NCBI GenBank assembly: GCA_963719225.1
Contig: CAVRAY010000001.1
Location: 768,001-832,000 of the forward strand
DNA: 64,000 bases
Direction of reading: 5' to 3'
Origin: Thermoanaerobaculia bacterium
GTDB lineage: Bacteria > Acidobacteriota > Thermoanaerobaculia > UBA5066
Below the pieces are notes generated by a model. That model searched no databases. It was given only the letters and a program-made list of their open reading frames with translations, and was not told where the DNA came from. Positions 1-64,000 of this stretch are shown here, piece after piece. Made by a program: the position numbers and the translations under genes. Position 1 is the stretch's first letter; each line of letters starts with the position of its first letter.

Positions 1-254
1 GAGATTTCCCGAAGCGCCGGGACGGGGACGACGGGCAGCCCGTGCGGCCCGGCGAGGATCTCGGCGCTCTCCAGGGTGCGGCGCATCGGGCTCGCGTAGA
101 CGGCGCAGAGCGGCTCGTGGGCGAGGCGGTCGGCGAGATCGCGGAGCTGCGAACGCCCCGTATCCGAGAGGTCCACGTCCGTTTCGCCGGCGAAGCGGTC
201 CTCCGCCGTGAGCGTCGTCGCGCCGTGCCGGACGAGATAGACGCGCGTCGGCAT
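1..254 (-). CDS. Histidine phosphatase / phosphoglycerate mutase family protein (3' end runs off the window)
   Basis: Not in the ORF track. Manual translation MPTRVYLVRHGATTLTAEDRFAGETDVDLS...VYASPMRRTLESA contains the RHG catalytic motif and the SPxxR motif. Confidence 0.9.
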   Translation of the reverse strand, partial: MPTRVYLVRHGATTLTAEDRFAGETDVDLSDTGRSQLRDLADRLAHEPLCAVYASPMRRTLESAEILAGPHGLPVVPVPALREI

Positions 255-259
255 TCGGG

Positions 260-610
260 TCAGCCTTTCACGAGGAAATTTCGTTCGGAGAGGATTCTTC
301 GAAGGCTGTCGCGGTGGTCGCCCTGGAGCTCGATGAGGGCGTCACTGATCGTCCCACCGGTGCCGAGCTGCTTCTTCAGCTCCTTTCCCAAACCCTCTAA
401 GAAATCTGAATTCCTCGGAAGTCCGTCGAGAACCGTCACGATCTTCCCGCCTCGCCCTTTCTTCTCGATTCGCAGCTTGACGACCACCTTCGAAGGAACC
501 TTCTCTTCGACCTTAGAAGAGCACTTGCAGTCGTTCGCCGGCCAGCCGCACGTCGCGCAGACGGAGCCGACCGCCGTGGAATAGACGAGCCGGACGGGAT
601 CCTGCCTCAC
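260..610 (-). CDS. yciH: SUI1/YciH family translation initiation factor
   Basis: LVYST...CATCGWP...KKGRGGKIVT...LKKQLGTGGT...IELQGDHR signature. GTG start at 610 chosen because TATCCT lies 6 nt upstream. Confidence 0.9.
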   Translation of the reverse strand: MRQDPVRLVYSTAVGSVCATCGWPANDCKCSSKVEEKVPSKVVVKLRIEKKGRGGKIVTVLDGLPRNSDFLEGLGKELKKQLGTGGTISDALIELQGDHRDSLRRILSERNFLVKG

Positions 611-629
611 GACCTCAGGATAATCCCCC
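611..629. promoter_or_regulatory. Bidirectional leaderless promoter between yciH and arfB
   Basis: Only 19 bp separate the divergent starts. GATAAT (619-624) lies 5 nt before ATG630; TATCCT on the minus strand lies 6 nt before GTG610. Confidence 0.55.
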
Positions 630-1061
630 ATGGCCGATCCGATCCCGGTCGCCCCGGGTGTCACCATTCCGGAAGCCGCGCTCGAGGTGCGGCAGGTCAG
701 GGCGTCGGGTCCGGGCGGGCAGAACGTGAACAAGGTGGCGTCGCGCGTGGAGCTGCTCGTCGACGTCGAACGCATCGAAGGTCTGGACGCCGCCGCGCGC
801 GCTCGCCTTTACGTCCTGGCCGGGAGGAGGCGGGCCGCCGACGGGCGGCTGCGCCTCGTCGCCCAGGAAAGCCGCGACCGGCACCGGAACCTGGAAATCG
901 TCCGCGAGCGAGCCCGGGACCTCGTCGGCCGGGCCCTTCAGGCTCCCGCCGCCCGGCGGCCCACCCGCCCCTCCCGCGGCGCGAGAGAGGCGAGGCTTCG
1001 GACGAAAGCGAAGGAGAGCCGCCTCAAAGCGGCCCGCCGCCCGGTCGGGACCGATGAATAA
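630..1061 (+). CDS. arfB: Alternative ribosome rescue aminoacyl-tRNA hydrolase ArfB (YaeJ)
   Basis: RASGPGGQNVNKV GGQ motif; basic C-terminal tail RRPTRPSRGAREARL. Confidence 0.93.
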   Translation: MADPIPVAPGVTIPEAALEVRQVRASGPGGQNVNKVASRVELLVDVERIEGLDAAARARLYVLAGRRRAADGRLRLVAQESRDRHRNLEIVRERARDLVGRALQAPAARRPTRPSRGAREARLRTKAKESRLKAARRPVGTDE

Positions 1062-1156
1062 CCGAATAGCGCATCTGAACTACTGCAAGTAGCGCATCCC
1101 GGGCCCATCGTTCACTCTGGCGGGCCGTGGCGGCCTCTGCCCAGGAGGATTCGACT

Positions 1157-2494
1157 ATGTCATCCAATGCACCGCGGCAGTCTGTGACCGTCACCGACAA
1201 CCGCACCGGAAAAACGATCGAGGTCCCGATCCAGAACGGGACGATCAAGGCGCTCGACCTTCGGGTCCTGAAGACGTCCCCGGACGACTTCGGCCTGATG
1301 ACCTACGACCCCGCGTTCATGAACACGGCGTCTTGCAAGAGCAAGATCACGTTCATCGACGGGGACAAGGGCATCCTGGAATACCGGGGATACCCGATCG
1401 CTGAGCTCGCCGAGAACACGACGTATCTCGAGACCGCGTATCTCGTCCTCAACGGGGAGCTGCCGACCAAGCAGCAGCACACGGACTGGGTGAAAGACGT
1501 CACCTTCCACACGATGGTCCACGAGGACATCAAGGACTTGATGGCGGCCTTCCGGTACGACGCGCACCCCATGGGAGTGCTCGCCTCCACGGTCGCGGCG
1601 CTGTCCACGTTCTATCCGGAAGCGAAGGACGTTCACTCGCCCGAGACCCGGAGGCAGCAGATCGTGCGCCTGGTCGCGAAGATGCCGACGCTGGCCGCGT
1701 TTGCCTACCGCCACTCGATCGGCTTCCCCTATGCGTATCCGGACAACGACCTGTCGTACACCGGCAACTTCCTGCAGATGATGTACCGCGCGGCCGAGCC
1801 GAAGTACCGGCCGAATCCCGTCCTCGAGCGGGCTTTGGAAGTCCTCTTCATCCTGCATGCCGACCACGAGCAGAACTGCTCGACGAACGCGATGCGCGCG
1901 ATCGGCTCCTCGGAGGCCGACCCGTATTGCTCGGCAGCCGGCGCGATCTCGGCCCTCTACGGCCCGCTGCACGGCGGGGCGAACGAGGCCGTCCTCCGCA
2001 TGCTGTTCGAGATCGGCTCGAAGGCGAACATCCCGGCGTTCATCAAGTCCGTCAAGGAGAGCGGCGGCGAGACGCGCCTCATGGGCTTCGGCCACCGCGT
2101 CTACAAGAACTACGACCCGCGCGCGAAGGTCATCAAGAACATGGCCGAGAAGGTCTTCGAGGTCACGGGCCGCAACCCGCTCCTCGACATCGCCCTCGAG
2201 CTCGAGCGCATCGCGCTCCAGGACGAGTACTTCCTGAAACGCAAGCTCTACCCGAACGTGGACTTCTATTCGGGCCTCATCTACCAGGCCATGAAGTTCC
2301 CCGTCGAGATGTTCCCGGTGCTCTTCGCGATTCCGCGCATGTCCGGCTGGCTCGCCCAGTGGAACGAGATGATCGAGGACAAGGAGCAGAAGATCGCCCG
2401 GCCGCGTCAGGTCTTCCTCGGCGCTCGGGAGCGTCACTTCACCCCGTTCGAGAAGAGGGAAGTCAAGACGGAGGGCGTGCTCACGACGGTGTAA
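1157..2494 (+). CDS. gltA: Citrate synthase
   Basis: [33 protein letters not shown] and YPNVDFYSG motifs; AGGAGG RBS before ATG1157. Confidence 0.97.
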
Positions 2495-2897
2495 TCGGCA
2501 AACGCGTGATCGGGGTCGGCTGCCTCTTCTCGTCCACGTTCACGTAGACGACCTCGGCCTCGGTCACCTTCACGGTCTCGTCCGTCTTCCGCCAGCGCTC
2601 GGCGGTGACGAGGACCTTGATGGTGATCGAGGTTCGGCCGATGCGGGCGACGGTCGTGTAGAAGCTCACGACGTCGCCCACGAAGACGGGGGCGTGGAAG
2701 ACGACCTCGTTCATCTTCACGGTGAGGACGCGGTCGCAGTGCGCCCGCGTCGCGATCGCCCCGGCCTGGTCGATGTAGGCGAGGAGCACTCCGCCGAAGA
2801 TCGTGCCCTGGCCGTTCGTGTCGCGCGGGAACATCGACACGCGGATCGCGGGCTGGAGACCCGGGGACGAGGATTGAGCGCCGGTCTCGGAGTTCAT
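2481..2897 (-). CDS. Acyl-CoA thioesterase (hotdog fold, YciA-like)
   Basis: [25 protein letters not shown]...[10 protein letters not shown]. Confidence 0.9.
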
Positions 2898-2928
2898 GGC
2901 GGGATTATGGCGGGCTAAGATCCTTTTC

Positions 2929-5118
2929 ATGCCCGCCGCGAAAGCCGGCCTATTCCTCGGTCGTGCCGTCGATCCGGCTTCGGGCAGGACCGGCACGGAG
3001 CCTTTCCTCCTCGATCCCGCGGACCTCACGACCCACGGACTCATCGTCGGCATGACGGGGAGCGGCAAGACGGCTCTCGGCATCGTTCTCATCGAGGAGC
3101 TGCTTACCCGCGGCATTCCCGTTCTCGCGATCGATCCGAAAGGCGACCTCGGCAACCTCCTGCTCGACTTCCCGCGGCTCTCGGCCGAGGAGTTCGCGCC
3201 TTTCGTCGATCCGACCGCGGGCACGGCCGAGTCCGAGGCGAAGAAATGGATGGACGGCCTCGCGGGCTGGGGCCTCGGCCCGACGGACGTCCAGGTGCTC
3301 GTCGACAGCCGCGACGCGGTGATCTACACGCCCGGGTCCACGTCCGGAACGCCGGTCGATCTCTTCGGCTCCTGCACGCCCCCCCCGCGGGAGGCCGACG
3401 AGGAAGACCGCCGCGACGTCGTCACGGCCTTCGTGGGAGGGCTGCTGGGCCTCGCGGGCCGCGACGCGGATCCCGTGAAATCGCGCGACTTCATCTATCT
3501 CTCGCTTTGCGTGACGGGGCTCTGGGAGAAGGGCGAGACCGCGACGTTCGAGTCGCTCCTCGAGTTCGCGGCGGCGCCGCCGTTCGCGAAGGTGGGTGCG
3601 CTGCCGCTCGAGACGTTTTATCCCGCGAAGGAGCGGCAGGAGCTCGTCCTGGCGGTCAATTCCCTTCTCGCGTCGCCCGCGACGGCGGCGTTCCGCGAAG
3701 GGGAGCCGCTCGACGTCGGCAGGATGCTGGCGCCCACGCCGGCCGGAGGAAAGGCACGCCTTTCGATCGTCTCGATCGCGCATCTCGGCGACGCCGAGCG
3801 CGTCTTCGTCGTGGCGACGCTCCTCGCGCGCGTGAAGGCCTGGATGCGCTCGCTGCCGGGCAGCCCCGCCCTGAGAGCGCTCGTCTACGTCGACGAGATC
3901 TTCGGGTTCTTCCCGCCCTCGGCCGAGCCCCCCACGAAGAGGCCGCTCCTCACGCTCCTCAAGCAGGCGCGCGCGTTCGGCGTGGGAGTCGTCCTCGCCT
4001 CGCAGAATCCCGTCGACCTCGACTACCGCGGTCTCGCGAACTGCGGCTGCTGGTGGGTGGGCACGCTCCAGACGGAGCGGGACAAGCTGCGTCTCTCCGA
4101 GGGCCTCGTGGAAGCGGGCGGCAAGGACGCCTCGGCGCTTCTGACGAAAACGCGAAAGCGCGTGTTTCTCCTGAACGACGTGCACCGCAAGGAGCCGGCG
4201 CTGATCGAGACGCGCTGGGCGATGAGCTATCTCCGCGGGCCGATGACCAAGGCCGACCTCGCGAGGCTGAAGAGCGGAAGCGCCGTGCCGCCGCCGCCGC
4301 GAAAAGCGCCCGCGGGCCCTTCGGCACCCGCCCTTCCTTCGGCCTGGCCGGCGCGATGGCTCGAGAAGAGAAATGCCGACATCGCCTCTCCGGCGCTCTT
4401 CGTGAAATATGCCGTGCGCTTCCGCTCGGGGACGTCGTCCGCGCCGGAAACCACCGCGGCGAAGCTCTTCCCCCTGAACGCGGGATCTCCCGCGGAGGTG
4501 CTGGAGGGCGAAACCCTCGACCTCGGGCCCGCCGGCCTGGAGTCGCTGAAGGCCGCGGCGCCCGCCCGGCCGCTCAGCTACGCCGATCTGCCCGCGTGGC
4601 TCGGCGAGGGCACGGTGAAGACCGTCGAGAAGGCGGTGCGCTCGCGCCTTCCGGACAAGCTCGCGACGACGCTCTGGAGAGACCCCGTCACGGGGGCGCT
4701 CTCCGCTTCCGGCGAATCGCCGGAAGACTTCGCGAAGCGCCTCGCGGCGGGCGCCGAAGCGCCGGCCGCGCTACGCGAGAAGCTCGAGAAGAAACGCCGC
4801 GATCTCGCTGCGGCCGAGGCCGTCGAGCAGGGCAGATCGATGGAAACGTACGCCTCGATCGGCACGGCCGCCCTCGACGTCCTCGGCGGTTTGCTCGGGA
4901 AGCGGAAGTCGCTGCGCGTGGGAAGAGTCGGCTCGGTCCTGACGAAGCGCAGGATGGAAGGAACGGCCGAATCGAAAGTCGAAGGGCTGAGAGCCGAGAT
5001 CGCCGCGCTGGAGGCGAAGGTCGCTCCGCCGGACACGAGCCGCTTCGAGAAGGTGAACGTCGTCCCGGCCGCGGCGCACGTCGACGTGCTGTCGATCGGA
5101 ATTGCCTGGATTTGTTGA
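2929..5118 (+). CDS. HerA/FtsK-like P-loop ATPase (DUF87/DUF853-type)
   Basis: [14 protein letters not shown] Walker A, IDPKGD, VYVDE Walker [23 protein letters not shown]; C-terminal coiled coil. Confidence 0.85.
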
Positions 5119-5129
5119 GAGGAGAGTAA

Positions 5130-5501
5130 GTGCCGAAGATTTCTCCGCGGAAGGAAGTCACCGAGCACCCGCTCTATCGCGCGGCCATGGCCGCGCAGCA
5201 CATCGCCTATCAGCTCATGCGCGAGGTGCCGCCCGAGCACAAGGCCGCCGCGACGCGTCTGCACGCGTCGCTCGTCCACGCGACGACGTACGCGGCGTAC
5301 GCGGTCGACCCCGACGTGACCGACAAGGAGGCGCAGTGGGCGGGCCTCGCCTCGACCGCCGCACGCGCGAAGGAGCAGCTCGAGCCGCTCGCCCAGTTCG
5401 CGGGCGACGCGCGCGACGTGGAGAAGCTGGGCGAAAGAATCGCCGAGCTGTCTCAAGCCGCGGAAAAAGGGGTCACTCCTCTTTCTTCGTCCCCAAGATG
5501 A
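5130..5501 (+). CDS. Small all-helical protein, divergent four-helix-bundle-like
   Basis: GAGGAG RBS and GTG start; host-like codon usage; LYRAAMAAQHIAYQLMREVPPE...ATRL pattern resembles four-helix-bundle proteins. Confidence 0.6.
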   Translation: MPKISPRKEVTEHPLYRAAMAAQHIAYQLMREVPPEHKAAATRLHASLVHATTYAAYAVDPDVTDKEAQWAGLASTAARAKEQLEPLAQFAGDARDVEKLGERIAELSQAAEKGVTPLSSSPR

Positions 5502-5814
5502 CGAGCACGATCAGGAGCAGGAGCACGATCAGCCCGATGACGATCGTCGTCGTGCGCGAAGAGCCGGCCGGAGGCTCGGGCGCCGCCGTGCCGGTCCTGG
5601 CGACCTCCGCTTTCGTGGGGGCCGGCTTCGGAGCTTCGGCCGTCGCGGGAGCCGGAACCGCGGTCGACGGAGCGCCCGTCGAGGCCGTGGAGGACGTCGT
5701 CGACGTTTCGGCCGGTTTCGTCGGGGCGGGACCGGCGGTCGACTGTGACAGCGCGGCGGAGGAGGCGAGGGCGAACGCCAGGAGGAGGGCGGTCATCGGG
5801 AAGCGTGGCTTCAT
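5473..5814 (-). CDS. Small exported Pro/Thr/Ala/Ser-rich protein with C-terminal membrane anchor
   Basis: Signal peptide, low-complexity linker, then IVIGLIVLLLLIVLVILG followed by TKKEE. Confidence 0.7.
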   Translation of the reverse strand: MKPRFPMTALLLAFALASSAALSQSTAGPAPTKPAETSTTSSTASTGAPSTAVPAPATAEAPKPAPTKAEVARTGTAAPEPPAGSSRTTTIVIGLIVLLLLIVLVILGTKKEE

Positions 5815-5868
5815 GACGGGTGAAACTATCGGGCGGAGCCGAAGGCGTCAAGCGGCCGGGGCTCACGG

Positions 5869-7407
5869 GTGACCGAGCTCCCCGGGGCGCGTTGGCGCCT
5901 CGATGCTGCCGTTTTCCTCTCGGGCGCGGCTTTGATGGGGCTCGAGATCGTGGGGAGCCGCGTCCTGGCTCCCGTCTTCGGGACGTCGCTTTTCGTCTGG
6001 GGCGCCCTCATCACGACGTTCCTCGCCGCCCTCGCTCTCGGCTATGCCTTCGGCGGGCGGCTGGCCGATCGCCGGCCCGATCCGGCGATGCTGGCCGGGC
6101 TCCTGGCATGCAGCGGAATCGTCCTCTTCCTGGTCTTCGCCTCACCGCATGCCCTCATCGCCGCGCTCGGCCGGGCTCCGATTCCCGAACGCTTTCGCCC
6201 GCTCGTCGCGGCCGTGGTGCTGTTCGGCCCGCCGAGCGTCCTCATGGGCATGGTGACGCCATTCGCCGTGCGCCTCGCGGCGAGGGAAATCGCGACCGTC
6301 GGCTCGGCGTCGGGCCGCCTCTCGGCGCTCTCCACCGCAGGCTCGATTCTCGGAACGTTCGCCACGGCTTTCTTCCTCATCCCGGCGTTCGCGACCCGGC
6401 CGATTCTTTTCGGCCTCGGCGCGACGCTTCTCGCGGCCTCCCTGCTCGTACCGGCGCCGCGGACGGCCGCGCGGCTCGCGATCGTCTCGCTCCTCGTGGT
6501 CGGGGCGGCCGTCACGTACCTCGTCGTGTCCACGGGCGCGGTCTCGCCCGAGCCGGCCGGGGTGGTCGTTTACGAGAAAGAGACGGCCTATCACCACATC
6601 CGCGTCGTCGATGCGGGCCTGAGACGCTCGCTCTACTTCGACAACCGCACGCAGGGCTACGTTGCGGTGCGGCCCGGCCTCGTGCTGCCGAAAGGCTACC
6701 GGGACGGGATGATGCTCGCGCTGGTCTTTCCGGTGCGTCCGGTGCGGAGCGCGGTCATGATCGGCCTCGGGGCGGGGATGGTTCCGTCTCTCCTCTCCGA
6801 GCGCGCGCCGGAGATTGCCACCACCTCGATCGAGATCGACCCGGAGGTCGTCGAGACCGCGCGGCGCTTCTTCCGGTTCACGACGCCTGCGAACGGACGC
6901 GTCCTCGTGGGCGACGGCAGGCGCGAGCTCGACCGCCAGGTTCCGGCGACCGACGTCGTGTTCGTGGACGCCTACTTCGCGGACAGTCTTCCCTTCCATC
7001 TCGTCACGAAGGAGTTCTTCGAGCTCTGTCGTCGAAAGCTCCCGCCCGACGGCGTCCTCGCGATGAACTTCGGCGGCAACCTCACGGGACGGCGGAACGC
7101 CCTCTTCTGGGCGGCGGTCAAGACCGTCCGCCTCGTCTTCCCGCGCACGTACATTTTCTCGTCCGAGCTCTCGGCGGGGCGTGCGACCTTCGACGGGAAC
7201 GCCATCCTCATCGCGACGCGATCCGCGGACCGGCTCGACAAAGCCACGATCGCCGACCGGGCCGAAGCGGTCGCGGCGAAACTCTCCCGCCCGCCCGTCA
7301 CGGAATGGGCGGCGACCCTCTACGAGGGCGAGCTGAAGATCGGGGATGTCCCCGTGCTCACGGACGCTTACGCGCCGACCGACGCGCTCCAGAACCTCTC
7401 GCGATGA
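5869..7407 (+). CDS. Fused membrane domain / spermidine synthase-like methyltransferase
   Basis: N-terminal TM helices (LEIVGSRVLAPVFGTSLFVW), then IGLGAG SAM motif, EIDPEV, DGR, DAY, LTDAYAP. Confidence 0.88.
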   Translation: MTELPGARWRLDAAVFLSGAALMGLEIVGSRVLAPVFGTSLFVWGALITTFLAALALGYAFGGRLADRRPDPAMLAGLLACSGIVLFLVFASPHALIAALGRAPIPERFRPLVAAVVLFGPPSVLMGMVTPFAVRLAAREIATVGSASGRLSALSTAGSILGTFATAFFLIPAFATRPILFGLGATLLAASLLVPAPRTAARLAIVSLLVVGAAVTYLVVSTGAVSPEPAGVVVYEKETAYHHIRVVDAGLRRSLYFDNRTQGYVAVRPGLVLPKGYRDGMMLALVFPVRPVRSAVMIGLGAGMVPSLLSERAPEIATTSIEIDPEVVETARRFFRFTTPANGRVLVGDGRRELDRQVPATDVVFVDAYFADSLPFHLVTKEFFELCRRKLPPDGVLAMNFGGNLTGRRNALFWAAVKTVRLVFPRTYIFSSELSAGRATFDGNAILIATRSADRLDKATIADRAEAVAAKLSRPPVTEWAATLYEGELKIGDVPVLTDAYAPTDALQNLSR

Positions 7408-8399
7408 ATCCTCGAGGCCGCCTCGCCTCGGGCGCGTTCGCCCTCGCGGCGCTCGCGGCCTGCGGGCCCCGCGAGCGGCCGGCGGAGAGCTTCGCCCCCG
7501 ATCGCGCGGGCGAGACGCTCGAGGCCGACACGCGGGCGCTGTGTGCGCTCGGGCCGCGCGTCACGGGCACGGACGCGTGCGCGCGGGCTGAGGAGTGGGC
7601 GGCCGCGCGCTTTCGCGAGTCGGGACTCGACGTGCGCTTCGAGGAATGGGACTGGTCCGGGCGCCCTTCCGGCGCGGCGCCGCCGCGGAACGTCGTCGCG
7701 GAGATTCCGGGCCGGGATCGGCCGGGAGAAATCGTCCTCCTGGCCGCGCATCTCGACTCGGTGGCGGGAAGCCCCGGAGCGAACGACGACGCCGTGAACG
7801 TGGCGCTCGTCCTGGGGGCCGCCCGGACGGTCCGGGCGAGGGGTCCTCTGGGCCGGTCGGCGCGCTTCGTCCTCTTCACGGGGGAGGAACAGAAGCTCCT
7901 CGGGTCACGGGCCTACGTGAAGGCCCACGAGAAAGAGCTCGGGCGGGTCGTCGTCGCGATCGTTTACGACCTCGGCTCCGCGCGGACGCTGGGCTTCTAC
8001 CTGAACGGACGGAAGGAGGATCTGCGCGCTCTCTTCAGGCGCGCCCTCGCCGGCCGTGAAGCCTGGCGCGGCCTCTTCGGCCTCTACACGGTCTGGGCGG
8101 GCGCCGACAGCTTCTCGTTCGTCGAGGCCGGCGTTCCGACGTTGACCGCGTTGCAGGATCTCGAGCCCTATCGCGCCGTCTATCACTCGGAAAAGGACAC
8201 GGTCGAGACCGTGGATTTCGCGGCCTCGCGCGCGAATGCGGCGCTGGCCGCCGCCCTCGTGAAAGGCATTGCCGACGACCCGCAGCCCGCCCTGCGACGG
8301 ATGACCCCGGAGGAGACCGCGGCGCTCCTGACACGTCACGGACTCGGGAAGGCCCCTCCGCCCCTCAGTTCGTCCGCTCCCCCGACCGCTCCTCCCTGA
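7404..8399 (+). CDS. M28 family Zn peptidase, probable lipoprotein
   Basis: LAAC lipobox; NVVAEIPG, AHLDS, GANDDA, FTGEEQ, YHSEKD; ATGA overlap with the upstream gene. Confidence 0.88.
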   Translation: MNPRGRLASGAFALAALAACGPRERPAESFAPDRAGETLEADTRALCALGPRVTGTDACARAEEWAAARFRESGLDVRFEEWDWSGRPSGAAPPRNVVAEIPGRDRPGEIVLLAAHLDSVAGSPGANDDAVNVALVLGAARTVRARGPLGRSARFVLFTGEEQKLLGSRAYVKAHEKELGRVVVAIVYDLGSARTLGFYLNGRKEDLRALFRRALAGREAWRGLFGLYTVWAGADSFSFVEAGVPTLTALQDLEPYRAVYHSEKDTVETVDFAASRANAALAAALVKGIADDPQPALRRMTPEETAALLTRHGLGKAPPPLSSSAPPTAPP

Positions 8400-8736
8400 G
8401 CTGGACCAGCTCGGCCCTGAGAGCGGAAAGATCGTTCAGGAGGCTTTCGCGGTCGCCCTCGGGAATCCCGGCGAGGGCCGGCTCGGAGGTCAGGAGGCTG
8501 GCGACCTCCGCCAGCTTCGTCTCGGCGAGTCCGAGCGCCTCTTCCACGTCGCTCCCCGGAAGGTCGAGAAAAGCCTCGCCGACGAGCGACGGGACCGATA
8601 CGGCGGCCTTCCGGAGCCGGGTGCCGGCTTCGGTGCCCTTCGCCCCGGAGGCCTCGACGGCAGCGTAAATCGTGTGAGCAAAACTCATTCCGCGCTTCCA
8701 GGTCGGGAGGTTCTTGTAGCCGCTCACCATATCCAT
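8365..8736 (-). CDS. Four-helix-bundle protein (23S rRNA IVS-protein-like family), divergent
   Basis: [18 protein letters not shown]...[16 protein letters not shown] matches the YxxLxVW...QLRRAAVSIPxNIAEG pattern. Confidence 0.72.
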
Positions 8737-8830
8737 CCTAGTACGTTTGCATGGTCGTATGCGTCGCAATGCCGGTGCTAGGCTTCGTCGTTGGGCACGT
8801 CCGACCGACGTGCAGGGAAGGAGCGAAGTC

Positions 8831-9757
8831 ATGCGACGCAAAGTCACTGTGATCGGGGCGGGAAACGTGGGCGCGACCGTCGCCCAGAGAATCGTCGAAA
8901 AAGAGCTCGCGGACGTCGTTCTCGTGGACGTCATCGAAGGGGTCCCGCAGGGCAAGGGGCTGGACATGGTCCAGTCGGGTGCCGTCGAGGGTTTCGACAT
9001 GCGGATCGTCGGCACGAACGGCTACGAGGAGACCGAAGGGTCCGACCTCGTGATCCTCACGGCCGGTCTCGCCCGCAAGCCGGGCATGTCGCGCGACGAC
9101 CTCCTGCGCAAGAACGAGGAGATCGTCGCGGGCTGCATCTCGAAGACGACGCGCGGCTCGCGCGACCTCAAGGTCATCGTCGTCACGAACCCGCTCGACG
9201 CGATGTGCGAGGTCGTCCGCCGCATCACGAAGCTGCCCAAGCAGAACGTGATCGGGATGGCGGGCATCCTCGACAGCGCGCGCATGCGCGCGTTCATCGC
9301 GATGGAGCTCGGGGTCTCGATGACGAACATCCACGCCACCGTCCTCGGCGGCCACGGCGACACGATGGTTCCGCTCCCGCGGTACTCCACGGTGGCCGGC
9401 GTGCCGATCACCGAGCTGATGTCCCCCGAGCGCGTGGCGGCGATCGTCAAGCGCACCGCGGGCGGCGGCGCCGAGATCGTGAACTTCCTGAAGACGGGCT
9501 CGGCGTATTACGCCCCGTCCGCGGCCGCCGTCGAGATGGCCGAGGCGATCTTCAACGACCGCAAGAAGATCCTGCCCTGCGCCGCGTACCTCGAAGGCGA
9601 GTACGGGATCAACGGCGTCTTCGTGGGCGTGCCGGTCGTCCTCGGCAAGAACGGCATCGAGAGGATCATCGAGCTCAAGCTCACCCCGGAGGAGTCCGCC
9701 GCTCTCAAGAAGTCCGCCGGCTCCGTTCATGAGCTCGTCGGATTGCTGACCGTCTGA
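8831..9757 (+). CDS. mdh: Malate dehydrogenase (LDH-like)
   Basis: [44 protein letters not shown]. Confidence 0.97.
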
Positions 9758-9792
9758 TCACGCCGGAGAACTGAAGGAGGAGACTCGATCGC

Positions 9793-10461
9793 ATGGCGGC
9801 CCCCGCGCAACTCCTGAATTCGTCGGTCGGCAAGAAGATCGTCATGGCGATCACCGGGATCGTCCTTTCGGTTTTCGTCCTCGGCCACATGGCCGGAAAC
9901 CTGCAGGCCTTCCTCCCGAACGGGCCCGCGGCGCTGGACCACTACGGGGCCTTCCTGCGAGAGCTCGTGCACGGCACGGGAATCTGGTTCGTGAGGGCCG
10001 GGCTCCTCCTCGCGGTGGGCCTCCACATCTGGTCCTACCTCGGCCTCACGCAGAAGAGCCTCGCGGCCCGGCCGGAGGGCTACCGGGTCACGGACTACGA
10101 AGAGGCCACTCTGGCGTCGCGTTCCATGCGCTGGACGGGGCCTCTCCTCGCGGTCTTCATCGTCTACCACATCCTCCACATGACGACGGGCACCCTGCAC
10201 CCGAGCTTCGTCGAGGGCCGGGTCTACCAGAACCTCGTCGCCGGCCTCACGCCCGTCGCCGTCGCGCTCTTCTACCTCGTCGCGATGGGCGCGCTCGCGT
10301 TTCACCTCTACCACGGCGCCTGGAGCATGTTGCAGACCCTGGGCCTTTCGCACCCGAAGTACGACCCCTGGCGCAAGACCCTCGCGACCCTTTTCACGAT
10401 CGTCGTGTGCGCCGGGTTCGCCCTCGTCCCGATCGCGGTCCTCGCGGGGTGGCTGAAATGA
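9793..10461 (+). CDS. sdhC: Succinate dehydrogenase/fumarate reductase cytochrome b subunit
   Basis: [13 protein letters not shown]...HMAGNL; five TM helices with haem His residues; operon context. Confidence 0.93.
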
Positions 10462-12374
10462 TCGAACTGAAGTCGAACGTCCCCGACGGGCCTCTCGAGA
10501 AGAAGTGGGACAAGCACCGTTTCGAGATGAAGCTCGTCAATCCGGCGAACAAGCGCAAGTACTCGGTCATCGTCGTCGGCTCCGGCCTCGCCGGCGGCGC
10601 GGGAGCCGCCTCCCTCGCCGAGCTCGGATACAACGTCTCGTGCTTCTGCTACCAGGACAGTCCGCGCCGCGCTCACTCGATCGCGGCGCAGGGCGGCATC
10701 AACGCCTCGAAGAACTACCAGAACGACGGCGACAGCGTCCAGCGCCTCTTTTACGACACGATCAAGGGCGGGGACTTCCGCGCCCGCGAGGCGAACGTCT
10801 ACCGGCTCGCGGAAGTCTCGTCGAACATCATCGACCAGTGCGTCGCGCAGGGAGTGCCGTTCGGACGCGAGTACGGCGGCACGCTGGGGAACCGCTCGTT
10901 CGGCGGGGCGCAGGTGTCGCGCACGTTCTATTCGCGCGGCCAGACGGGTCAGCAGCTCCTCCTCGGCGCCTACCAGGCCCTCGAGCGTCAGATCGGCCTC
11001 GGCAACGTGAAGATGCATTCGCGCCACGAGATGCTCGAGGTCGTCCTCGTCGACGGCCGCGCGCGCGGCATCGTGACCCGCGACATGATCACGGGCAAGG
11101 TCGAGTCGCACGCCGCCGACGCCGTCGTCCTCGCGACGGGCGGCTACGCGAACGTCTTCTATCTCTCCACGAACGCGGCGGGCTGCAACACGACCGCGAT
11201 CTGGCGCGCGTACAAGAAGGGCGCGGCCTTCGCGAATCCCTGCTACACGCAGATCCATCCGACCTGCATCCCCGTGACGGGCGACCACCAGAGCAAGCTC
11301 ACGCTCATGTCGGAGTCGCTACGCAACGACGGCCGAATCTGGGTGCCCCTGAAGAAGGGCGACAAGCGCGCCGCCGGCGACATCCCGGAGGCCGAGCGCG
11401 ACTACTACCTCGAGCGCAAGTACCCCTCGTACGGCAACCTCGCGCCGCGCGACATCGCGTCCCGCGCCGCCAAGCAGGTGTGCGACGAGGGGCGCGGCGT
11501 GGGCGAGACCGGCCTCGGCGTCTACCTCGACTTCGCGGACTCCATCAAGCGTCTCGGCGAAGGCACGATCCGCGAGCGCTACGGGAACCTGTTCGACATG
11601 TACGAGCGCATCACCGACGAGAACCCGTACAAGGTTCCGATGCGCATCTTCCCCGCCGCCCACTACGTGATGGGCGGCCTCTGGGTGGACTACAACCTCA
11701 TGTCCACGGTCCCGGGCCTCCACGTCGCGGGCGAGGCGAACTTCTCGGACCACGGGGCGAACCGCCTCGGGGCGAGCGCCCTCATGCAGGGCCTCGCGGA
11801 CGGTTACTTCGTCCTTCCGTACACGATCGGCAACTACCTCGCCACGACGAAGCAGGCGAAGGTCGACACGTCGCATGCCGCCTTCAAGGAGGCCGAGAGC
11901 GCCGTGGCCGCGCGCGTCGCGCGTCTCCTCTCCGTGAAGGGGAAGCGCACGGTGGACTCCTTCCACAAGGAGCTCGGCAAGATCATGTGGGAGTACTGCG
12001 GCATGGGCCGCAACCGCGAGGGCCTGAAGACGGCCCTCCAGAAGATCCCCGTGCTGCGCGAGGAGTTCTGGAAGAACCTCACGGTCGTGGGCGGGAAAGA
12101 CGAGATCAACCAGACTCTGGAGAGAGCGGGACGCGTGGCGGACTTCCTCGAGCTGGGGGAGCTCATGTGCCTCGACGCGCTCGAGCGCGAGGAATCCTGC
12201 GGCGGCCACTTCCGCGAGGAGTACCAGACTCCGGACGGCGAGGCGCTGCGCAACGACGAAAAATTCTGCCACGTCGCGGCCTGGGAATACGCTGGGGAGG
12301 GCAAGGCGCCGATCCGCAACGTCGAGCCGCTCGCCTTCGAGAACGTCCACCTGACGCAGAGGAGCTACAAATGA
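10458..12374 (+). CDS. sdhA: Succinate dehydrogenase/fumarate reductase flavoprotein
   Basis: [38 protein letters not shown]. Confidence 0.96.
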
Positions 12375-13147
12375 AGCTCACCCTGAACGTCTGGCGGCAG
12401 AAGAACTCGAAGTCCGAAGGCAAATTCGTCACGTACGACGCACCGGACATCAGCCCGGACATGTCCTTCCTCGAGATGCTCGACGTCGTGAACCGGCGCC
12501 TCGTTGAAAAGGGCGAGGATCCGATCGCCTTCGACCACGACTGCCGCGAAGGCATCTGTGGCATGTGCGGCATCGTCGTGAACGGCAATCCGCACGGGCC
12601 GCGCCGCGGCACGACGAGCTGCCAGCTCCACATGCGCACCTTCAAGGACGGCGACGTCATCACGCTCGAGCCCTGGCGCGTCACGCCGTTCCCGGTCCTG
12701 AAGGACCTCATCGTCGACCGCTCGTCCTTCGACCGCATCGTCGCGGCCGGAGGGTTCATCACGCTCCCGACCGGCAACGCCCCGGACGGCAACGCGATCC
12801 TCGTTCCGAAGGACTGCGCCGAGCGCTCGATGGACGCGGCCCAGTGCATCGGCTGCGGCGCCTGCGCCGCAGCGTGCCCGAACGGCTCGGCGATGCTCTT
12901 CGTGGCGGCGAAGGTTTCGCACCTCGCGCTGTTGCCGCAGGGCCAGCCCGAGCGTTACGACCGCGTGCTCACGATGGTCCAGCAGATGGACGCGGAAGGC
13001 TTCGGCACGTGCACGAACCACGGCGAGTGCTCGCGTGCGTGTCCGAAGGAGATCCGCCAGGAGTTCATCGCGCAGCTCAACCGCGACTTCTTCAAGGCGA
13101 CGCTCATCACGCGCCCGAAGGCCGCCGGAGGCGCCGGGGCCGGCTAG
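12371..13147 (+). CDS. sdhB: Succinate dehydrogenase/fumarate reductase Fe-S subunit
   Basis: [33 protein letters not shown]. Confidence 0.96.
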
Positions 13148-13223
13148 ACGATCGGATCGAGTCGTGTGAGAGAACCCGAAAGCCGCTCGCAACCTGCTTT
13201 GGCGAAGCATCGGGTCGGGGCGA

Positions 13224-13305
13224 TTTTCTTCGAAGGGTGAATGGGCCGATTGCATAGGGCCGAGGCTGAGCCGCGAGGCGCCTGCACATTCACCTTCTAA
13301 GAAAA
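13224..13305. repeat. Inverted pair of the TTCTTNGAAGG motif (19-20 bp arms)
   Basis: TTTTCTTCGAAGGGTGAATG (13224-13243) versus CATTCACCTTCTAAGAAAA (13287-13305): near-perfect inverted repeat with a 43 bp spacer. Confidence 0.85.
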
Positions 13306-13357
13306 ACAGCCCGACGTGAGCCCCACTGTAGGTCGTTGCGCTCCGCCGTTCACCTCC

Positions 13358-13423
13358 TACATCATTCACGCGCGGCCTCTGACGGAGAAGGAGAAGCGGA
13401 GATTCCGGAGGCGAAAACGATGA
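13358..13423 (+). pseudogene. 3' remnant of a BrnT-like toxin gene
   Basis: Translates YIIHARPLTEKEKRRFRRRKR*. The TGA overlaps the antitoxin ATG (ATGA). An in-frame TAA at 13298-13300 lies upstream. Confidence 0.6.
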
Positions 13424-13740
13424 AGAGAAAGCAGCATTCGGGTGTCGGATCCGCTGCGACGTCCCTCGCGGCGCTGAGAGCCGCAGCGAAGGATCTCGAA
13501 CGTGAGCTGGTCGCGGACGAGTTCCGCCCGATGGGGCCCGACGAGCGCGCCCGCTGGGAAAGGGCACGCCGGAAGCCGGGCCGTCCTATCCGAGGTGCCG
13601 GGGCGAAGGTCATCTCGGTGAGCGTGGAGCGAGGCCTTCTCGTTCGCTCGGACGCCCTCGCGCGGAACCTCGGAATCACCCGCGCATCGCTCGTCGAACG
13701 CGGCCTCAAGGCGGTTCTTGCCGCCGAGGGGCGGCTCTAA
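13420..13740 (+). CDS. Ribbon-helix-helix (CopG/BrnA-like) antitoxin / DNA-binding protein
   Basis: RRKPGRP followed by VISVSVERGLLVRSDALARNLGITRASLVERGL (RHH pattern). Confidence 0.75.
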   Translation: MKRKQHSGVGSAATSLAALRAAAKDLERELVADEFRPMGPDERARWERARRKPGRPIRGAGAKVISVSVERGLLVRSDALARNLGITRASLVERGLKAVLAAEGRL

Positions 13741-13760
13741 GTCAGCTTCCGAGCTAGCAA

Positions 13761-14453
13761 ATGGAGTCACGCCGAGCCGCGGTCCTTCTTTCGCTCCTCT
13801 TCGGCGTCGCCTTACGCGCGGACGAGCCGGGGAAGGCAATCGTTCCGCCGCCGCCCGCGCTCCGCGTCACGCTCCTCGGGACCGGCAACCCGCGGCCGTC
13901 GATGACGCGTTTCGGGCCGTCGATCCTCGTCGAGGCCGCGACGGTTCCGCCGACGCGCATCCTGGTGGACGTCGGGCGCGGCGCGACGCAGCGCCTCTTT
14001 GCGATCGGGGGACGGGACCTCCTCTCCGGAGTCGACCTCGTTCTCCTGACGCACCTTCATTCCGATCACGTCGTGGGCCTGCCGGACCTGTGGCTGACGG
14101 GCTGGATCTTCGGGCGGACCAAGCCGTTTTCCGTGAAGGGTCCGGAGGGGACGGCCGCTCTCATGGCGCACCTCGAGAAGGCCTTCGAGTTCGACGTGAA
14201 GACGCGACGGGACGTCGACGAGCGCCTGCCCGCGCCGGGAGCCGCGGTCGAGGCGAAGGACATTTCTCCCGAAGCGATCCTCGAGGTCTCGGGCGTCAAG
14301 ATCACGGTGTTCGCGGTGGATCACGGCCCGGTGAAGCCGGCGTACGGCTATCGCATCGATTACGCGGGAAAGACGGTCGTCCTCTCCGGCGACACGCGGT
14401 ACTCGGAGAACCTGATCGCGCACGCAAAGGGCTGCGACGTCCTCGTGGAGTAA
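13761..14453 (+). pseudogene. MBL-fold metallo-hydrolase (RNase Z/arylsulfatase-like), apparently C-terminally truncated
   Basis: LLGTG, THLHSDH, VDHG, SGDT. It stops at GCDVLVE*, where family members continue with HE... and a final His motif. Confidence 0.6.
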
Positions 14454-14547
14454 TTTTCCAGCGATCCTCCGCGCGCGCGTGACGCCGCTCACCCATTTGC
14501 AAGAAGAGCTTGCGCAATTCCGGTCCGTTTGTTGCAGCCGACCGGAC

Positions 14548-15468
14548 ATGAGTTACGAATCTCGAAAACAGAAAAAGACATCGCCCCTTCAAGCCACGGT
14601 ACTTTTTCTTCTGCTGGCGGGCGCGTCACGCCTCGCGGCCCAGACTCCGGCGCAGCAGATCGACTTCGACCGCCCCGAGGCGTGGGCCCTCAAGTACTTC
14701 GCGGCGGTCACGACGTTCACGCCGCTCCAGGCGCCCCGGGAACGGGCGCCCGGGACCATCGAGATCGCGCTTGAGGGAGGCTGGATCCCGTATCTCACCG
14801 ATACGGAGCGGACCGTCGGCTTCGAGGGGACGAAGGTGGAGGACCTCAACAAGGCGCCGCTCTACGGGCGGCCGCGCCTCCTCATCGGCCTGCCCGCCGG
14901 CTTCGCGGTCGAGGCGGGCTGGCTCCCGCCGATCCGCATCCACGGAACGCAGACGAACCTCTTCGACGCCGCGATCGAGAAGGCCTTCTTCGACAAGCCC
15001 GGCGGGAGCCTCGGGCTGCGGCTCTACGGGCAGATCGGGCACTCGTACGGCGACTACACGTGCCCCGCAGATGTGGTGCGCTCGCGGCCGGGCACGCCCG
15101 GGAACCCGTACGGCTGCGACGCGCGGTCGACGGACGTCGCGAATCTGAACTACACCGGCGCGGCGCTGACGGGCGGCATCAAGGTCGCGCCCGGCGTCGC
15201 AGTGCACCTCGCGGGCGGCGCGACGTACAACGACCTCCAGTTCCAGGTCGGCGCGTACTGGAACGGGACGGCCGACAACACACTCCTCACCACGCACGGC
15301 TGGACCGGCTGGGGCGCGGCTGGTTTCGACGTGGCTCTCGGAACCACCGCGTCGTTCTCCGCCGAGGCGTTCTACAGCCCGCTCACGGTCGTGCGGCCGC
15401 CCTCGACCTCGTCGCAGAATGACGGTCTCTTCAACGTGAGGGGCCTCGTCACCGTCCACCTCCGCTGA
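14548..15468 (+). CDS. Secreted / outer-membrane hypothetical protein (beta-rich)
   Basis: Signal peptide ...LLLAGASRLAA-Q; alternating beta-strand pattern; C-terminal VTVHLR. Start uncertain. Confidence 0.65.
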   Translation: MSYESRKQKKTSPLQATVLFLLLAGASRLAAQTPAQQIDFDRPEAWALKYFAAVTTFTPLQAPRERAPGTIEIALEGGWIPYLTDTERTVGFEGTKVEDLNKAPLYGRPRLLIGLPAGFAVEAGWLPPIRIHGTQTNLFDAAIEKAFFDKPGGSLGLRLYGQIGHSYGDYTCPADVVRSRPGTPGNPYGCDARSTDVANLNYTGAALTGGIKVAPGVAVHLAGGATYNDLQFQVGAYWNGTADNTLLTTHGWTGWGAAGFDVALGTTASFSAEAFYSPLTVVRPPSTSSQNDGLFNVRGLVTVHLR

Positions 15469-15477
15469 CCTTCGCGG

Positions 15478-16059
15478 TCAAGGATTCTTCGTCACGATCT
15501 CGAAGTCGATTTTGAGGTCGTCTTTCACATTCACCGTACCGCCTCCGGCCTTGATCGGCTTGATGCCGAAGGAACTCTGCTTGACCGTCGCCGAGCCGCG
15601 AAAGCGTTCCCTCGCGCCCGTGACCTCGAACTTGAGCGGCACTTTCTTCCCGCGCAGCTCCAGCTCTCCCTCGACCTGCCAGCGCCCTTCGGCGACCGGC
15701 TTGACGGCGGTGGACTTGAATCGGATCTCCGGGAACTTCGCGACGTCGAGGACCTCCGGTCCCAGCATCCTCTTCTGCACCTCGGCCCGCTTCTCTTTCG
15801 CAAGGTCCGGATCGAGCACCGTCATCTTTCGCGCGTCCACTTCGAGCTCCACCGCCGGCTTCTCTCCGTCGGATACGGATCCCGAGGCGACGGTCGCCCG
15901 AACCTCGTGGTTGTCGCCGAAAGCGGAGAAGAGGCCCGACTTGAAGACGTGCACGGTGAACGAGGACTTCTCGGCATCGATCGCCCATGTCTCGGCATGC
16001 GCGGATGCCGAGAGGAGCGCCGAGGCCACCAGCGCGCCTGGGACGAGTGTGCGTCTCAT
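15478..16059 (-). CDS. YceI family lipid/polyisoprenoid-binding protein
   Basis: Signal peptide; WAIDAEKS, LDVAKFPEIRFKS, GELELRG, QSSFGIKP. Confidence 0.88.
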   Translation of the reverse strand: MRRTLVPGALVASALLSASAHAETWAIDAEKSSFTVHVFKSGLFSAFGDNHEVRATVASGSVSDGEKPAVELEVDARKMTVLDPDLAKEKRAEVQKRMLGPEVLDVAKFPEIRFKSTAVKPVAEGRWQVEGELELRGKKVPLKFEVTGARERFRGSATVKQSSFGIKPIKAGGGTVNVKDDLKIDFEIVTKNP

Positions 16060-16069
16060 GGGAGAACCT

Positions 16070-16097
16070 CCTTCATCTTTCCACCTTCATCTTTCCA
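16070..16097. repeat. Perfect 14-bp tandem duplication CCTTCATCTTTCCA x2
   Basis: 16070-16083 and 16084-16097 are identical and lie just upstream of the yceI start. Confidence 0.85.
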
Positions 16098-16154
16098 CGG
16101 AAGCAAGCGGCGGGCCCGGGCGAATCGGGTCTCGTGTCCCGCTAAGATGTCGGC

Positions 16155-16622
16155 GTGCTCGTCCGCGCCCTCCTGTCCACCCTCCACCTCATCGCGCTTC
16201 CGCTGGGTTTCGCGAGCCTGTTCCTGCGCGGCATGCGGTTGCGCGAGCTCAGGATCGCGCGCGGTGACGCCGGGACGCGCGCGGCGCTTCTCTCCGCCGA
16301 CAACGTCTGGGGCCTCGCGGCTCTCCTCTGGATCGTGACGGGGCTCACGCGCGCGTTCTCGGGGCTCGAGAAGACGCCCGACTACTATCTGAGGAACGGA
16401 TTCTTCTGGGTGAAGATGTCGCTCTTCCTCGTCGTCTTCGTGCTCGAGATCCAGCCGATGGTCACGTTCATCCGCTGGCGCATCGCGAAGGACCGTGCGG
16501 CCGAGCTCGTCGGCAAGGCGCCGCTCGACAGGCTCATCACGCTGAACGACGTCGAGACGGCCCTCATCCTCGTCATCCCCTTCGCCGCCGCGCTCATGGC
16601 GCGCGGGGCGTGGATGTTCTGA
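16155..16622 (+). CDS. DUF2214 family membrane protein
   Basis: ADNVWGLAALLWIVTGL...EKTPDYYLRNGFFWVKM...LMARG. Confidence 0.85.
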   Translation: MLVRALLSTLHLIALPLGFASLFLRGMRLRELRIARGDAGTRAALLSADNVWGLAALLWIVTGLTRAFSGLEKTPDYYLRNGFFWVKMSLFLVVFVLEIQPMVTFIRWRIAKDRAAELVGKAPLDRLITLNDVETALILVIPFAAALMARGAWMF

Positions 16623-16640
16623 ACGCAGAAACTCCCGCTC

Positions 16641-19600
16641 CTACCTCACCGGCATCGCCGGCCGCTTCGGCTTCTGCGGCGGGTTCTTCTTCAGCTCCTC
16701 CATCACGATCGCGATCGCCTTCTCGAGCTGCGGGTCGTGGCCGGCGATGACGTCGGCGGGCATCTGCTCGACTTCGACGTCGGGCGGGACGCCGACGTTC
16801 TCGACGCCGAAGCCTTCCTCCGGCGTCCAGAAGCCGAGGTTCGGAGCGGTGACGACGGCGCCGTCCATGAGCGTCGGGAAGCCGAGGATGCCGACGAGGC
16901 CGCCCCACGTGCGCTGGCCCACGAGCGTCCCGACCTTGAAGTGCCTGAACATCCACGGCAGGAGATCGCCGCCGGAGCCGGCGGTCTCGTCGATGAGCAT
17001 GACCTTCGGACCCTGGATGGACGCGCTCGGCGTCTTGAGGTCGTCGCCGTAACGCATCGCCCACCACGCGATGGGCTGGCGTGTCAGCGCCTCGATGTAG
17101 TAATCGGCCACGCTGCCGCCGCCGTTGAAGCGCTCGTCCACGATGATCGCGTCGCGTGAGGCCTGGGGATAGAAGTACCGCTTGAAATACGTGTGGCCGA
17201 GCTCCGCCGTGTTCGGGACGTAGACGTACGCGACGCGTCCGCCCGTCGCGGCGTCGACCTTCCGCAGATTGCCCTCGACCCAGTCGCGGTTGCGGAGCGT
17301 CGCCTCGTCCGCCACGGGGACCACGCTGACCGTGCGCGAGAGCGTGCCGTCCGGCTTCGGCCCGACCGTGATCTCGATGATCTTTCCGGCCGTGCCCTCG
17401 AAACGCGCGTAGAGGTTCTCGGGCGGCGCGAGATCCTTGCCGTTCACCGCGAGGAGGTACTCGCCGGACCTGACCTCGACGCCCGGCTCGGAAAGCGGCG
17501 CGCGCAGCTCGGGGTTCCAGTTCAGGCCGCCGAAGACTTTCTTGAAGCGGTAGCGGCCGTTCGCGACTTCGTAGTCCGCGCCGAGCAAGCCTCCCTGTAC
17601 ATGAGCGATTTCCGCGAACGAGTCGCCCGGCGTGTTCCGGTGGTGGCCGACGGCGAGCTCGCTGCACATCCACTGGATGAGGCGGTTGAGGTCGGTCCGC
17701 GAGGACAGGTACGGGACGAAGGCGGCGTACTTCGCCTTCATGGCCTTCCAGTCGGCACCGTGCATCTTCGGGTCGTAGAAGTAATCCCGGTTGACGCGCC
17801 AGGCTTCGTCGAAGATCTCGGGCCATTCGTCCCGAGGGTCGACGCGCACGGCGATCGCGTCGAGCTTGAGCTTGCCGTCGGAGCCTTCCTTCGGCTTGCC
17901 GTCCGAGCCGTCCTTCGTGTCGGCCTTCTTCGGCGACGAGGAGACGAGCGACCACGACTCTTTTTGCGGAGCTCCCGGCGGCGCCTCTCTCGGCGCGGAC
18001 TCCTTGTCCTTCTGCCTGAAGAGGATCTTCTTCCCGTCGAAGGACACGAAGTAATCCTCGGCCTCGGGGACGACCGTCTCGGCCTTGCGCTCCTTGAAGT
18101 CGAAACGCTGGACGGACGTCTTGCCGTCCGCCTTGCGCTGGAAGAAGAGCTGGCCCGCGCTGCCGGCCTGGAGGTTCGAGATCTCGGCGGGGTGGACAGG
18201 CAGGTCGACGATGCGGACGTTGAAGCCGTCGCGGTCGATGACGACGGGCGCGGGCGGCTTACCCTTGGCACCTTTCGAAGAATCTTCTTTCTTCTCGTCG
18301 GTCTTTCCCTCTTTAGCCTCTTCGCCCTTCTCCTCGTCGCTCTCCTTCGCGAGAGGCGAGGGCGTGCCCCTCTTCAACGTCGCCACGTAGATCGCGTTCG
18401 TGATGCGCGCGTCGGTGTTCTGCAGGGAGAACCAGTTGCGCTGCGGGCCCGCGTCGGTGGACGCGAGGAAATAGAGGAGCCTCCCGGCCTTGTCGAAGGC
18501 GGGGTCCGACACGTCCGAGAGGCCGTCAGTGAGGGGATAGGACTTGCCCTCGTCGAGGGAGTAGACGTACGCCGTCCGGATGTACGTGGGCCCGGAGAGC
18601 GTGTAGGCGACCCAGCGCGAGTCCGGCGACCACGAGCCGCGTAGCATCCTGTAACGCGCGGGCGCGTAGAGTCGCTCGGTCGCGATCTTTTTCGAGGCTC
18701 CGCTCGCGACGTCGACGATGTGGAGCGTCAGGGAGTTGTCCGTCAGGACGATCTTCTTTCCGTCGGGCGAAAAGACGAGCTCGTCGTAGAAGCCCGCGCC
18801 CGGAACCTTGATCGTCTTCGGCGCCCCCTTGCCGTCCTGCGCCCTGACGACGATCTCGTTCTCGCCGCTCTCGTCCGAGACGTACGCGATCTCCTTGCCG
18901 TCCGGCGACCACGCGGGCGCGCGCTCGTGGAAGGCGGTCGTGCGCGTGAGGTTGCGCGCGTCGCCCTTCTCGGCGGGCACGGTCACGATCTCGCCCCGGA
19001 ACTCGAACGCGGCGCGCGCGCCGGAGGGGGAGAGCGCGGCCCCGCGGATCCACTTCGCGCCCTTCGCCCAGCGCGGGCGCGTCTCGAGGAGGTCGCCGGG
19101 AACCGTGATCGAAAGGTCGGTGACCTTCTTCGAGGCGGGGTCGAGGAGGTGAAGGGTGCCGGCCTGCTCGAAGACGATGCGCCCGGCGGCTCCGGAAGCG
19201 TTGAGGACGGGGAAATCCGTGTAGCGGGTGAGCCGGGAGAGAGAGAAGGATTTCTTGGAAGGACTAGCTGGGTCCGCCGTTTGATCGAGAACGTAGAGGT
19301 TGAACTCGCCGTCGCGATCCGAACGTAGGACGATGGTCGCTCCCCCGCCTCCGCCGGCTCCGTTCACCCATATCGGGTCCGCGTCGTTGCACCGCGTCGC
19401 GGGCTGCGGCACGTGCTGGATCGCGTGCGTCGCCACGTCGTAGAGCCATATCCTGGAAACCGTGCCGCCGCGGTAGCGCTTCCACTGCAGGTGACGGGGG
19501 CCGTTCGGGCTGTAGGCGATCGTTTTGCCGTCGGGGGAGTACGCGGCTCGGTCGGCGTACGGGATCGGCAGGGCCGTTTCGAGGCCGCCCTCGACGGGCA

Positions 19601-20042
19601 CCGTGTAGAGCTGCGTGTGCCGGTTGTTGACCGCCGCGCGCGGCGACGTGAAGAGGACGGCCTTGCCGTCCGGCGTGAACGCCTGCACGACGTCGCGGCC
19701 CGGGTGCCACGTGAGGCGCTTCGGCACGCCGCCGGCGGCGGGGACGACGAAGACGTCGAGGTTGCCGTCCAGCTCGGCGCTGAACGCGAGGAGCGAGCCG
19801 TCCGGGCTGAAGGCGGGACGCATCTTCACGCCGGGCCCCGAGCTGATGCGTTGGACACCGCCGCCGTCGAGGCGGCAGGTCCAGACGTCGTTCCCGTAGA
19901 CGAAAGCGATCCGGTCGGCCGAGAGCGCGGGGTCCGTGAGCATCTTCGATGGCCCGTACGGCGCCGTCGCTGCGAGCGCAACGGAGGCGTCGGCGTAAGA
20001 CAGCACGAGGGAAAGGGCAACGGCGGCGAGAGGCACGCGCAT
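16641..20042 (-). CDS. Tricorn-like protease (S41), secreted
   Basis: PD40/beta-propeller repeats (PAFSPDG), WKRYRGG, PDZ domain, DERFNGGG, AGSGGD catalytic Ser, GQRTWGG, ENVGVPPD, DPQLEKAI. Confidence 0.95.
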   Translation of the reverse strand: MRVPLAAVALSLVLSYADASVALAATAPYGPSKMLTDPALSADRIAFVYGNDVWTCRLDGGGVQRISSGPGVKMRPAFSPDGSLLAFSAELDGNLDVFVVPAAGGVPKRLTWHPGRDVVQAFTPDGKAVLFTSPRAAVNNRHTQLYTVPVEGGLETALPIPYADRAAYSPDGKTIAYSPNGPRHLQWKRYRGGTVSRIWLYDVATHAIQHVPQPATRCNDADPIWVNGAGGGGGATIVLRSDRDGEFNLYVLDQTADPASPSKKSFSLSRLTRYTDFPVLNASGAAGRIVFEQAGTLHLLDPASKKVTDLSITVPGDLLETRPRWAKGAKWIRGAALSPSGARAAFEFRGEIVTVPAEKGDARNLTRTTAFHERAPAWSPDGKEIAYVSDESGENEIVVRAQDGKGAPKTIKVPGAGFYDELVFSPDGKKIVLTDNSLTLHIVDVASGASKKIATERLYAPARYRMLRGSWSPDSRWVAYTLSGPTYIRTAYVYSLDEGKSYPLTDGLSDVSDPAFDKAGRLLYFLASTDAGPQRNWFSLQNTDARITNAIYVATLKRGTPSPLAKESDEEKGEEAKEGKTDEKKEDSSKGAKGKPPAPVVIDRDGFNVRIVDLPVHPAEISNLQAGSAGQLFFQRKADGKTSVQRFDFKERKAETVVPEAEDYFVSFDGKKILFRQKDKESAPREAPPGAPQKESWSLVSSSPKKADTKDGSDGKPKEGSDGKLKLDAIAVRVDPRDEWPEIFDEAWRVNRDYFYDPKMHGADWKAMKAKYAAFVPYLSSRTDLNRLIQWMCSELAVGHHRNTPGDSFAEIAHVQGGLLGADYEVANGRYRFKKVFGGLNWNPELRAPLSEPGVEVRSGEYLLAVNGKDLAPPENLYARFEGTAGKIIEITVGPKPDGTLSRTVSVVPVADEATLRNRDWVEGNLRKVDAATGGRVAYVYVPNTAELGHTYFKRYFYPQASRDAIIVDERFNGGGSVADYYIEALTRQPIAWWAMRYGDDLKTPSASIQGPKVMLIDETAGSGGDLLPWMFRHFKVGTLVGQRTWGGLVGILGFPTLMDGAVVTAPNLGFWTPEEGFGVENVGVPPDVEVEQMPADVIAGHDPQLEKAIAIVMEELKKNPPQKPKRPAMPVR

Positions 20043-20245
20043 GGGGACTCCTCGGAAGAGACTCAAGGCAAGGAACGGATTCTGGCACGCCGCCTTCCCC
20101 CCGCACGCGGGAGACAAAAAAGCGTCCCGCGTGGCGGTCAAAAGGCTCCGCCATCGACACAAATTCGAAGAAAGAGGGAGATTCGACCTGGCCCGCGCGA
20201 TGCATGGAAACGCTCGGCGACGTGAAACGGCGTCGAGGAGAGACC

Positions 20246-20620
20246 GTGTTCGCTCGCACGCCCGAGGACTGCGACCGCCTGTTCGCCGACCGCGTAAACG
20301 CCGGTGACGTCGAGGGCGTCCTGGCGCTGTACGAGGACCGCGGCTGCTACGTGCTCCGCGACGGCGTCGCGACGGGCGCGGCGGCGATCCGGCCGGTCAT
20401 CGAGGAGATGATCGCGGCCAGGTCGAGGATCGAATGCCAGGTGAAGCGCGTCGTGCACGCGGGCGAGGGCCTCGCCCTCCTCTACAACGACTGGCGCCTG
20501 ACCGTCGGCGGCGACGACGACTTGTCGGTCGAGCGGTCGGGCAGGGCGCTCGAGCTCGTCCGGCGCCAGGTCGACGGCACGTGGCGGTTCGTCATCGACG
20601 ATCCGTACGGGAGGTCGTGA
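20246..20620 (+). CDS. SnoaL/NTF2-like (DUF4440/YybH) protein
   Basis: NAGDVEGVLALYE...VRRQVDGTWRFVIDDP; GAGGAG RBS before the GTG. Confidence 0.85.
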   Translation: MFARTPEDCDRLFADRVNAGDVEGVLALYEDRGCYVLRDGVATGAAAIRPVIEEMIAARSRIECQVKRVVHAGEGLALLYNDWRLTVGGDDDLSVERSGRALELVRRQVDGTWRFVIDDPYGRS

Positions 20621-20628
20621 GCCCGCGC

Positions 20629-22446
20629 TCAGAACCCGTTCGGCCGCTCGTCGCGCACGCCGAACGCCTTCTCGAGCGCGATTCCCGCGCGGCCGATCGT
20701 CCCCTCGTCGAAGAGCCGGCCGATCAGCGTGACGCCGTGCGGGACCCGCCTCTTCGGCGAGAACTTCGGGAGCGGCCGGGCGGGATCGGGCGCCCAGTCG
20801 CTGCGCGCCTCCCCCACCTCGACGAAGCCCGCGGGCAGCGTGAGCGAGGGGTGGCCGGTGAAGTTCGTGATCGTGAGGATCTCGTCGCGGAGGGACGGCA
20901 CGAGGAGGAAGTCGACCGTCGAGAAGATCCGCGCCATCTCCTGCGCCACCTTGCGGCGCAGCCGGTCGGCCTGCACGTAGTCGACGGCCGAGAGAAACCG
21001 CGACTGTCGGAACGTGTTCGGCCAGGCGTCAGGCACCTGCATCCTCAGCTCGTCGAGGCCGCCGGAGAGCGTCAGCTCCTCGAACGCGGCCGCCGCTTCC
21101 GCGAAGAGGATCGTGTTGAGCGAGCCGTACGGCCAGTCCGGGAGGCCGACCTCGACCGGCGCCATGCCGAGGCGGCGGACCGTCTCGAGCGAGGCACGGT
21201 CGACGTCGGTCGCCGGGCTCTCCCTCATCCACCCCGGGAAATATCCGACCTTGAGGCCGGCGACGGGGCCGTCCGCCTCGAAATCGAGACGGCTCGGGAC
21301 GCTCGAAAGGTCGCCGGCGTCCGGGCCGGAGATCGCGGCGAGAACGAGCATCGCGTCCTCGACGCCGCGGGTCATGGGGCCGAGCTTGTCCATCGACCAG
21401 CAGAGAGTCATCGCGCCCGTGCGCGCGACGCGCCCGAACGTCGGCCTGAGACCGGTCACGCCGCAGCGCATCGAGGGGTCGACGATGCTCCCTTCCGTCT
21501 CGCTCCCGATGGCGAAACCGACGCACCCTGCCGCAGTCGCCGAGCCGGGTCCCGCGCTGCTGCCGCCCGACCCCTCCTCGAGGACCCACGGGTTCTTCGT
21601 CTCGCCGCCGTACCAGATGTCGTTGAGGGCGAGCGCACCCAGGCTCAGCTTGGCGACGAGGACGGCGCCCGCCTCGTGGAGACGTTTCACGACGACGGCG
21701 TCCGCGTCGGGGACGCGATTCCGATACGTCTCCGCGCCCCAGGTCGTGCGGATGCCCTTCGTGTCGAGGAGGTCCTTCACGCCCCACGGGATGCCGTGCA
21801 GCGGGCCGCGGTACCTTCCTGCCGCGATTTCGGCGTCGGCTCGGCGGGCCTGTTCGAGAGCGAGCTCGGGCGTGAGCGTGATGACGCACTTGAGCTTCGG
21901 ATCGAAGCGCGACAGCCGCTCCAGGTAGAGGCGCGTCAGCCGCTCCGAGCTGAGCGCGCGAGATTGGATCCAGCGGGACAGAGCCGTCACGGGCGCGAAG
22001 GCGACGTCCGCGTCAGCCTTCGGCATCGGCCCCGGGTCGGCTTGCCCGCGGAGAAAGCGGTCGCGCAGCGGTCCGGCCGTGAGGCCCGGCAGGACGGGAT
22101 CCCACCGGGACGCGGGCGCGAGCGACGCCTCGAGGGCGACCTTCCTCGGCCCCGTGCGCCGTTCCATCGTGCCCGCCATGGCCTGACGCCAGTTGCCGGC
22201 GGCCTGCGCGCGCGCCTTCGGGGTGAGCGCCACGCGGACGAGCTTCTCGGCCTCGGCGATTGTCGCGACGGTCACCTCGGGGCCGACGGCGGGCGCCGTG
22301 CCGAAGGCGGGCGGCATTCCCGCGACGGGTGTCGGCTGAGAGGAAGGAGCCAAAGGCGGCGTCTGCGCGTCCGCGCGCATTCCCGTGACGAGCGCTGCGG
22401 CGGAGGCGGCTGTGGTCGCGAGGAACTCGCGGCGGGACTTGGGCAT
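20629..22446 (-). CDS. Amidase-signature family enzyme with Tat signal
   Basis: SRREFL Tat motif; GPLHGIPWGVKD, GGSSAG, GSETEGSI. Confidence 0.92.
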   Translation of the reverse strand: MPKSRREFLATTAASAAALVTGMRADAQTPPLAPSSQPTPVAGMPPAFGTAPAVGPEVTVATIAEAEKLVRVALTPKARAQAAGNWRQAMAGTMERRTGPRKVALEASLAPASRWDPVLPGLTAGPLRDRFLRGQADPGPMPKADADVAFAPVTALSRWIQSRALSSERLTRLYLERLSRFDPKLKCVITLTPELALEQARRADAEIAAGRYRGPLHGIPWGVKDLLDTKGIRTTWGAETYRNRVPDADAVVVKRLHEAGAVLVAKLSLGALALNDIWYGGETKNPWVLEEGSGGSSAGPGSATAAGCVGFAIGSETEGSIVDPSMRCGVTGLRPTFGRVARTGAMTLCWSMDKLGPMTRGVEDAMLVLAAISGPDAGDLSSVPSRLDFEADGPVAGLKVGYFPGWMRESPATDVDRASLETVRRLGMAPVEVGLPDWPYGSLNTILFAEAAAAFEELTLSGGLDELRMQVPDAWPNTFRQSRFLSAVDYVQADRLRRKVAQEMARIFSTVDFLLVPSLRDEILTITNFTGHPSLTLPAGFVEVGEARSDWAPDPARPLPKFSPKRRVPHGVTLIGRLFDEGTIGRAGIALEKAFGVRDERPNGF

Positions 22447-22509
22447 GGTCGTCCTTTCCGTCCGGCGTGGGAAGAGCGGTAAGCCTGTCATAAGTCGATA
22501 ACATGGGTC

Positions 22510-23994
22510 ATCGCTTCTTCGCGCGTTGACCCGCCCCTCGCGGCGCCCGGGACGGCCGGCGGTCCACCCCCGTTCCGGGCGCGCGAGCTCTTCCTGCCGT
22601 TCGGGATAGCGCTCGTCCTCGGAACCGTCGCCCTGAGGCGCGGCCCGCTCTTCGTGGACGACGCGTACATCACGTTTCGTTACGCCCGAAACCTCGCCGA
22701 GGGAGCCGGTCTCGTCTACAACGCGGGCGAGCGCGTCCTCGGGACGTCCGCGCCGCTCTTCGCCCTTCTCCTCGCGGGCCTCCACCGGCTCACGGGCACG
22801 TCGATTCCGGCCCTCGCGTTCGCGTTGGGAGCCGCGTGCCTGCCGCTCGTCGCGCTGCTGGCGTATCGGCTCGCGCGGCGCGTGACCGGGCCCGCGTTCG
22901 CGCTCATCTTCGTCGCGGCCGGGCTCTCGCCGCGCGAGTCCCTCCGGGTGTTCTCGTCCGGCATGGAGACGCCGCTCTACCTTTTCGGGCTCTTACTCGC
23001 GGTCGAGCTCGCGTGCCGCGGGCGCGACGTGACCGCCTTCGCCGCCACCTCGGCGCTCTCTTTCCTGCATCCCGACGCCGCCGTCCTCGCCGTTGCGCTC
23101 TTCGTGGCGCTGCGCGCCGTCAATGGACGGTGGCCGTGGCGTGCGTCCGTCGTCGGTCTCGCGCCGGCCGCGGCCGCCGCGGGCGCCCTCTGGATCGCGT
23201 ACGGCTCACCGCTCCCGCACAGCGTGACAGCCAAGCGGCTCGCGTACGCGATGCCCTCCGGCCACGCGTTCTCCAGGCTCACCGAGTCGATCCTCGACCT
23301 GCTCGTCGCGGGGGAGACGCCGGGCCCGCCGTTCGTCGCGGCTCTCGTGGCCGCCGCGGCGCTCGCAATGATTCTCGTCCTGGGCCGGGCCGCTCTCGCC
23401 GGGCTTCCGACTCTCTCCTTTGCCGGCTTCTCGGCTCTCTACGTGACGGCCTTCGCCCTCGCGAACCCCCTCGTCTTCGACTGGTACCTCCCGCCGCTCG
23501 CGCTCGCCGCGGCCTTCGTCCTGGCGGCATGCGTGGGACGCCTTCCCCGGGCAGGTCGCGCGGCGGCGGCCTTCCTCCTCGCCGCTTCGGCCGTGGTGCA
23601 CGTCGCGGCGTTCCGCCCCTACGAGCCGTCGGGACGGGAAGACGTCTACGCCCGCGCGGCGGCGTCCCTGAACCTGAGGCCGGACGAAACCGTCGCGGCG
23701 CCGGAAATCGGCGCGCTCGGCTGGGCGACGCGTGCGCGCGTCCTCGACACGACGGGTCTCGTCTCGCCCCAGGCCCTCGCCTGGCTCGAACGGCCGGTGG
23801 GCGAGGGCGGCTCGATTCCGCCGCGTCTCCTCCGTCTTACGGACGCGGCCGCGCTCGTCGCGCTCGACCGTTTCCTCGAGCCTTCGCTCGCCGCCGATCC
23901 GGGAGCGCTGGACCGTTGGTCGGAAGTCGCGCGTTATCCCGCGTACGCCTGGGGCGGCCCAAGGACGGTGCGCGTCTACCGGCGGGCGCGCTGA
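22510..23994 (+). CDS. Membrane GT-C fold glycosyltransferase-like protein; start uncertain
   Basis: DDAYITFRYARNLAEGAGLVYN, SGMETPL, EIGALGW, DTTGL. The frame is open from 22483 and includes a TM helix upstream of the first GTG (22654). Confidence 0.8.
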   Translation: MASSRVDPPLAAPGTAGGPPPFRARELFLPFGIALVLGTVALRRGPLFVDDAYITFRYARNLAEGAGLVYNAGERVLGTSAPLFALLLAGLHRLTGTSIPALAFALGAACLPLVALLAYRLARRVTGPAFALIFVAAGLSPRESLRVFSSGMETPLYLFGLLLAVELACRGRDVTAFAATSALSFLHPDAAVLAVALFVALRAVNGRWPWRASVVGLAPAAAAAGALWIAYGSPLPHSVTAKRLAYAMPSGHAFSRLTESILDLLVAGETPGPPFVAALVAAAALAMILVLGRAALAGLPTLSFAGFSALYVTAFALANPLVFDWYLPPLALAAAFVLAACVGRLPRAGRAAAAFLLAASAVVHVAAFRPYEPSGREDVYARAAASLNLRPDETVAAPEIGALGWATRARVLDTTGLVSPQALAWLERPVGEGGSIPPRLLRLTDAAALVALDRFLEPSLAADPGALDRWSEVARYPAYAWGGPRTVRVYRRAR

Positions 23995-23995
23995 G

Positions 23996-24802
23996 TCAAC
24001 AAGGTTCCGCGGGGCGCCGGTAGAAGAGCGAGTGGCCGGCCGGAGAGAACCCCGCGGCCTCGTAGACTCGGCCGGCGCGCCGATCGGCGGCGGAGAGGAA
24101 GACGAGGGTGGAGCCGAGCCGAAACGCGGCGCGGACGGCGGAGCACGAGAGGAACCCGCCGATGCCCCGTCCCCGGAACGCCTCGAGCGTCGAGACGCCC
24201 ACGAGCTCCGCGAGGCCGTCGTGCGGCGGCTGGATCATGGCCGTCGCGACGGGCTCGCCCGCGATCCGGGCGAGGAACGCGACCCCGTCGCCCAGCGTCT
24301 CGCGCAAGTTGCGAGCCTCCTCCTCCGAGGGCATCCGCGCGGAAGGGAGTCCGAAGGCGCGCCGCTGAACCTCGAGAAAGGCCGCGAACTCCGAAAGCGT
24401 CGTCGCGGCGTCGAGCGAGGTGACCTCGAGGCCGCTCACGGCCGGCGCATCGCGCTCTCTTCCGCGCGGGCACACCATGAGCTGGGCCCGGTTCTCCAGA
24501 ACGAACCCGTGCGCCTCGAGAGTCCCGGCGAGTTGCGGCGCGCACGCCTCGACGTACTCGAATCGCGGCACGCGGCGGCGGGCATGAAACTCCGTCTCGA
24601 GGCGGTCGAGACGAGCAGTCAGGTTGCCCGCCGTCGCGCCGGCGCCGTCGGGAATCGCGTAATTGAAATAGGGCAGCGGGTCCGTGTCGTGAAAGAAGAG
24701 CGTGAACGGAGGGACGAGGACCGCCTCGTACTGCCGGCGCGCGACCGCGCGCATCTGGGCCTGGATGCGCTCGAGGAGAGGCCCCTCCGCCGTCGGGATC
24801 AT
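23996..24802 (-). CDS. GNAT family N-acetyltransferase
   Basis: VSTLEAFRGRGIG acetyl-CoA motif; RVYEAAGF. Confidence 0.88.
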   Translation of the reverse strand: MIPTAEGPLLERIQAQMRAVARRQYEAVLVPPFTLFFHDTDPLPYFNYAIPDGAGATAGNLTARLDRLETEFHARRRVPRFEYVEACAPQLAGTLEAHGFVLENRAQLMVCPRGRERDAPAVSGLEVTSLDAATTLSEFAAFLEVQRRAFGLPSARMPSEEEARNLRETLGDGVAFLARIAGEPVATAMIQPPHDGLAELVGVSTLEAFRGRGIGGFLSCSAVRAAFRLGSTLVFLSAADRRAGRVYEAAGFSPAGHSLFYRRPAEPC

Positions 24803-24842
24803 CGCGTCATTCTAGGTGGCGCGCTCTGCTAGCCTCTCGCAC

Positions 24843-26132
24843 ATGACGCTCAGGAAACCCGCTCTTGCCGCTTGTGCCTCATTCCTCCTCGCTCTGGTCT
24901 CGCCCGCGCCGGCCCAACAAAACTCCGCGACGGTTCTCGTGAAGGCCGGCTCGCTCGTGGACGTCGCGTCCGGGGCCGTGAAGAAAGGCCAGGAGATCCT
25001 GATCGAGAACGGAGTGATCAAGGACGTGGGGCCGAGTCTCGTGGTCCCGGCGGGCACGCGGATCGTCGATCTCTCCCAAAGAACGGTCCTCCCGGGCCTC
25101 ATCGACGTGCATACGCACATCACGTCCCAGCCGGAGGATTACTACGCGGACCGCTTCCGGCGGTCTCCGATCGACGTCGCCGTCACCGCGCACGTCTATG
25201 CCAGGCGCACCCTCGAGGCCGGTTTCACGACGTTGCGTGTCGTGGGCTCGCCCGAATACGTCGACGTGGCGCTCCGCAACGCGATCGACGCCGGCAAGGT
25301 TTCCGGGCCTCGACTCAAGGTCGCGGGGCTCGCCATCGGGTCGACGGGCGGGCACGGAGACCTGACGGGCTTCTCCCCGTACCTCAGGTTCGAGCGCTTC
25401 TCCGGAGTCGCCGACGGCCTGGACGCCGTGCGCAAGCTCGTCCGGCAGAACGTGAAGTTTGGCGCCGACGTGATCAAGATGATCGCCTCGGCCGGCGTCC
25501 TCTCCGAGGAGGAGTCCGTCGGAGCGCCTCAGTACTCCCTCGAGGAGATGAAGGCGATCTGCGAGGAGTCCGCGATGTGGGGCCGCAAAGTCGCGGCGCA
25601 CGCGCACGGCACCGAGGCGATCAAGCGCGCGGTCGCGGCGGGGGTGGCATCGATCGAGCACGGGAGCCTGATCGACGACGAGGGAATCCGCATGATGAAG
25701 GAGCGGGGCACCGTCCTCGTGGCCGACGTCTACAACGACGACTGGATCCTCGCGGAGTTCGCGAAGATGGGCTACCCGGAGAAGATCATCGAGAAGGAGC
25801 GGAAGATCGGGCTCCTTCAGCGCCAGAATTTCCAGAAGGCCGTGAAGGCCGGCGTGAAGCAGGCGTACGGCACGGACGCCGGCGTCTATCCCCACGGCAT
25901 GAACGGCAAGCAGTTCGCGCACATGGTGCGCTGGGGCATGACCCCGCTCCAGGCGATCCAGGCGGCGACGGTGAACGCCGCCGATCTCCTCGGCTGGACG
26001 ATGGTCGGATCGATCGCGCCGGGCAAGTACGCCGACCTCGTGGCCGTCGACGGCGATCCTCTGAAGGACGTGACGCTCCTCGAGAGGATCCCGTTCGTCA
26101 TGAAGGGCGGAGAGGTGGTCGTCTCGCGATGA
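24843..26132 (+). CDS. Secreted amidohydrolase (Xaa-Pro dipeptidase-like)
   Basis: PGLIDVHTH, VAAHAHG, SIEHG, GTDAGV, GKYADLV. Confidence 0.92.
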   Translation: MTLRKPALAACASFLLALVSPAPAQQNSATVLVKAGSLVDVASGAVKKGQEILIENGVIKDVGPSLVVPAGTRIVDLSQRTVLPGLIDVHTHITSQPEDYYADRFRRSPIDVAVTAHVYARRTLEAGFTTLRVVGSPEYVDVALRNAIDAGKVSGPRLKVAGLAIGSTGGHGDLTGFSPYLRFERFSGVADGLDAVRKLVRQNVKFGADVIKMIASAGVLSEEESVGAPQYSLEEMKAICEESAMWGRKVAAHAHGTEAIKRAVAAGVASIEHGSLIDDEGIRMMKERGTVLVADVYNDDWILAEFAKMGYPEKIIEKERKIGLLQRQNFQKAVKAGVKQAYGTDAGVYPHGMNGKQFAHMVRWGMTPLQAIQAATVNAADLLGWTMVGSIAPGKYADLVAVDGDPLKDVTLLERIPFVMKGGEVVVSR

Positions 26133-28525
26133 AGGCGCTCGTCGCGCTCGCGCTTCTCGCCCTCTCTCTCTCCGCCTCCGCCGCCGAGCCCCGCTTCGAG
26201 AAGCGCGGCGTGACGGTGAACGGCACCGCGTATCCCTACCAGGTCTTCGTGCCCGAGAGCTTCGCTCCCGGCTCGAGGCTTCCCGCCATCCTGTTCCTCC
26301 ATGGAGCCGGCGAGCGCGGCTCTCAGGGGGAGCACACGCACGTGGGCCTCGGGCGCGCGATCCGGAAGGACCCGTCGCGCTGGCCGTTCCTCGTCGTCTT
26401 CCCGCAGTGCCCGAAGGAGGCGCAGTGGATCGGAGACAGCCAGACCGCCGCGCTCCTCGCCCTCGAGGAGGCGCTCGTCGAGTTTCACGGCGATCGCGAG
26501 CGCGTGGTCCTCCTGGGCATGTCGATGGGTGGCGCGGGCGCCTGGTGGACCGCGTTTCAGAGGCCGGGACTTTTCGCGGCGGTCGTGCCCATCTGCGGCT
26601 ACATCGGATCGTCCCGCGGGTTCCCCATCCAGAGCTTCCGGCCGCCCGACATGCGCCGCGTCCTCGAGTCGAACGATCCTCACGGAATCGTCGCGCGGGG
26701 ACTCGGGAAGACGCCCGTGTGGGCGTTTCATGGCGACGCGGACGACACGATCCCGGTTACGGAGTCGCGGCGCATGGCCGAAGCGCTGCGCCTTGCGGGT
26801 GGAAATGCCGCGTACACGGAGTTCCCCGGAGTCGGCCACAACGCGTGGGACCCGGCGTTCGCCGAGCCCGATCTCGTCCCGTGGCTCCTCGCGCAGAAGC
26901 GGGGAGCGCCCGGCCGGCACCCGAAGCCGTCCACGTCGCCGGTCCTCTACACGGGGGCGACCGTGTACCGCGCGTGGGACTCCAGTCCCGCGAAGGACGC
27001 GATTCTCGTCGAGGGGGGCGGCGTGCGTTTCGTAGGCGCGGAGCGCGAAGCGCGCGCCCTCGCCCCCGAGGCGCGCGTCGTCGATCTCGGGGGCGCGGTC
27101 GTCGTGCCCGGCCTCACGGACGCGCACGGCCACCTTCGCGGCCTCGGAGCACTCCGGCGCTCGCTCGACCTCCGCGGCCTCTCGAAGGAGGAGATCCTCG
27201 CGCGCGTGAAAGCGCGGACCGAAACGGCCGCCCGGGGCGAGTGGATTCGCGGCCGCGGCTGGGATCAGAACAGGTGGCGGGAGAAGGGGTTTCCCACCGC
27301 TGCCGAGCTCTCAGCCGTTTCGCCCGGCCACCCCGTCGTTCTCGGGCGCGTGGACGGGCACGCCATCTGGGTGAACGAGGCGGCGCTCGCCGCCGCGCAC
27401 GTGACCGCGACGACGGAGGATCCCGACGGCGGTCGCATCGAACGCCTGGCGGACGGGCGTCCGGCCGGCGTCCTGCTGGACAACGCGAACGCCCTCGTCT
27501 GGAAGGCGATTCCCGAGCCCGGGCCGGACGAGATCGAGCGCGACTACCTCGCGGCCCTCGAGGCCTGCGCGCGCGTCGGCCTGACCGGCGTCGGCGACGC
27601 CTCCGGCTCGAGCGCGGAGGAGATTGGGATCCTGACCTCCCTCGCCCAGGGAAGGAAGATGCCGATCCGCGTGTACGCGACGGTGGGGCCGCGGAGTCTC
27701 GACGAGGCGATCGCAAAAGGTCCGCGTCAATCGGGACGGCTCACCGTGCGCGCCCTCAAGATCGTGGCGGACGGCGCGCTCGGTTCGCGCGGCGCCGCCC
27801 TTCTCGCCGATTACAGCGACGCGCCCGGCAACCAAGGCCTCGACGTGACGCCGCCCGAGGAAACGGAGCGTCTCGCGGAGAAGGCGCTCCGAGGCGGTTT
27901 TCAGGTCTGGGTGCACGCGATCGGCGACCGCGCGAACCGGGTGACGCTCGACGCGTACGAGAAGGCGCTCGCCGCCGTGCGTCCCGTCGACCCGCGCCCG
28001 CGGATCGAGCACGCCCAGATCCTCTCGCTTCGCGACCTCGATCGCTTCGCGAGGCTCGGCGTCATCGCCTCCGTGCAGCCGACGCACGCGACCTCGGACA
28101 TGCCATGGGCCGAAACGCGCGTCGGCCCGGAGCGTCTCCAGGGCGCATACGCCTGGCGATCGCTCCTGAGGTCGGGCGCGCATCTTGCCGGCGGAAGCGA
28201 CTTCGCCGTGGAGTCCGAGAACCCCCTTCTCGGCATCTACGCGGCCGTGACGCGGCAGGACCTCGCGGGCCATCCGCCGGGCGGCTGGCGGAAGGAGGAG
28301 GCGCTCACGCGGGCGGAGGCGCTCCGCCTCTTCACCGCCGACAACGCCTGGGCCGAGTTCGCCGAGTCGCGGCGCGGGCGGATCGCCGCCACGTATGACG
28401 CGGACTTCACCGTCCTCGACCGCGACATCGTCTCGGAAAAGACGGCGGTCGGAGAGATTCCGAGGGCGAAGGTGCGGATGACGGTCGTGGGCGGAGAGAT
28501 CGTGTACCGCGCCGCGACGCCCTGA
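26129..28525 (+). CDS. Fusion: alpha/beta-hydrolase (esterase/peptidase) + amidohydrolase_3 (YtcJ-like)
   Basis: FLHGAGERG, GMSMGG, FHGDADD, GHNAW; then PGLTDAHGH, GRGWDQ, HAIGDRA, RIEHAQ, GSDF, all in one continuous frame. Confidence 0.88.
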   Translation: MKALVALALLALSLSASAAEPRFEKRGVTVNGTAYPYQVFVPESFAPGSRLPAILFLHGAGERGSQGEHTHVGLGRAIRKDPSRWPFLVVFPQCPKEAQWIGDSQTAALLALEEALVEFHGDRERVVLLGMSMGGAGAWWTAFQRPGLFAAVVPICGYIGSSRGFPIQSFRPPDMRRVLESNDPHGIVARGLGKTPVWAFHGDADDTIPVTESRRMAEALRLAGGNAAYTEFPGVGHNAWDPAFAEPDLVPWLLAQKRGAPGRHPKPSTSPVLYTGATVYRAWDSSPAKDAILVEGGGVRFVGAEREARALAPEARVVDLGGAVVVPGLTDAHGHLRGLGALRRSLDLRGLSKEEILARVKARTETAARGEWIRGRGWDQNRWREKGFPTAAELSAVSPGHPVVLGRVDGHAIWVNEAALAAAHVTATTEDPDGGRIERLADGRPAGVLLDNANALVWKAIPEPGPDEIERDYLAALEACARVGLTGVGDASGSSAEEIGILTSLAQGRKMPIRVYATVGPRSLDEAIAKGPRQSGRLTVRALKIVADGALGSRGAALLADYSDAPGNQGLDVTPPEETERLAEKALRGGFQVWVHAIGDRANRVTLDAYEKALAAVRPVDPRPRIEHAQILSLRDLDRFARLGVIASVQPTHATSDMPWAETRVGPERLQGAYAWRSLLRSGAHLAGGSDFAVESENPLLGIYAAVTRQDLAGHPPGGWRKEEALTRAEALRLFTADNAWAEFAESRRGRIAATYDADFTVLDRDIVSEKTAVGEIPRAKVRMTVVGGEIVYRAATP

Positions 28526-28564
28526 CGCGGCGGCGCGTCGAGCCCTTCCGGCGATGCCGGCGGA

Positions 28565-29224
28565 TCAAGCCTGCCGCAGTGCTTCCGCAAGCACTGAGTG
28601 CCCGCGCTCCCCCGCGAGATCCGCGGCCGTCTTGCCGTCGTCGGTCCGCGCCGAGACGTCGGCGCCCCGCGCGCGGAGCAGGCGGACGATCTCGGTATTT
28701 CCCAGCGAGGCAGCGCTGTGAAGGCTCGTCCACCCGCTCTGCTGGCGGGTGTCGGGCGCGGCGCCCTTCTCGAGCAGCTTCTTGACCATCGCGACGTCGC
28801 CGCGCGAGGTCGCCGCGTGGAGCGGGCTGACCTTCATCGCGTTCGTGGACGCCGCGTTCGGGTCCGCGCCCGAAGCGAGGAGAAGGTCGGCGAGGGACGT
28901 GTGACCGAAGAACACCGCGAGGCCGAGGACGGGGAATCCGTCCGGCGAGACGGCTCGAGCCGCGGCCGGGTCCGCCGAAAGAAAGGCCCTCACCGCGGGG
29001 GCGTCGCCCGCGGCCGTGGCCTCGAAGAGGTCGAGGGACCGCCCGTGCTCGCGGAACACGTTCACGAGGCGTGCGTGGCCGCTGTATATGGCGAAGAGGA
29101 CGAACGACGATCCATCGGGGCGGCGCGCGTTCACGAGGCCGGGATCGGCGTCGAGGAGGGTTTCGACTGCGGCGGTATCGCCCTTTCGGACGGCCGCCGT
29201 GAGGGCTTCGAGGGGGTCGCTCAG
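28565..29224 (-). CDS. Ankyrin-repeat protein (probable CTG start)
   Basis: SPLHAA, TSLHSAA, GKTAADLA repeats. The frame extends to a CTG at 29224 with GAGGA 6 nt upstream. Confidence 0.85.
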   Translation of the reverse strand: MSDPLEALTAAVRKGDTAAVETLLDADPGLVNARRPDGSSFVLFAIYSGHARLVNVFREHGRSLDLFEATAAGDAPAVRAFLSADPAAARAVSPDGFPVLGLAVFFGHTSLADLLLASGADPNAASTNAMKVSPLHAATSRGDVAMVKKLLEKGAAPDTRQQSGWTSLHSAASLGNTEIVRLLRARGADVSARTDDGKTAADLAGERGHSVLAEALRQA

Positions 29225-29233
29225 GCTCTCTCC

Positions 29234-29458
29234 TCAGCCGGGTGACGGAGTCCCTTCGGCGGGCGGGACCGCGGCGGCGGGTTGGGGAGCCGGAGGCGCG
29301 GGGGCGGGGGCCGGAGGCGGGGGCGGCTCGCCGTTCGGAAAGGCTTCGGCGCCGCAGAAATAGCATTTCACCTTCGGCTGGGTCACGGCTTCTGGAACCC
29401 AGTAGAAGAAGGACTTCTGGCACGCGGGACACGTGAACAGCCTTCGGTCGCCCTTCAT
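29234..29458 (-). CDS. Small zinc-ribbon protein with Pro/Ala tail
   Basis: CPAC...CYFC; ATGA-coupled to the upstream CPBP gene. Confidence 0.72.
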   Translation of the reverse strand: MKGDRRLFTCPACQKSFFYWVPEAVTQPKVKCYFCGAEAFPNGEPPPPPAPAPAPPAPQPAAAVPPAEGTPSPG

Positions 29459-30315
29459 GACGAGGAAGGATACGCGCCCGGGAGCCTTCGCGCGCTCCGG
29501 CGGACGAGAAGGACCAGGAGGGCCGCCAGCATGACGGTGGACAGGACCGAGCCTTCGGGACCGAACGCACCCCCGCTGAGCGCCGGCAGGCCGGCGCCGC
29601 GGATTCCGGTCGGGACGACCGGCCTTCCCAGCATCATCCCGCTGACGGGGAGCGCGAGCGCGGCCAGGCTGAAATTCCAGAGCGTGTGGAACGTCCAGGG
29701 CCCGAGGAGACCGCCTTCGCTCCAGTAGAGCCAGCCCAGGACCGAACCGGCCAGCCCGATGTTGAGGAGCGCGAGAGGAGTCACGTTCGGGTTGACCGCG
29801 TGCATCGAGGCGAAGGCGACGGACTGTCCCGCGTTCGCGAGGAGTCCCGAGACGAACCAGCGCCGCGCGGCGGCACGCCCTCGAAGCGGCTCGTCCATCC
29901 CGGAGAGCTTCCCGAAGAGGAGGCGTGCCACGAAGAGGAAGAGAGCCGCGAGGAGCGTCAGGAAGAAGGCCCGGAAGAGAAGCTCCTCCGCCAGGCTCTG
30001 CAGAGCGAAGAAGCCAAACGTAGCGGCAGCCGACGAAAGCGACGCGGAACCCGGCGCGGGAGAGAACGGCGCATAGCCCGTGGATCCGGGGCTGAACGCC
30101 CCGAGGAGAGCGGGCGGCAGAAGGGCCGCAAGAAGGAGGGATGCGGCGGCCGCGAGCGCCGCGACGACGGCACGCGCGGGGGATTCGCGCGGCTCGGAGA
30201 CGGCGGCGCCGAGCCGCGCGAGGAGGCCGAAACGGAGAAGGACGAAACCGGCGAGGCCGAGCGGGAGCGCGAGGACGAGGCCCGACGCGAGTCGCTCATC
30301 GAGCCAGGTCCACAT
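29455..30315 (-). CDS. CPBP/CAAX intramembrane glutamic endopeptidase (Abi family)
   Basis: AEELLFRA, FASMH, HTLWNF, GGAFGPEGS. Confidence 0.88.
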   Translation of the reverse strand: MWTWLDERLASGLVLALPLGLAGFVLLRFGLLARLGAAVSEPRESPARAVVAALAAAASLLLAALLPPALLGAFSPGSTGYAPFSPAPGSASLSSAAATFGFFALQSLAEELLFRAFFLTLLAALFLFVARLLFGKLSGMDEPLRGRAAARRWFVSGLLANAGQSVAFASMHAVNPNVTPLALLNIGLAGSVLGWLYWSEGGLLGPWTFHTLWNFSLAALALPVSGMMLGRPVVPTGIRGAGLPALSGGAFGPEGSVLSTVMLAALLVLLVRRSARRLPGAYPSSS

Positions 30316-30350
30316 CGTCCCCGGCACGGGTGACGCGAGGACCAGAAAGG

Positions 30351-30947
30351 TCACTTCTTCGCGGGCTCTCCGGCCGGCTTCTTCTCCATCTCCTCCTTCA
30401 TCCGCTTCTGCTGCTCGGCCGTCCACGGCGGGACGACACCGTTCATGCGCGCGTACGCGATGGACTGGCCGAGGTGCTCGTGCTCGTGATTCGCGACGGT
30501 GAGGAGAACCCCCCGGACCGTCGTGTCGAACCCGAACATCTTCTCGGGCTTGTCGAGGTCCGCATCCGAGAGACCGGCGATACCGGCGCGCACGTGCGCA
30601 AAGGACTTCTTGAGCTCGTCGATCACCTTTGACTTCTCGGTGACGTTCTTCTCCATCTCCTTGTCCAGGCCCGCGGGCACCTTGATGCCCGCGAAGCCGA
30701 GGACGAAGTAGTTCCCGCCTGCGATGTGCATGTAGACCTCGCTGATCGACCGCACCCCAGGGGCGGGTCGCCAGCCGAACTTGTCGGTGGGCGTCGCCTC
30801 CGCGAGGCCGAGAAGCTGCTTCTCGAGGCGATCCTGCTGGCCCAGGAATTCGGCCCGGAAACCCTTCGCGGGCGCCTGCGCGCGCGCCGCGGAAGCGGCC
30901 AAGAGAGAGAGAGCGAGGGCGGCCGTGACGAGGTGACGGATTTTCAT
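30351..30947 (-). CDS. DinB family protein, secreted
   Basis: WRPAPGVRSISEVYMH, HEHEHLGQSIAYARMNGVVPPW; AGGAGG RBS. Confidence 0.9.
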   Translation of the reverse strand: MKIRHLVTAALALSLLAASAARAQAPAKGFRAEFLGQQDRLEKQLLGLAEATPTDKFGWRPAPGVRSISEVYMHIAGGNYFVLGFAGIKVPAGLDKEMEKNVTEKSKVIDELKKSFAHVRAGIAGLSDADLDKPEKMFGFDTTVRGVLLTVANHEHEHLGQSIAYARMNGVVPPWTAEQQKRMKEEMEKKPAGEPAKK

Positions 30948-31026
30948 GGATCGTCCTCCTAATCGAATTCGGTGGGCGCATCTTATCCGCCCTGCGTAGA
31001 ATCCGTTCGATTCCGGAGGAGAAGAC

Positions 31027-31899
31027 ATGAAGACGATGAGCCGCACCGCCTTTCTCGCCACTCTCGCCGTTGCTGCCGCCATCCCCGCGATCGGGCAGCT
31101 CACCTCGCCTCTTCCCAGCCCGAACGCCACCGTCTCCCAGACGATCGGCGTCACGAAGGTCGAGGTCGCCTACAGCCGGCCGCACGTGAAAGGCCCGACG
31201 CGCAAGGAAGAGCGCGTGATCTGGGGCGGGCTCGTGCCGTACGACAAGGTCTGGCGGACGGGGGCGAACGCGGTCACGAAGATCACGCTCGACGGGGACG
31301 TGATGGTCGAAGGCCAGAAGCTCGCCGCGGGCTCGTACGGGCTCTACACGATTCCCGGGAAGACCGAATGGACCGTGATTTTCAACAAGCAATCGACGGG
31401 CGGGCCGGATCACAGCCCCGACAAGGACGTCCTGCGCGTCAAGGTGAAGCCCGAGGCCTCCGCGCCGCACGACCAGTTCACGATCGAATTCCTGTCGGTG
31501 ACGTCCGATTCGGCCGTGCTCGCGATCGAGTGGGAGAAGCTGATGGTGCCCGTGTCCCTCAAGGTCGACACGAAGGCGCAGTTCCTGACGAACGCGAGGG
31601 AGTCCATGGCGAAGGCGAAGCCCGACGACTGGCAGACGCCGCTCGTCGCGGCGCGGTACCTCTACGACAGCAAGTACGCGCTCGAGGACGCCGGGAAGTG
31701 GATCGACAAGTCCATCGCCACGAAGGCCACGTTCGGCAATCTCTCGGTGAAGGCGAACGCTCTCGCCGCGGACGGCAAGAAGAAGGAAGCCGTCGCGACG
31801 GCCGAGAAAGCCCTCGCCGCCGGCGCGGCCGCCGAGCAGAAGCCGTCGCCCGAAGCGGTCGCGGCTCTGGAGAAGAAGATCGCGGAGTGGAAGAAGTAG
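31027..31899 (+). CDS. DUF2911 domain protein
   Basis: PSPNATVSQTIG, YSRP, IWGGLVPYDKVWRTGAN; TPR-like C-terminus. Confidence 0.9.
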   Translation: MKTMSRTAFLATLAVAAAIPAIGQLTSPLPSPNATVSQTIGVTKVEVAYSRPHVKGPTRKEERVIWGGLVPYDKVWRTGANAVTKITLDGDVMVEGQKLAAGSYGLYTIPGKTEWTVIFNKQSTGGPDHSPDKDVLRVKVKPEASAPHDQFTIEFLSVTSDSAVLAIEWEKLMVPVSLKVDTKAQFLTNARESMAKAKPDDWQTPLVAARYLYDSKYALEDAGKWIDKSIATKATFGNLSVKANALAADGKKKEAVATAEKALAAGAAAEQKPSPEAVAALEKKIAEWKK

Positions 31900-31955
31900 G
31901 AACTACTTCGTCAAGGTGCCCTTGACCCGGTATTCCCTCGGAACCTTCTTTTCCG

Positions 31956-34610
31956 TCAGCGCGTCGGCGGGGAGGGAGCGGTCGTCTTGAGCCGCGCGCC
32001 CGCGCCCGCCGACACGAGGTTTACGAAGAAGCGGTACGCGCCGGGGACGCCGGCCGGCAGCTGCCGGAAGAACGCGTATCCGGTGTAGACGAACGCGCCC
32101 TTTCCGTGCCGCGCGAAGAGGAGGCCGCCGGGTTTCGCGCCCTCGCCGGGATCGTGCGTCTCGATCGTCGTCTCGTAGCGGGGGTCCCACGTTCCCGGGA
32201 AGTAGAGGCCGCGCTCCTGCACCCACCCGTCGAAATCGGCCGGCGTCAGCCTGTTCGGAAAGTTGAGAAGCGAGCTCCCGGGGTTCAGGAATTTCACCGG
32301 GGCTTCCTCGACGGTGACGCGATCCCGGGAGATCTTGAAGGGGTACGGCCCGATCTGTTCCGTGACGAGGTCTCCCGTCGTGTTGTACTGCGCCACGAGC
32401 GTGCCGCCTTTCTCGACGTAATCCTCGAGCCGCGCCTGGGCGAGCTTCAGACGCGGGCGCGTGTTGTAGGCGCGAATTCCGGTCACGATCGCGGCATAGC
32501 GCGACAGATCGCCGTTCTCGAGCTCGTCGTCGGCGAGGAGGGTCACGGTGTAGCCCATCTGACGCAGCGCGTCGGGGACCTCATCGCCGGAGCCCATGAC
32601 GTAGCCGACGGGCGCCTGCGGCGCTTTCACGTCGAGACGCAGGACTTTCGCCTCGGCGGGAGGAAACAGCGTCCGAGGGGAGATGTGCGGATAGTCGACG
32701 CGCACGAGACCGCGCGCATGCACTTTTCCGCTCACGACCGCTTCGGCCGTGAGCGTCGCCACGGAAGATCCGGCAGGCGGCGTCACGGTGAACGTCACCG
32801 CCTTCTCCTCGCCGCGCGCCGTGAACGCGAACGGCACCTCGGCCGGCGACGCGGCGAACCCGGACGCCGTCTTCAACCGCAGCACTCCCGAGACGGCGGC
32901 GCCGGCCGTCAGCGTGACCCGCACCTTCTTCGGCTTCTCGGTCTCGAACGCGTAGACCTTCTCGTCGAACGTCGCCGTCACGGGCGGCGTGATGACGAAC
33001 GGGCGGTACATCTCGCCCTTGACGGGGTCCGTGCGGCGGAAGACGACGGGCGCCTCGAGCGGGATCGGGACTCCGTCGACTCGGACCGTGAAGCGCGCGA
33101 CGAGAGGCGGCGGGTTCTCGGGGAGGCCGATGAGGGCCGGGTCGGTCACGGTGAATAGTCCCTTTCCAGGCCGGTCCCTCAACCAGTAGGGTTGCGTCGT
33201 CTCGACGTCTCCGGGCAGGGTCAGCGAGATCTCCCGCCGCAGCGGCTCGTTCTGCGCGAGGGCGCCGCCCTCTCCGGGCGCGCCCGCGTACGTCACCGAG
33301 ACCGTCTCGAGCGTCGCCGGTCGGGGCGAGCGGTTCAGGATCATCGTCGCGACCTTCACGCTCGCGCCGGGCGCGGCGGAAGGCTCGCTCGCGACCGCCT
33401 CGACCCAGACGCCGAGACAGGCGCGGATCGCGTCGGCGATGTCGTGGCGCTTGCGCGCGAGGAGGGGGTCCATTTGCTTCGGACCCTCTCCGCGCTTGCT
33501 GCCTTCTCGCGAGGTCGTTTCGGGGATCTGCTTAGAAGGTGAATTGGGCGGCGTGCTCGCCGATTCGGTCACTCGCCCGAGGAGCGTCCATGCTTCGACC
33601 AGCTGGGGAACCGAGGCCGCCGGATCCGTTGGGCGAAATGCCTCCTCCACCTTTCTAAGAATTCTTCCGACTTCCTCTCCCTTCGGCCCATACCGCCCCC
33701 ACGACAGGTCGATTCCCTCGAAGAGGTCCTTCTCCGCCGGCGCGCCCGCGATGTTCTTGAAGTCGTTGAGCCACGTGCCGCGCCGCTCGGCGGAGCCGAA
33801 ACCCTGGCTCTTGTGCATGGACCGGCTGAGCGCCGCGATCTCGGTGTACGAGCGGCCCAGGAGCGCGTTGTAGGCACCGAGGTCCGCCGTGACCTGTCCG
33901 GGCACGTCCTTGCGCGGCGCGTCGCCGCCGAAGCGGAAGACGTTCCAGACAAGCCGTTTCGGCTGCCACGGCGTGAGGACGTCGAGCTGGTCGGGAAACC
34001 GCGACGGGTCGCCCGCGGCCTTGAACGCCTCCTCCGCGAGAATCGCCGAGGCGGTGTGGTGGCCGTGGCCGCCTTCGCCGGTCGTCGGGAAGCGCGTGAC
34101 GATCACGTCCGGCCGGAACGTGCGGATGACGCGCACGGTGTCCGCGAGCACCTGCTCCTTCCCCCAGATCCGGAGCGTTTCCTCGGGGGTCTTCGAATAG
34201 CCGAAGTCGACCGCGCGGGAGAAGAACTGCTTCGCCCCGTCGAGGCGGCGCGCCGCGAGAAGCTCCTGCGTCCTGAGGACGCCGATGAGCTCGCCTGACT
34301 CGGTGCCGATGAGATTCTGGCCTCCGTCGCCGCGCGTCATCGACAGGTACCCCGCGTCCACGAGCCTCTCGCGGGAGGCCCATGCGAGGAACGCCGTGTT
34401 CTCGTCATCGGGGTGGGCCGCGACGTAGAGGACGCCGCCGACGACGTTCAGCTTCGCGAGCGCGAGCCGGATCTCGGCTGCATTCGGTGCCTCGGCGGGA
34501 GCCGCGGCGAGCAGGACGGGCGAGTCCGCCACGGAAACCGCGAACGCCGCGAAGAGCGCGAGGACGAGGAGGACGGCCGCCGGCCGGCGGGAAGAGAGGC
34601 GTCGCGTCAT
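31956..34610 (-). CDS. PIG-L/LmbE family deacetylase, large secreted type
   Basis: AAHPDDE, TRGDGGQN, DFGYSK, HGHH, RSMHKSQGFG, GWVQERG, FFRQLPAGVPGAYR. Confidence 0.92.
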   Translation of the reverse strand: MTRRLSSRRPAAVLLVLALFAAFAVSVADSPVLLAAAPAEAPNAAEIRLALAKLNVVGGVLYVAAHPDDENTAFLAWASRERLVDAGYLSMTRGDGGQNLIGTESGELIGVLRTQELLAARRLDGAKQFFSRAVDFGYSKTPEETLRIWGKEQVLADTVRVIRTFRPDVIVTRFPTTGEGGHGHHTASAILAEEAFKAAGDPSRFPDQLDVLTPWQPKRLVWNVFRFGGDAPRKDVPGQVTADLGAYNALLGRSYTEIAALSRSMHKSQGFGSAERRGTWLNDFKNIAGAPAEKDLFEGIDLSWGRYGPKGEEVGRILRKVEEAFRPTDPAASVPQLVEAWTLLGRVTESASTPPNSPSKQIPETTSREGSKRGEGPKQMDPLLARKRHDIADAIRACLGVWVEAVASEPSAAPGASVKVATMILNRSPRPATLETVSVTYAGAPGEGGALAQNEPLRREISLTLPGDVETTQPYWLRDRPGKGLFTVTDPALIGLPENPPPLVARFTVRVDGVPIPLEAPVVFRRTDPVKGEMYRPFVITPPVTATFDEKVYAFETEKPKKVRVTLTAGAAVSGVLRLKTASGFAASPAEVPFAFTARGEEKAVTFTVTPPAGSSVATLTAEAVVSGKVHARGLVRVDYPHISPRTLFPPAEAKVLRLDVKAPQAPVGYVMGSGDEVPDALRQMGYTVTLLADDELENGDLSRYAAIVTGIRAYNTRPRLKLAQARLEDYVEKGGTLVAQYNTTGDLVTEQIGPYPFKISRDRVTVEEAPVKFLNPGSSLLNFPNRLTPADFDGWVQERGLYFPGTWDPRYETTIETHDPGEGAKPGGLLFARHGKGAFVYTGYAFFRQLPAGVPGAYRFFVNLVSAGAGARLKTTAPSPPTR
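33525..33667. repeat. Inward-facing pair of TTCTTNGAAGG-like motifs inside the PIG-L gene
   Basis: GATCTGCTTAGAAGGTGAAT (33525-33544) and CCACCTTTCTAAGAATTCTTC (33647-33667). Confidence 0.7.
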
Positions 34611-34644
34611 GCGGGGATTCTAGGGGCAGGGGCTCGCGATCGGC

Positions 34645-35925
34645 TCAGTCCGGCGCGGGCTTCCCGAAGGTCTCCGTGATCGCGAACGTGAGGAGGCAAG
34701 CAAGGAGCAGCATGCCGAGGTTCGTGAGAAACGCGGCGCGATAGCCCGCGACGGGATAGCGTCGCGCGCCGCCTTCGAGGACGCCGAGCCAGTGCGCATC
34801 GAGGATCCGGCCGAGAACGTTCTGTGTCACCGCCGCGCCCAGGAAGCCGCCCGCATTCACCGTGGCCGTCGCGATGCCGCTGAACCGTGGCGGATTTACG
34901 TCGCGTGCGAGGGCCCATGTGAGCGTGAAGCAGCTCGTCGCGAGACCCAGCAGGAAGCAGAGAGGCCCGAGAAGGGCGCGCGGCGGTCCCGCGGAAGGGA
35001 CGCAGACGCAGGCCCAGACGGCCGCGTAGGCGAGCGTGAACAGAATGTAGGGAAGGCGCCGCGCCCGGAAGACCTTGTCGGAGAGGAAGCCGGCCGTCGG
35101 CGCTCCGAGGATGACGCCGATGCTGACGAGGGACACGATCCCCGCGGCCTCCTTCGCCGTCATCCCGTAGACGTCCCGCATCCACGGGACCGCCCAGAGG
35201 CCGGAGAACGAGAGATACGTCCCGTACTGGAAGAAGAAGACGGCGAACATCGGCCACGTCCTCCGGTTTCCGAACACCGTCCGATAGCCCTCGGCCACCG
35301 AGACGCGAGGGACCGCTCCGCGCGCCAAGGGCGGCGGAAGGCCTGCGTCCTCGGGCCGGTCGCGTACGACGGCGAGGCAGAGGCCCGCGAGGGCGAGCGA
35401 AAGCACCGCCACGCCGCCGAACGTCGCGCGCCAGCCGAGGGCGGCGACAACGAGCGCCAGTGGGGCCGTCGCGAGGAGGCCCCCGAGGTTTCCGGCGACT
35501 TGCGTGAGGCCCGACCACGTCCCGAACTCGTCCGGCCTCCACCAGGCGCCCACCTGCTTGAGCATTCCGATGAACACGACGGAAGCGCCCGCACCCACGA
35601 CGAGCCGCGCTCCGTACGCGACGGGCAGGACGCGCGCGGCAGCGAAAACCGCTCCGCCCGCCGCCATCATGGCCGCGCCCGCCGCCACGGCGCGCCGCGG
35701 CCCCCACGCATCCACGGCCGCGCCCACGACGAACTGCATCGCGGCGAACGCGTAGAGGTAGAGGGCGGCCATCGTGGCGACCTCGACTCCCGTCGCCGCG
35801 AAGCTCGCCATGAGGTCTTTCGCGAGGACGGCCGGCGCGATCCGGTGGAAATAGGACACGACGTAGACGAGCGCGAGGACGCCCCAGATGCGCAGCCGGA
35901 TGGCGGCGAACGACCCTTCCCTCAC
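34645..35925 (-). CDS. MFS transporter
   Basis: SYFHRIAPAV, DAWGPRR motif A, about 12 TM helices; GTG start overlaps the amidase stop codon. Confidence 0.9.
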   Translation of the reverse strand: MREGSFAAIRLRIWGVLALVYVVSYFHRIAPAVLAKDLMASFAATGVEVATMAALYLYAFAAMQFVVGAAVDAWGPRRAVAAGAAMMAAGGAVFAAARVLPVAYGARLVVGAGASVVFIGMLKQVGAWWRPDEFGTWSGLTQVAGNLGGLLATAPLALVVAALGWRATFGGVAVLSLALAGLCLAVVRDRPEDAGLPPPLARGAVPRVSVAEGYRTVFGNRRTWPMFAVFFFQYGTYLSFSGLWAVPWMRDVYGMTAKEAAGIVSLVSIGVILGAPTAGFLSDKVFRARRLPYILFTLAYAAVWACVCVPSAGPPRALLGPLCFLLGLATSCFTLTWALARDVNPPRFSGIATATVNAGGFLGAAVTQNVLGRILDAHWLGVLEGGARRYPVAGYRAAFLTNLGMLLLACLLTFAITETFGKPAPD

Positions 35926-37340
35926 GCCGGCGGGCGCTTCTTGTGCCACTCCGTGCGCGCCTGGTACGCGGCGCCGAGTGCGACGAGCGTCTCGTCCGAG
36001 AACGCTCGGCCCGTGAGCTGGAACGCCGTGGGGAGGCCTTTCTCGCCGAAGCCGTTCGGCACGGAGAGCGCGGGCTGGCCCACGAGGTTTCCCGCCGGAA
36101 TGACGGCCGGGCCGCCGCCGACGCCGGGATACGCCTTGTCGAAGTCCGGGCCGATCGGGTATGCGACCGTCGCCCTCGTGGGCGAGACGAGCGCGTCGAA
36201 TTTCGCGTAGAGCGCGTCCAGAGCCTTCTTCATCGGCGCGCGCAGGCGCAGCGCCTGGATGTAGTCCACCGCGAGGACCATGGATGCCGCGTAGCCGCCC
36301 CAGCGGTCGTTCGGGACCTTGAGCTCCCGGGTGCGGCCGCTCTCGATGAGATCGCGGAAGGCGCTCGCGCCCTCGGCCGCCACGATCGTCCCGACCGCCG
36401 GCCCGTACGGGAACTCGGGGTACGTCACGTCGGGCACGATCTCGCAAAAGGCTTCGAAGACCTTCAAGGAGGCTTCGAAGTTCTTCCGCACCTCGGGCTG
36501 GACCTTTTCCGTCGTGCCCTTGATGACGCCGATCCGGAAGCGCCGTGGCTTCCCGCCCGCGGAAGGCACGCGCGCCGGCGCGAAGGGACGCGCGAGAGAC
36601 GTCGGGTCCTTCGGGTCGCGCCCCGCGATCGCGGCCATGACGAGACCGCAATCCTCCGCCGAACGGCACATCGGGCCGAGCTTGTCGAGCGTCCAGCAGA
36701 GCGCCATCGCGCCATGCCGGCTCACGCGGCCGTACGTCGGCCTGAGGCCGGTCACGCCCGAGAACGCGGCGGGCGTCAGGATGGAGCCCGAGGTCTCCGA
36801 GCCGATCGAGAACCCCACGAGGCCGGCGGCCATGGCGGCGCCGGGCCCCGAGGACGACCCGCCCGACCAGAAGTCCGTGTTCCACGGCGTGCGGCCGGGT
36901 CCCGTGAACGACGCGTCCGCGTTGTTGTAGCCGAGGCCGCCCGCGAGCTCGACCATCGCGAGCTTCCCGACGAGGACGGCGCCCGCGTCGTGCAGCTTCC
37001 TGACGACTGTCGCGTCCTCGTCGAAGACCTGAGTCCGGTACGGCTCGGCCCCCCACGTCGTGGGGATGCCCTTCGTCGCGAGGAGGTCCTTCACGCCGTA
37101 AGGCACGCCGTGGAGCGGCCCGCGCCATTTTCCGGCCGCGAGCTCGGCCTCCGCCGCCTTCGCCTCCGCGAGCGCGCGGTCTTTCGTGATCGTCACGACG
37201 GCGCCGTACCTCGGACCGAGGCGCTCGAGCCTGTCGAGCGCGCCCTCGGCGAGGGCGACGGGCGAGATTTCCCGCGCCTTGAGCTTCTTCGAGAGCTCGC
37301 TGACGGGAAGAAAGAAGACGTCGTCGCCGGGCGCAGCCAT
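35922..37340 (-). CDS. Amidase-signature family enzyme (no signal peptide)
   Basis: GPLHGVPYGVKD, SGGSSSG, GSETSGSI. Confidence 0.92.
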   Translation of the reverse strand: MAAPGDDVFFLPVSELSKKLKAREISPVALAEGALDRLERLGPRYGAVVTITKDRALAEAKAAEAELAAGKWRGPLHGVPYGVKDLLATKGIPTTWGAEPYRTQVFDEDATVVRKLHDAGAVLVGKLAMVELAGGLGYNNADASFTGPGRTPWNTDFWSGGSSSGPGAAMAAGLVGFSIGSETSGSILTPAAFSGVTGLRPTYGRVSRHGAMALCWTLDKLGPMCRSAEDCGLVMAAIAGRDPKDPTSLARPFAPARVPSAGGKPRRFRIGVIKGTTEKVQPEVRKNFEASLKVFEAFCEIVPDVTYPEFPYGPAVGTIVAAEGASAFRDLIESGRTRELKVPNDRWGGYAASMVLAVDYIQALRLRAPMKKALDALYAKFDALVSPTRATVAYPIGPDFDKAYPGVGGGPAVIPAGNLVGQPALSVPNGFGEKGLPTAFQLTGRAFSDETLVALGAAYQARTEWHKKRPPA

Positions 37341-37699
37341 CAGGCGCCTCCCGGCAGTTCCGCGAAGAAGACGATGTCCGGCTCGTCGGCGTTCGTGAGA
37401 GGAACCTTCTTCATCGCCTCGGCCCCGCGGAGACGCCCGTCGAGGGCTTTCGCGATCTCCGAGAGCTGCTCGCCGGACAGGTGCCGGCCCCAGCGGATGC
37501 GCACGACCTCCGTGAGCGCCTCGGCGGCCGAGGACGGGGCCTCGGGCGTGGGGACCGGCGTCGGAGACGGTGCGGGAGACGGCGCGGGAGCCGTCTGGCC
37601 GAGGGCGGTCGCCGCGCCCGAAAGGGCCGGCGCGGCCGCAGCGAGCGCGAGGCTCTTCGCGAAGAGACGGCGCGAGGGCGAGAGGTTGGGGTCGGACAT
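37340..37699 (-). CDS. Small Tat-signal protein, putative GatC-like partner of the amidase
   Basis: SRRLF Tat motif, Pro-rich linker, helical domain ending LTNADEP; its stop overlaps the amidase ATG. Confidence 0.75.
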   Translation of the reverse strand: MSDPNLSPSRRLFAKSLALAAAAPALSGAATALGQTAPAPSPAPSPTPVPTPEAPSSAAEALTEVVRIRWGRHLSGEQLSEIAKALDGRLRGAEAMKKVPLTNADEPDIVFFAELPGGA

Positions 37700-37739
37700 T
37701 TGTCGCCTCCGTCAAAGTTCGGGGTGATTCAAATGTATC

Positions 37740-37769
37740 TTGATTCCACCGGCGTCGCTCCGCGATAAT
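37740..37769 (+). promoter_or_regulatory. Sigma70-type promoter for the gltB leader
   Basis: TTGATT (37740-37745), 18 bp spacer, GATAAT (37764-37769), 9 nt before ATG37779. Confidence 0.6.
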
Positions 37770-37778
37770 TCCCTCGCG

Positions 37779-37889
37779 ATGGCGAAGACCTCGACGGCGA
37801 CTACCAAGACCACGAAGAACGTGGGCGAGGCCGTCATTGGCCTCGTCCTTACGAAGCGTGCTGCGGCGGGGGGCGGGCGAGGGGATTAA
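37779..37889 (+). CDS. Putative attenuator leader peptide (36 aa), Thr- and Val/Ile/Leu-rich
   Basis: MAKTSTATTKTTKNVGEAVIGLVLTKRAAAGGGRGD*; followed after 24 nt by an intrinsic terminator. Confidence 0.72.
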   Translation: MAKTSTATTKTTKNVGEAVIGLVLTKRAAAGGGRGD

Positions 37890-37913
37890 GGTACACGGCG
37901 ACACGGAAATCCC

Positions 37914-37946
37914 AAGGCCCGCTCCCAGGAGGGAGCGGGCCTTTTT
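37914..37946 (+). terminator. Intrinsic terminator (attenuator) upstream of gltB
   Basis: AAGGCCCGCTCCC-AGGA-GGGAGCGGGCCTT perfect 13-bp stem followed by a T tract. Confidence 0.88.
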
Positions 37947-37974
37947 CGTTCTGGCGGTAAGAAAGAGGAGAGAC

Positions 37975-40900
37975 GTGGAAAGAGGGAGCGCGCCGCGACG
38001 GTGGACGGACGGGGTCAGCCCCGCGCGAAACCCGTTCCGTGAGCAGGACGCCTGCGGCGTCGGCTTCGTCGCGCACCCGCGCCACTCCTCGCATCGGGTC
38101 CTGAGGCTCGCGCTCGGGGGGCTCGCCCGCGTCGCGCACCGCGGCGCGACGGGCGCGGACCGGACGGGCGACGGCGCCGGGATCCTGACCCGCATTCCCG
38201 AGAAGCTCTTCCGCCGCGAGGCGGAGCGGCTGGGGATTCCTCTTCCCGACGGGGCGCCTTTCGCGATCGGGACGTTCTTCTTTCCGCGCGTGAACGACGC
38301 GCAGCTCTGGTCGATGGAGCTCGTCGAGAAGACGTTCGCCGCCGAGGGGCTGCCGTTCCTCGGATGGCGCACCGTGCCCGTCCGGACCGAGCGGCTGGGC
38401 CCTGCGGCCGAAGAGGCGAGGCCGGCGATCTTCCAGGCCTTCGTCGGTCCTCCGCGTGACCGGGACGCCGCCGAGTGGGAACGAACGCTCTATCTGGCGG
38501 GACGCGTCGCCGCGCGGCGGGCGCGCCAGGCGAGGCTCCACGGCTTCTGGGTCGTGTCTCTCTCGTCGAGGACCATCGTCTACAAGGCGCTCCTGACCGG
38601 GACGGAGCTGAAGCCCTTCTATTCCGACCTCGAGGACTCCGACTACGAGACACCGATCGCCGTCTTCCACCAGAGGTATTCCACGAACACGGTTCCGAGC
38701 TGGAGCCTCGCGCAGCCGTTCCACCTCCTCGCGCACAACGGCGAGATCAACACGTTGTGGGGAAACCGGAACGCGATGCGCGCGCGCGAACCCGAGCTGT
38801 CGTCCCCGGTCTGGAACGGCCGCCTTCCGCGCCTCCTCCCCGTCCTGACCGACGAGGGCAGCGACTCGACGAGCCTCGACGAGGCGCTCGAGCTCCTCGT
38901 GCGATCGGGTCGCGACCCGCTTCACGCGCTCACGATGCTGATTCCCGACGCTCCCCAGGGCGAGGCCGATGACGCCCTGCGTGCGTTCTACGATTTTCAC
39001 GCGGGCCTCGTCGAGCCGTGGGACGGACCCGCGGCCGTCGCCTTCTCGGACGGAATCGTGGCCGGCGCGCACCTCGACCGCAGCGGCCTTCGTCCCCTGC
39101 GCTTCAAGATCGCGCGGGACGGGCTCGTCGTGGCCGCTTCGGAAGCGGGAATCGTCGACCTCGAGCCCGAGGACGTCGTGGAGAGCGGGCGCCTCGGCCC
39201 GGGCGAGACGATCGCGGTCGACACGGCGACGGGAGAGGTGCTCCGCGACGCGGACGTGAAAGCCCGCCTCGCCGCGCGGCGGCCCTGGGGCGCGTGGGTG
39301 AAGCGGCATCTCGTACACGTCACGAAGGTGGAGGTCCCTCTTCCTCCCCCGCCCGACGAGGACCTCGTCAGGTTCCAGAGCGCCCGGGGATGGGGCGTCG
39401 AGGACGTCAAGTACGTCCTGGCCCCGATGGCGGCCGGAATGGAACCGGTCTTCAGCATGGGCGACGACGCTCCGATCCCGCCGCTCGCGAAATCCCTACA
39501 GCCGCTCTACTCGTTCTTCCGCCAGCGCTTCGCCCAGGTCACGAATCCGCCGATCGACTCGCTGCGCGAGACGCTCGTCATGTCGCTTCGCATGGACCTC
39601 GGGAAGGGAGGCTCGCTCCTCCTCGAGGAGCCCGGCGACGCCCACTTCCTGACGCTGGAGCATCCGGTCCTCCTCGAGGACGAGATGGCGGGCGTCTTCG
39701 CCGCGTCGGCGTTCAGGCCCGTGACTCTCGACGCGACGTTCCCCGCCGACGACGGGGAGCGCGCCCTGACCGCCGCGCTCGAGGAGCTGTCGCATCGCGC
39801 CGAGGCGGCGGTGCGCGCGGGTTCGGAGATCCTCGTGATCACCGACCGCGGCGCCACGAAGGAACGCGTTGCGATTCCCTCGCTCCTCGCGCTCGGCGCG
39901 GTCCGCGAGCACCTCCTCCGCACGGGCCTGCGCTACCGCGTCGGCCTCGTCGTGGAGAGCGGCGACGCGCGCGACGTGCATCACTTCGCGGTCCTCTGCG
40001 GGTTCGGGGCCGAGGCGGTCCACCCGTGGCTCGCGCTCGCGTCCGTGCGGGCGCTCGCCGCGCGGGAGGACGTTCCCGGCGACGCCGCAGCCACGTTCCG
40101 GGTCTCGGCCGAGAAGGGGCTCCGCAAGGTCATCGCGAAGATGGGGATCTCCGCGCTGTCTTCGTATTGCGGAGGTCAGGTCTTCGACGCGCTCGGGCTC
40201 GCGCCCGAGGTGATGGAGCGCTGCTTCCGGGGAACCTCCTCGCCGCTCGGCGGCCTCGGATTCGCCGAAATCGCCTCGGACGTCCTCGCGTCCCATCGCG
40301 CGGCGTGGGAAGGCGCTCCGCTGCCCGACCACGGCCGCGTGCGCTATCGCAAGGACACCGAAGAGCACGCGTGGTCGCCGCCGGTCGTCGTCTCCCTCCA
40401 GAAGGCGGCGAAGGGAACGGACGGCGCGTGGGAGGAGTTCCGCGAGAAGGCCGACGCGCGAGGCGCTTCGGTGCCGCGGGACCTGCTCGGCTTCGCTCCG
40501 CGGCAGGCCGTGCAAGTCGAGGAGGTCGAGAGCGCCGAGGAGATCCGCAAGCGCTTCATCGTCTCGGCGATGTCGCTCGGCGCCCTTTCCCCGGAGATGC
40601 ACGAGACGCTCGCGATCGCGATGAACCGGATCGGGGCCCGATCGAATTCCGGCGAGGGCGGCGAGGACCCGGCGACCTGGGAAGACTCCGGCGGCGAACG
40701 CCGGGACAACAAGATCAAGCAGGTCGCCTCCGCGCGCTTCGGCGTCACGGCCCGGTACCTCGTGAGGGCAGACGAGCTCGAGATCAAGATGGCCCAGGGC
40801 GCAAAGCCGGGGGAAGGCGGCCAGCTGCCCGCGCACAAGAACTCGCCGCTCATCGCGCGGCTGAGGCTCACGGTGCCGGGCATTCCACTCATCTCGCCGC

Positions 40901-42471
40901 CGCCGCACCACGACATCTATTCGATCGAGGATCTCGCGCAGCTCATCCACGACCTCAAGGAAGTCAATCCCAATGCCCGCGTCGGCGTGAAGCTCGTGGC
41001 CGAGGCCGGCGTCGGGACCGTCGCCGCGGGCGTCGCGAAGGCTTACGCCGACTACGTGCTCATCGCCGGGCACGCGGGCGGGACGGGCGCCTCTCCGCTC
41101 TCGTCGATCAAGCACGCCGGCGCGCCCTGGGAGCTGGGGCTCGCCGAGGCGCAGCACGCGCTCGTCGAGAACGGCCTCCGCCGCCGCATCGAGGTGCGCG
41201 TGGACGGGGGCCTCAGGACGGCGCGCGACGTCGTCATCGCCGCGTGCCTCGGCGCCGAGTCGTTCGGCTTCGGGACGGCGCCTCTCGTGGCGGCGGGGTG
41301 CTCGATGGCGCGGCAGTGCCACCTGAACACGTGCCCGACGGGCATCGCGACCCAGCGCGAGGACCTCCGCAAGAAGTATCGCGGGACTCCCGAGAAGGTC
41401 ATCGCGTACTTCACGCACCTCGCCGAGGACGTGCGCGAGATCCTCGCTTCGCTCGGCGCGCGCTCCCTGGACGAGATCGTGGGCCGGGCCGACTTCCTCG
41501 CCCGCGTCGACCGCCCGGAATCTCCGCGTGCGGCGCTCCTCGACACGTCCCTCCTTCTCCTTCGCGCCGACGACGGGACGAGCCCGCGCCGACGCATGCA
41601 GCTGCGCAACGACCGGCCGCGCCGGGGTCCGCAGTTCCCGTCGCTCGACAGCGAAGTCCTTCCCGAGGCACTTTCCGCGCTCCGGTCGTCGGGCGCGTAC
41701 TCCGGGACGTTCGAGGTGCGCAACCACAACCTCTCCGTGGGGGCGCACCTTTCCGGCGCGCTCGTGCGCGAGCTCGGCGAGGTCCCTCCCGGCGCCGTGC
41801 GCCTGAAGTTCCGCGGGCCGGCCGGCCAGAGCTTCGGCGCGTTCGCGATCTCGGGCCTCGTCCTCGAGCTCGAGGGCGAGGCGAACGACGGCGCGGGGAA
41901 GGGACTCTGCGGCGCCGAGATCGTCCTGAAGCCGTCCCCCCGTGCCCGCCATGCCGCCTCGGCGGGTCCCCAGGCGATCGTCGGGAATGCGGCGCTCTAC
42001 GGCGCGACGTCCGGCCGCTTCTTCGCCGCGGGCCGCGCCGGCGACCGGTTCGCCGTGCGCAACTCGGGGGCGGTGGCGGTCGTCGAAGGGCTCGGCGTGC
42101 ACGGCTGCGAGTACATGACGGGTGGGATCGTCGTCGTCCTCGGAGAGACGGGGGCGAACTTCGGGGCGGGAATGACGAACGGCGTCGCTTACGTGCTCGA
42201 CGCCGACGGACTCTTCGCGTCGCGGTGCAACACGGAGCTCGTGAACGTCGAGCCGCTGGGCGTCGCCGACGAGGAGATCCTCCTGCCGCTCGTCAGGACG
42301 CATCTCGAGAGGACGGGGAGCGCGGTCGCCCAGCGCATCCTCTCGAGCTGGGACTCCGTGCGCACCCGGATGCGGCGCGTGGCCCCGAAGACGGCGCCGG
42401 CCCTGGCTCCGGCGGTCGCGGATGCGAAGGAAGCGCCCGACGAGAAGCCGAAGCTCGCCCGGACGGCGTAG
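37975..42471 (+). CDS. gltB: Glutamate synthase large subunit
   Basis: DACGVGF, HQRYSTNT, HNGEINT, EPWDGPA, FAQVTNPPID, SNSGEGGED, QGAKPGEGGQLP, CSMARQCHLNTC; GAGGAG RBS before GTG37975. Confidence 0.96.
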   Translation: MERGSAPRRWTDGVSPARNPFREQDACGVGFVAHPRHSSHRVLRLALGGLARVAHRGATGADRTGDGAGILTRIPEKLFRREAERLGIPLPDGAPFAIGTFFFPRVNDAQLWSMELVEKTFAAEGLPFLGWRTVPVRTERLGPAAEEARPAIFQAFVGPPRDRDAAEWERTLYLAGRVAARRARQARLHGFWVVSLSSRTIVYKALLTGTELKPFYSDLEDSDYETPIAVFHQRYSTNTVPSWSLAQPFHLLAHNGEINTLWGNRNAMRAREPELSSPVWNGRLPRLLPVLTDEGSDSTSLDEALELLVRSGRDPLHALTMLIPDAPQGEADDALRAFYDFHAGLVEPWDGPAAVAFSDGIVAGAHLDRSGLRPLRFKIARDGLVVAASEAGIVDLEPEDVVESGRLGPGETIAVDTATGEVLRDADVKARLAARRPWGAWVKRHLVHVTKVEVPLPPPPDEDLVRFQSARGWGVEDVKYVLAPMAAGMEPVFSMGDDAPIPPLAKSLQPLYSFFRQRFAQVTNPPIDSLRETLVMSLRMDLGKGGSLLLEEPGDAHFLTLEHPVLLEDEMAGVFAASAFRPVTLDATFPADDGERALTAALEELSHRAEAAVRAGSEILVITDRGATKERVAIPSLLALGAVREHLLRTGLRYRVGLVVESGDARDVHHFAVLCGFGAEAVHPWLALASVRALAAREDVPGDAAATFRVSAEKGLRKVIAKMGISALSSYCGGQVFDALGLAPEVMERCFRGTSSPLGGLGFAEIASDVLASHRAAWEGAPLPDHGRVRYRKDTEEHAWSPPVVVSLQKAAKGTDGAWEEFREKADARGASVPRDLLGFAPRQAVQVEEVESAEEIRKRFIVSAMSLGALSPEMHETLAIAMNRIGARSNSGEGGEDPATWEDSGGERRDNKIKQVASARFGVTARYLVRADELEIKMAQGAKPGEGGQLPAHKNSPLIARLRLTVPGIPLISPPPHHDIYSIEDLAQLIHDLKEVNPNARVGVKLVAEAGVGTVAAGVAKAYADYVLIAGHAGGTGASPLSSIKHAGAPWELGLAEAQHALVENGLRRRIEVRVDGGLRTARDVVIAACLGAESFGFGTAPLVAAGCSMARQCHLNTCPTGIATQREDLRKKYRGTPEKVIAYFTHLAEDVREILASLGARSLDEIVGRADFLARVDRPESPRAALLDTSLLLLRADDGTSPRRRMQLRNDRPRRGPQFPSLDSEVLPEALSALRSSGAYSGTFEVRNHNLSVGAHLSGALVRELGEVPPGAVRLKFRGPAGQSFGAFAISGLVLELEGEANDGAGKGLCGAEIVLKPSPRARHAASAGPQAIVGNAALYGATSGRFFAAGRAGDRFAVRNSGAVAVVEGLGVHGCEYMTGGIVVVLGETGANFGAGMTNGVAYVLDADGLFASRCNTELVNVEPLGVADEEILLPLVRTHLERTGSAVAQRILSSWDSVRTRMRRVAPKTAPALAPAVADAKEAPDEKPKLARTA

Positions 42472-42529
42472 CTTCCCCGGCGCGCCCGGCCTGCCGACGC
42501 GGCAGGCGGAAGCCTGATAGGTTTCCGCC

Positions 42530-43537
42530 ATGCTTTTCACTCTGCTCCTCTTCCAGGCCGCTGCGGCCGCGCCGTCCGTTCCATCGGCGGCCATCCTCCG
42601 AGTCGTCCCGAAACACGAAGAGCTCGCGTATACGTTCGGCGGTGTCCCCGCGCGCTATCGGATCCGATCCGGCACGCGGGTCGTCGCATGGACGGAAGAC
42701 TGCTTCGACGGCGCCGTGAAGACGACCGCGGACCTGCCGTCGAAGGTCATGGCGCCCGGGCACGACAACCCGCAGACGGGGCCGTTCTTCGTGGAAGGCG
42801 CCGAGCCGGGCGACACCCTCGCGATCCGGATCCTGAAGCTGGAGCCCGCGCGGACGTGGGCCGTCTCCGCGTTCGGGCCGGGTTTCGGCGCGCTCGTCGG
42901 GACGGATCGCACCGCGATCCTGGGTCCCGAGTTCCCTGAGACCGTGTGGCGCTACGGGATCGACGCGAAGAAAGGCGTCGCGCGGACGACGTCCGGCGAC
43001 GGGAAGCAGGCCTGGGAAGTTCCGCTCGCTCCGTTCCTCGGCTGCCTCGGCGTCGCGCCTTCGATGGGCGAAGCGCGCTCCACGATCGTACCGGGCACCT
43101 TCGGCGGGAACATGGACTGCCCCGAGGTGAAGGCGGGAAACACGGTCTATCTCGGCGTGAGCGTCAAGGGCGGGCTCTTGTCGTTCGGCGACGGCCACTA
43201 CGCGATGGGGGACGGCGAAATCATGGGGGCCGCCGTCGAGGGCGCGATGAACGTCGAGCTCGTCGTGGACCTGGTGAAGGGAAAGCCGACTCCCGTGCCG
43301 CGCATCGAGAACGCGGACGAGGTCATGTTCGTGGGCGCGGGCCGTCCCCTCGAGGACGCCGCGCGCGTCGCCTTCAAGGCGATGGTGGGGTGGGTGCGCG
43401 AGGCGACGGGCCTGCCGGAGATCGATGCCTACCAGTTCGTCTCGCAGTTCGCGAAGGCGCCGATCGTCCAGCTCGTGGACCCGGAGTACACCGTCCTCGT
43501 GAAGCTCGAGAAGAAGCGGCTGCCGCAGAAGCGCTGA
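42530..43537 (+). CDS. Acetamidase/formamidase family protein
   Basis: NPQTGPFFVEGAEPGD, GGNMD, GDGHYAMGDGE. Confidence 0.9.
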   Translation: MLFTLLLFQAAAAAPSVPSAAILRVVPKHEELAYTFGGVPARYRIRSGTRVVAWTEDCFDGAVKTTADLPSKVMAPGHDNPQTGPFFVEGAEPGDTLAIRILKLEPARTWAVSAFGPGFGALVGTDRTAILGPEFPETVWRYGIDAKKGVARTTSGDGKQAWEVPLAPFLGCLGVAPSMGEARSTIVPGTFGGNMDCPEVKAGNTVYLGVSVKGGLLSFGDGHYAMGDGEIMGAAVEGAMNVELVVDLVKGKPTPVPRIENADEVMFVGAGRPLEDAARVAFKAMVGWVREATGLPEIDAYQFVSQFAKAPIVQLVDPEYTVLVKLEKKRLPQKR

Positions 43538-43569
43538 GAGGGGGGAAGAAGAGCGGAAGGAAGAGACCC

Positions 43570-44502
43570 TCAGGAAGTAGAGCTCGCGTCGTCCACGACC
43601 CGATTTCGGCCGAGTCTCTTCGCCTCGTACATCCGCGCGTCCGCCCGGGCGACGAGCGAGGCCACGGTGTCGTCCGTCCGCGCCTCGGTCACGCCGACCG
43701 AGACGGTCATCTCGAGGCCGGGGACCGTCGGAACGCTGGAATGTGCGATGAGAGTTCGCAGCCTCTGGCCGGCCTCCGTGAGGTGGTGCGCGTCGAGCCC
43801 TCCGACGAGCACGATGAACTCCTCGCCGCCCCAGCGCCCGAGGAAGTCGCCCACCCTCAGGGCGCCCGAGAGCGTCTTCCCGACGACGCGGAGCGCGTCG
43901 TCTCCCGCTGCGTGTCCGTACCGGTCGTTGACGTTCTTGAACCCGTCCAGGTCCAGGAAAAGGAGTCCGACCGGCAGCCCGTAACGCTGCTTCTCGGCGA
44001 GACGCGAGGAGAGCTGGATCTCCGCGTAGCGGCGGTTTCCGGCGCCGGTGAGGGGGTCGATCAGGGAGAGGGCCTCCAGCTCCCGGATCCGCTCTGCCGC
44101 GAGGACCTGTCCGGAGATGTCGTTGAAGACTTCGACGGCTCCGACGATCTCGCCGGCGGTCCCCCGGATCGGGTACGCGCGCACCGTGATCGGCACGCGA
44201 TGGCCGTTCTTGTGGTGGAGAAACATCTCCTCGGCCCGTTCGAGGCCGTCGACCATCGTGGCCTCCATCGGGCAGCCGTCGTGGCAGAGGAGCCGGCCGT
44301 TCGAATCCATGTGCTGGAGGAGTCCCTCCGCGCAGCACTTGCCGAGCACTTCCTCGGCGGGATAGCCCGTGAGCCGTTCCGCGCCGCGGTTCCAGTACGT
44401 GATGCGGCGCGACCGGTCGAGAAAGTAGACACCTTCCGTGAGGTTGTCGATCAATCCCCTGAAAAAACCGTCATCGTGGGTCGGGTGCACGCTGTCTGCC
44501 AT
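43570..44502 (-). CDS. PAS-GGDEF diguanylate cyclase
   Basis: WNRGAERLTGY PAS domain; DPLTG, DLDGFKNVND, RVGD I-site, RWGGEEF. Confidence 0.93.
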   Translation of the reverse strand: MADSVHPTHDDGFFRGLIDNLTEGVYFLDRSRRITYWNRGAERLTGYPAEEVLGKCCAEGLLQHMDSNGRLLCHDGCPMEATMVDGLERAEEMFLHHKNGHRVPITVRAYPIRGTAGEIVGAVEVFNDISGQVLAAERIRELEALSLIDPLTGAGNRRYAEIQLSSRLAEKQRYGLPVGLLFLDLDGFKNVNDRYGHAAGDDALRVVGKTLSGALRVGDFLGRWGGEEFIVLVGGLDAHHLTEAGQRLRTLIAHSSVPTVPGLEMTVSVGVTEARTDDTVASLVARADARMYEAKRLGRNRVVDDASSTS

Positions 44503-44507
44503 CGCGT

Positions 44508-46967
44508 CTAAGGGTACAGCAGGAACGCGGCCCGCCGCCTCTCGGACTCCATCGATCCTGCGGCCCAGGCGCCCGTGATCTCGCCGGCGGTCTCGCCGCG
44601 TGAAAAGCGCGCGAGCGCGGCGCGGCTGACGAGGAGACGGTTCAACTTCTCCCCGTTCCACTCTTTCGCGTGCAGGTCGCGGAGGGCGGTCGCGACGTGG
44701 AAGCCGAGGGCCACCGCGTTCAGAGCATTCCGGTCGACGAGCGTGATCCGGACGCCGGAGCACTCCTCGTCCTTGAAGACCGACGAGAGAGGCTTGAAGC
44801 GCACGGGCGTGAAGCGCACTCCGGCGAGGCCGCGCGCGTTCAAGGTCGCCGCGACGCGCGGGCCGTCCATCCACGGCGCGCCAAAAATCTCGAACGGGGA
44901 GTCGGTCCCGCGCCCGACGGAGAGATTCGTCGTCTCGAGGAGGCCGATCCCCGGATAGAGCGCCGCCTGGGTCACCGAACGGAGGTTCGGCGAAGGGTTC
45001 ACCCAGGCGAGGCCCGTCTCGTCGTACCAGAGGTCCCGCGCGTAGCCCCGCATCTTCACGACCGTCAGGTCCGCACCGAGCTTTTTCTCCGCGTTGTAGA
45101 GAGTCGCCAGCTCGCCGATCGTCATCCCCGTCCGGATCGGCGTCGTGTGATACGCGACGAAGGAGAGCGCGTCGTCGTCGGCCGGCGGGCCCTCCCGCAC
45201 GTCGGCGCGAATCGGGTTCGGCCGATCGAGGACGAAGACTTTCACTTTCGCTTTCGCCGCCTCTTCGAGGACGTAGCCCATCGAGGCGAGATACGTGTAG
45301 AAGCGGCAGCCCGCGTCCTGCAGGTCCACGACGACGGCATCGAGGCCCTTGAGATCCTCGGGCCGCGGCCGGCGCGACTCGGGCGTATCGCCGTAGAGCG
45401 AGCGAACGGGGAGGCCCGTCTTCTCGTCGGTGGAGTCGGAGACCTTCTCGTCGAGCGCCCCGCGGATTCCGTGCTCCGGGGAGAAGAGCTTGGAAAGGGT
45501 CACGCCCGCTGACTTTGCCTTTGCCGAGGAAAGTACGTCGATCGTGGAGCGGCCGTCGCGCGTAAGGCCCGTGTGGTTCGTGAGCAACCCGATGCGCATT
45601 CCAGAAATGAATTTGAACGAAGATTCTTCGAGTGTGTCGATGCCCGGCCGGACCTGCCCCAGAACGCGCGCATGCTCGGCAGCGGCCTCTATACCACTCG
45701 AAGAACGCGCCGCAGGCGCGGGCGCCGAAGGCGCGCTCGTGCTCTTCGAAGCTGCCGTCGCGGCGCCGATGGCGGCAAGGAAGGCAGTCCCCTCCGAAGC
45801 CTTTCTAAGCTCTTCCGGTGTCCTGTCCGTGATTGCGCTCGCGACGATCGTCGCGACCCTGCCGCGCAGCGGGATGACGTTTCCGGACTCGTCGGGATGG
45901 TTGCGGTTCGTGAGGAGGATGACGAACGTCTCCGTCGTCGGATCCAGCCAGAGAGACGTGCCGGTCCAGCCGGTGTGTCCGTAGGATCCGAGCGGAAAGA
46001 GATCCCCGCGGACCGACGAAAAGCGCGTGGCGACGTCCCAGCCGAGGCCGCGAAGATCGTCGTCGCCGTAGGAGCGCGGACGTGTCATCGCGGCGACCGT
46101 CGCGGGCGAGAGCACCCCGCTCCCGCCCGCGAGCATCGCCGCGCAGAACTTCGCCAGGTCGTCCGCGGTCGAAAAAAGTCCCGCGTGGCCCGCGACGCCG
46201 CCGAGCGCCGAGGCGCGCGGGTCGTGGACCGCGCCCCGCCGGATCTCGCCGTTGATCTTCTCGGTGGGGGCGATGCGGGAGAGCGGAGGAGAAAAGAAAG
46301 AAGAAGATTTCTTGGAAGGTGAAGAGGGAGAGAGGGGAAGGAAGCCCGTGTCCTTCATTCCGAGGGGCTCGAAGACGCGTTTCGCCGCGTATTCGTCGAG
46401 TGGAAGAGAAGAGATCCGACGCACCATTTCGCCGAGGACCTCGAATCCCGCATCCGAGTAAAGGAAGCGCGATCCGGGCGCCGCGACGAGCGGCTGCCTG
46501 TATTTCTTTTCGAAGATCTCCTGCGGCGAACCGACATAGAGCGCCATCGGATCGTCGGCGGCCAATCCCGCCCGATGCGTCAGGAGCTGCTCCACGGTGA
46601 CCTGGTCTCGGGCGCCGCCGCCCGACGCGAATTCGGGGATGTGTTTCGCGACGCGGTCCTGGAGGCGGACCTTCCCATCCTCGACGAGCGCCATCACGCT
46701 CGTCGCCGTCGCGACGACCTTCGTGAGGGACGCGAGGTCGAAGACCGTCTCCGGCGTCATCGGCTCGACGGCCGGAAGGACCGCACGGTTGCCGTAGGCT
46801 TTGCGAAAGACGATCTTTCCGTGCCGGCCCACGAGGACGACCGCGCCCGGGCACTCCTTGTTCCGGATCGACTCTTCGACGACGGAATCGATGTGGCTCA
46901 GGCGGCCGGCGGACATTGCCGCCGCGGACGGTTGGACGACCGCGAGCGCCAGGAGCAGAGAGATCAT
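44508..46967 (-). CDS. Serine hydrolase (beta-lactamase/AmiE-like) fused to DUF1343 / NamZ exo-beta-N-acetylmuramidase
   Basis: FDLASLTK (SxxK), YSD, GHTGWTG; then LLTNHTG, FSPEHG, DLQDAGCRFYTY, LDRPNP, PSPNL, GRGT. Confidence 0.9.
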   Translation of the reverse strand: MISLLLALAVVQPSAAAMSAGRLSHIDSVVEESIRNKECPGAVVLVGRHGKIVFRKAYGNRAVLPAVEPMTPETVFDLASLTKVVATATSVMALVEDGKVRLQDRVAKHIPEFASGGGARDQVTVEQLLTHRAGLAADDPMALYVGSPQEIFEKKYRQPLVAAPGSRFLYSDAGFEVLGEMVRRISSLPLDEYAAKRVFEPLGMKDTGFLPLSPSSPSKKSSSFFSPPLSRIAPTEKINGEIRRGAVHDPRASALGGVAGHAGLFSTADDLAKFCAAMLAGGSGVLSPATVAAMTRPRSYGDDDLRGLGWDVATRFSSVRGDLFPLGSYGHTGWTGTSLWLDPTTETFVILLTNRNHPDESGNVIPLRGRVATIVASAITDRTPEELRKASEGTAFLAAIGAATAASKSTSAPSAPAPAARSSSGIEAAAEHARVLGQVRPGIDTLEESSFKFISGMRIGLLTNHTGLTRDGRSTIDVLSSAKAKSAGVTLSKLFSPEHGIRGALDEKVSDSTDEKTGLPVRSLYGDTPESRRPRPEDLKGLDAVVVDLQDAGCRFYTYLASMGYVLEEAAKAKVKVFVLDRPNPIRADVREGPPADDDALSFVAYHTTPIRTGMTIGELATLYNAEKKLGADLTVVKMRGYARDLWYDETGLAWVNPSPNLRSVTQAALYPGIGLLETTNLSVGRGTDSPFEIFGAPWMDGPRVAATLNARGLAGVRFTPVRFKPLSSVFKDEECSGVRITLVDRNALNAVALGFHVATALRDLHAKEWNGEKLNRLLVSRAALARFSRGETAGEITGAWAAGSMESERRRAAFLLYP
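46303..46324 (+). repeat. TTCTTNGAAGG motif with purine-rich flanks inside the serine hydrolase gene
   Basis: GGAGAAAAGAAAGAAGAAGATTTCTTGGAAGGTGAAG; encodes SPSSPSKKSSSFFS on the minus strand. Confidence 0.75.
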
Positions 46968-48748
46968 TTGCCTTCCGCCGCGACGATGGCGCGGAGATCG
47001 GCCTGGGTCCGGTAGACGCCTCCGCGGACGACGGCTTTCAACTTCCGCACGTTAGCGATGTCGGCCGCGGGATCGGCGCCGAGGACGAGGAAATCGGCGA
47101 GCTTCCCCTTTTCGACCGTGCCGACCTCCCGGTCGCGCCCGAGCGCGAGGCTGCCGCCTCTCGTCGAGGCCACGAGGACTTCCATCGGCGTCATTCCCGC
47201 GGCCTGCATCGCTTCCATCTCCGCGTAGACGGAGACGCCGTGGAGCGTGAGGGGATTCCCGGCATCCGTGCCCATCGCGATCGGGATGCCGGCGTCGCGC
47301 ACGACCTTCAGGTTCGCGGCGGAGACTTTGTTCAGCTCCGCGGTGCGGGCGGCGCGGGTCGCCGCTGCCGCCTGCACGTTCGTCGCCTCGACCCTCGCCG
47401 TTTCGGCAACGTTCTCGCGCGTCGACGGATCGACGCAACCGTTCGGGTCGTCGATCACGGGCGTCTTCTTCGCCAGAGCGGCCTCGAACATCCGGACGTA
47501 GCCGCCGGCCACGACGAGCGTCGGGCAGTAGATCGTGCCGTTCTTCTTCGCGAGGGCGAGGAACTCGTCGTCCACCGGAACGTCCCAGACGCTGTGGACG
47601 AGAAGCTTCGCGCCGGCCTTGAGCGCCACTTTCGCCTCGGCGAGGCCGGTGGAATGGACGATCAGGCGCAGGCCGTTTTTTCTGACCTCCTCGCCCGCCG
47701 CGAGGACAAACGGCGCCGTCGTTTCGATCGGGAGGTCGGGCCGCACGATGTACCAGAGCTTGACGGCGGCCGGGCTCAGCGACTTGAGGTAGGACACGCC
47801 GGTTCGCGCCGACTCGGCGTCTTTCAGGTGGATGAACTGCCGCTCGGCGGGCAGGTTCAGCCAGTGGTCGAGGGTCGAGAGGAGAGGGCCGGCCGCGGCC
47901 ACGCGGGGCGCCAACGTGTCGTTCTCGGCCCGTCGAGGCAGCTCGAGCGTCCACGGATAGCCGCCCACGTCGAAGACGCTCGTCACACCCGAGCAGAGGT
48001 ACGACCGGAAAAAGCGCTCGGGATGCGCTTTGAGGAAGCCCTCGGTCTTCTCGTAGGGGTGCGTCTTCCTCACGTCGAGCGCGTCCGGCCGCCCGTCGGC
48101 CCAGCCCGTCTGCGAAAAGTGGACGTGCGCGTCGATGAGGCCGGGCGTGATCCAGGCGCCGTTCAGGCTTTCGACGGCCACGCCTTCGGGGACGCGGCAG
48201 GACGGTCGGGGTCCGGCGCAGTCGATCCTTCCCGCGCGCACCAGGACGACCGCGTCGGGGACGGGCGGAGCGCCGGTCCCGTCGACGAGCGTCGCCCCGA
48301 CGAAGGCGCGCGGCGGCGGGGGCGTGCCGAGCGGAGCGTCGAACGCGGAGGTGACGGTGATCTTCCAGCCCTTCGGAGTCTTGACGAAGAGCCGCTCGGA
48401 GAGGCCGGCGTGCTCGTCCGCGCCGTAGCGCACCCTGTAGCGATACGTGCCGTAGACGATGCCGGAGGAGACCGGCACGAGCCTCAGGTCGTCCGCGACG
48501 AGTGTGTCCGGCCACTTCGCGCCTGCCTGCTTCGCGAAGTCCTCGTAGCCGAGAGCGGGTCCCTCGGGCGTCGCGCGGACGAGCTGCGCGGAGTCGAGGT
48601 AGCAGGCGAGATACGCCGCCTTGTCGCGCCTGTGGATGGCGGCAATGTTCTTCTCGAAGACGGCGCGTGCTTCGTCTACGTCGGACGCGAAGACGGAGAG
48701 GAACGTACAGGCCGCGCACGCGACCAGAAACCGGCGGATCGTTCTCAT
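46964..48748 (-). CDS. Secreted amidohydrolase with N-terminal NTF2/SnoaL-like domain
   Basis: N-terminal NIAAIHRRDKAAY...KTPKGWKI; PGLIDAHVH, GTDAGN, GKLADF. Confidence 0.87.
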   Translation of the reverse strand: MRTIRRFLVACAACTFLSVFASDVDEARAVFEKNIAAIHRRDKAAYLACYLDSAQLVRATPEGPALGYEDFAKQAGAKWPDTLVADDLRLVPVSSGIVYGTYRYRVRYGADEHAGLSERLFVKTPKGWKITVTSAFDAPLGTPPPPRAFVGATLVDGTGAPPVPDAVVLVRAGRIDCAGPRPSCRVPEGVAVESLNGAWITPGLIDAHVHFSQTGWADGRPDALDVRKTHPYEKTEGFLKAHPERFFRSYLCSGVTSVFDVGGYPWTLELPRRAENDTLAPRVAAAGPLLSTLDHWLNLPAERQFIHLKDAESARTGVSYLKSLSPAAVKLWYIVRPDLPIETTAPFVLAAGEEVRKNGLRLIVHSTGLAEAKVALKAGAKLLVHSVWDVPVDDEFLALAKKNGTIYCPTLVVAGGYVRMFEAALAKKTPVIDDPNGCVDPSTRENVAETARVEATNVQAAAATRAARTAELNKVSAANLKVVRDAGIPIAMGTDAGNPLTLHGVSVYAEMEAMQAAGMTPMEVLVASTRGGSLALGRDREVGTVEKGKLADFLVLGADPAADIANVRKLKAVVRGGVYRTQADLRAIVAAEGK

Positions 48749-48771
48749 GCGGGGATTATCCCCGCGATGTG

Positions 48772-50460
48772 TCAGACGCCTCGTTTCAAGAGCGTGAGCG
48801 CCGCCGCCACGAGGGCGAGTCCGAGGAGGGCGAGCATCCCGTCCGACAGCGTCGGGATGTTGCTGGCGGCACCTGGAGGGCCGGTCGTCGGGGTGGGCGT
48901 GACGGTGGGCGTCGTCGTAGGCGTCGCCGTGGCGATCGTCGTCGGCGTGGTCGTGGGCGTGGGCGTGGGCGGCGCGCCTGCCGCGTTCAGGCAAACCGAG
49001 AATTCGGACGTGTTGTTCGCGGGGTCGGTCGCCGTCGCCGTGATGATCGTCTGCCCCCCGGAAATGGCGAAAACGAGCGGCCCGAAGCTCGCGTTACAGG
49101 TCCCATCCGTCGTGACGGTGGCGAACCCGAGAAATGTCCGCCCCTCACCGTTGCCGGAGGCATGGCAGGTGATGTTCGAGAAGAACTCGACGCGGTAAGT
49201 CGTACTGGCCGCGCTGTTGAGCGTCCCGGAGATCGTGACGTTTCCGGCGGCGATGGACGCCGAGGTGAGCACGGGATAGTTCTGCCCGAGATTGCCCGGC
49301 AGGGTGTCGACGTCGCACGCGTCGTTGGCCAGGGGAGCGCCCGAAGAGAGGCTGATCCCTAGAAGTGTATTGGAGAAGATGGAGTTGCCCAAGATGGTGT
49401 GGCCGAAGGCGTTGTTTTGAACACGGACCCCCACGCCGGCATTGAACGCAATCGTATTGCTCTGCCCGAGGCTCGTCCCGCCGATGAGAAAGCCGGTTCC
49501 GTTGAAGTTGATTCCGCCGAAATTGGAGTTCCCCAGGGCGCCGACCCCGTCCCGCTGGGTTCCGACGAGATTCCCCTGGACGGTGCCCCCGCCGAGAAGA
49601 TCGGCGCCGCCGCCGCTGTTTCCCGAGATCAGATTCCCCAGAATGGTCGTGTTCGACGCCGGACTGTGGATGTTGATTCCCCCGGGGGAGTTGAAGGCGC
49701 TTACGTTGAGAGCCAGCGTTCCCGTGACGTCCGTCCCGATGTAGTTGCCCTGAATCAGGGTTCCATTGCCCGAGGTGAGGAAGATCGACACCGGCCCCGT
49801 CGTGTCGCCTGACACGAGGTTTCGGTCCGCGGCGGCGGGACCGCCGAAGACGCAGTTATCCCCCGACGACAGACGGATGCCGACTCCGCTGCCGCCGGTC
49901 GCCACCGTCCCTGCCGGATTCGTTCCGAGAAAGTTGCCCGCGATCGTCACGCTGCCTGCGTTGATCGTGATCTGGTCGCCGAGGAGTCCATGTATGTTCA
50001 GCCCGCGGATGACGGACCCGGCGGCGTTGACGGTCAGCCCTCCGGCCGCGTCGCCGTTCAACTCGATGAGGATGACGGCGTTGATGCCGGCGTTGAACGC
50101 GTTCGTGTTGGGGCTCGACACCCCTTGCGTGTAGCCGTTGATGAAGACCGCCTCGGTGATTGGCGGGAGCGGTGAGGCCGGAGTGATGGTCTTGACTCCG
50201 GCGCCTGGAATGTTGAACGCAATCGTGTCGAGACCCGCGGCGCCGGCCGCGCATTCACCCGCGGCTCCGCCCGAGGCCGTGTTCGTGTTAGCGGCGATGA
50301 TCGCTTCCCGCAGCGTGCAGACGCCGTCGTTGGCGGCCGCGTCGGACGTACCGTTGACCGTGATCGTGGCCGCGCCGGCGGGTGAGGCCGCGAGGAACAG
50401 GACCGCAGCCGCGATCGCGGGGACCCCCCGAACTTCGATCCGGGAACGCAGAGCTGCCAT
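48772..50460 (-). CDS. CSLREA-domain beta-helix surface protein with IPTL-CTERM sorting signal
   Basis: ITVNGTSD...CTLREAIIAAN; GNYIGTD repeats; NTSEFS; PT linker; IPTLSDGMLALLGLALVAAALTLLKRGV. Confidence 0.9.
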   Translation of the reverse strand: MAALRSRIEVRGVPAIAAAVLFLAASPAGAATITVNGTSDAAANDGVCTLREAIIAANTNTASGGAAGECAAGAAGLDTIAFNIPGAGVKTITPASPLPPITEAVFINGYTQGVSSPNTNAFNAGINAVILIELNGDAAGGLTVNAAGSVIRGLNIHGLLGDQITINAGSVTIAGNFLGTNPAGTVATGGSGVGIRLSSGDNCVFGGPAAADRNLVSGDTTGPVSIFLTSGNGTLIQGNYIGTDVTGTLALNVSAFNSPGGINIHSPASNTTILGNLISGNSGGGADLLGGGTVQGNLVGTQRDGVGALGNSNFGGINFNGTGFLIGGTSLGQSNTIAFNAGVGVRVQNNAFGHTILGNSIFSNTLLGISLSSGAPLANDACDVDTLPGNLGQNYPVLTSASIAAGNVTISGTLNSAASTTYRVEFFSNITCHASGNGEGRTFLGFATVTTDGTCNASFGPLVFAISGGQTIITATATDPANNTSEFSVCLNAAGAPPTPTPTTTPTTIATATPTTTPTVTPTPTTGPPGAASNIPTLSDGMLALLGLALVAAALTLLKRGV

Positions 50461-50581
50461 GTGTCCTCCTCGAAATTGCGCGAGAACGCAATCTAGGAGA
50501 TCCCCCGCCTCTTCGGCATAGCATGGGGATGCGGTGGATTCGAGGTGTGAGGGTGCTCGAGAGCGGGCCCCCGCCCCCGCC

Positions 50582-51232
50582 TCACTCGATGAGGCGCCGC
50601 CGCAATCCCTTGCTTACCGCTTCCGAGCGAGAATGGACGTGCAGCTTCTCGTAGATCGCGCGCACGTGGTCCCGGACCGTGTTGATCGTGACGTCGAGCT
50701 GGTCGCTCGCGGACTGGTAGCTGTGGCCGTCGGCGAGGAGGCGCAAGAGACGGATCTCCTGGGCGGTGAGGAGAGGCTCGGGCCGCGCCGCGCCGGGCGC
50801 CCGTCGGAAACGCCGCACGATGTGGCCGGCGATCTCCGGCGAGAGGGGCGTGCCGCCGAGCCGCGCCTGCCGGACGGCCTCCACGAGCTGCGCGGGAGGC
50901 GTCTTCTTCAGGAGGTACCCGCTCGCCCCGTTGCAGATCGATTCGAAAACCTTCACCTCGTCCTCGTACACGGTGAGCATGAGAACGCGCATCTCCGGGA
51001 ACTTCTCCGTCAGGACGCGCACGCCCTCGACGCCGGACATGCCCGGCAGGTGGATATCGAGAAGCAAGACGTCGCACGGGGCCGCACCTAGCCCGGCGGC
51101 GGCCCGCTCGACCGACGCGTAGAGGCCGACGCACGTCAGCTCGGCCGAGGAGTCGAGAAGGGCTCCCAACCCCTCGCGCGTGAGCCGCTTGTCCTCGACG
51201 AGAGCCACCCGGATGCGATCGCGACCGTTCAT
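50582..51232 (-). CDS. NarL/LuxR-family response regulator
   Basis: VED, LLDIHLPGMSG, GASGYLLK, TVRDHVRAIYEKLHVHSR. Confidence 0.93.
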   Translation of the reverse strand: MNGRDRIRVALVEDKRLTREGLGALLDSSAELTCVGLYASVERAAAGLGAAPCDVLLLDIHLPGMSGVEGVRVLTEKFPEMRVLMLTVYEDEVKVFESICNGASGYLLKKTPPAQLVEAVRQARLGGTPLSPEIAGHIVRRFRRAPGAARPEPLLTAQEIRLLRLLADGHSYQSASDQLDVTINTVRDHVRAIYEKLHVHSRSEAVSKGLRRRLIE

Positions 51233-51281
51233 CGTGCCGTCCGGCGGATCCTCCGCTGCCGGGCGCCTCGACACAACCGCA

Positions 51282-54200
51282 TCACGATGCGGCACGAACG
51301 GGCGCGCGGAGGGGGACGACGAGAGTGATGCGCGTGCCGCCCGCCGGCTGCGAGTCCACGCGGAGGTCCGCGCCGAGGGCGGCGGCGCGCGCGCGCATGC
51401 TCGCGAGCCCGTGGCCGGAGCCCGACGCCTCGGCCCCGACGTCGAAGCCCTTCCCGTCGTCCTCGACGTCGATCGAGATCGCGTGGAGGACGAGCAGGAC
51501 CCGCAGGGACGCACGGGTGCAGCGGGAATGACGCGCGACGTTCGTCACCGCTTCCTTCAGAATGAGGAAGACCTGCCTCCGGCGTTCCGGATCGATCGCG
51601 AGCCCGCCGACCCCGTCCGGGACCTCGAGCGTCCACGCGATGCCCCTGCTCTCGAGGGCGTTCGCGGCGAAGTGGCGGATCCGCTGGACGACGCTTCCGA
51701 GGTCGTCCTTCCCCGGATTCGTGGACCAGACGATGTCGCTGAGGGTGTCGACGAGGCGGCGCGCCGAGGAGCCGATCTCCCCCAGCAGCCGTGTCCGCTC
51801 GAGGGCGTCCCGGCTCGCCGCGAGCTCGCTCAGGATCGCGATCTCCGAGAGGTCGGCGCCGATGTCGTCGTGCAGGTCCGTCGCGACGCGCATGCGGACG
51901 CGCTCGACTGCGAGGGCGCTTCGGAGCCGGTTGCGATGAACCGCGTAGGCGAGCGAGGCCACGGCGACCGCGAGGAAGAGGAGAACGACCGGCCTCTTCC
52001 AGAGGGGCGGGAGCATCGCGAAGCGCACCTCGGCGGCGCTCGTCCCGACCGTGCCGTCGTTCGCGATCGCGCGGACGCGGAACCGGTATGTGCCGCCGGG
52101 CAGCCGCGCGAGAACGACGGAGCGCTGATCCGAGGGCGCGCTCCAGTCGCGGTCGACACCCTCCAGGCGGTGCTGGTAGCGCAGCTTCCCGCCCGCTGCG
52201 AAGTCGATGCCGCCGAAGTCGATCTCGAGCGGCGCGGCTTCGCGACCCGCGTCCAGGAGCGACACGAGGGTCCCGCCGAGCGGCGACAGCGGCTGCCGGA
52301 CGCCGTCCAGCGTAACGCGCGTGATGCGCAGCGTCGGGGGATTCTTCCGTGGCTCGCGGGTGGGATCGAGACGGGAGAGTCCCTCCCCGGATCCGAACCA
52401 CAGGTTGCCGTTCCGGTCGTGGAAGGTGGCCTCCACGATTCCGGGAGCGAGTCCGTCGTCGGCCGTGAAGTGCTGGACGTTTCCGGTCGCAGGATCGATC
52501 CGGTCGAGCCCGCGCTCGGTTCCGACGTAGATGCGGCCCCACCGGTCCTCTGCGAGCGACGCGGCGTTCTCGCTCGCGAGACCATACGCGAGGCCGAGCG
52601 TCACGAACCGCGGCTTTGGAGCGGCCGGCGTGTCGACGCGGGCGACGCCCCCCCGGCTCGTCGCGATCCACAGCCGCCCGGCCGCGTCGAGATGAAGCGC
52701 CCGCACCGAACCTCGAGGGAGACCTTCTCTCTCCGTGAAGAGAGTGGTCCGCCCGTCGCGATATCGCGCGAGGCCGCCCCGCTGGAAGCCGATCCAGACC
52801 TCTCCGCTTCCGTCCTCCGCGAACGCCAGCGGCGGCTCCCTGGGAATGCCATCGGCCTCGGTGAAGACCCGGAAGGAGTCCGTACGACGATCCCAGCGCG
52901 CGAGCCAGCCCTCCGTTTCCAGGAGAGAGATCCAAAGGTCGCCCCGGCTGTCCTCGTAGAGACGGAAAACCTGGTTCGAAGGAAGACCCTCGGCCTTCGT
53001 GTACAGGCGGCTCGGCGGAGTCGACACGAGGCGCTCGAAGGGGACCGATGGAAAACGAAACAGGCCGGAGAAGGTCGGCACCCACCACTCTCCGGCCCGG
53101 TCCCTGAGGGTCACCTCCTGCGAGCCCCACCCGTAGGGAGTGCCTTTCGGAAGACGCGGGCGTCCGGCACGGAAGCGCCTGCCGTCGTAGCACGCGAGAA
53201 AGCCATCTGCGCCGGTGAGCTCTTCGGGCCTTTGTCCCCTGGTGAACGCACAGGGCTCGCCGCCCGGGCCCTCGAAAAGGGAGGCCACTCGGTCGCTCGT
53301 CAGTCCGTCCCGGCGGTCATAGCGGCGGAATCCGTTTCGGGCGAGCTTCATGACGCCGGAGTCGTCGCTTCCGATCCAGAGATTCCCATTCCTGTCCTCG
53401 GCGAGCGACCACATACCGAGCCCGGACAGCCCTTCGGTCCCCGTGTATGTGCGAACCGCCGATCGGTCGGCGGCGACCTCGGTGAGGCCGCCGTAGCATG
53501 CCACCCAGATCTTTCCGTCTGAAGTCTCGAGAAGGGCTGTGACGGGTTCACCCGCGAGCCCGTTCGCACGCGTGTAGGCCTGGCGGACCTCGGAACCCTT
53601 CACCTCGAAGAGGCCCTGAAGACGTGTTCCGGCCCAGACGGAGCCTCCGCGGTCTTGAGTCAGACAACGGACCTCCACGAGAGGAGGGCCTGGCCCGATC
53701 ATGTGATCAAGGACCCCCCCGGCCGAACGACGGAACAAGCCCTCATCGGCTCCGATCCAGAGATTGCCCGCACGATCTTCAACGAGGGCGTTGATCGACT
53801 CCGCTCCCGCTGGCGCGTCTTTTCCCACAGGGACGCGCACCGCCTTCCACCCTATTCCGGCCGGGTCGAGGCGAAAAAGCCCGCTTGCGGTCCCCGCCCA
53901 GAGGATGCCCGCGTGGTCCTCGAGCAGGGCCTGCACGTCGTCGCCGTGCCCGTCGTCTCGAAGCGCGATCCGGAGGAAGGCTGCGCGCGATCGAGTCACC
54001 TCGTGGGCCGCGTCCCAGCGCACGAGGCCTCCGGCCGTCCCGATCCAGTACGCCCCATCGCGCGTCTCGATCAGCGTCTGGACACTCCCGGCCGGCAGTC
54101 CCTCCGCGACGGAGTAGTTCTTGAAGCCGTATCCGTCGAAGAGAGAGATGCCGTCCTCGGTGCCCAGCCAGAGGAATCCGCGCGAGTCGGGGAGGATGCA

Positions 54201-54338
54201 GTGGATTCGGTCGCTCGCGAGCCCGTCGGCGGTCGTGTAGGTCTTGAGAGGGAGCTGTTCCCCGGAAGCCGTGAGAGCTGGAAGGACGAGGAGCAGGAAA
54301 AGAGAGCATCGTTGAGCAGAAGCGTTGCGCCCGATCAT
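51282..54338 (-). CDS. Sensor histidine kinase with periplasmic beta-propeller (Reg_prop) and Y_Y_Y domains, HisKA_3 type
   Basis: Repeated DxxGxLWxGT; GTYRFRVRA; TM; DLHDDIG, KEAVTNVARHS, DDGKGF, GHGL. Confidence 0.92.
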   Translation of the reverse strand: MIGRNASAQRCSLFLLLVLPALTASGEQLPLKTYTTADGLASDRIHCILPDSRGFLWLGTEDGISLFDGYGFKNYSVAEGLPAGSVQTLIETRDGAYWIGTAGGLVRWDAAHEVTRSRAAFLRIALRDDGHGDDVQALLEDHAGILWAGTASGLFRLDPAGIGWKAVRVPVGKDAPAGAESINALVEDRAGNLWIGADEGLFRRSAGGVLDHMIGPGPPLVEVRCLTQDRGGSVWAGTRLQGLFEVKGSEVRQAYTRANGLAGEPVTALLETSDGKIWVACYGGLTEVAADRSAVRTYTGTEGLSGLGMWSLAEDRNGNLWIGSDDSGVMKLARNGFRRYDRRDGLTSDRVASLFEGPGGEPCAFTRGQRPEELTGADGFLACYDGRRFRAGRPRLPKGTPYGWGSQEVTLRDRAGEWWVPTFSGLFRFPSVPFERLVSTPPSRLYTKAEGLPSNQVFRLYEDSRGDLWISLLETEGWLARWDRRTDSFRVFTEADGIPREPPLAFAEDGSGEVWIGFQRGGLARYRDGRTTLFTEREGLPRGSVRALHLDAAGRLWIATSRGGVARVDTPAAPKPRFVTLGLAYGLASENAASLAEDRWGRIYVGTERGLDRIDPATGNVQHFTADDGLAPGIVEATFHDRNGNLWFGSGEGLSRLDPTREPRKNPPTLRITRVTLDGVRQPLSPLGGTLVSLLDAGREAAPLEIDFGGIDFAAGGKLRYQHRLEGVDRDWSAPSDQRSVVLARLPGGTYRFRVRAIANDGTVGTSAAEVRFAMLPPLWKRPVVLLFLAVAVASLAYAVHRNRLRSALAVERVRMRVATDLHDDIGADLSEIAILSELAASRDALERTRLLGEIGSSARRLVDTLSDIVWSTNPGKDDLGSVVQRIRHFAANALESRGIAWTLEVPDGVGGLAIDPERRRQVFLILKEAVTNVARHSRCTRASLRVLLVLHAISIDVEDDGKGFDVGAEASGSGHGLASMRARAAALGADLRVDSQPAGGTRITLVVPLRAPVRAAS

Positions 54339-54361
54339 TCCGGTCACGTCCGTGGAGAGCT

Positions 54362-56191
54362 CTACGGTCCCGCCGGTGCCGCCGGCTTCTCGATCCCGTC
54401 CCCCCGCTTCGCGAGGCCGGGGATCGTGATGGGGAGCCTGCCGCCGATCGCGGATTCGCCGAACAGCGCCTGAGCGACCGCCACCTGCGCGATGTCCTGG
54501 CCGCCCCACGCGCAGATGTACGTTTGAATGTCGGGGAAATCCCGAAGGAGATAGGGGCTTCCGAAGGAGACGACGACGACGGGCTTCCCGAGCGCGAGGA
54601 GCTGCGGGATCGCGGTTTTCCCGGCCTCCGGCACCGCGATCTTTCCCAGCCCCGAGCGCGTCCTCACGAAGAGCGAAACGAGAATCGCATCGGCGTCCTT
54701 CGCGGCCTCGACGGCGGCTTTCGTCTCCTCCGGCGTCGAACGTGGGTCGAGCGTCGCCGTCCTCGCGGACCGGTTCCGCGCCGCAATCTCGGTCCCGAGC
54801 GTTCCCGCGGGGCCGTTCTTCGTCGCCTCGTCCGCTACGACGAGCGAAAACAGCCTCGCGCCTCTCCTGAGCGGGATCGCCTCGGGCTGCTCGCGCACGA
54901 GCGTGAGCGAGCGCCGTGTGACCTCGGCTTCCAGCGCCTGCACGGCCGGCGTATCGACGACTCTCGCGACCGCGCCCACGAAGGGGATGCGCTTGTCGTA
55001 CAGTTTCAGTCTCTTCTTGCAATCGAGGATCCGCGCCACCGACTCGTCGAGGCGTTTCTCGGAGATCCGGCCCGACCGCACCGCCTCGCGGACGCCGGCG
55101 ATGGCGGCGTCCGTGTCGCTCGAGAGGAGAACCTGGTCCGTCCCGGCGAGGATGGCGCGTACGGCAGCCTCGCCGGCCGTGAAGTGGGAGGTGATGCCGC
55201 CCATCCGCATCGCGTCCGTCACGACGAGTCCCGGGAAAGCGAGCTCCTTGCGGAGGATTCCCGTGACGACGGGCTCGGACAGCGACGCGGGCATCGTGCC
55301 CTTCGTCTCGACTTCGACGTTCTCGCCGATGGCGTCGACGGGCTTCGGAGGGTTCGGGAGGGCCGGCGCGGGCGTGTCGTCGAGTCGGGGGATGGAGACG
55401 TGCGCGACCATGACGGACTCGGCACCGGCCTTGATACCGGCCCGGAACGGGACGAGCTCGACGGATTCGAGGCGCGGGCGGTCCGCGCCCACGATGGAGA
55501 GCTGGCGGTGCGTGTCCGTGGCGGTGTCCCCGTGGCCGGGGAAGTGCTTGAGCGTCGCGAGGACGCCGCCGGCCTGAAGGCCCCTCACCGTCGCCTCGAC
55601 GTACCGCGAAACGTCGGCCGGGTCCTCGCCGAAGCTCCTGACGTTGATGACGGGATTGTCGGGATTCACGTTCACGTCGGCCACGGGCGCGAACACCTGC
55701 CCGATGCCGATCGCGCGGGCTTCCCGGGCCGTGGCGAGAGCGCCGCGCTCGGCGAGCGCCGGGTCGCCGGCCGCCGCGATCGCCATCGCCCATGGGCCGT
55801 ACGTCACGTCCTCGAAACGCATTCCGAGGCCGGCCTCGAGGTCGGCCGAGACGAGGAGCGGAACCCTCGCGAGCTCCTGCAGCTTTCCGATGAGGACGGC
55901 AGCCCCGTAGACGTTCGAGCGGGACAGGATGACGCCGCCCACGTGGTTGTCCACGACATGGCGGCGCAGCGTCTGAAAGTCCTTGGATTCCTCGCTCATG
56001 TAGACGCCGGCCGCGGGGACGACGAAGAGCTGCCCGATCTTCTCGTCGAGCGAAAGCGAGATCGGGCGAGGGGCGTCCGGGGTGAGCTGGCCGAAGTCCA
56101 GCGTCACGGGCGGAAACGGGTTGCCTCCCGCGCACGACACGAGGAGCGACCCCGAAGCGAGGACCGAAAGAATGCGGACGGCCTTGAGCAT
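54362..56191 (-). CDS. nagZ: GH3 beta-N-acetylglucosaminidase, probable lipoprotein
   Basis: LVSC lipobox; ADLEAG, APVADVN, INVRSFG, KHFPGHGDTATDTH, VTDAM. Confidence 0.88.
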   Translation of the reverse strand: MLKAVRILSVLASGSLLVSCAGGNPFPPVTLDFGQLTPDAPRPISLSLDEKIGQLFVVPAAGVYMSEESKDFQTLRRHVVDNHVGGVILSRSNVYGAAVLIGKLQELARVPLLVSADLEAGLGMRFEDVTYGPWAMAIAAAGDPALAERGALATAREARAIGIGQVFAPVADVNVNPDNPVINVRSFGEDPADVSRYVEATVRGLQAGGVLATLKHFPGHGDTATDTHRQLSIVGADRPRLESVELVPFRAGIKAGAESVMVAHVSIPRLDDTPAPALPNPPKPVDAIGENVEVETKGTMPASLSEPVVTGILRKELAFPGLVVTDAMRMGGITSHFTAGEAAVRAILAGTDQVLLSSDTDAAIAGVREAVRSGRISEKRLDESVARILDCKKRLKLYDKRIPFVGAVARVVDTPAVQALEAEVTRRSLTLVREQPEAIPLRRGARLFSLVVADEATKNGPAGTLGTEIAARNRSARTATLDPRSTPEETKAAVEAAKDADAILVSLFVRTRSGLGKIAVPEAGKTAIPQLLALGKPVVVVSFGSPYLLRDFPDIQTYICAWGGQDIAQVAVAQALFGESAIGGRLPITIPGLAKRGDGIEKPAAPAGP

Positions 56192-56196
56192 GAGCG

Positions 56197-57507
56197 TCAC
56201 CTCTCGGGGAGACCGATCTCGTCCCGGAAAAGATCCTCGAACGTCCCCCGGCGGCGAATGAGCGTGGCGTCGTCGCCGTCCACGAGGACCTCCGGCGGAA
56301 GCGGCCGCGCGTTGTAGGTCGACGCCATCGAGAAGCCGTAGGCGCCGGCGTCGAGGAAGACGACGAAATCGCCGGTTTGGGGCCGCGGGAGGAAGCGCTC
56401 GGCGGCGAGGATGTCTCCGGTCTCGCAGACGTCGCCCGCGATGTCGAGGGTCTCGGGCGTCCCTCGGCGGCCGACGACGCGCGCGCGATGGTGCGCTGCG
56501 TACATGGCCGGGCGGAGGAGCGTGTTCGAGCCCGCGTTCACGTTCGCGAAGACCTTGAGCGGAGTCTCCTTCACCGAGTTCACGCGTGTCACGAGGAAGC
56601 CCGCGGGCCCCACGAAGAACCGGCCGGGCTCCATCCACAGCTCGGGCTCGTACCCGGCGTTCGCGGTGAATTTCTTCCAGAGGGGCTCGAGCGCGGACGC
56701 CAGCGCCTCGGGAGTGACACCTTTTTCGCCGTCGTGATACGGCACGCCCAGCCCGCCGCCGAGATTCACGAAGGAAACGCGGATCCCGGGGTCTTTCTCC
56801 AGCTCTTCGACGAAGGAGAGCATCTTCCGGGCGGTCAGGACGTACCCGTCGATCTCGGTGATCTGCGATCCGATGTGGCAATGCACGCCCACGATCCGGA
56901 TCGCGGGAAGCTCCTTCGCCCGCGCGTACCCCGCCCGGGCGAGGCCTCCCTCGAGGTGAAGGCCGAATTTGGACTCGGCGATGCCGGTGTTGATCTGATG
57001 GAGCGTGTGAGGATCCACGCCGGGATTGATCCGGAACGAGATCCTCGCCGTCAGACTCGCGGCCTCCGCGTGCGCGGCGACCTGTTCCAGCTCGTCGCGC
57101 GAGTCGACGTTCACGACGGCGCCGATCGCGACGGCCTTCGCGATCTCCTCGAGCCCCTTCGACGAGCTCGTGAAGAGGATCTCGTCGCCGCGATATCCGG
57201 CTTTCAGCGCCGCGAGGATCTCGCCGAGCGAGACGACCTCCGCGGCGGCGCCTTCCGACCGGAGGAGAGACACGAGAGCACCATTCGTGTTCGCCTTGAG
57301 GGCGTAGTGGATACGGAGCTTCGAAAAGCGGCGCCCAAATGCCGCCCGAAACGCCTGAAACTGACCCGTGATCGTCGCCTTGTCGTAGACGTAGAGAGGG
57401 GTGCCGAACGCGGACGCGAGACGCGCGACGGCGCCGACGGCGGCCGGCTCGGACGCGCGGTCAGCGCGCAGAGCCTCGAGGCCCTCGTGGAGCGTCGGTG
57501 CCGGCAT
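56197..57507 (-). CDS. lysA: Diaminopimelate decarboxylase
   Basis: FGTPLYVY, YALKAN, SKFG, HCHIGSQI, EPGRF, CETGD, GAYG. Confidence 0.95.
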   Translation of the reverse strand: MPAPTLHEGLEALRADRASEPAAVGAVARLASAFGTPLYVYDKATITGQFQAFRAAFGRRFSKLRIHYALKANTNGALVSLLRSEGAAAEVVSLGEILAALKAGYRGDEILFTSSSKGLEEIAKAVAIGAVVNVDSRDELEQVAAHAEAASLTARISFRINPGVDPHTLHQINTGIAESKFGLHLEGGLARAGYARAKELPAIRIVGVHCHIGSQITEIDGYVLTARKMLSFVEELEKDPGIRVSFVNLGGGLGVPYHDGEKGVTPEALASALEPLWKKFTANAGYEPELWMEPGRFFVGPAGFLVTRVNSVKETPLKVFANVNAGSNTLLRPAMYAAHHRARVVGRRGTPETLDIAGDVCETGDILAAERFLPRPQTGDFVVFLDAGAYGFSMASTYNARPLPPEVLVDGDDATLIRRRGTFEDLFRDEIGLPER

Positions 57508-57555
57508 GAGGCCGCGATTCTGCCAGCTTCGAGGCTTCGCGGTACGATGGTGGAG

Positions 57556-57909
57556 ATGCACGTCGAAGTCCGCAAGACGAAGGACGTCGTGATCGTCGAC
57601 CTCCAGGGCCGCCTCCTCGCGGGGGTCGGCGACGAGATCCTGAGGGGCGTCGTGAACGAGCTTCTCGCCGAGGGCTGGAAGAAGATTCTGCTCAATCTCT
57701 CCGAGGTGACCTCGATCGACAGCGCGGGAACGGGCGAGCTCGTGGCGAGCCACAAGATCTGCGAGCGGTTCGGGGCGAAGCTGAAGCTCCTGAACCTGCA
57801 CGAGCGCGTCCGCAAGAGCCTCCATCTTTCCCAGCTCCTTCCGGTCTTCGAGGTCTACGACGAAGAACGCGTTGCCCTTCGACACTACGAGGAGAAGAAG
57901 GCCCCCTGA
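57556..57909 (+). CDS. STAS domain anti-sigma factor antagonist
   Basis: ILLNLSEVTSIDSAGTGELV. Confidence 0.9.
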   Translation: MHVEVRKTKDVVIVDLQGRLLAGVGDEILRGVVNELLAEGWKKILLNLSEVTSIDSAGTGELVASHKICERFGAKLKLLNLHERVRKSLHLSQLLPVFEVYDEERVALRHYEEKKAP

Positions 57910-57931
57910 TCCCGGGCCTTTCGGGAGGGCC

Positions 57932-60517
57932 GTGCCTTCGTCTTTCGCCCGATTCGCCGCTCTCGGCTTCGCGCTCGTCTCCTCGGGCTCGGCGGCGCAG
58001 GGGCTCCCGTGGTCGCGGATCGCTCTCGAGAGGGTCGCGTCGGGCTTCACGAACCCCGTCCACGTCACGCACGCGAACGACGGCAGCGCGCGGCTGTTCG
58101 TCGTGGAGCAGCGGGGACGCGTGCGGATCCTCAAGGACGGCGCGATCCTTCCGACGCCCTTTCTCGACATCTCCTCGCGCGTGAGCTTCGGCTCGGAGCG
58201 CGGCCTCCTCTCGATCGCGTTTCCTCCCGGCCGCGGCAGGAAGAGCGAGTTCTATGCGGACTACACCGACGTCAGGGGCGACACGGTTATCTCGCGCTTC
58301 ACGGTGTCCGGCGATCCGAACGTCGCGGACGCGACATCCGAACAGATTCTCCTCAGCATTGCCCAGCCCTTTGCGAACCACAACGGCGGGCAGCTCGTGT
58401 TCGGGCCGGACGGCTACCTTTACGTCGGCATGGGCGACGGCGGGGACGCGGGCGACCCCAACAACAACGCGCAGAATCTCGGGAGTCTTCTCGGAAAGAT
58501 TCTTCGAATAGATGTGCGGGGCGCGGCTTCGCCATACGGTATTCCGCCCGACAACCCTTTCGCAGGATCTTCCTCTTCGCGTCCCGAGATCTGGGCGTAT
58601 GGGCTGCGAAACCCCTGGCGTTTCTCGTTCGACCGCAAGACGAACGTGCTCTACATCGCCGACGTCGGTCAGGGGGCGTGGGAAGAGGTGGATGTGCAGC
58701 CCGCGGAGAGCACCGGTGGCGAGAACTACGGCTGGCGGCTCACGGAAGGGAACCACTGCTTCACCCCTTCCACCGGCTGCCCGACCGCCGGCATCACGTT
58801 CCCCGTCGCCGAGCACTCGCACGCGGGCGGGAACTGCTCGGTGACGGGCGGCTTCGCCTATCGAGGCCGCGATTTCGACGCCCTGACGGGAATCTACTTC
58901 TACGGCGACTACTGCAGCGGGCGGATCTGGGGCCTTCGCCGCACGGACACCGGGTGGGACGACATCGAGCTCCTGAAGCCCGGCTTCGCGATCTCCACGT
59001 TCGGCGAGGACGAAGCGGGCGAGATCTACGTCGCCGACTACACGGGAGGCGTGATCCATCGCCTGACCGACGCGGACGGAAAGAGCGCGGTGCGGCTCGT
59101 GCCCGTGGTCGTCGACGTCATCGGTCGCACCGGGGCGCGCTTCGTTTCGGAGCTGACGCTGGGAAACCGCGGCACGACGGCCGCTTCGGTCGACCTGACG
59201 TTCACCGCCGCGACGTCGCTGGCGAGCTCGGGAAGCGGCACGGTGACGGAGACGGTGCCCCCGGGACGCCAGCTCGTCTTCGCCGACACCCTCGAATACC
59301 TTCGCGGAAAGAACCTGACGATTCCGGCCGGAAACCAGGGCGGTACGCTTCGCCTCGTCTTCAGGGGGATCTCGTCCGGCGACGCCGCCTTCGCTTCGGT
59401 GCGGACACAGGCCGTGCTGCCCGAGGGCCGCGCGGGCCTCGCGTATCCGGCCCTCTCTCCCGCTGAGACCGCGGAGAAGGGTATCTCGCTCTTCGGACTG
59501 CGCGAGGACGCCGCGTTCCGGAGCAACCTCGCGCTCGTGAACGCCGGCGATCCGGCCGCGAAGACGAGCGTGCTCCTGCAGGTCACGCTCACGAGCGGCG
59601 ACCCGGGTGACGGGCGGCGCTTCGCCCTGGCGCCCGTCAGCCTCCAGGCCGGACAGTGGATGCAGCTCAACCAGGTCCTGCAGCTGGCGGGCATGACGAA
59701 CGGGTGGGCGACCGTCGAGCGCGTGGGAGGCGTCGATCCCTTCTACGCGTACGCCGTCGTCAACGACAACGTCACCGACGACGGCGCGTTCGTCTCGCCC
59801 GTGGCCGCCGGACGGAGATCGGATCGACAGATGCTGCCCGTCGCGGTGGGGACGGGCAGTTTCGTGACCGAGCTCGCGCTGACGAATCCGGGCACCGACG
59901 CGATCAAGTTGACATTCAGGGAGGCAAACGCCAACAAAGACGTCGTCCTACAGCCGCGAGAGCAGCGATTCATTCCCGACGTGCTCTCATTTCTCGGGCT
60001 TGCCTCGTCGGCGACGCCGCTGGAGATTTCTTCGAATGGAGGGGCGACGGCGTTCCATGCGAGCGCGCGCACGTTTTCGTCCGCGCCCGGAGGCGGGACG
60101 TTCGGCGTCGCATACGCCGCGATACCACCGCCTGATGCGGCCTTGTCGGAAGGCTGGGTCTACGGCCTCAAGCAGAACGGGTCTACGCGTTCGAACCTCG
60201 CGCTTGCGACGGCCGATCCGCCTTTTGGCGGGCCCGGGGGCGCGCAATCCCCCTGGTCCCTTTCATTGGATTTCTTCGACGGCGAAACCGGAAACCTGGC
60301 GGGAACACGCGTTGTGTCCCTGATTCGGTCGTTTCCCGACTGGATACAGTTGAATTCCGCGCTTTCTGCGTTCGGCATCCGAAACGGTTATGTTCGCGTG
60401 CGTGCCCCCGCGGGCAACCTCGATCCGTTCATCGTCTACGGCGTCGTGAACGACGGCGCGGTGCCGGGGCAGGGCACGGGAGACGGCAGCTACATGGCGA
60501 TGACGTCGGTCCCCTGA
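57932..60517 (+). CDS. PQQ-dependent sugar dehydrogenase-like (GSDH) domain with a duplicated C-terminal beta module
   Basis: ERGLLSIAF, NHNGGQL, GKILRID, YGLRNPWR, DVGQ, FGED; two copies of RSNLAL...(Y)xVVND. Confidence 0.87.
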   Translation: MPSSFARFAALGFALVSSGSAAQGLPWSRIALERVASGFTNPVHVTHANDGSARLFVVEQRGRVRILKDGAILPTPFLDISSRVSFGSERGLLSIAFPPGRGRKSEFYADYTDVRGDTVISRFTVSGDPNVADATSEQILLSIAQPFANHNGGQLVFGPDGYLYVGMGDGGDAGDPNNNAQNLGSLLGKILRIDVRGAASPYGIPPDNPFAGSSSSRPEIWAYGLRNPWRFSFDRKTNVLYIADVGQGAWEEVDVQPAESTGGENYGWRLTEGNHCFTPSTGCPTAGITFPVAEHSHAGGNCSVTGGFAYRGRDFDALTGIYFYGDYCSGRIWGLRRTDTGWDDIELLKPGFAISTFGEDEAGEIYVADYTGGVIHRLTDADGKSAVRLVPVVVDVIGRTGARFVSELTLGNRGTTAASVDLTFTAATSLASSGSGTVTETVPPGRQLVFADTLEYLRGKNLTIPAGNQGGTLRLVFRGISSGDAAFASVRTQAVLPEGRAGLAYPALSPAETAEKGISLFGLREDAAFRSNLALVNAGDPAAKTSVLLQVTLTSGDPGDGRRFALAPVSLQAGQWMQLNQVLQLAGMTNGWATVERVGGVDPFYAYAVVNDNVTDDGAFVSPVAAGRRSDRQMLPVAVGTGSFVTELALTNPGTDAIKLTFREANANKDVVLQPREQRFIPDVLSFLGLASSATPLEISSNGGATAFHASARTFSSAPGGGTFGVAYAAIPPPDAALSEGWVYGLKQNGSTRSNLALATADPPFGGPGGAQSPWSLSLDFFDGETGNLAGTRVVSLIRSFPDWIQLNSALSAFGIRNGYVRVRAPAGNLDPFIVYGVVNDGAVPGQGTGDGSYMAMTSVP

Positions 60518-60560
60518 AGCTACCGGCCCGCGGCACGCGGTCTGCTAACGTGACGACGAC

Positions 60561-61720
60561 GTGGATGCGTCTGCGCTGATTCGACGCCTCGGGAGGACGC
60601 TCCTCACGCTGACTCTCGCCGCGGCCGGTCCTGCCGCCGCGCAGACCGACGCGCCCCCCGCGACGCCTACTCCCGCCGCGGCGCCCACCCCCGACATCCC
60701 ACCGCCTCAGGCGGGAAGCGGCGGCAGCCAGACGACGAACTACTTCAATCCCAGCATCTCGGTGATCGGGAACTTCCTCGCCGTCGCCGGCCAGAACCGG
60801 GTGGAGAGCCTGCCCAACGCGAGCCTGCGGGAATCGGAAGTCGGCCTCCAGGCGATCGTCGACCCGTACGGCCGGGCCGATTTCTTCCTCTCCTTCGGAG
60901 AGGAAGGCGTCGAGGTGGAAGAGGGCTTCCTGACGTTTACTTCGCTGCCCGCGGGCCTGCTCGCGAAGGTCGGCCGGATGCGCGTGGCATTCGGCAAGAT
61001 CAACACCCTTCATCTCCACGTCCTCCCGTGGCCCGACGCGCCTCTGCCGATCGTGAACCTCCTGGGAGGCGAGGAGGGGTGGATCGGAACGGGCGTCTCT
61101 CTCGCGAAGCTCCTTCCCCTGCCCGGCGACACCTTCTCGGAGATCACGGCGCAGGTGTTTCGCGGGGATTCGGCTGGTTTGTTCGTCGCCGAGAAGCGGA
61201 GCGATCTGGCCTACAACAGTCACTACCGTGTCTTTCGGGACCTGAGCGATTCCACGAACCTCGATCTCGGCTTCTCGTACGGGCAGGGTCCGAACGGAAC
61301 GGCCGCGGACGCGGTGACGCGCCTCGAGGCGATCGACGCGACGTTTCGTTGGAAACCGCTCGTGCGCGGAAACTACAAGTCCGCCTCTTTGAGGGGGAGC
61401 TCTTTCGCAGCCGGCGCGACCAGCCTGACGGCCCCCGAACCGCATGGGGGTGGTTCGTCTCGGGCGAGTACCAGCTCTCCAAGCGCTGGTTCACCGGGGC
61501 GCGCTTCGAGTCCTCCGACCATGCGGACGACTCTGCCAAGCGCGACACCGGCGTCGCCGTGACCCTGACCTTCTGGCCGAGCGAGTTCTCCCAGGTTCGA
61601 GGAGAGTTCCGGCGCCGCCGCTACGAAGGCTATCCAGGCGCGCCGGAAATCTACACGGCCAACGAGCTCCTTCTCCAGCTGCAATTTGCGATCGGCGCGC
61701 ACGGCGCGCACCCGTTCTAG
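60561..61720 (+). pseudogene. Outer-membrane beta-barrel (metal-uptake associated), split by a 1-nt frameshift in a G run
   Basis: First frame FNPSISVIG...DPY...YKSASLR; the continuation GELFRS...EFSQVR...IGAHGAHPF* is in another frame. The run at 61393-61397 has 5 G where 6 would restore the frame. Confidence 0.8.
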
Positions 61721-61740
61721 TGACGAAAGGCTCGGAGATC

Positions 61741-62766
61741 ATGAAGACGGCGAAAGAAGATTCTCTTAGAAGGGTAAGAGGGCGGCTCGCATCGGCTTCG
61801 GCTGCGCCAGGTGGCATCGCCCGCACCACACGCACCGGCCACCTTCTAAGAAAATCCCCGGTCTCCCTCTCTCTCTTGCTCATCGCGCTTCTCTTCTCTT
61901 CCGCCGCGGAGGCGAAGCTCCGGGTCGTCACGTCCCTCCAGGACCTCGCCTCGATCGCGGACGCGATCGGCGGCAACCGGGTGGAGACGTACGCGCTGGC
62001 GAAGGGATATCAGGACCCGCATTTCGTGGACGCCAAGCCCTCCTTCATCCTGAAGCTCTCCCGCGCCGACGTCCTGATCGTCGCCGGTCTCGAGCTCGAG
62101 GTCGGCTACCTGCCGCCGCTGATCGACCAGAGCCGCAACGACAGGATTCATCCCGGCAGCCCCGGGTATCTCGACGCTTCGAGCGGCTGCGACATCCTCC
62201 AGCGGCCGACCCAGCAGGTCACCCGCGCGATGGGCGACGTGCATCCGTACGGGAACCCGCACTACTGGACCGATCCGGAAAACGGCCGCGTGATCGCGCG
62301 GGCCATCGCCCGGAAGCTGTCGGAGCTCGATCCCTTCGGGAAGGCCGTCTTCGAGAAGAACCTCGCCGCTTTCGAAGGACGTCTGACCGAGAAGGAGAAG
62401 GAATGGAACACGAAGATGGGTTCCTACGCGGGGACGAAGGTCGTGACCTTCCACGACTCCTGGCCGAACTTCGCCAAGTACTTCAAGCTCTCGATCGCAG
62501 GGCACATCGAGCCGAAGCCGGGCATTCCGCCCTCGCCCTCTCACACGCTCGAGATCATCAACCTGATCCGGGCGCAGAAGATCCCGGTGATCCTCATCGA
62601 ACCCTACTTCGACAGCAAGACGCCGAAGTACATCGGAGAGAAGACGGGCGCCGCGGTGGTCACGTTCTACCCGTCGGTCGGCGGGATTCCGGAGATCAAG
62701 GACTACTTCTCGCTCTTCGATCACAACATCGAAGCCTTCGTCTCGGCCAGCAAGGCAAAGAAATAG
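61741..62766 (+). CDS. Metal (Zn/Mn) ABC transporter substrate-binding protein
   Basis: QDPHFV, GLELE, GDVHPYGNPHYW, FHDSW, EPKPGIPPSPSH. Confidence 0.92.
   Translation: MKTAKEDSLRRVRGRLASASAAPGGIARTTRTGHLLRKSPVSLSLLLIALLFSSAAEAKLRVVTSLQDLASIADAIGGNRVETYALAKGYQDPHFVDAKPSFILKLSRADVLIVAGLELEVGYLPPLIDQSRNDRIHPGSPGYLDASSGCDILQRPTQQVTRAMGDVHPYGNPHYWTDPENGRVIARAIARKLSELDPFGKAVFEKNLAAFEGRLTEKEKEWNTKMGSYAGTKVVTFHDSWPNFAKYFKLSIAGHIEPKPGIPPSPSHTLEIINLIRAQKIPVILIEPYFDSKTPKYIGEKTGAAVVTFYPSVGGIPEIKDYFSLFDHNIEAFVSASKAKK
61756..61856. repeat. Inward-facing motif pair at the 5' end of the metal-binding-protein gene
   Basis: GAAGATTCTCTTAGAAGGGT (61756-61775) and CCACCTTCTAAGAAAATC (61839-61856). Confidence 0.8.
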
Positions 62767-62770
62767 ACGA

Positions 62771-63610
62771 ATGACGATCCTTCAGATCCTGCTTCCCGCG
62801 TTCGTCGCGAGCCTCATCCTCACCGGAATCCATGCCTATCTCGGCGTTCACGTGGTCGAACGCGGCGTCATCTTCGTCGACCTTTCCCTTGCGCAAATCG
62901 CGGCTCTGGGTACGACGGTCGCGTATCTCGCCGGATACGACCTCCACTCCACCGCTGCGTACGTCTTCTCCCTCGGCTTCACGTTCCTGGGAGCCGCGAT
63001 CTTCGCGATGTCGCGCGTCCACCGTAAGACGCGCATCCCGCAGGAGGCGATCATCGGCATCGTCTACGCGGTGTCGGCGGCGGTCGCCATCCTCGTGATG
63101 TCGAAGGCGACCCAGGAGACGGAGCACCTCAAGGAAATGCTCGTCGGCAACATCCTCTCGGTGACATGGAGCGAGCTGGCGAAGACCGCGCTCCTCTATT
63201 CGCTCGTGGGCTTGTTTCACTTCTTCTTCCGGAAGCGATTCCTCCTGATCTCGATGAACGAGCCGGAAGCGGAGCGGCAGGGTCTGAACATCCGGTGGTG
63301 GGACTTCCTTTTCTACATGTCCTTCGGATTCGTCGTGACGTCGTCGGTCGCGATCGCCGGCGTGCTCCTCGTCTTCTGCTTCCTCATCGTGCCCTCGGTG
63401 ACCGCGATGCTCTTCGCCGAGCGGCTCGGGCCGAGGCTCGCGATCGGCTGGACGATGGGGGCTGTCGTGTCGGCGCTGGGAGTGTGGTTCTCCTTCCAGT
63501 TCGACCTCCCGACGGGCGCGGCCATCGTCGCCACGTTCGGAGCGGCCCTGTTGATCCTCGCGGCCGTCCGGCGCTTCGTACCGGGGCCCTGGAGGAACGC
63601 GGCAGCCTAG
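62771..63610 (+). CDS. Metal ABC transporter permease (ZnuB/MntB-like)
   Basis: GVHVVERGVIFVDLSLAQIAALG, EAIIG, GVLLVFCFLIVP, DLPTG. Confidence 0.92.
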   Translation: MTILQILLPAFVASLILTGIHAYLGVHVVERGVIFVDLSLAQIAALGTTVAYLAGYDLHSTAAYVFSLGFTFLGAAIFAMSRVHRKTRIPQEAIIGIVYAVSAAVAILVMSKATQETEHLKEMLVGNILSVTWSELAKTALLYSLVGLFHFFFRKRFLLISMNEPEAERQGLNIRWWDFLFYMSFGFVVTSSVAIAGVLLVFCFLIVPSVTAMLFAERLGPRLAIGWTMGAVVSALGVWFSFQFDLPTGAAIVATFGAALLILAAVRRFVPGPWRNAAA

Positions 63611-63620
63611 AATCCGGCCC

Positions 63621-64000
63621 ATGCTGAAAAGCCGACGCGCGTTCCTCGAAGAGATCTCGTTCGCCTCGCTCATCGCCGGTTTCCCGCTGCCGGCCCAGGC
63701 GGCCCTCGCCCGGTACGCGGAGAAGCCGCCGGACCCCGTCACCCCGAAGGCGCTCCGCCCCGGCATGACGGTCGCGCTCGTCTCACCCGCGTCGCCCGCC
63801 TGGAATCCCGACCGGAACGACGTCGCCGTGGAGGTCGTCGAATCGATGGGATTCAAGCCGAAGCTGTTCCCGCACGCCCGAGAAGCGACGAACTACCTCG
63901 CGGGAAGCGACGAGCACCGTGCCGCCGATCTCAACGCCGCGTTCGCGGATCCGTCCGTCGACGCGATCTTCTGCCTGCGCGGCGGCTACGGCGCCTCGCG
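63621..64000 (+). CDS. LD-carboxypeptidase (S66) with Tat signal, runs off the window
   Basis: Manual translation MLKSRRAFL...PKALRPGMTVALVSPAS...YLAGSDEHRAADLNAAFADPSVDAIFCLRGGYGAS. Confidence 0.9.
   Translation, partial: MLKSRRAFLEEISFASLIAGFPLPAQAALARYAEKPPDPVTPKALRPGMTVALVSPASPAWNPDRNDVAVEVVESMGFKPKLFPHAREATNYLAGSDEHRAADLNAAFADPSVDAIFCLRGGYGAS

Follow-up and report, generated by a model that had tools for sequence, protein, structure and literature searches.

Very few known DNA words override protein coding hundreds of times per bacterial genome, and those that have been explained (uptake sequences, Chi, KOPS, and the matS, Noc and SlmA sites) each revealed a machine. KOPS and Chi are short, polar, purine-rich words that occur hundreds of times per genome and often within genes; the parS sites of ParB and the NBS sites of Noc are full palindromes in which TTC and GAA stand four bases apart; and REP/REPIN and Ssn motifs lie outside genes as inserted hairpins that are self-complementary and have a nuclease dedicated to them. 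Coding copies of the uptake sequences USS and DUS, to our knowledge, stand singly and follow no orientation rule between neighbours. As outlined in one source, the USS of Pasteurellaceae and the DUS of Neisseriaceae are clade-specific, amount to hundreds of mostly coding copies and reshape short peptides (PMC2817400). The account of E. coli matS gives a 13-bp site with 23 copies spaced ~35 kb apart, only in Ter, with bridging as the proposed function (PMC6907758), and the chromosomal hairpins formed with H-NS/StpA (CHINs) are portrayed as having a median size of 2 kb, lying at silent foreign AT-rich genes and following a loose H-NS motif (PMC12460168).

Here, we describe a polar DNA site of ~27 bp (purine tract, TTCTTNGAA core, purine tract) from a genus of uncultured Acidobacteria (Thermoanaerobaculia). 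The stretch of DNA in which it was noticed (the window, 64 kb) holds six exact cores (295+, 13226+, 13293-, 19252+, 46309+, 61842-), each at the position given by an earlier, sequence-only reading, as compared with 0.07 expected from dinucleotide shuffles (0/100 shuffles reach six); the excess which that reading proposed, with a zero-order estimate of 0.02, is upheld. Copies at one mismatch number 15 (2.5 expected). Those it had placed at 393, 33529 and 61763 were recovered there, and two others were shifted by one base (18271 to 18272, 33650 to 33651); among the weaker copies, 45619, 58498 and 60023 correspond to sites at 45624, 58500 and 60028, while 45800 (1.6 bits) is no site. The sites and their host genes (called with our own hexamer model, the hosts being backed by Pfam) are as follows:

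260..667, minus strand: host gene of a SUI1/YciH-family protein, intact (PF01253, alignment)
295..305, plus strand: core TTCTTCGAAGG with weak flanks, 12.7 bits, forming an inward pair with 393; SUI1 gene, peptide SLRRIL
393..403, minus strand: site core, 22 bits; SUI1 gene, peptide DFLEG
487..497, minus strand: weak third site, 14.9 bits, giving a + - - cluster in SUI1
13226..13303: inward pair 13226+ / 13293-, 30 and 29 bits, 67 bp; between genes, downstream of a succinate dehydrogenase Fe-S gene
18272..18282, minus strand: unpaired site, 22 bits; tricorn-like protease gene 16641-20042
19252..19262, plus strand: 22 bits, without a partner, encoding SPSKK in the same tricorn-like protease gene
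33529..33661: inward pair 33529+ / 33651-, 27 and 30 bits, 122 bp, peptides SPSKQ and ILRK; PIG-L-domain gene 31956-34610
45624..45634, plus strand: 15 bits, weak, its best inward-facing match, at 45695, scoring 9.5 bits; NamZ-domain gene 44508-46967
46309..46517: strong site 46309+, 37 bits, its long GA tract encoding a Ser run, faced inward at 198 bp by the weak 46507- (14.5 bits); same NamZ-domain gene
58500..58510, plus strand: site scoring 21 bits, its inward-facing match at 58557 being weak (11.7 bits); glucose/sorbosone dehydrogenase-domain gene 57932-60517
60028..60038, plus strand: site, 24 bits, no clear partner; same dehydrogenase-domain gene
61763..61852: inward pair 61763+ / 61842-, 34 and 21 bits, 79 bp; between genes, upstream of a ZnuA-family gene

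The four inward-facing pairs of the earlier reading are real (98, 67, 122 and 79 bp core to core). Its statement that copies are written into coding sequence holds for two of them, the pairs 13226/13293 and 61763/61842 lying between predicted genes, and of its peptides SPSKK, SPSKQ, SLRR, ILRK and DFLEG are encoded, LLRK being absent from the predicted genes at these sites. The sites at 18272 and 19252 have no partner within 300 bp.

The suspicion of a chromosome-wide system was borne out by 808 matrix sites in the whole genome (~10 expected), or one per 6 kb. The pentamers CTAAG/CTTAG are linked to the motif as claimed, with 342 of their 704 genomic copies falling within sites. Coding sequence holds 561 of the 808 sites, in all six frames, on both strands (283 sense vs 278 antisense) and evenly spread along genes as unrelated as a ribosomal cluster, kinases and hydrolases. 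Site density is lowest (6.7 per 100 kb) in the most AT-rich 5-kb windows, and is 22 in genes with orthologues vs 15 in those without; tRNA genes showed no pattern (4/59 tRNA/tmRNA genes with a site within 300 bp). That the constraint acts on the DNA, as had been proposed, is confirmed by the 465 coding sites that face 32-41 after protein-preserving synonymous-codon shuffles.

At 77% genome identity 148 of 194 sites were kept, the core being 90% identical and free of gaps, and fourfold-degenerate positions were conserved at 77% in cores vs 57.5% in the background. These data show that purifying selection on the sites acts at the DNA level, and that the sites arise by point change, overwritten into working genes. 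In the SUI1 orthologues, for instance, the position of 393 carries a site in 7 of the 8 nearest loci, and its partner stands at 98 bp in the window and in locus L005 and at 114 bp in loci L006-L009, the protein remaining ungapped. Among the alignable pairs of the related genome G231, 55/68 retain both sites in G000, with spacer lengths that shift arbitrarily (134/122, 126/163, 97/127 bp), and single partners come and go without indels. What evolution keeps is the pair, not the place.

Orientation within pairs is far from random, in line with the inward-facing arrangement noted in the window: throughout the genome, 259 of 289 plus-then-minus neighbours are no more than 300 bp apart, as compared with 7 of 289 that face outward. 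Of the 237 strong sites that appeared 'unpaired', 97 are faced from the inner side by a weaker site of opposite orientation (outer side, 7), and truly single sites seemingly make up roughly a fifth to a quarter of all strong ones. Inverted terminal repeats share the inward orientation, and a small subclass of the motif carries CTACAGTGG 28-29 bp upstream (9/11 copies); both would suit a mobile element (MITE, REPIN or invertible segment) of which the copies are ends or scars. The spacers of coding pairs, however, are in-frame parts of host proteins, ungapped against orthologues; they are unrelated to each other, kinase paralogues excepted, and of 54 orthologous spacers 50 have the same orientation, 2 are weakly reversed and 2 tied. 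This reading is refuted for coding pairs, and we give it almost no credence overall. A hairpin formed between the two arms in RNA or single-stranded DNA, and recognised by a nuclease or an RNA-binding protein in the manner of REP/RAYT or Ssn, is extremely unlikely and largely refuted: the arms are complementary by consensus, yet shuffled partners pair just as well as true ones, whichever strand is taken and also as DNA (-23.7 kcal/mol for both as RNA duplexes, 114 coding pairs), partner covariation is absent from 151 non-redundant pairs, short loops are avoided and an Rfam search gave no match. The enzymes do not fit either, as the Y1 transposase of RAYT (PF01797) is missing from G000 (97% complete) and present in the motif-free G166 and G159, and a small GIY-YIG ORF (Ssn) occurs only in G000 among five genomes, not in the motif-bearing G231 and G174. 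Because sites are kept, partner turnover is indel-free, and neither covariation nor inversion is seen, the motif is not a mobile element, and it is not a hairpin either; it would be read as double-stranded DNA.

Few pairs are closer than 60 bp; spacings peak at 60-100 bp and tail off to 260 bp, well past the 40-110 bp range first suggested, with a median of 82 bp in intergenic pairs, which are free of coding limits. The spacing is of a steric type. No 10.5-bp helical phasing was found in 246 pairs, in which bumps at ~72 and 135 bp and periods of 22.5, 29 and 44.5 bp were non-significant over all periods (p 0.079); the G231 spacings give no independent test of periodicity, because its pairs are largely orthologous. 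The spacer belongs to the unit, bearing a GpC/TGC-rich base-step signature of its own (GpC steps 0.147 in coding, 0.152 in intergenic and 0.149 in G231 spacers vs 0.107-0.117 outside). With the protein held fixed, TGC/GCA remain in excess (z 7.7) and GpC itself in coding spacers does not (z -1.6); part of the genic GpC excess arises via Ala-rich protein stretches (Ala 19.8% vs 12.6%).

Inward orientation, a minimum distance and no helical phase form the pattern of sliding or translocating enzymes, and type III restriction enzymes and McrBC act when two copies meet head to head. The strict geometry seen here, together with a clade-restricted motif gained and lost like a defence trait, could point to sites at which an enzyme that tracks along DNA (translocase, helicase-nuclease or nickase) is loaded or halted and acts on head-to-head copies, as a self-mark in repair or defence. 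We regard this as unlikely: ResIII had no strong match in the motif-rich G000, G231 and G174 (best E about 1e-12, generic helicases) and strong ones in G082, which is poor in the motif, and G166, which is free of it; enrichment of a host's own cutting sites would be unexpected, the spacer signature is left unexplained, and the replichore skew of Chi and KOPS is missing (392 sites towards ter vs 416 away).

From ori to dif, site density climbs from 6.6 to 20.6 per 100 kb in coding and from 27 to 104 in intergenic DNA, a 3-4-fold rise, with 86 sites still present in the ori-nearest fifth. In G231, 76/289 strict sites fall in an 800-kb region around dif (56 expected, p 0.005), so that the ori-to-ter gradient is shown in two genomes; it was absent from G174 (14/60 strict sites vs 12 expected). 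Units are clumped (gap CV 1.2-1.3), which rules out even spacing. Sites are four times denser between genes (247 in 454 kb vs 561 in 4,296 kb coding) and 70 of 258 pairs are intergenic (12 expected), which, along with a TTC-N3-GAA dyad resembling a dimeric regulator's box, would suit a global transcription factor that uses the pairs as operators or roadblocks, controlling or insulating transcription from genes and spacers. Promoter-bearing divergent spacers are nevertheless not preferred (50 sites/130 kb vs 34 sites/68 kb in convergent ones), only 20/258 pairs enclose a gene start, and the even spread along unrelated hosts also makes such a role quite unlikely. A DNA uptake sequence, with copies building up by biased uptake and recombination as for USS/DUS, would account for hundreds of clade-specific, peptide-enriching copies, two thirds of them genic, in all frames and on both strands, and ComEC is present. 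It is made very unlikely by the 150/258 pairs that lie wholly in genes at 60-260 bp, by the chromosomal gradient at one site per 6 kb, and by ComEC occurring in 5/5 genomes, motif-free ones included, and thus not tracking the motif; a single-copy bias should predict no orientation rule, partner turnover or spacer signature.

The reading we favour, tentatively and at somewhat less than an even chance, is that a putative sequence-specific protein binds at both sites of an inward pair and turns the spacer into a microloop by bending or wrapping it. In its favour stand the pairing itself, the steric spacing, the retention of pairs over places, selection at the DNA level, the signs of double-stranded recognition, the spacer signature and the chromosome-scale gradient. 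The core contains a TTC-N3-GAA dyad, and the putative reader is therefore likely a dimer, for which the purine flanks would set direction. Two bound units may contact each other or enclose the spacer, with 40-200 bp between them bent or wrapped into a small loop; the link between them would be flexible, in keeping with the missing helical phase. The chromosome might thereby carry 250-350 architectural units, the majority on the terminus side, possibly serving compaction or the pinning of supercoil tips. Rigid short loops normally show 10.5-bp phasing. The missing phase, the clumped units, G174 without a gradient, the two sister-genus genomes with 2-3 strict sites, the Ala-linked part of the GpC excess, the seemingly single sites and the failure or poor fit of 13 candidate readers count against microloops. 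A related version, possible but doubtful, has the pairs position chromatin particles, setting where a complex (built by P0001, an extra HU or another protein) would wrap or loop 40-200 bp of specially composed DNA; this would be a nucleosome-scale bacterial counterpart of the convergent-CTCF rule.

A co-distributed protein, which the sequence-only reading had proposed to look for, was not found among 13 candidates or families, all of which fail or fit poorly. P0001 (C1:3836045-3836539), a family-specific tandem-HTH protein, has the right anatomy and fits poorly, being present with like helices in 55/62 other family genomes, including 17/17 of the motif-free g13; its fold matches (Z 6.4 or less) are within background and its Atlas matches <0.9. 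A fourth HU paralogue (C1:2998748), adjoining ftsK, occurs in 25/28 g1, 8/8 g11 and 0/17 g13 genomes, a distribution that is weak evidence because kin share genes; as a reader it fits poorly, occurring also in the motif-free G280 and G075 and the motif-poor G082 and G268, and it could be an accessory bender. ParB2, beside dif in 56/63 family genomes, keeps its recognition helix unaltered in genera that lack the motif; two ParB genes exist in motif-rich and motif-free genomes alike, and canonical parS lies apart from the motif (C2:333826). MatP (PF06303) was found in 0/5 genomes, with E. coli as a positive control. Lsr2, which was not found, the histone fold, a 260-aa conserved unknown (5/5 genomes) and an 86-aa unknown (0/5 genomes) do not track the motif, and a Pfam scan of 40 of the 257 soluble proteins shared with the G174 terminus region turned up no further candidate.

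The motif occurs in every one of the 29 genomes of the genus. The word is fading in the sister genus, where six genomes have 19-60 strict sites and two have 2-3, and since two genomes live with 2-3 strict sites the system is dispensable; it was not found in the remaining family, class or phylum genomes sampled. A search for other comparable words that covered 140 kb from G166, 100 kb from G159 and 160 kb from G082 yielded none, at a sensitivity that recovered the motif at once from 100 kb of G020 and that a sparse dialect would escape; a GTGAC word in g13 terminus DNA proved to be codon background. Viral contigs gave 71 single matches (23-59% GC), none with further sites, which we take as chance, and matches in sequencing runs were small shares only, assembled as contigs of relatives, and carried no information about ends, strands, inversion or habitat.

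Should a protein indeed loop or wrap these pairs, they would amount to sequence-positioned bacterial chromatin and offer a programmable microloop tool; the sister genus provides a natural experiment for finding the reader without culturing the host. In the features compared, the motif matches neither matS, parS, KOPS, uptake sequences and REP nor a promoter box, and enrichment over shuffles, non-random orientation and distinctness from known elements, on which the sequence-only reading had staked itself, were all found. It shares with USS/DUS strong over-representation, coding copies in both orientations and all frames, clade specificity and peptide reshaping, and differs in its inward pairs (60-260 bp, also in genes), partner turnover, spacer signature and ori-ter gradient. 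Like matS, as that source presents it, it is a sequence-specific chromosomal site weighted to the terminus side, whereas here ~800 polar sites are chromosome-wide and paired at about 75-135 bp, with no MatP found. An inward pair would give the geometry that the cited account ascribes to CHINs (dsDNA folded back, protein-bound arms, HU at the loop), but the pairs are 10-30x smaller, sequence-specific and in conserved core genes. The TTC...GAA dyad and the second ParB beside dif recall parS/NBS, from which three intervening bases, polar flanks and a pairing rule set it apart; REP/REPIN and Ssn likewise form inward-facing dispersed repeat pairs, whereas these are overwritten into genes, do not covary and lack the nuclease. 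Against KOPS/Chi, the motif is paired and without replichore skew, while GGGNAGGG is skewed in the same genome. We found no description of this paired-word layout in the literature, and its grammar (orientation, a minimum and a preferred distance, spacer composition, maintenance in core genes) is new with respect to the explained words.

The six exact copies of the core TTCTTNGAA that the sequence-only reading had reported for the window are present (0.07 expected) and its near-exact copies were equally borne out, as 15 were recovered with one mismatch allowed (2.5 expected); the weak copy it had placed at 45800 is not a site, and the peptide LLRK was not seen at the sites. In the whole genome (4.75 Mb in two contigs, C1 and C2, the window being C1:768001-832000; 68% GC; 4,197 genes called with our own hexamer model, 90% coding, the host genes in the window being verified with Pfam) the exact core occurs 319 times, compared with 14 occurrences of the pattern in reversed reading (control). 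An iterated weight matrix returned 813 matches of >= 18 bits (versus ~10 in a fifth-order Markov control), which make up 808 sites once overlaps are merged, with the consensus RRRRRWT-TTCTTNGAADG-DRAARRGG. Since positions C2, G6 and A7 are near-invariant, the core is a TTC-N3-GAA dyad, and the purine-rich flanks on one strand render the site polar. An Rfam search of the window gave no match. A small subclass of sites, with an outer flank that is T-rich instead of GA-rich, is linked to CTACAGTGG, which has 11 copies in the genome, nine of them 28-29 bp upstream of a core (for example on the reverse strand at window positions 13321-13331).

The inward pairing noticed in the window extends to the entire genome: plus-then-minus neighbours lie within 300 bp in 259 of 289 cases and minus-then-plus neighbours in 7 of 289, with only two (of 289) of the latter arrangement below 237 bp. 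Where strong sites had no strong partner (n = 237), a weaker opposite site (>= 10 bits) was found on the inner side in 97 cases and on the outer side in 7. The cross-correlation peaks at 60-100 bp (56-59 pairs per 20 bp; at distances of 1-5 kb the figure is ~1) and has a shoulder at 120-140 bp; the lower spacing limit is near 60 bp and the upper one is loose, spacers reaching 260 bp genome-wide instead of the 40-110 bp first claimed. With kinase paralogues collapsed (246 pairs), the spacing has no 10.5-bp phase and, overall, no significant period of any length (p = 0.079). Such a geometry could also serve an enzyme that tracks along DNA and takes two head-to-head sites as its signal, a reading that we hold to be unlikely.

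The pairs had been described as written into coding sequence, which needs correction, as two of the four in the window are intergenic; genome-wide (258 pairs) 150 lie within a gene, 38 across a gene end and 70 in intergenic DNA (12 expected), with median distances of 82 bp for intergenic and 123 bp for coding pairs (91-bp pairs excluded). That the pairs are the sites of a global transcription factor is quite unlikely. Ser/Thr kinase genes, arranged in tandem at G000:C1:2293000-2320000 (G000 being the genome under study) and also present as scattered copies, each carry a pair at exactly 91 bp (DFLEGEE...SFEEIP), and the outer GA tract there encodes a poly-Ser insertion within the kinase domain.

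Selection acts on the DNA and not on the protein, as had been proposed. The coding sites (561 of 808) are split between sense (283) and antisense (278), occupy all six frames and are evenly distributed along genes, and four synonymous-codon shuffles with proteins fixed, restricted to well-supported genes, kept 32-41 of 465 sites. In 800 kb of G231 (a motif-rich genome, 77% identical to G000) we found 290 sites and 106 inward pairs; among the 194 of its sites alignable to G000, the same place scores >= 18 bits in 148 and >= 10 bits in 166. Across 123 coding sites the core identity between the two genomes is 89.8% (flanks 69-74%) with no gaps within the core, and fourfold-degenerate positions in cores are 77% conserved (97/126) versus 57.5%.

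Partners do turn over. Both sites are kept in 55 of 68 alignable G231 pairs, and spacer lengths vary freely. The DFLEG site of SUI1 is shared by seven of the eight nearest loci (distant orthologues have AAFLKD-like sequence there), and its partner lies 98 bp off in the window and in locus L005, and 114 bp off in loci L006-L009, where it sits in another helix, the alignment being gap-free. Mobile-element ends are hardly credible as an explanation, given that orthologous spacers (n = 54) have the same orientation in 50 cases (weakly reversed in 2, tied in 2) and that site cores are gap-free; the word arises by point change and is not mobile. Nucleic-acid hairpins joining the two sites are highly improbable, as the arm-to-arm duplex energies of true partners are no better than those of shuffled ones, be it as RNA of either strand (114 pairs) or as DNA (234 pairs, z about -1.2). 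Partner-to-partner likeness beyond shuffled partners was likewise absent (151 non-redundant pairs; block z -1.4 to 2.0), and inner spacers fold no better than shuffles. It is very probable, in our view, that the pairs are sites under selection and that some protein reads them as double-stranded DNA.

The spacers carry a signature of their own. In 100 coding pairs they have 71.9% GC (flanks 66.3%), more GpC steps (0.153 versus 0.108, p = 3e-10) and depleted GA/TC steps, and the GpC frequencies recur in 58 intergenic spacers (0.152 versus 0.107) and 87 G231 spacers (0.149 versus 0.114). With the protein fixed, a TGC/GCA excess persists (z 7.7; flanks 2.1) but that of GpC vanishes (z -1.6), the encoded stretch being rich in Ala. 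DNA rich in CTG/CAG is easily bent, and purine tracts are stiff. We tentatively propose, as quite possible, that in each pair the spacer is bent or wrapped between two flexibly joined protein units. A putative dimeric protein would read the TTC-N3-GAA dyad, the purine flanks would set its orientation, and two flexibly joined units would enclose the spacer; in the resulting U-turn of double-stranded DNA the inward-facing sites would end up side by side and parallel, as they would at a supercoil tip or in a miniature chromosomal hairpin.

The motif recurs in relatives, with 126-475 exact cores in all 24 other genomes drawn from the genus, whereas in 16 genomes from two other families the count is 2-13, similar to their controls. 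All 28 genomes of the genus (g1) examined for the pair pattern show it, as do 7 of 8 of its sister genus (g11) but none of 26 from eight other genera of the family. In g11, strict sites number 19-60 in six genomes and 2-3 in two, and it is likely, from these sequences, that the system decayed in the g11 genomes G082 and G268. Alignable G000 coding sites are also sites in 11 of 27 cases in G174 (g11), 0 of 27 in G082, and 0 of 15 and 0 of 11 in the motif-free G166 and G159 (fetched DNA only, kinase paralogues counted repeatedly); as G174 shares sites and the other three share none, the system is older than the g1/g11 split. The sole perfect pair left in G082 (L092:13691-13777), immediately 3' of rarA and spanning the start of a thioredoxin-like gene, is orthologous to a G174 pair (L088:11540-11625). 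In samples of the class (outside g1 and g11) and of the phylum (outside g1), none of 251 genomes exceeded 6 matches and none of 401 exceeded 2 pairs, respectively; these negatives include G025 and G193, flagged as unpublished, on which alone we base no claim. Among 80 of at least 121 matched metagenome loci, 77 have 65-74% GC (75 of them with a top match of >= 60% identity to a G000 protein) and three AT-rich ones are chance matches. Viral contigs yielded single matches only, taken as chance.

Sites are clumped along the chromosome. From the origin (C2:325-335 kb; dnaA, gyrAB, parAB, parS palindrome) to a dif-like site close to the GC-skew turn (C1:2.0376 Mb), the density per 100 kb rises from 6.6 to 20.6 for coding and from 27 to 104 for intergenic sites, assuming that C1 and C2 close one circle. 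Of the strict sites, 69 of 243 in G000 (41 expected), 76 of 289 in G231 (56 expected, p = 0.005) and 14 of 60 in G174 (12 expected, no excess) fall within the 800 kb surrounding dif, so that the terminus-side gradient is present in two of three genomes; a skew between replichores did not emerge (392 versus 416 sites). A second parAB operon directly adjoins dif (L082:9865-11524; G000:C1:2037865-2039524), with a dif-like arm within ~430 bp of the ParB2 end at most of the loci inspected, also in motif-free genera; such a terminus-linked ParAB pair is unusual. In 13 of 27 g1 loci (L102-L126) a site beyond dif points at it, in 9 of these at 99-102 bp from the XerD arm, and this site is also just upstream of an lptF/G-like gene. 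The topoisomerase IV-like parC and parE (G000:C1:1029222, C1:3740723) lie 2.7 Mb apart and share no operon.

A screen of about one fifth of the shared proteome did not find the reader. Histone fold, small GIY-YIG, MatP and Lsr2 proteins are absent from the motif-rich genomes tested or do not track the motif, ResIII has no strong match there or does not track it, and ParB2 does not track it either (present in 56 of 63 family genomes). Two further candidates were considered:

L234:1492-1776 (G000:C1:2998739-2999023), fourth HU-family paralogue, adjoining ftsK
L447:2545-3039 (G000:C1:3836045-3836539), P0001, a very basic protein of 164 aa with tandem HTH, next to tRNA-Gln

The fourth HU (in the genera g1, g11, g95 and g10, and in 0 of 17 genomes of g13, a motif-free genus of the family) fits poorly, as it tracks g1 and g11 yet is also carried by two motif-free genomes. 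P0001 is modelled (pLDDT 71) as two three-helix domains, a disordered flexible linker containing the AT-hook-like stretch RRGRPGR, and a helix at the C terminus, a predicted build of the kind required for reading a polar site; it has no Pfam match, and its likeness to mariner/paired-type bipartite domains is weak (Z 5.2-5.3, within background). It is nearly restricted to the family (20 of 22 genomes; elsewhere in the class, 2 of 4 in another family and none of the other 224), and was set aside as motif-free genera also have it with like helices; it is likely a lineage-specific nucleoid protein. Five very Lys-rich ORFs of 45-59 aa (MKKTTKK...DVKP.KGG.VRGG), clustered at G000:C2:201373-206399, resemble repeated precursor peptides.

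As to the co-distributed RAYT or competence gene envisaged earlier, RAYT and ComEC are absent from the motif-rich genomes tested or do not track the motif. Uptake sequences, whose effects on tripeptides and reading frames are described (PMC2817400), resemble the motif in abundance, coding position and peptide effects but are not known to share its pair grammar; that the motif is one of them is very unlikely. The matS sites, 23 in number, are confined to Ter and spaced 35 kb from one another (PMC6907758), and CHINs are hairpins of 2 kb that form with H-NS on foreign, silent DNA (PMC12460168). Full-text literature searches (covering few subscription papers and no supplements) turned up no account of the motif or of the paired-site layout. 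The initial view that it matches no described system holds in the features tested, in a comparison that also took in parS, NBS, KOPS, Chi, REP/REPIN, type III restriction enzymes and McrBC: it is a real, selected and clade-specific DNA grammar that, in these features, fits no described family.

Follow-up and report, generated by a model that had tools for sequence, protein, structure and literature searches.

How is glutamate synthase controlled in a Thermoanaerobaculia bacterium whose gltB gene is preceded by a short open reading frame (ORF) and a terminator, and which amino acids would such a leader read? The window analysed here is a stretch of 64,000 nucleotides of this genome. Its gltB gene (37975..42471; all features described below lie on the + strand) encodes the large subunit of glutamate synthase, a protein of 1498 aa with a GTG start at 37975 and a score of 1589 bits against the NCBIfam equivalog (cut-off 1047), and has no adjoining gltD. 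The initial annotation proposed a leader-peptide attenuator with the architecture of the thr/ilv/leu systems, and linked gltB expression to the supply of Thr and branched-chain aminoacyl-tRNA. The architecture is confirmed in all its parts, namely the promoter, the ORF, the antiterminator, and the terminator, with mutually exclusive helices. Judged from its sequence, the gltB leader likely works by a known mechanism, ribosome-mediated attenuation, with an added upstream hairpin.

The sigma-70-type promoter (37740..37769; -35 TTGATT, -10 GATAAT, 18-nt spacer), identified by motif scan and in relatives, lies where it was first placed and is the sole promoter-like match in 36500-38500, with 0.0 expected in shuffled sequences. 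The promoter of the relatives has a 17-nt spacer and CATACT or CATAAT as its -10 box. The leader ORF (37779..37889) likewise agrees with the earlier description: it extends from ATG 37779 to TAA 37887-37889 and encodes a 36-aa peptide with 7 Thr, against 33-39 codons in the relatives. The ORF is near-leaderless, lacks a Shine-Dalgarno sequence, and starts 9 nt past the -10 hexamer. Within the ORF lies an upstream hairpin (0:1; 37823..37848), which may be a pause or decoy hairpin and whose loop holds or adjoins an Ile ATT codon. The initial annotation overlooked both this conserved hairpin and the near-leaderless start. Segment 1 (37836..37859) comprises the candidate control codons Ile-x-Leu-Val-Leu-(Thr/Val/Ile)-Lys-Arg, of which Ile-x-Leu-Val-Leu recurs in the leaders of ilvD operons. 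Segment 2 (37869..37886), the 5' strand of the antiterminator, consists of the final ORF codons, and a ribosome close to the stop is predicted to mask it. Segment 3 (37909..37926), the 3' strand, is assigned by pairing in the alignment and includes the terminator 5' arm. The intrinsic terminator hairpin and its U tract (37914..37946) are supported by folding and by the relatives. The gltB ribosome-binding site (37965..37970), which was correctly located after the terminator, is a purine-rich RBS-like stretch present in 18/18 leaders. A separate gltB promoter downstream of the terminator would have spoken against attenuation, and no promoter-like site occurs in the window sequence within this gap of ~30 nt.

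The leader is present at 16 of 17 orthologous gltB loci of the Thermoanaerobaculia genus and at two of two metagenome loci; the 18 leaders compared are close kin and represent about four subclades. Coding constraint on the ORF is found in all 18. The start is fixed 9 nt 3' of the -10 box, as ATG or GTG, the stop is kept, and the ORF lengths of 99-117 nt are all divisible by 3 with frame-preserving indels, unlike the stop-to-terminator spacer, which varies from 26 to 29 nt. The N-terminal part of the peptide is divergent among the relatives. The conservation of the uORF and its stems, suggested as a check on the proposal, holds in 16/17 loci, and the alignments indicate clear purifying selection on the promoter, the frame of the ORF, and the helices at these loci. 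At the remaining locus (L008 in G022) the leader is lost, and the same promoter lies directly 5' of gltB. An nhmmer search gave no further copy of the leader in its own genome (next match E = 0.035). Scanning the species genomes of GTDB for the exact motif returned 13 loci, all 5' of gltB; they carry peptides identical to those of genomes already counted and are thus not independent.

The terminator comprises 13 bp at 37914-37943 and a T5 tract, with a fold z of -3.0 and 0/200 shuffles equally stable; in the relatives its energy ranges from -19 to -29 kcal/mol (18/18). The G-rich stretch at 37869-37878 pairs with the terminator 5' arm as first suggested, its partner being 37917-37926, and the helix extends further through 37881-37886 with 37909-37913. 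The antiterminator and the terminator, which both use the terminator 5' arm, are mutually exclusive. In the alignment, the antiterminator and the post-stop hairpin are paired in 94% of cells, compared with 27-54% when the pairing is slid. The support for the stems is largely invariance and G-U wobble. Compensatory changes, another suggested check, occur in the upstream and small post-stop hairpins, whereas double-sided changes are absent from the antiterminator core of the 18 leaders. The upstream hairpin keeps 8-11 of its 11 pairs in 18/18 leaders, is significant against shuffles (p<0.05) in 14/18, and shows a G-C to A-U double change in three.

When the nascent RNA is folded at equilibrium without a ribosome, the antiterminator is favoured in 14/18 leaders. 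The protector (1:2) helix can pair in 99% of cells and is predicted by the same folding to lose to the upstream hairpin. Without a ribosome, the upstream hairpin is hence predicted to make readthrough the default. Untranslated RNA of classical attenuators terminates by default, and the untranslated gltB leader would behave in the opposite way. In a ribosome scan, placing the A site at Leu+3 to +5 gives the antiterminator P>0.5 in 17-18 of 18 leaders; from Leu+8 onward this holds in 0/18, with the computed switch between Leu+5 and Leu+8. The antiterminator is allowed at nearly any ribosome position 5' of Lys-Arg, and the control codons do not stand out in the scan.

The identity of the control amino acids is suggested by composition. 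The peptide core Leu-Val-Leu is invariant in the 18 leaders, mostly with Ile two codons earlier, and the Lys (16/18) and Arg (17/18) after it are nearly as conserved. The conservation of the Leu-Val-Leu codons cannot be separated from their base pairing with two partners. The codons ACT, ATT, and CTT, previously described as uncommon, are rare genome-wide (2.8%, 6.8%, and 6.5% among synonymous codons); the leaders use ATT for 18 of 36 Ile codons and CTT for 13 of 68 Leu codons, but only 1/7 Thr codons of the window leader is ACT. The leader contents of Leu (11%) and Val (8%) equal the genome average; in ilvD leaders they reach 20% and 19%. The Thr count within the permissive windows (n=18) ranges from 1 to 7, being high in the subclade of the window and 1-2 in six relatives. 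A control by Thr alone was rejected on this count and by its unfixed position. Sensing of Asn, Gln, or Glu was also rejected, as none of them occupies a conserved codon: 620 leader codons include 1 Gln, 11 Asn, and 19 Glu (3.1%), with neither Gln nor Glu at an invariant position. The candidate control codons are therefore not cognate to glutamate, the product of GltB. Nor do ilv/thr genes follow gltB in the genus: the genes identified 3' of it, where three downstream ORFs of relatives were scanned, are acetamidase-like or DUF1499. In the initial proposal of a Thr/branched-chain signal, the branched-chain part has its candidates in the invariant Leu-Val-Leu and usual Ile, whereas the Thr run is a feature of some members.

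The gltB leader is probably a ribosome-coupled transcription attenuator in which scarcity of Leu-, Val-, and Ile- (in some members Thr-) charged tRNA would cause gltB to be transcribed. The ribosome would start at the near-leaderless ATG and open the upstream hairpin. When it has moved ~7-8 codons beyond the first Leu, segment 2 would be masked and the terminator would form. On the other hand, a ribosome lingering at or before Ile-x-Leu-Val-Leu-x-Lys-Arg would let segment 2 pair with segment 3, leading to readthrough into gltB. Branched-chain, and probably also Thr, tRNA charging would serve as a proxy for glutamate supply. Leu, Val, Ile, and Thr obtain their nitrogen from glutamate by transamination, so the charging of their tRNAs would be a better indicator of scarce glutamate than the charging of the glutamate tRNA itself.

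The Thr/branched-chain link gains support because gltB heads ilv/thr runs behind similar leaders in other Acidobacteriota. Leader-terminator cassettes unrelated to the genus leader occur at 9 of 158 other Acidobacteriota gltB loci, and ilv/thr genes follow gltB in three of the six such loci whose downstream genes were read. In another class, gltB lies behind Val/Thr/Ile-rich leaders, and 3/4 genomes read have ilv and thr genes downstream of it. The genes after gltB are ilvBNCD-cimA-ask-thrC-thrB in G674, ilvA-thrC in G635, and thrC in G538. A wider and more tentative reading is that gltB has repeatedly come under leader-peptide attenuators reading Leu/Val/Ile/Thr charging rather than glutamate, on at least three separate Acidobacteriota gltB clades. 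In the window version, the upstream hairpin would flip the default to readthrough and yield a protein-free multi-amino-acid sensor of nitrogen sufficiency.

The own genome of the window contains other pathway-matched leaders, namely ilvD (Ile/Leu/Val), asd-like (Lys/Thr), and metY-like (Met/Cys), the latter two named from sequence motifs and not by ribosome scan. No comparable leader-terminator was seen by eye in the glnA upstream region. The leader of the ilvD-ilvB-ilvC-leuA operon has a leaderless ORF, an Ile-x-Leu-Val-Leu-Thr core, ATT/CTT codons, a G-rich ORF end, and a GC terminator. It shares all these features with the gltB leader, but ilvD leaders have about twice its Leu/Val content, are shorter, and carry a different terminator. 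An 11-mer coding for Leu-Val-Leu-Thr has just two occurrences in 4.75 Mb, one in the gltB leader and one in the ilvD leader, and a 12-mer shared by these leaders is unique to them. An ilvD-leader profile placed the gltB leader third in the genome (E = 0.55, not significant), with the top match inside a coding gene. A gltB-leader covariance model gave 16 strong matches in 61 genomes, all gltB leaders (next best E = 0.005), and did not recover the ilvD leader. Common descent of the two leaders is thus suggestive only. In 20 ilvD leaders scanned, the antiterminator drop is similar to that of gltB leaders.

The foremost rival, unlikely but worth serious weight, is that the same switch reports an overall slowing of translation under any shortage of amino acids or nitrogen, including Thr, Lys, and Arg. 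A readthrough default together with permissive pausing across the first 25-30 codons would report such slowing, as the naked RNA favours the antiterminator and the permissive window covers the whole N-terminus. Moreover, the unconserved N-terminus trades Thr for Ile/Leu/Val between subclades (Thr 24% vs 10%), the window leader has a Thr/Lys run resembling that of the asd-like leader, and a general signal would suit glutamate synthase. However, the composition is not neutral: the permissive codons hold 8-15 Thr+Ile+Leu+Val per 23-29, compared with ~31% across 409 gene starts, and there is little or no Gln, His, Trp, or Tyr. In addition, Ile-x-Leu-Val-Leu and the rare ATT/CTT codons are common to the ilvD leaders, of which 9/20 also have the antiterminator as their naked-RNA default, so this property is not special to gltB.

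It is much less probable that the leader encodes an arrest peptide which senses glutamate, glutamine, or 2-oxoglutarate in the ribosome tunnel, with a stall at the stop codon masking segment 2 and causing termination. Such a ligand would fit the enzyme, and the C-terminal Gly-Arg-Gly-Asp-stop and the Leu-Val-Leu-x-Lys-Arg motif are nearly invariant. Arrest peptides of the TnaC/SpeFL type have conserved residues at a fixed distance from the stall site, at the level of protein rather than RNA. In contrast, the distance from Leu to stop is 14 or 15 codons owing to a one-codon indel, the residues between vary freely, and the codons for Gly-Arg-Gly, among them the rare CGA, do not vary at the nucleotide level, as pairing would demand. 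The motif is also not shared by other gltB leaders of the phylum.

Hardly more credible is that gltB once headed an ilv/thr operon that has since dispersed and merely retains its leader, gaining little from it specifically. The ilv/thr-linked gltB genes of G674, G635, and G538 and the genus member without a leader are in line with such an origin. The selection on promoter, frame, and helices argues against it. Furthermore, in a quick gltB tree (79 rows minus 4 lacking a recognisable motif) the genus clade lies apart from the ilv/thr-operon gltB clades, with sister rows that have no leader. Even with this origin, the mechanism would be ribosome-coupled attenuation as proposed. Least probable is a riboswitch or protein-bound antiterminator with an incidental ORF, since, even though a ligand or protein could control a structured default-readthrough leader and translation of the ORF is a prediction, the start, ATG/GTG interchange, stop, and in-frame indels are maintained amid a divergent N-terminus, the alignments show no conspicuous conserved pocket of unpaired bases, and no Rfam family reaches its gathering score on the window leader (best 22.3 bits, cut-off 75; Thr_leader 18.3, cut-off 55; Trp_leader 20.5, cut-off 41) or matches in 11 related loci.

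Ribosome-coupled attenuation by branched-chain codons has a close counterpart in the ilvB1NC attenuator of Mycobacterium tuberculosis, whose uORF contains some four control codons for branched-chain amino acids ('LVVI') and whose intrinsic terminator forms once a ribosome at the stop has masked the antiterminator (PMC13236596). The short uORF, the branched-chain codons, and the masking at the stop that is predicted for the gltB leader are alike; the ilvB1NC genes serve the synthesis of the amino acids that are sensed, and there both 3' ends and ribosome footprints have been demonstrated, whereas the gltB leader is known from sequence alone and has the extra upstream hairpin (PMC13236596). The classical enterobacterial attenuators (thr, leu, ilvGMEDA, ilvBN, trp, his, and pheA) resemble it in promoter, leader ORF, overlapping antiterminator and terminator, and biased synonymous control codons, but their control codons are cognate to the operon product (PMC1183508). 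Unlike them, the gltB leader ORF lacks a Shine-Dalgarno sequence.

Glutamate synthase is likewise tuned to nutrient state elsewhere, but through DNA-binding proteins at the promoter: Lrp, IHF, Crp, and ArgR for E. coli gltBDF (PMC1784095) and GltC in Listeria (PMC13688922), and the word attenuation is absent from both texts. An analogy with leucine-sensing Lrp was dropped, as the E. coli text describes gltBDF to be relatively leucine-insensitive and so offers no precedent for leucine sensing (PMC1784095). No literature passage supporting direct CodY control of gltB was found. In agreement with the initial annotation, the open literature yielded no leader-peptide attenuator of gltB, subscription comparative surveys of attenuation lying outside this scope. 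The supplement of PMC2965389 records, for other phyla, six premature terminators ahead of genes annotated as glutamate synthase; none of the six carries an annotation.

The surprise is limited, as the mechanism is a textbook one. If correct, a gltB attenuator tied to branched-chain and Thr charging would depart from the product-feedback pattern of classical attenuators and tie nitrogen assimilation to amino acids that GltB does not itself make. It suggests how abundant uncultured soil Acidobacteria may adjust nitrogen assimilation to the supply of amino acids with no regulator dedicated to the task. The 240-nt cassette is compact enough for direct reporter or cell-free testing, and the natural series of leaders with 1-7 Thr codons, one clean deletion, and ilv/thr-linked versions permits its specificity to be dissected.

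All elements claimed by the initial annotation at the gltB leader are present in the window. A promoter-like site (37740-37769), the sole promoter found within 2 kb, is followed by the leader ORF (37779-37889), a G-rich segment at its end (segment 2, 37869-37886), a terminator (37914-37946), and the ribosome binding site and GTG start (37975) of gltB, which encodes a full-length glutamate synthase large subunit. The leader fold is more stable than all 200 of its 200 shuffles, and no Rfam family matches it at threshold. On the minus strand, a divergent operon (35922-37699) shares the promoter region. It encodes a small protein that matches no family and a GatA/AtzE-like amidase below all cut-offs. 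A conserved motif immediately 5' of the -35 box may serve as the -10 of this operon or as an operator. gltD is not adjacent to gltB (42471 onward), and the genome has no gltD above the family cut-off, the best candidate (G000:C1:2837789-2839141) reaching 243.7 of 447.7 bits. This GltB may work with ferredoxin or with a distant partner.

The leader is real, conserved, and probably functional. Among 61 related genomes, a close gltB orthologue (74-100% identity) occurs in 17 genomes of the same genus, and promoter, ORF, and terminator are kept at 16 of these 17 loci, in line with the expectation that uORF and stems are conserved among relatives; both metagenome loci found also carry the cassette. 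In the exception (L008, G022:C47), the same promoter is fused directly to gltB and the whole cassette is absent. Since G022 nests within the leader-bearing clade, the cassette was lost there, a natural deletion with retained promoter. A covariance model run over the 61 family genomes gives 16 matches at E ≤1e-18, all gltB leaders, and nothing significant beyond them (next 0.005). These 18 leaders, which belong to about four subclades, do not count as independent cases. In all of them exactly 9 nt separate the -10 hexamer from the start codon, which leaves no space for a Shine-Dalgarno site. The ORFs have 33, 34, 36, or 39 codons, and the gaps that the alignment places inside them are multiples of three, whereas the post-stop spacer shifts by single bases; this pattern is the best indication that the reading frame matters.

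The RNA can form mutually exclusive helices. Pairing of segment 2 with the 5' arm of the terminator and with the C-run ahead of that arm holds in 94% of cells, against 27-54% when slid. The antiterminator core is invariant or has wobble-only changes, and double changes are located in the small hairpin after the stop codon. Segment 1, the Leu-Val-Leu codons (within 37836-37859), is able to pair with segment 2 in 99% of cells and also takes part in an upstream hairpin (37823-37848) that retains 8 to 11 of its 11 pairs in each of the 18 leaders, shows a double change from G-C to A-U in three, and is better than shuffled controls (p<0.05) in 14. In a ribosome scan, the transcript was folded up to the terminator 5' arm with -18 to +12 nt masked around each A-site codon, at equilibrium and without kinetics. 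The antiterminator is preferred without ribosome in 14 of 18 leaders and at almost every ribosome position up to the Lys-Arg pair, and is lost in all 18 from eight codons past the first Leu onward. In 20 ilvD leaders, the value falls from ~0.7-0.9 to 0.2-0.4 soon after Leu-Val-Leu by a looser measure. Helices and masking geometry agree with the thr/ilv/leu-type architecture initially annotated. As modeled, the switch has the geometry of an attenuator, but folding alone does not identify the control codon.

Ribosome-coupled attenuation of some kind is very probable. The near-leaderless ribosome would open the upstream hairpin, and its speed across the Ile, Leu, Val, and Thr codons would set whether segment 2 is masked as the terminator arm emerges. 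Specificity for branched-chain amino acids plus Thr is favored with less assurance. Glutamate is the nitrogen donor for these amino acids, through transamination. Leu-Val-Leu is invariant across the 18 leaders; Ile stands two codons ahead in 11 (ATT in 10), and Val, Ile, or Thr follows, then Lys (16/18) and Arg (17/18). ATT and CTT are commoner than in genome usage, and the 620 leader codons include one Gln and 19 Glu. The Thr-rich ORF holds for the window's leader, whose seven Thr exceed the count in any of the 409 gene starts compared, but is not kept: six relatives have 1-2 Thr, and subclades exchange Thr for Ile, Leu, or Val. Counting against the branched-chain reading, total Leu and Val content is ordinary, the Leu-Val-Leu codons are also under base-pairing constraint, and profile searches fail to prove common descent of the gltB and ilvD leaders. 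The main rival, a sensor of slow translation in general, is a minority prospect, and an arrest peptide, a riboswitch, or a functionless relic is less likely.

The branched-chain reading gains a parallel in ilvD. Of 30 ilvD loci fetched in the family, upstream DNA was read for 25, and every one of these has a branched-chain-rich leader and terminator, while many share an Ile-x-Leu-Val-Leu-Thr core with the gltB leader; the 11-mer encoding this core occurs in this genome only in these two leaders. The ilvD leaders (G000:C1:1090790-1090960, locus L035; L040-L064) occur throughout the family, and within the genus their promoter is flanked by a divergently oriented LysR-like gene (by eye). Thirteen candidate leader-terminator cassettes came out of a genome scan. 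Beyond gltB and ilvD, two look real: a Lys/Thr/Arg run (G000:C1:1624970-1625140) in a Lys/Thr leader before an asd-like gene, and a Met/Cys run (G000:C1:3564600-3564860) before a metY-like gene, both names being presumed from recognized sequence motifs. With several matched leaders, the organism appears to make habitual use of codon-matched attenuators.

Upstream DNA was read for 158 further gltB loci of the phylum (13 + 14 + 28 + 80 + 23 new). In nine, a short ORF with uncertain start codon ends 30-43 nt ahead of a terminator, and the end of the ORF and the 5' arm of this terminator are complementary. The share is not a frequency, because the 13- and 14-locus sets were judged by eye and the 23 new loci were chosen for their kinship to the initial positives. 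One cassette, with Val/Thr/Ile-rich ends, is common to six of the nine, and downstream genes were scanned in four of these. Behind this leader and terminator, gltB heads ilv/thr gene runs in three genomes: gltB-gltD-ilvB-ilvN-ilvC-ilvD-cimA-aspartate kinase-thrC-thrB, ten genes on one strand, in G674 (L264, G674:C86); gltB-ilvA-thrC in G635 (L267, G635:C83); and gltB with thrC about 400 nt further in G538 (L266, G538:C32). In G399, gltB-gltD is followed by a ROK protein. Since Thr/branched-chain-type leaders precede gltB elsewhere for a clear reason, the same signal is plausible in the window, in which the genes identified downstream of gltB include no ilv or thr gene. The remaining three of the nine share a different, third cassette, with downstream genes read in two; in G662 the run goes on to gltD, glnD, amtB, and a PII gene. 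Third-cassette loci (L224-L226, L268, L269; G649, G651, G662) have two small ORFs separating gltB from gltD; in G651 one of the two encodes an HNH endonuclease. A quick tree without root test, on which origins were not counted, places the other leader-bearing gltB genes on three clades separate from that of the window's gltB. The latter clade has a support of 100, and no leader is present in its sister rows.

The gltB leader would work like the ilv/thr/leu attenuators described in PMC1183508 and PMC13236596. Unlike them, it is not controlled by the product of its own operon, which is a defining feature of that class, and it has no Rfam family match. Published gltB control in PMC1784095 and PMC13688922 is by proteins. 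In PMC2965389, six premature terminators, all unannotated, are given ahead of glutamate synthase genes from other phyla, and Acidobacteria attenuators are noted to be almost all unassigned; the accessible text of PMC4833913 mentions neither glutamate nor gltB. A description of a gltB leader-peptide attenuator was not found in a literature search with most subscription papers outside its scope.

Other gltB clades have different upstream regions. A second clade in the same family (L023-L025, L027-L030, L089, L091), a single clade on the tree, has a different near-leaderless uORF of ~30-33 codons after the -10 box; L026 is without it. This uORF ends at or within ~15 nt of the gltB start without a terminator, and is possibly a translational coupling device or a degenerate attenuator. 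Other gltB clades of the class (L020-L022, L083-L095) have a LysR-like gene (by eye), divergent or directly upstream, in place of the leader.
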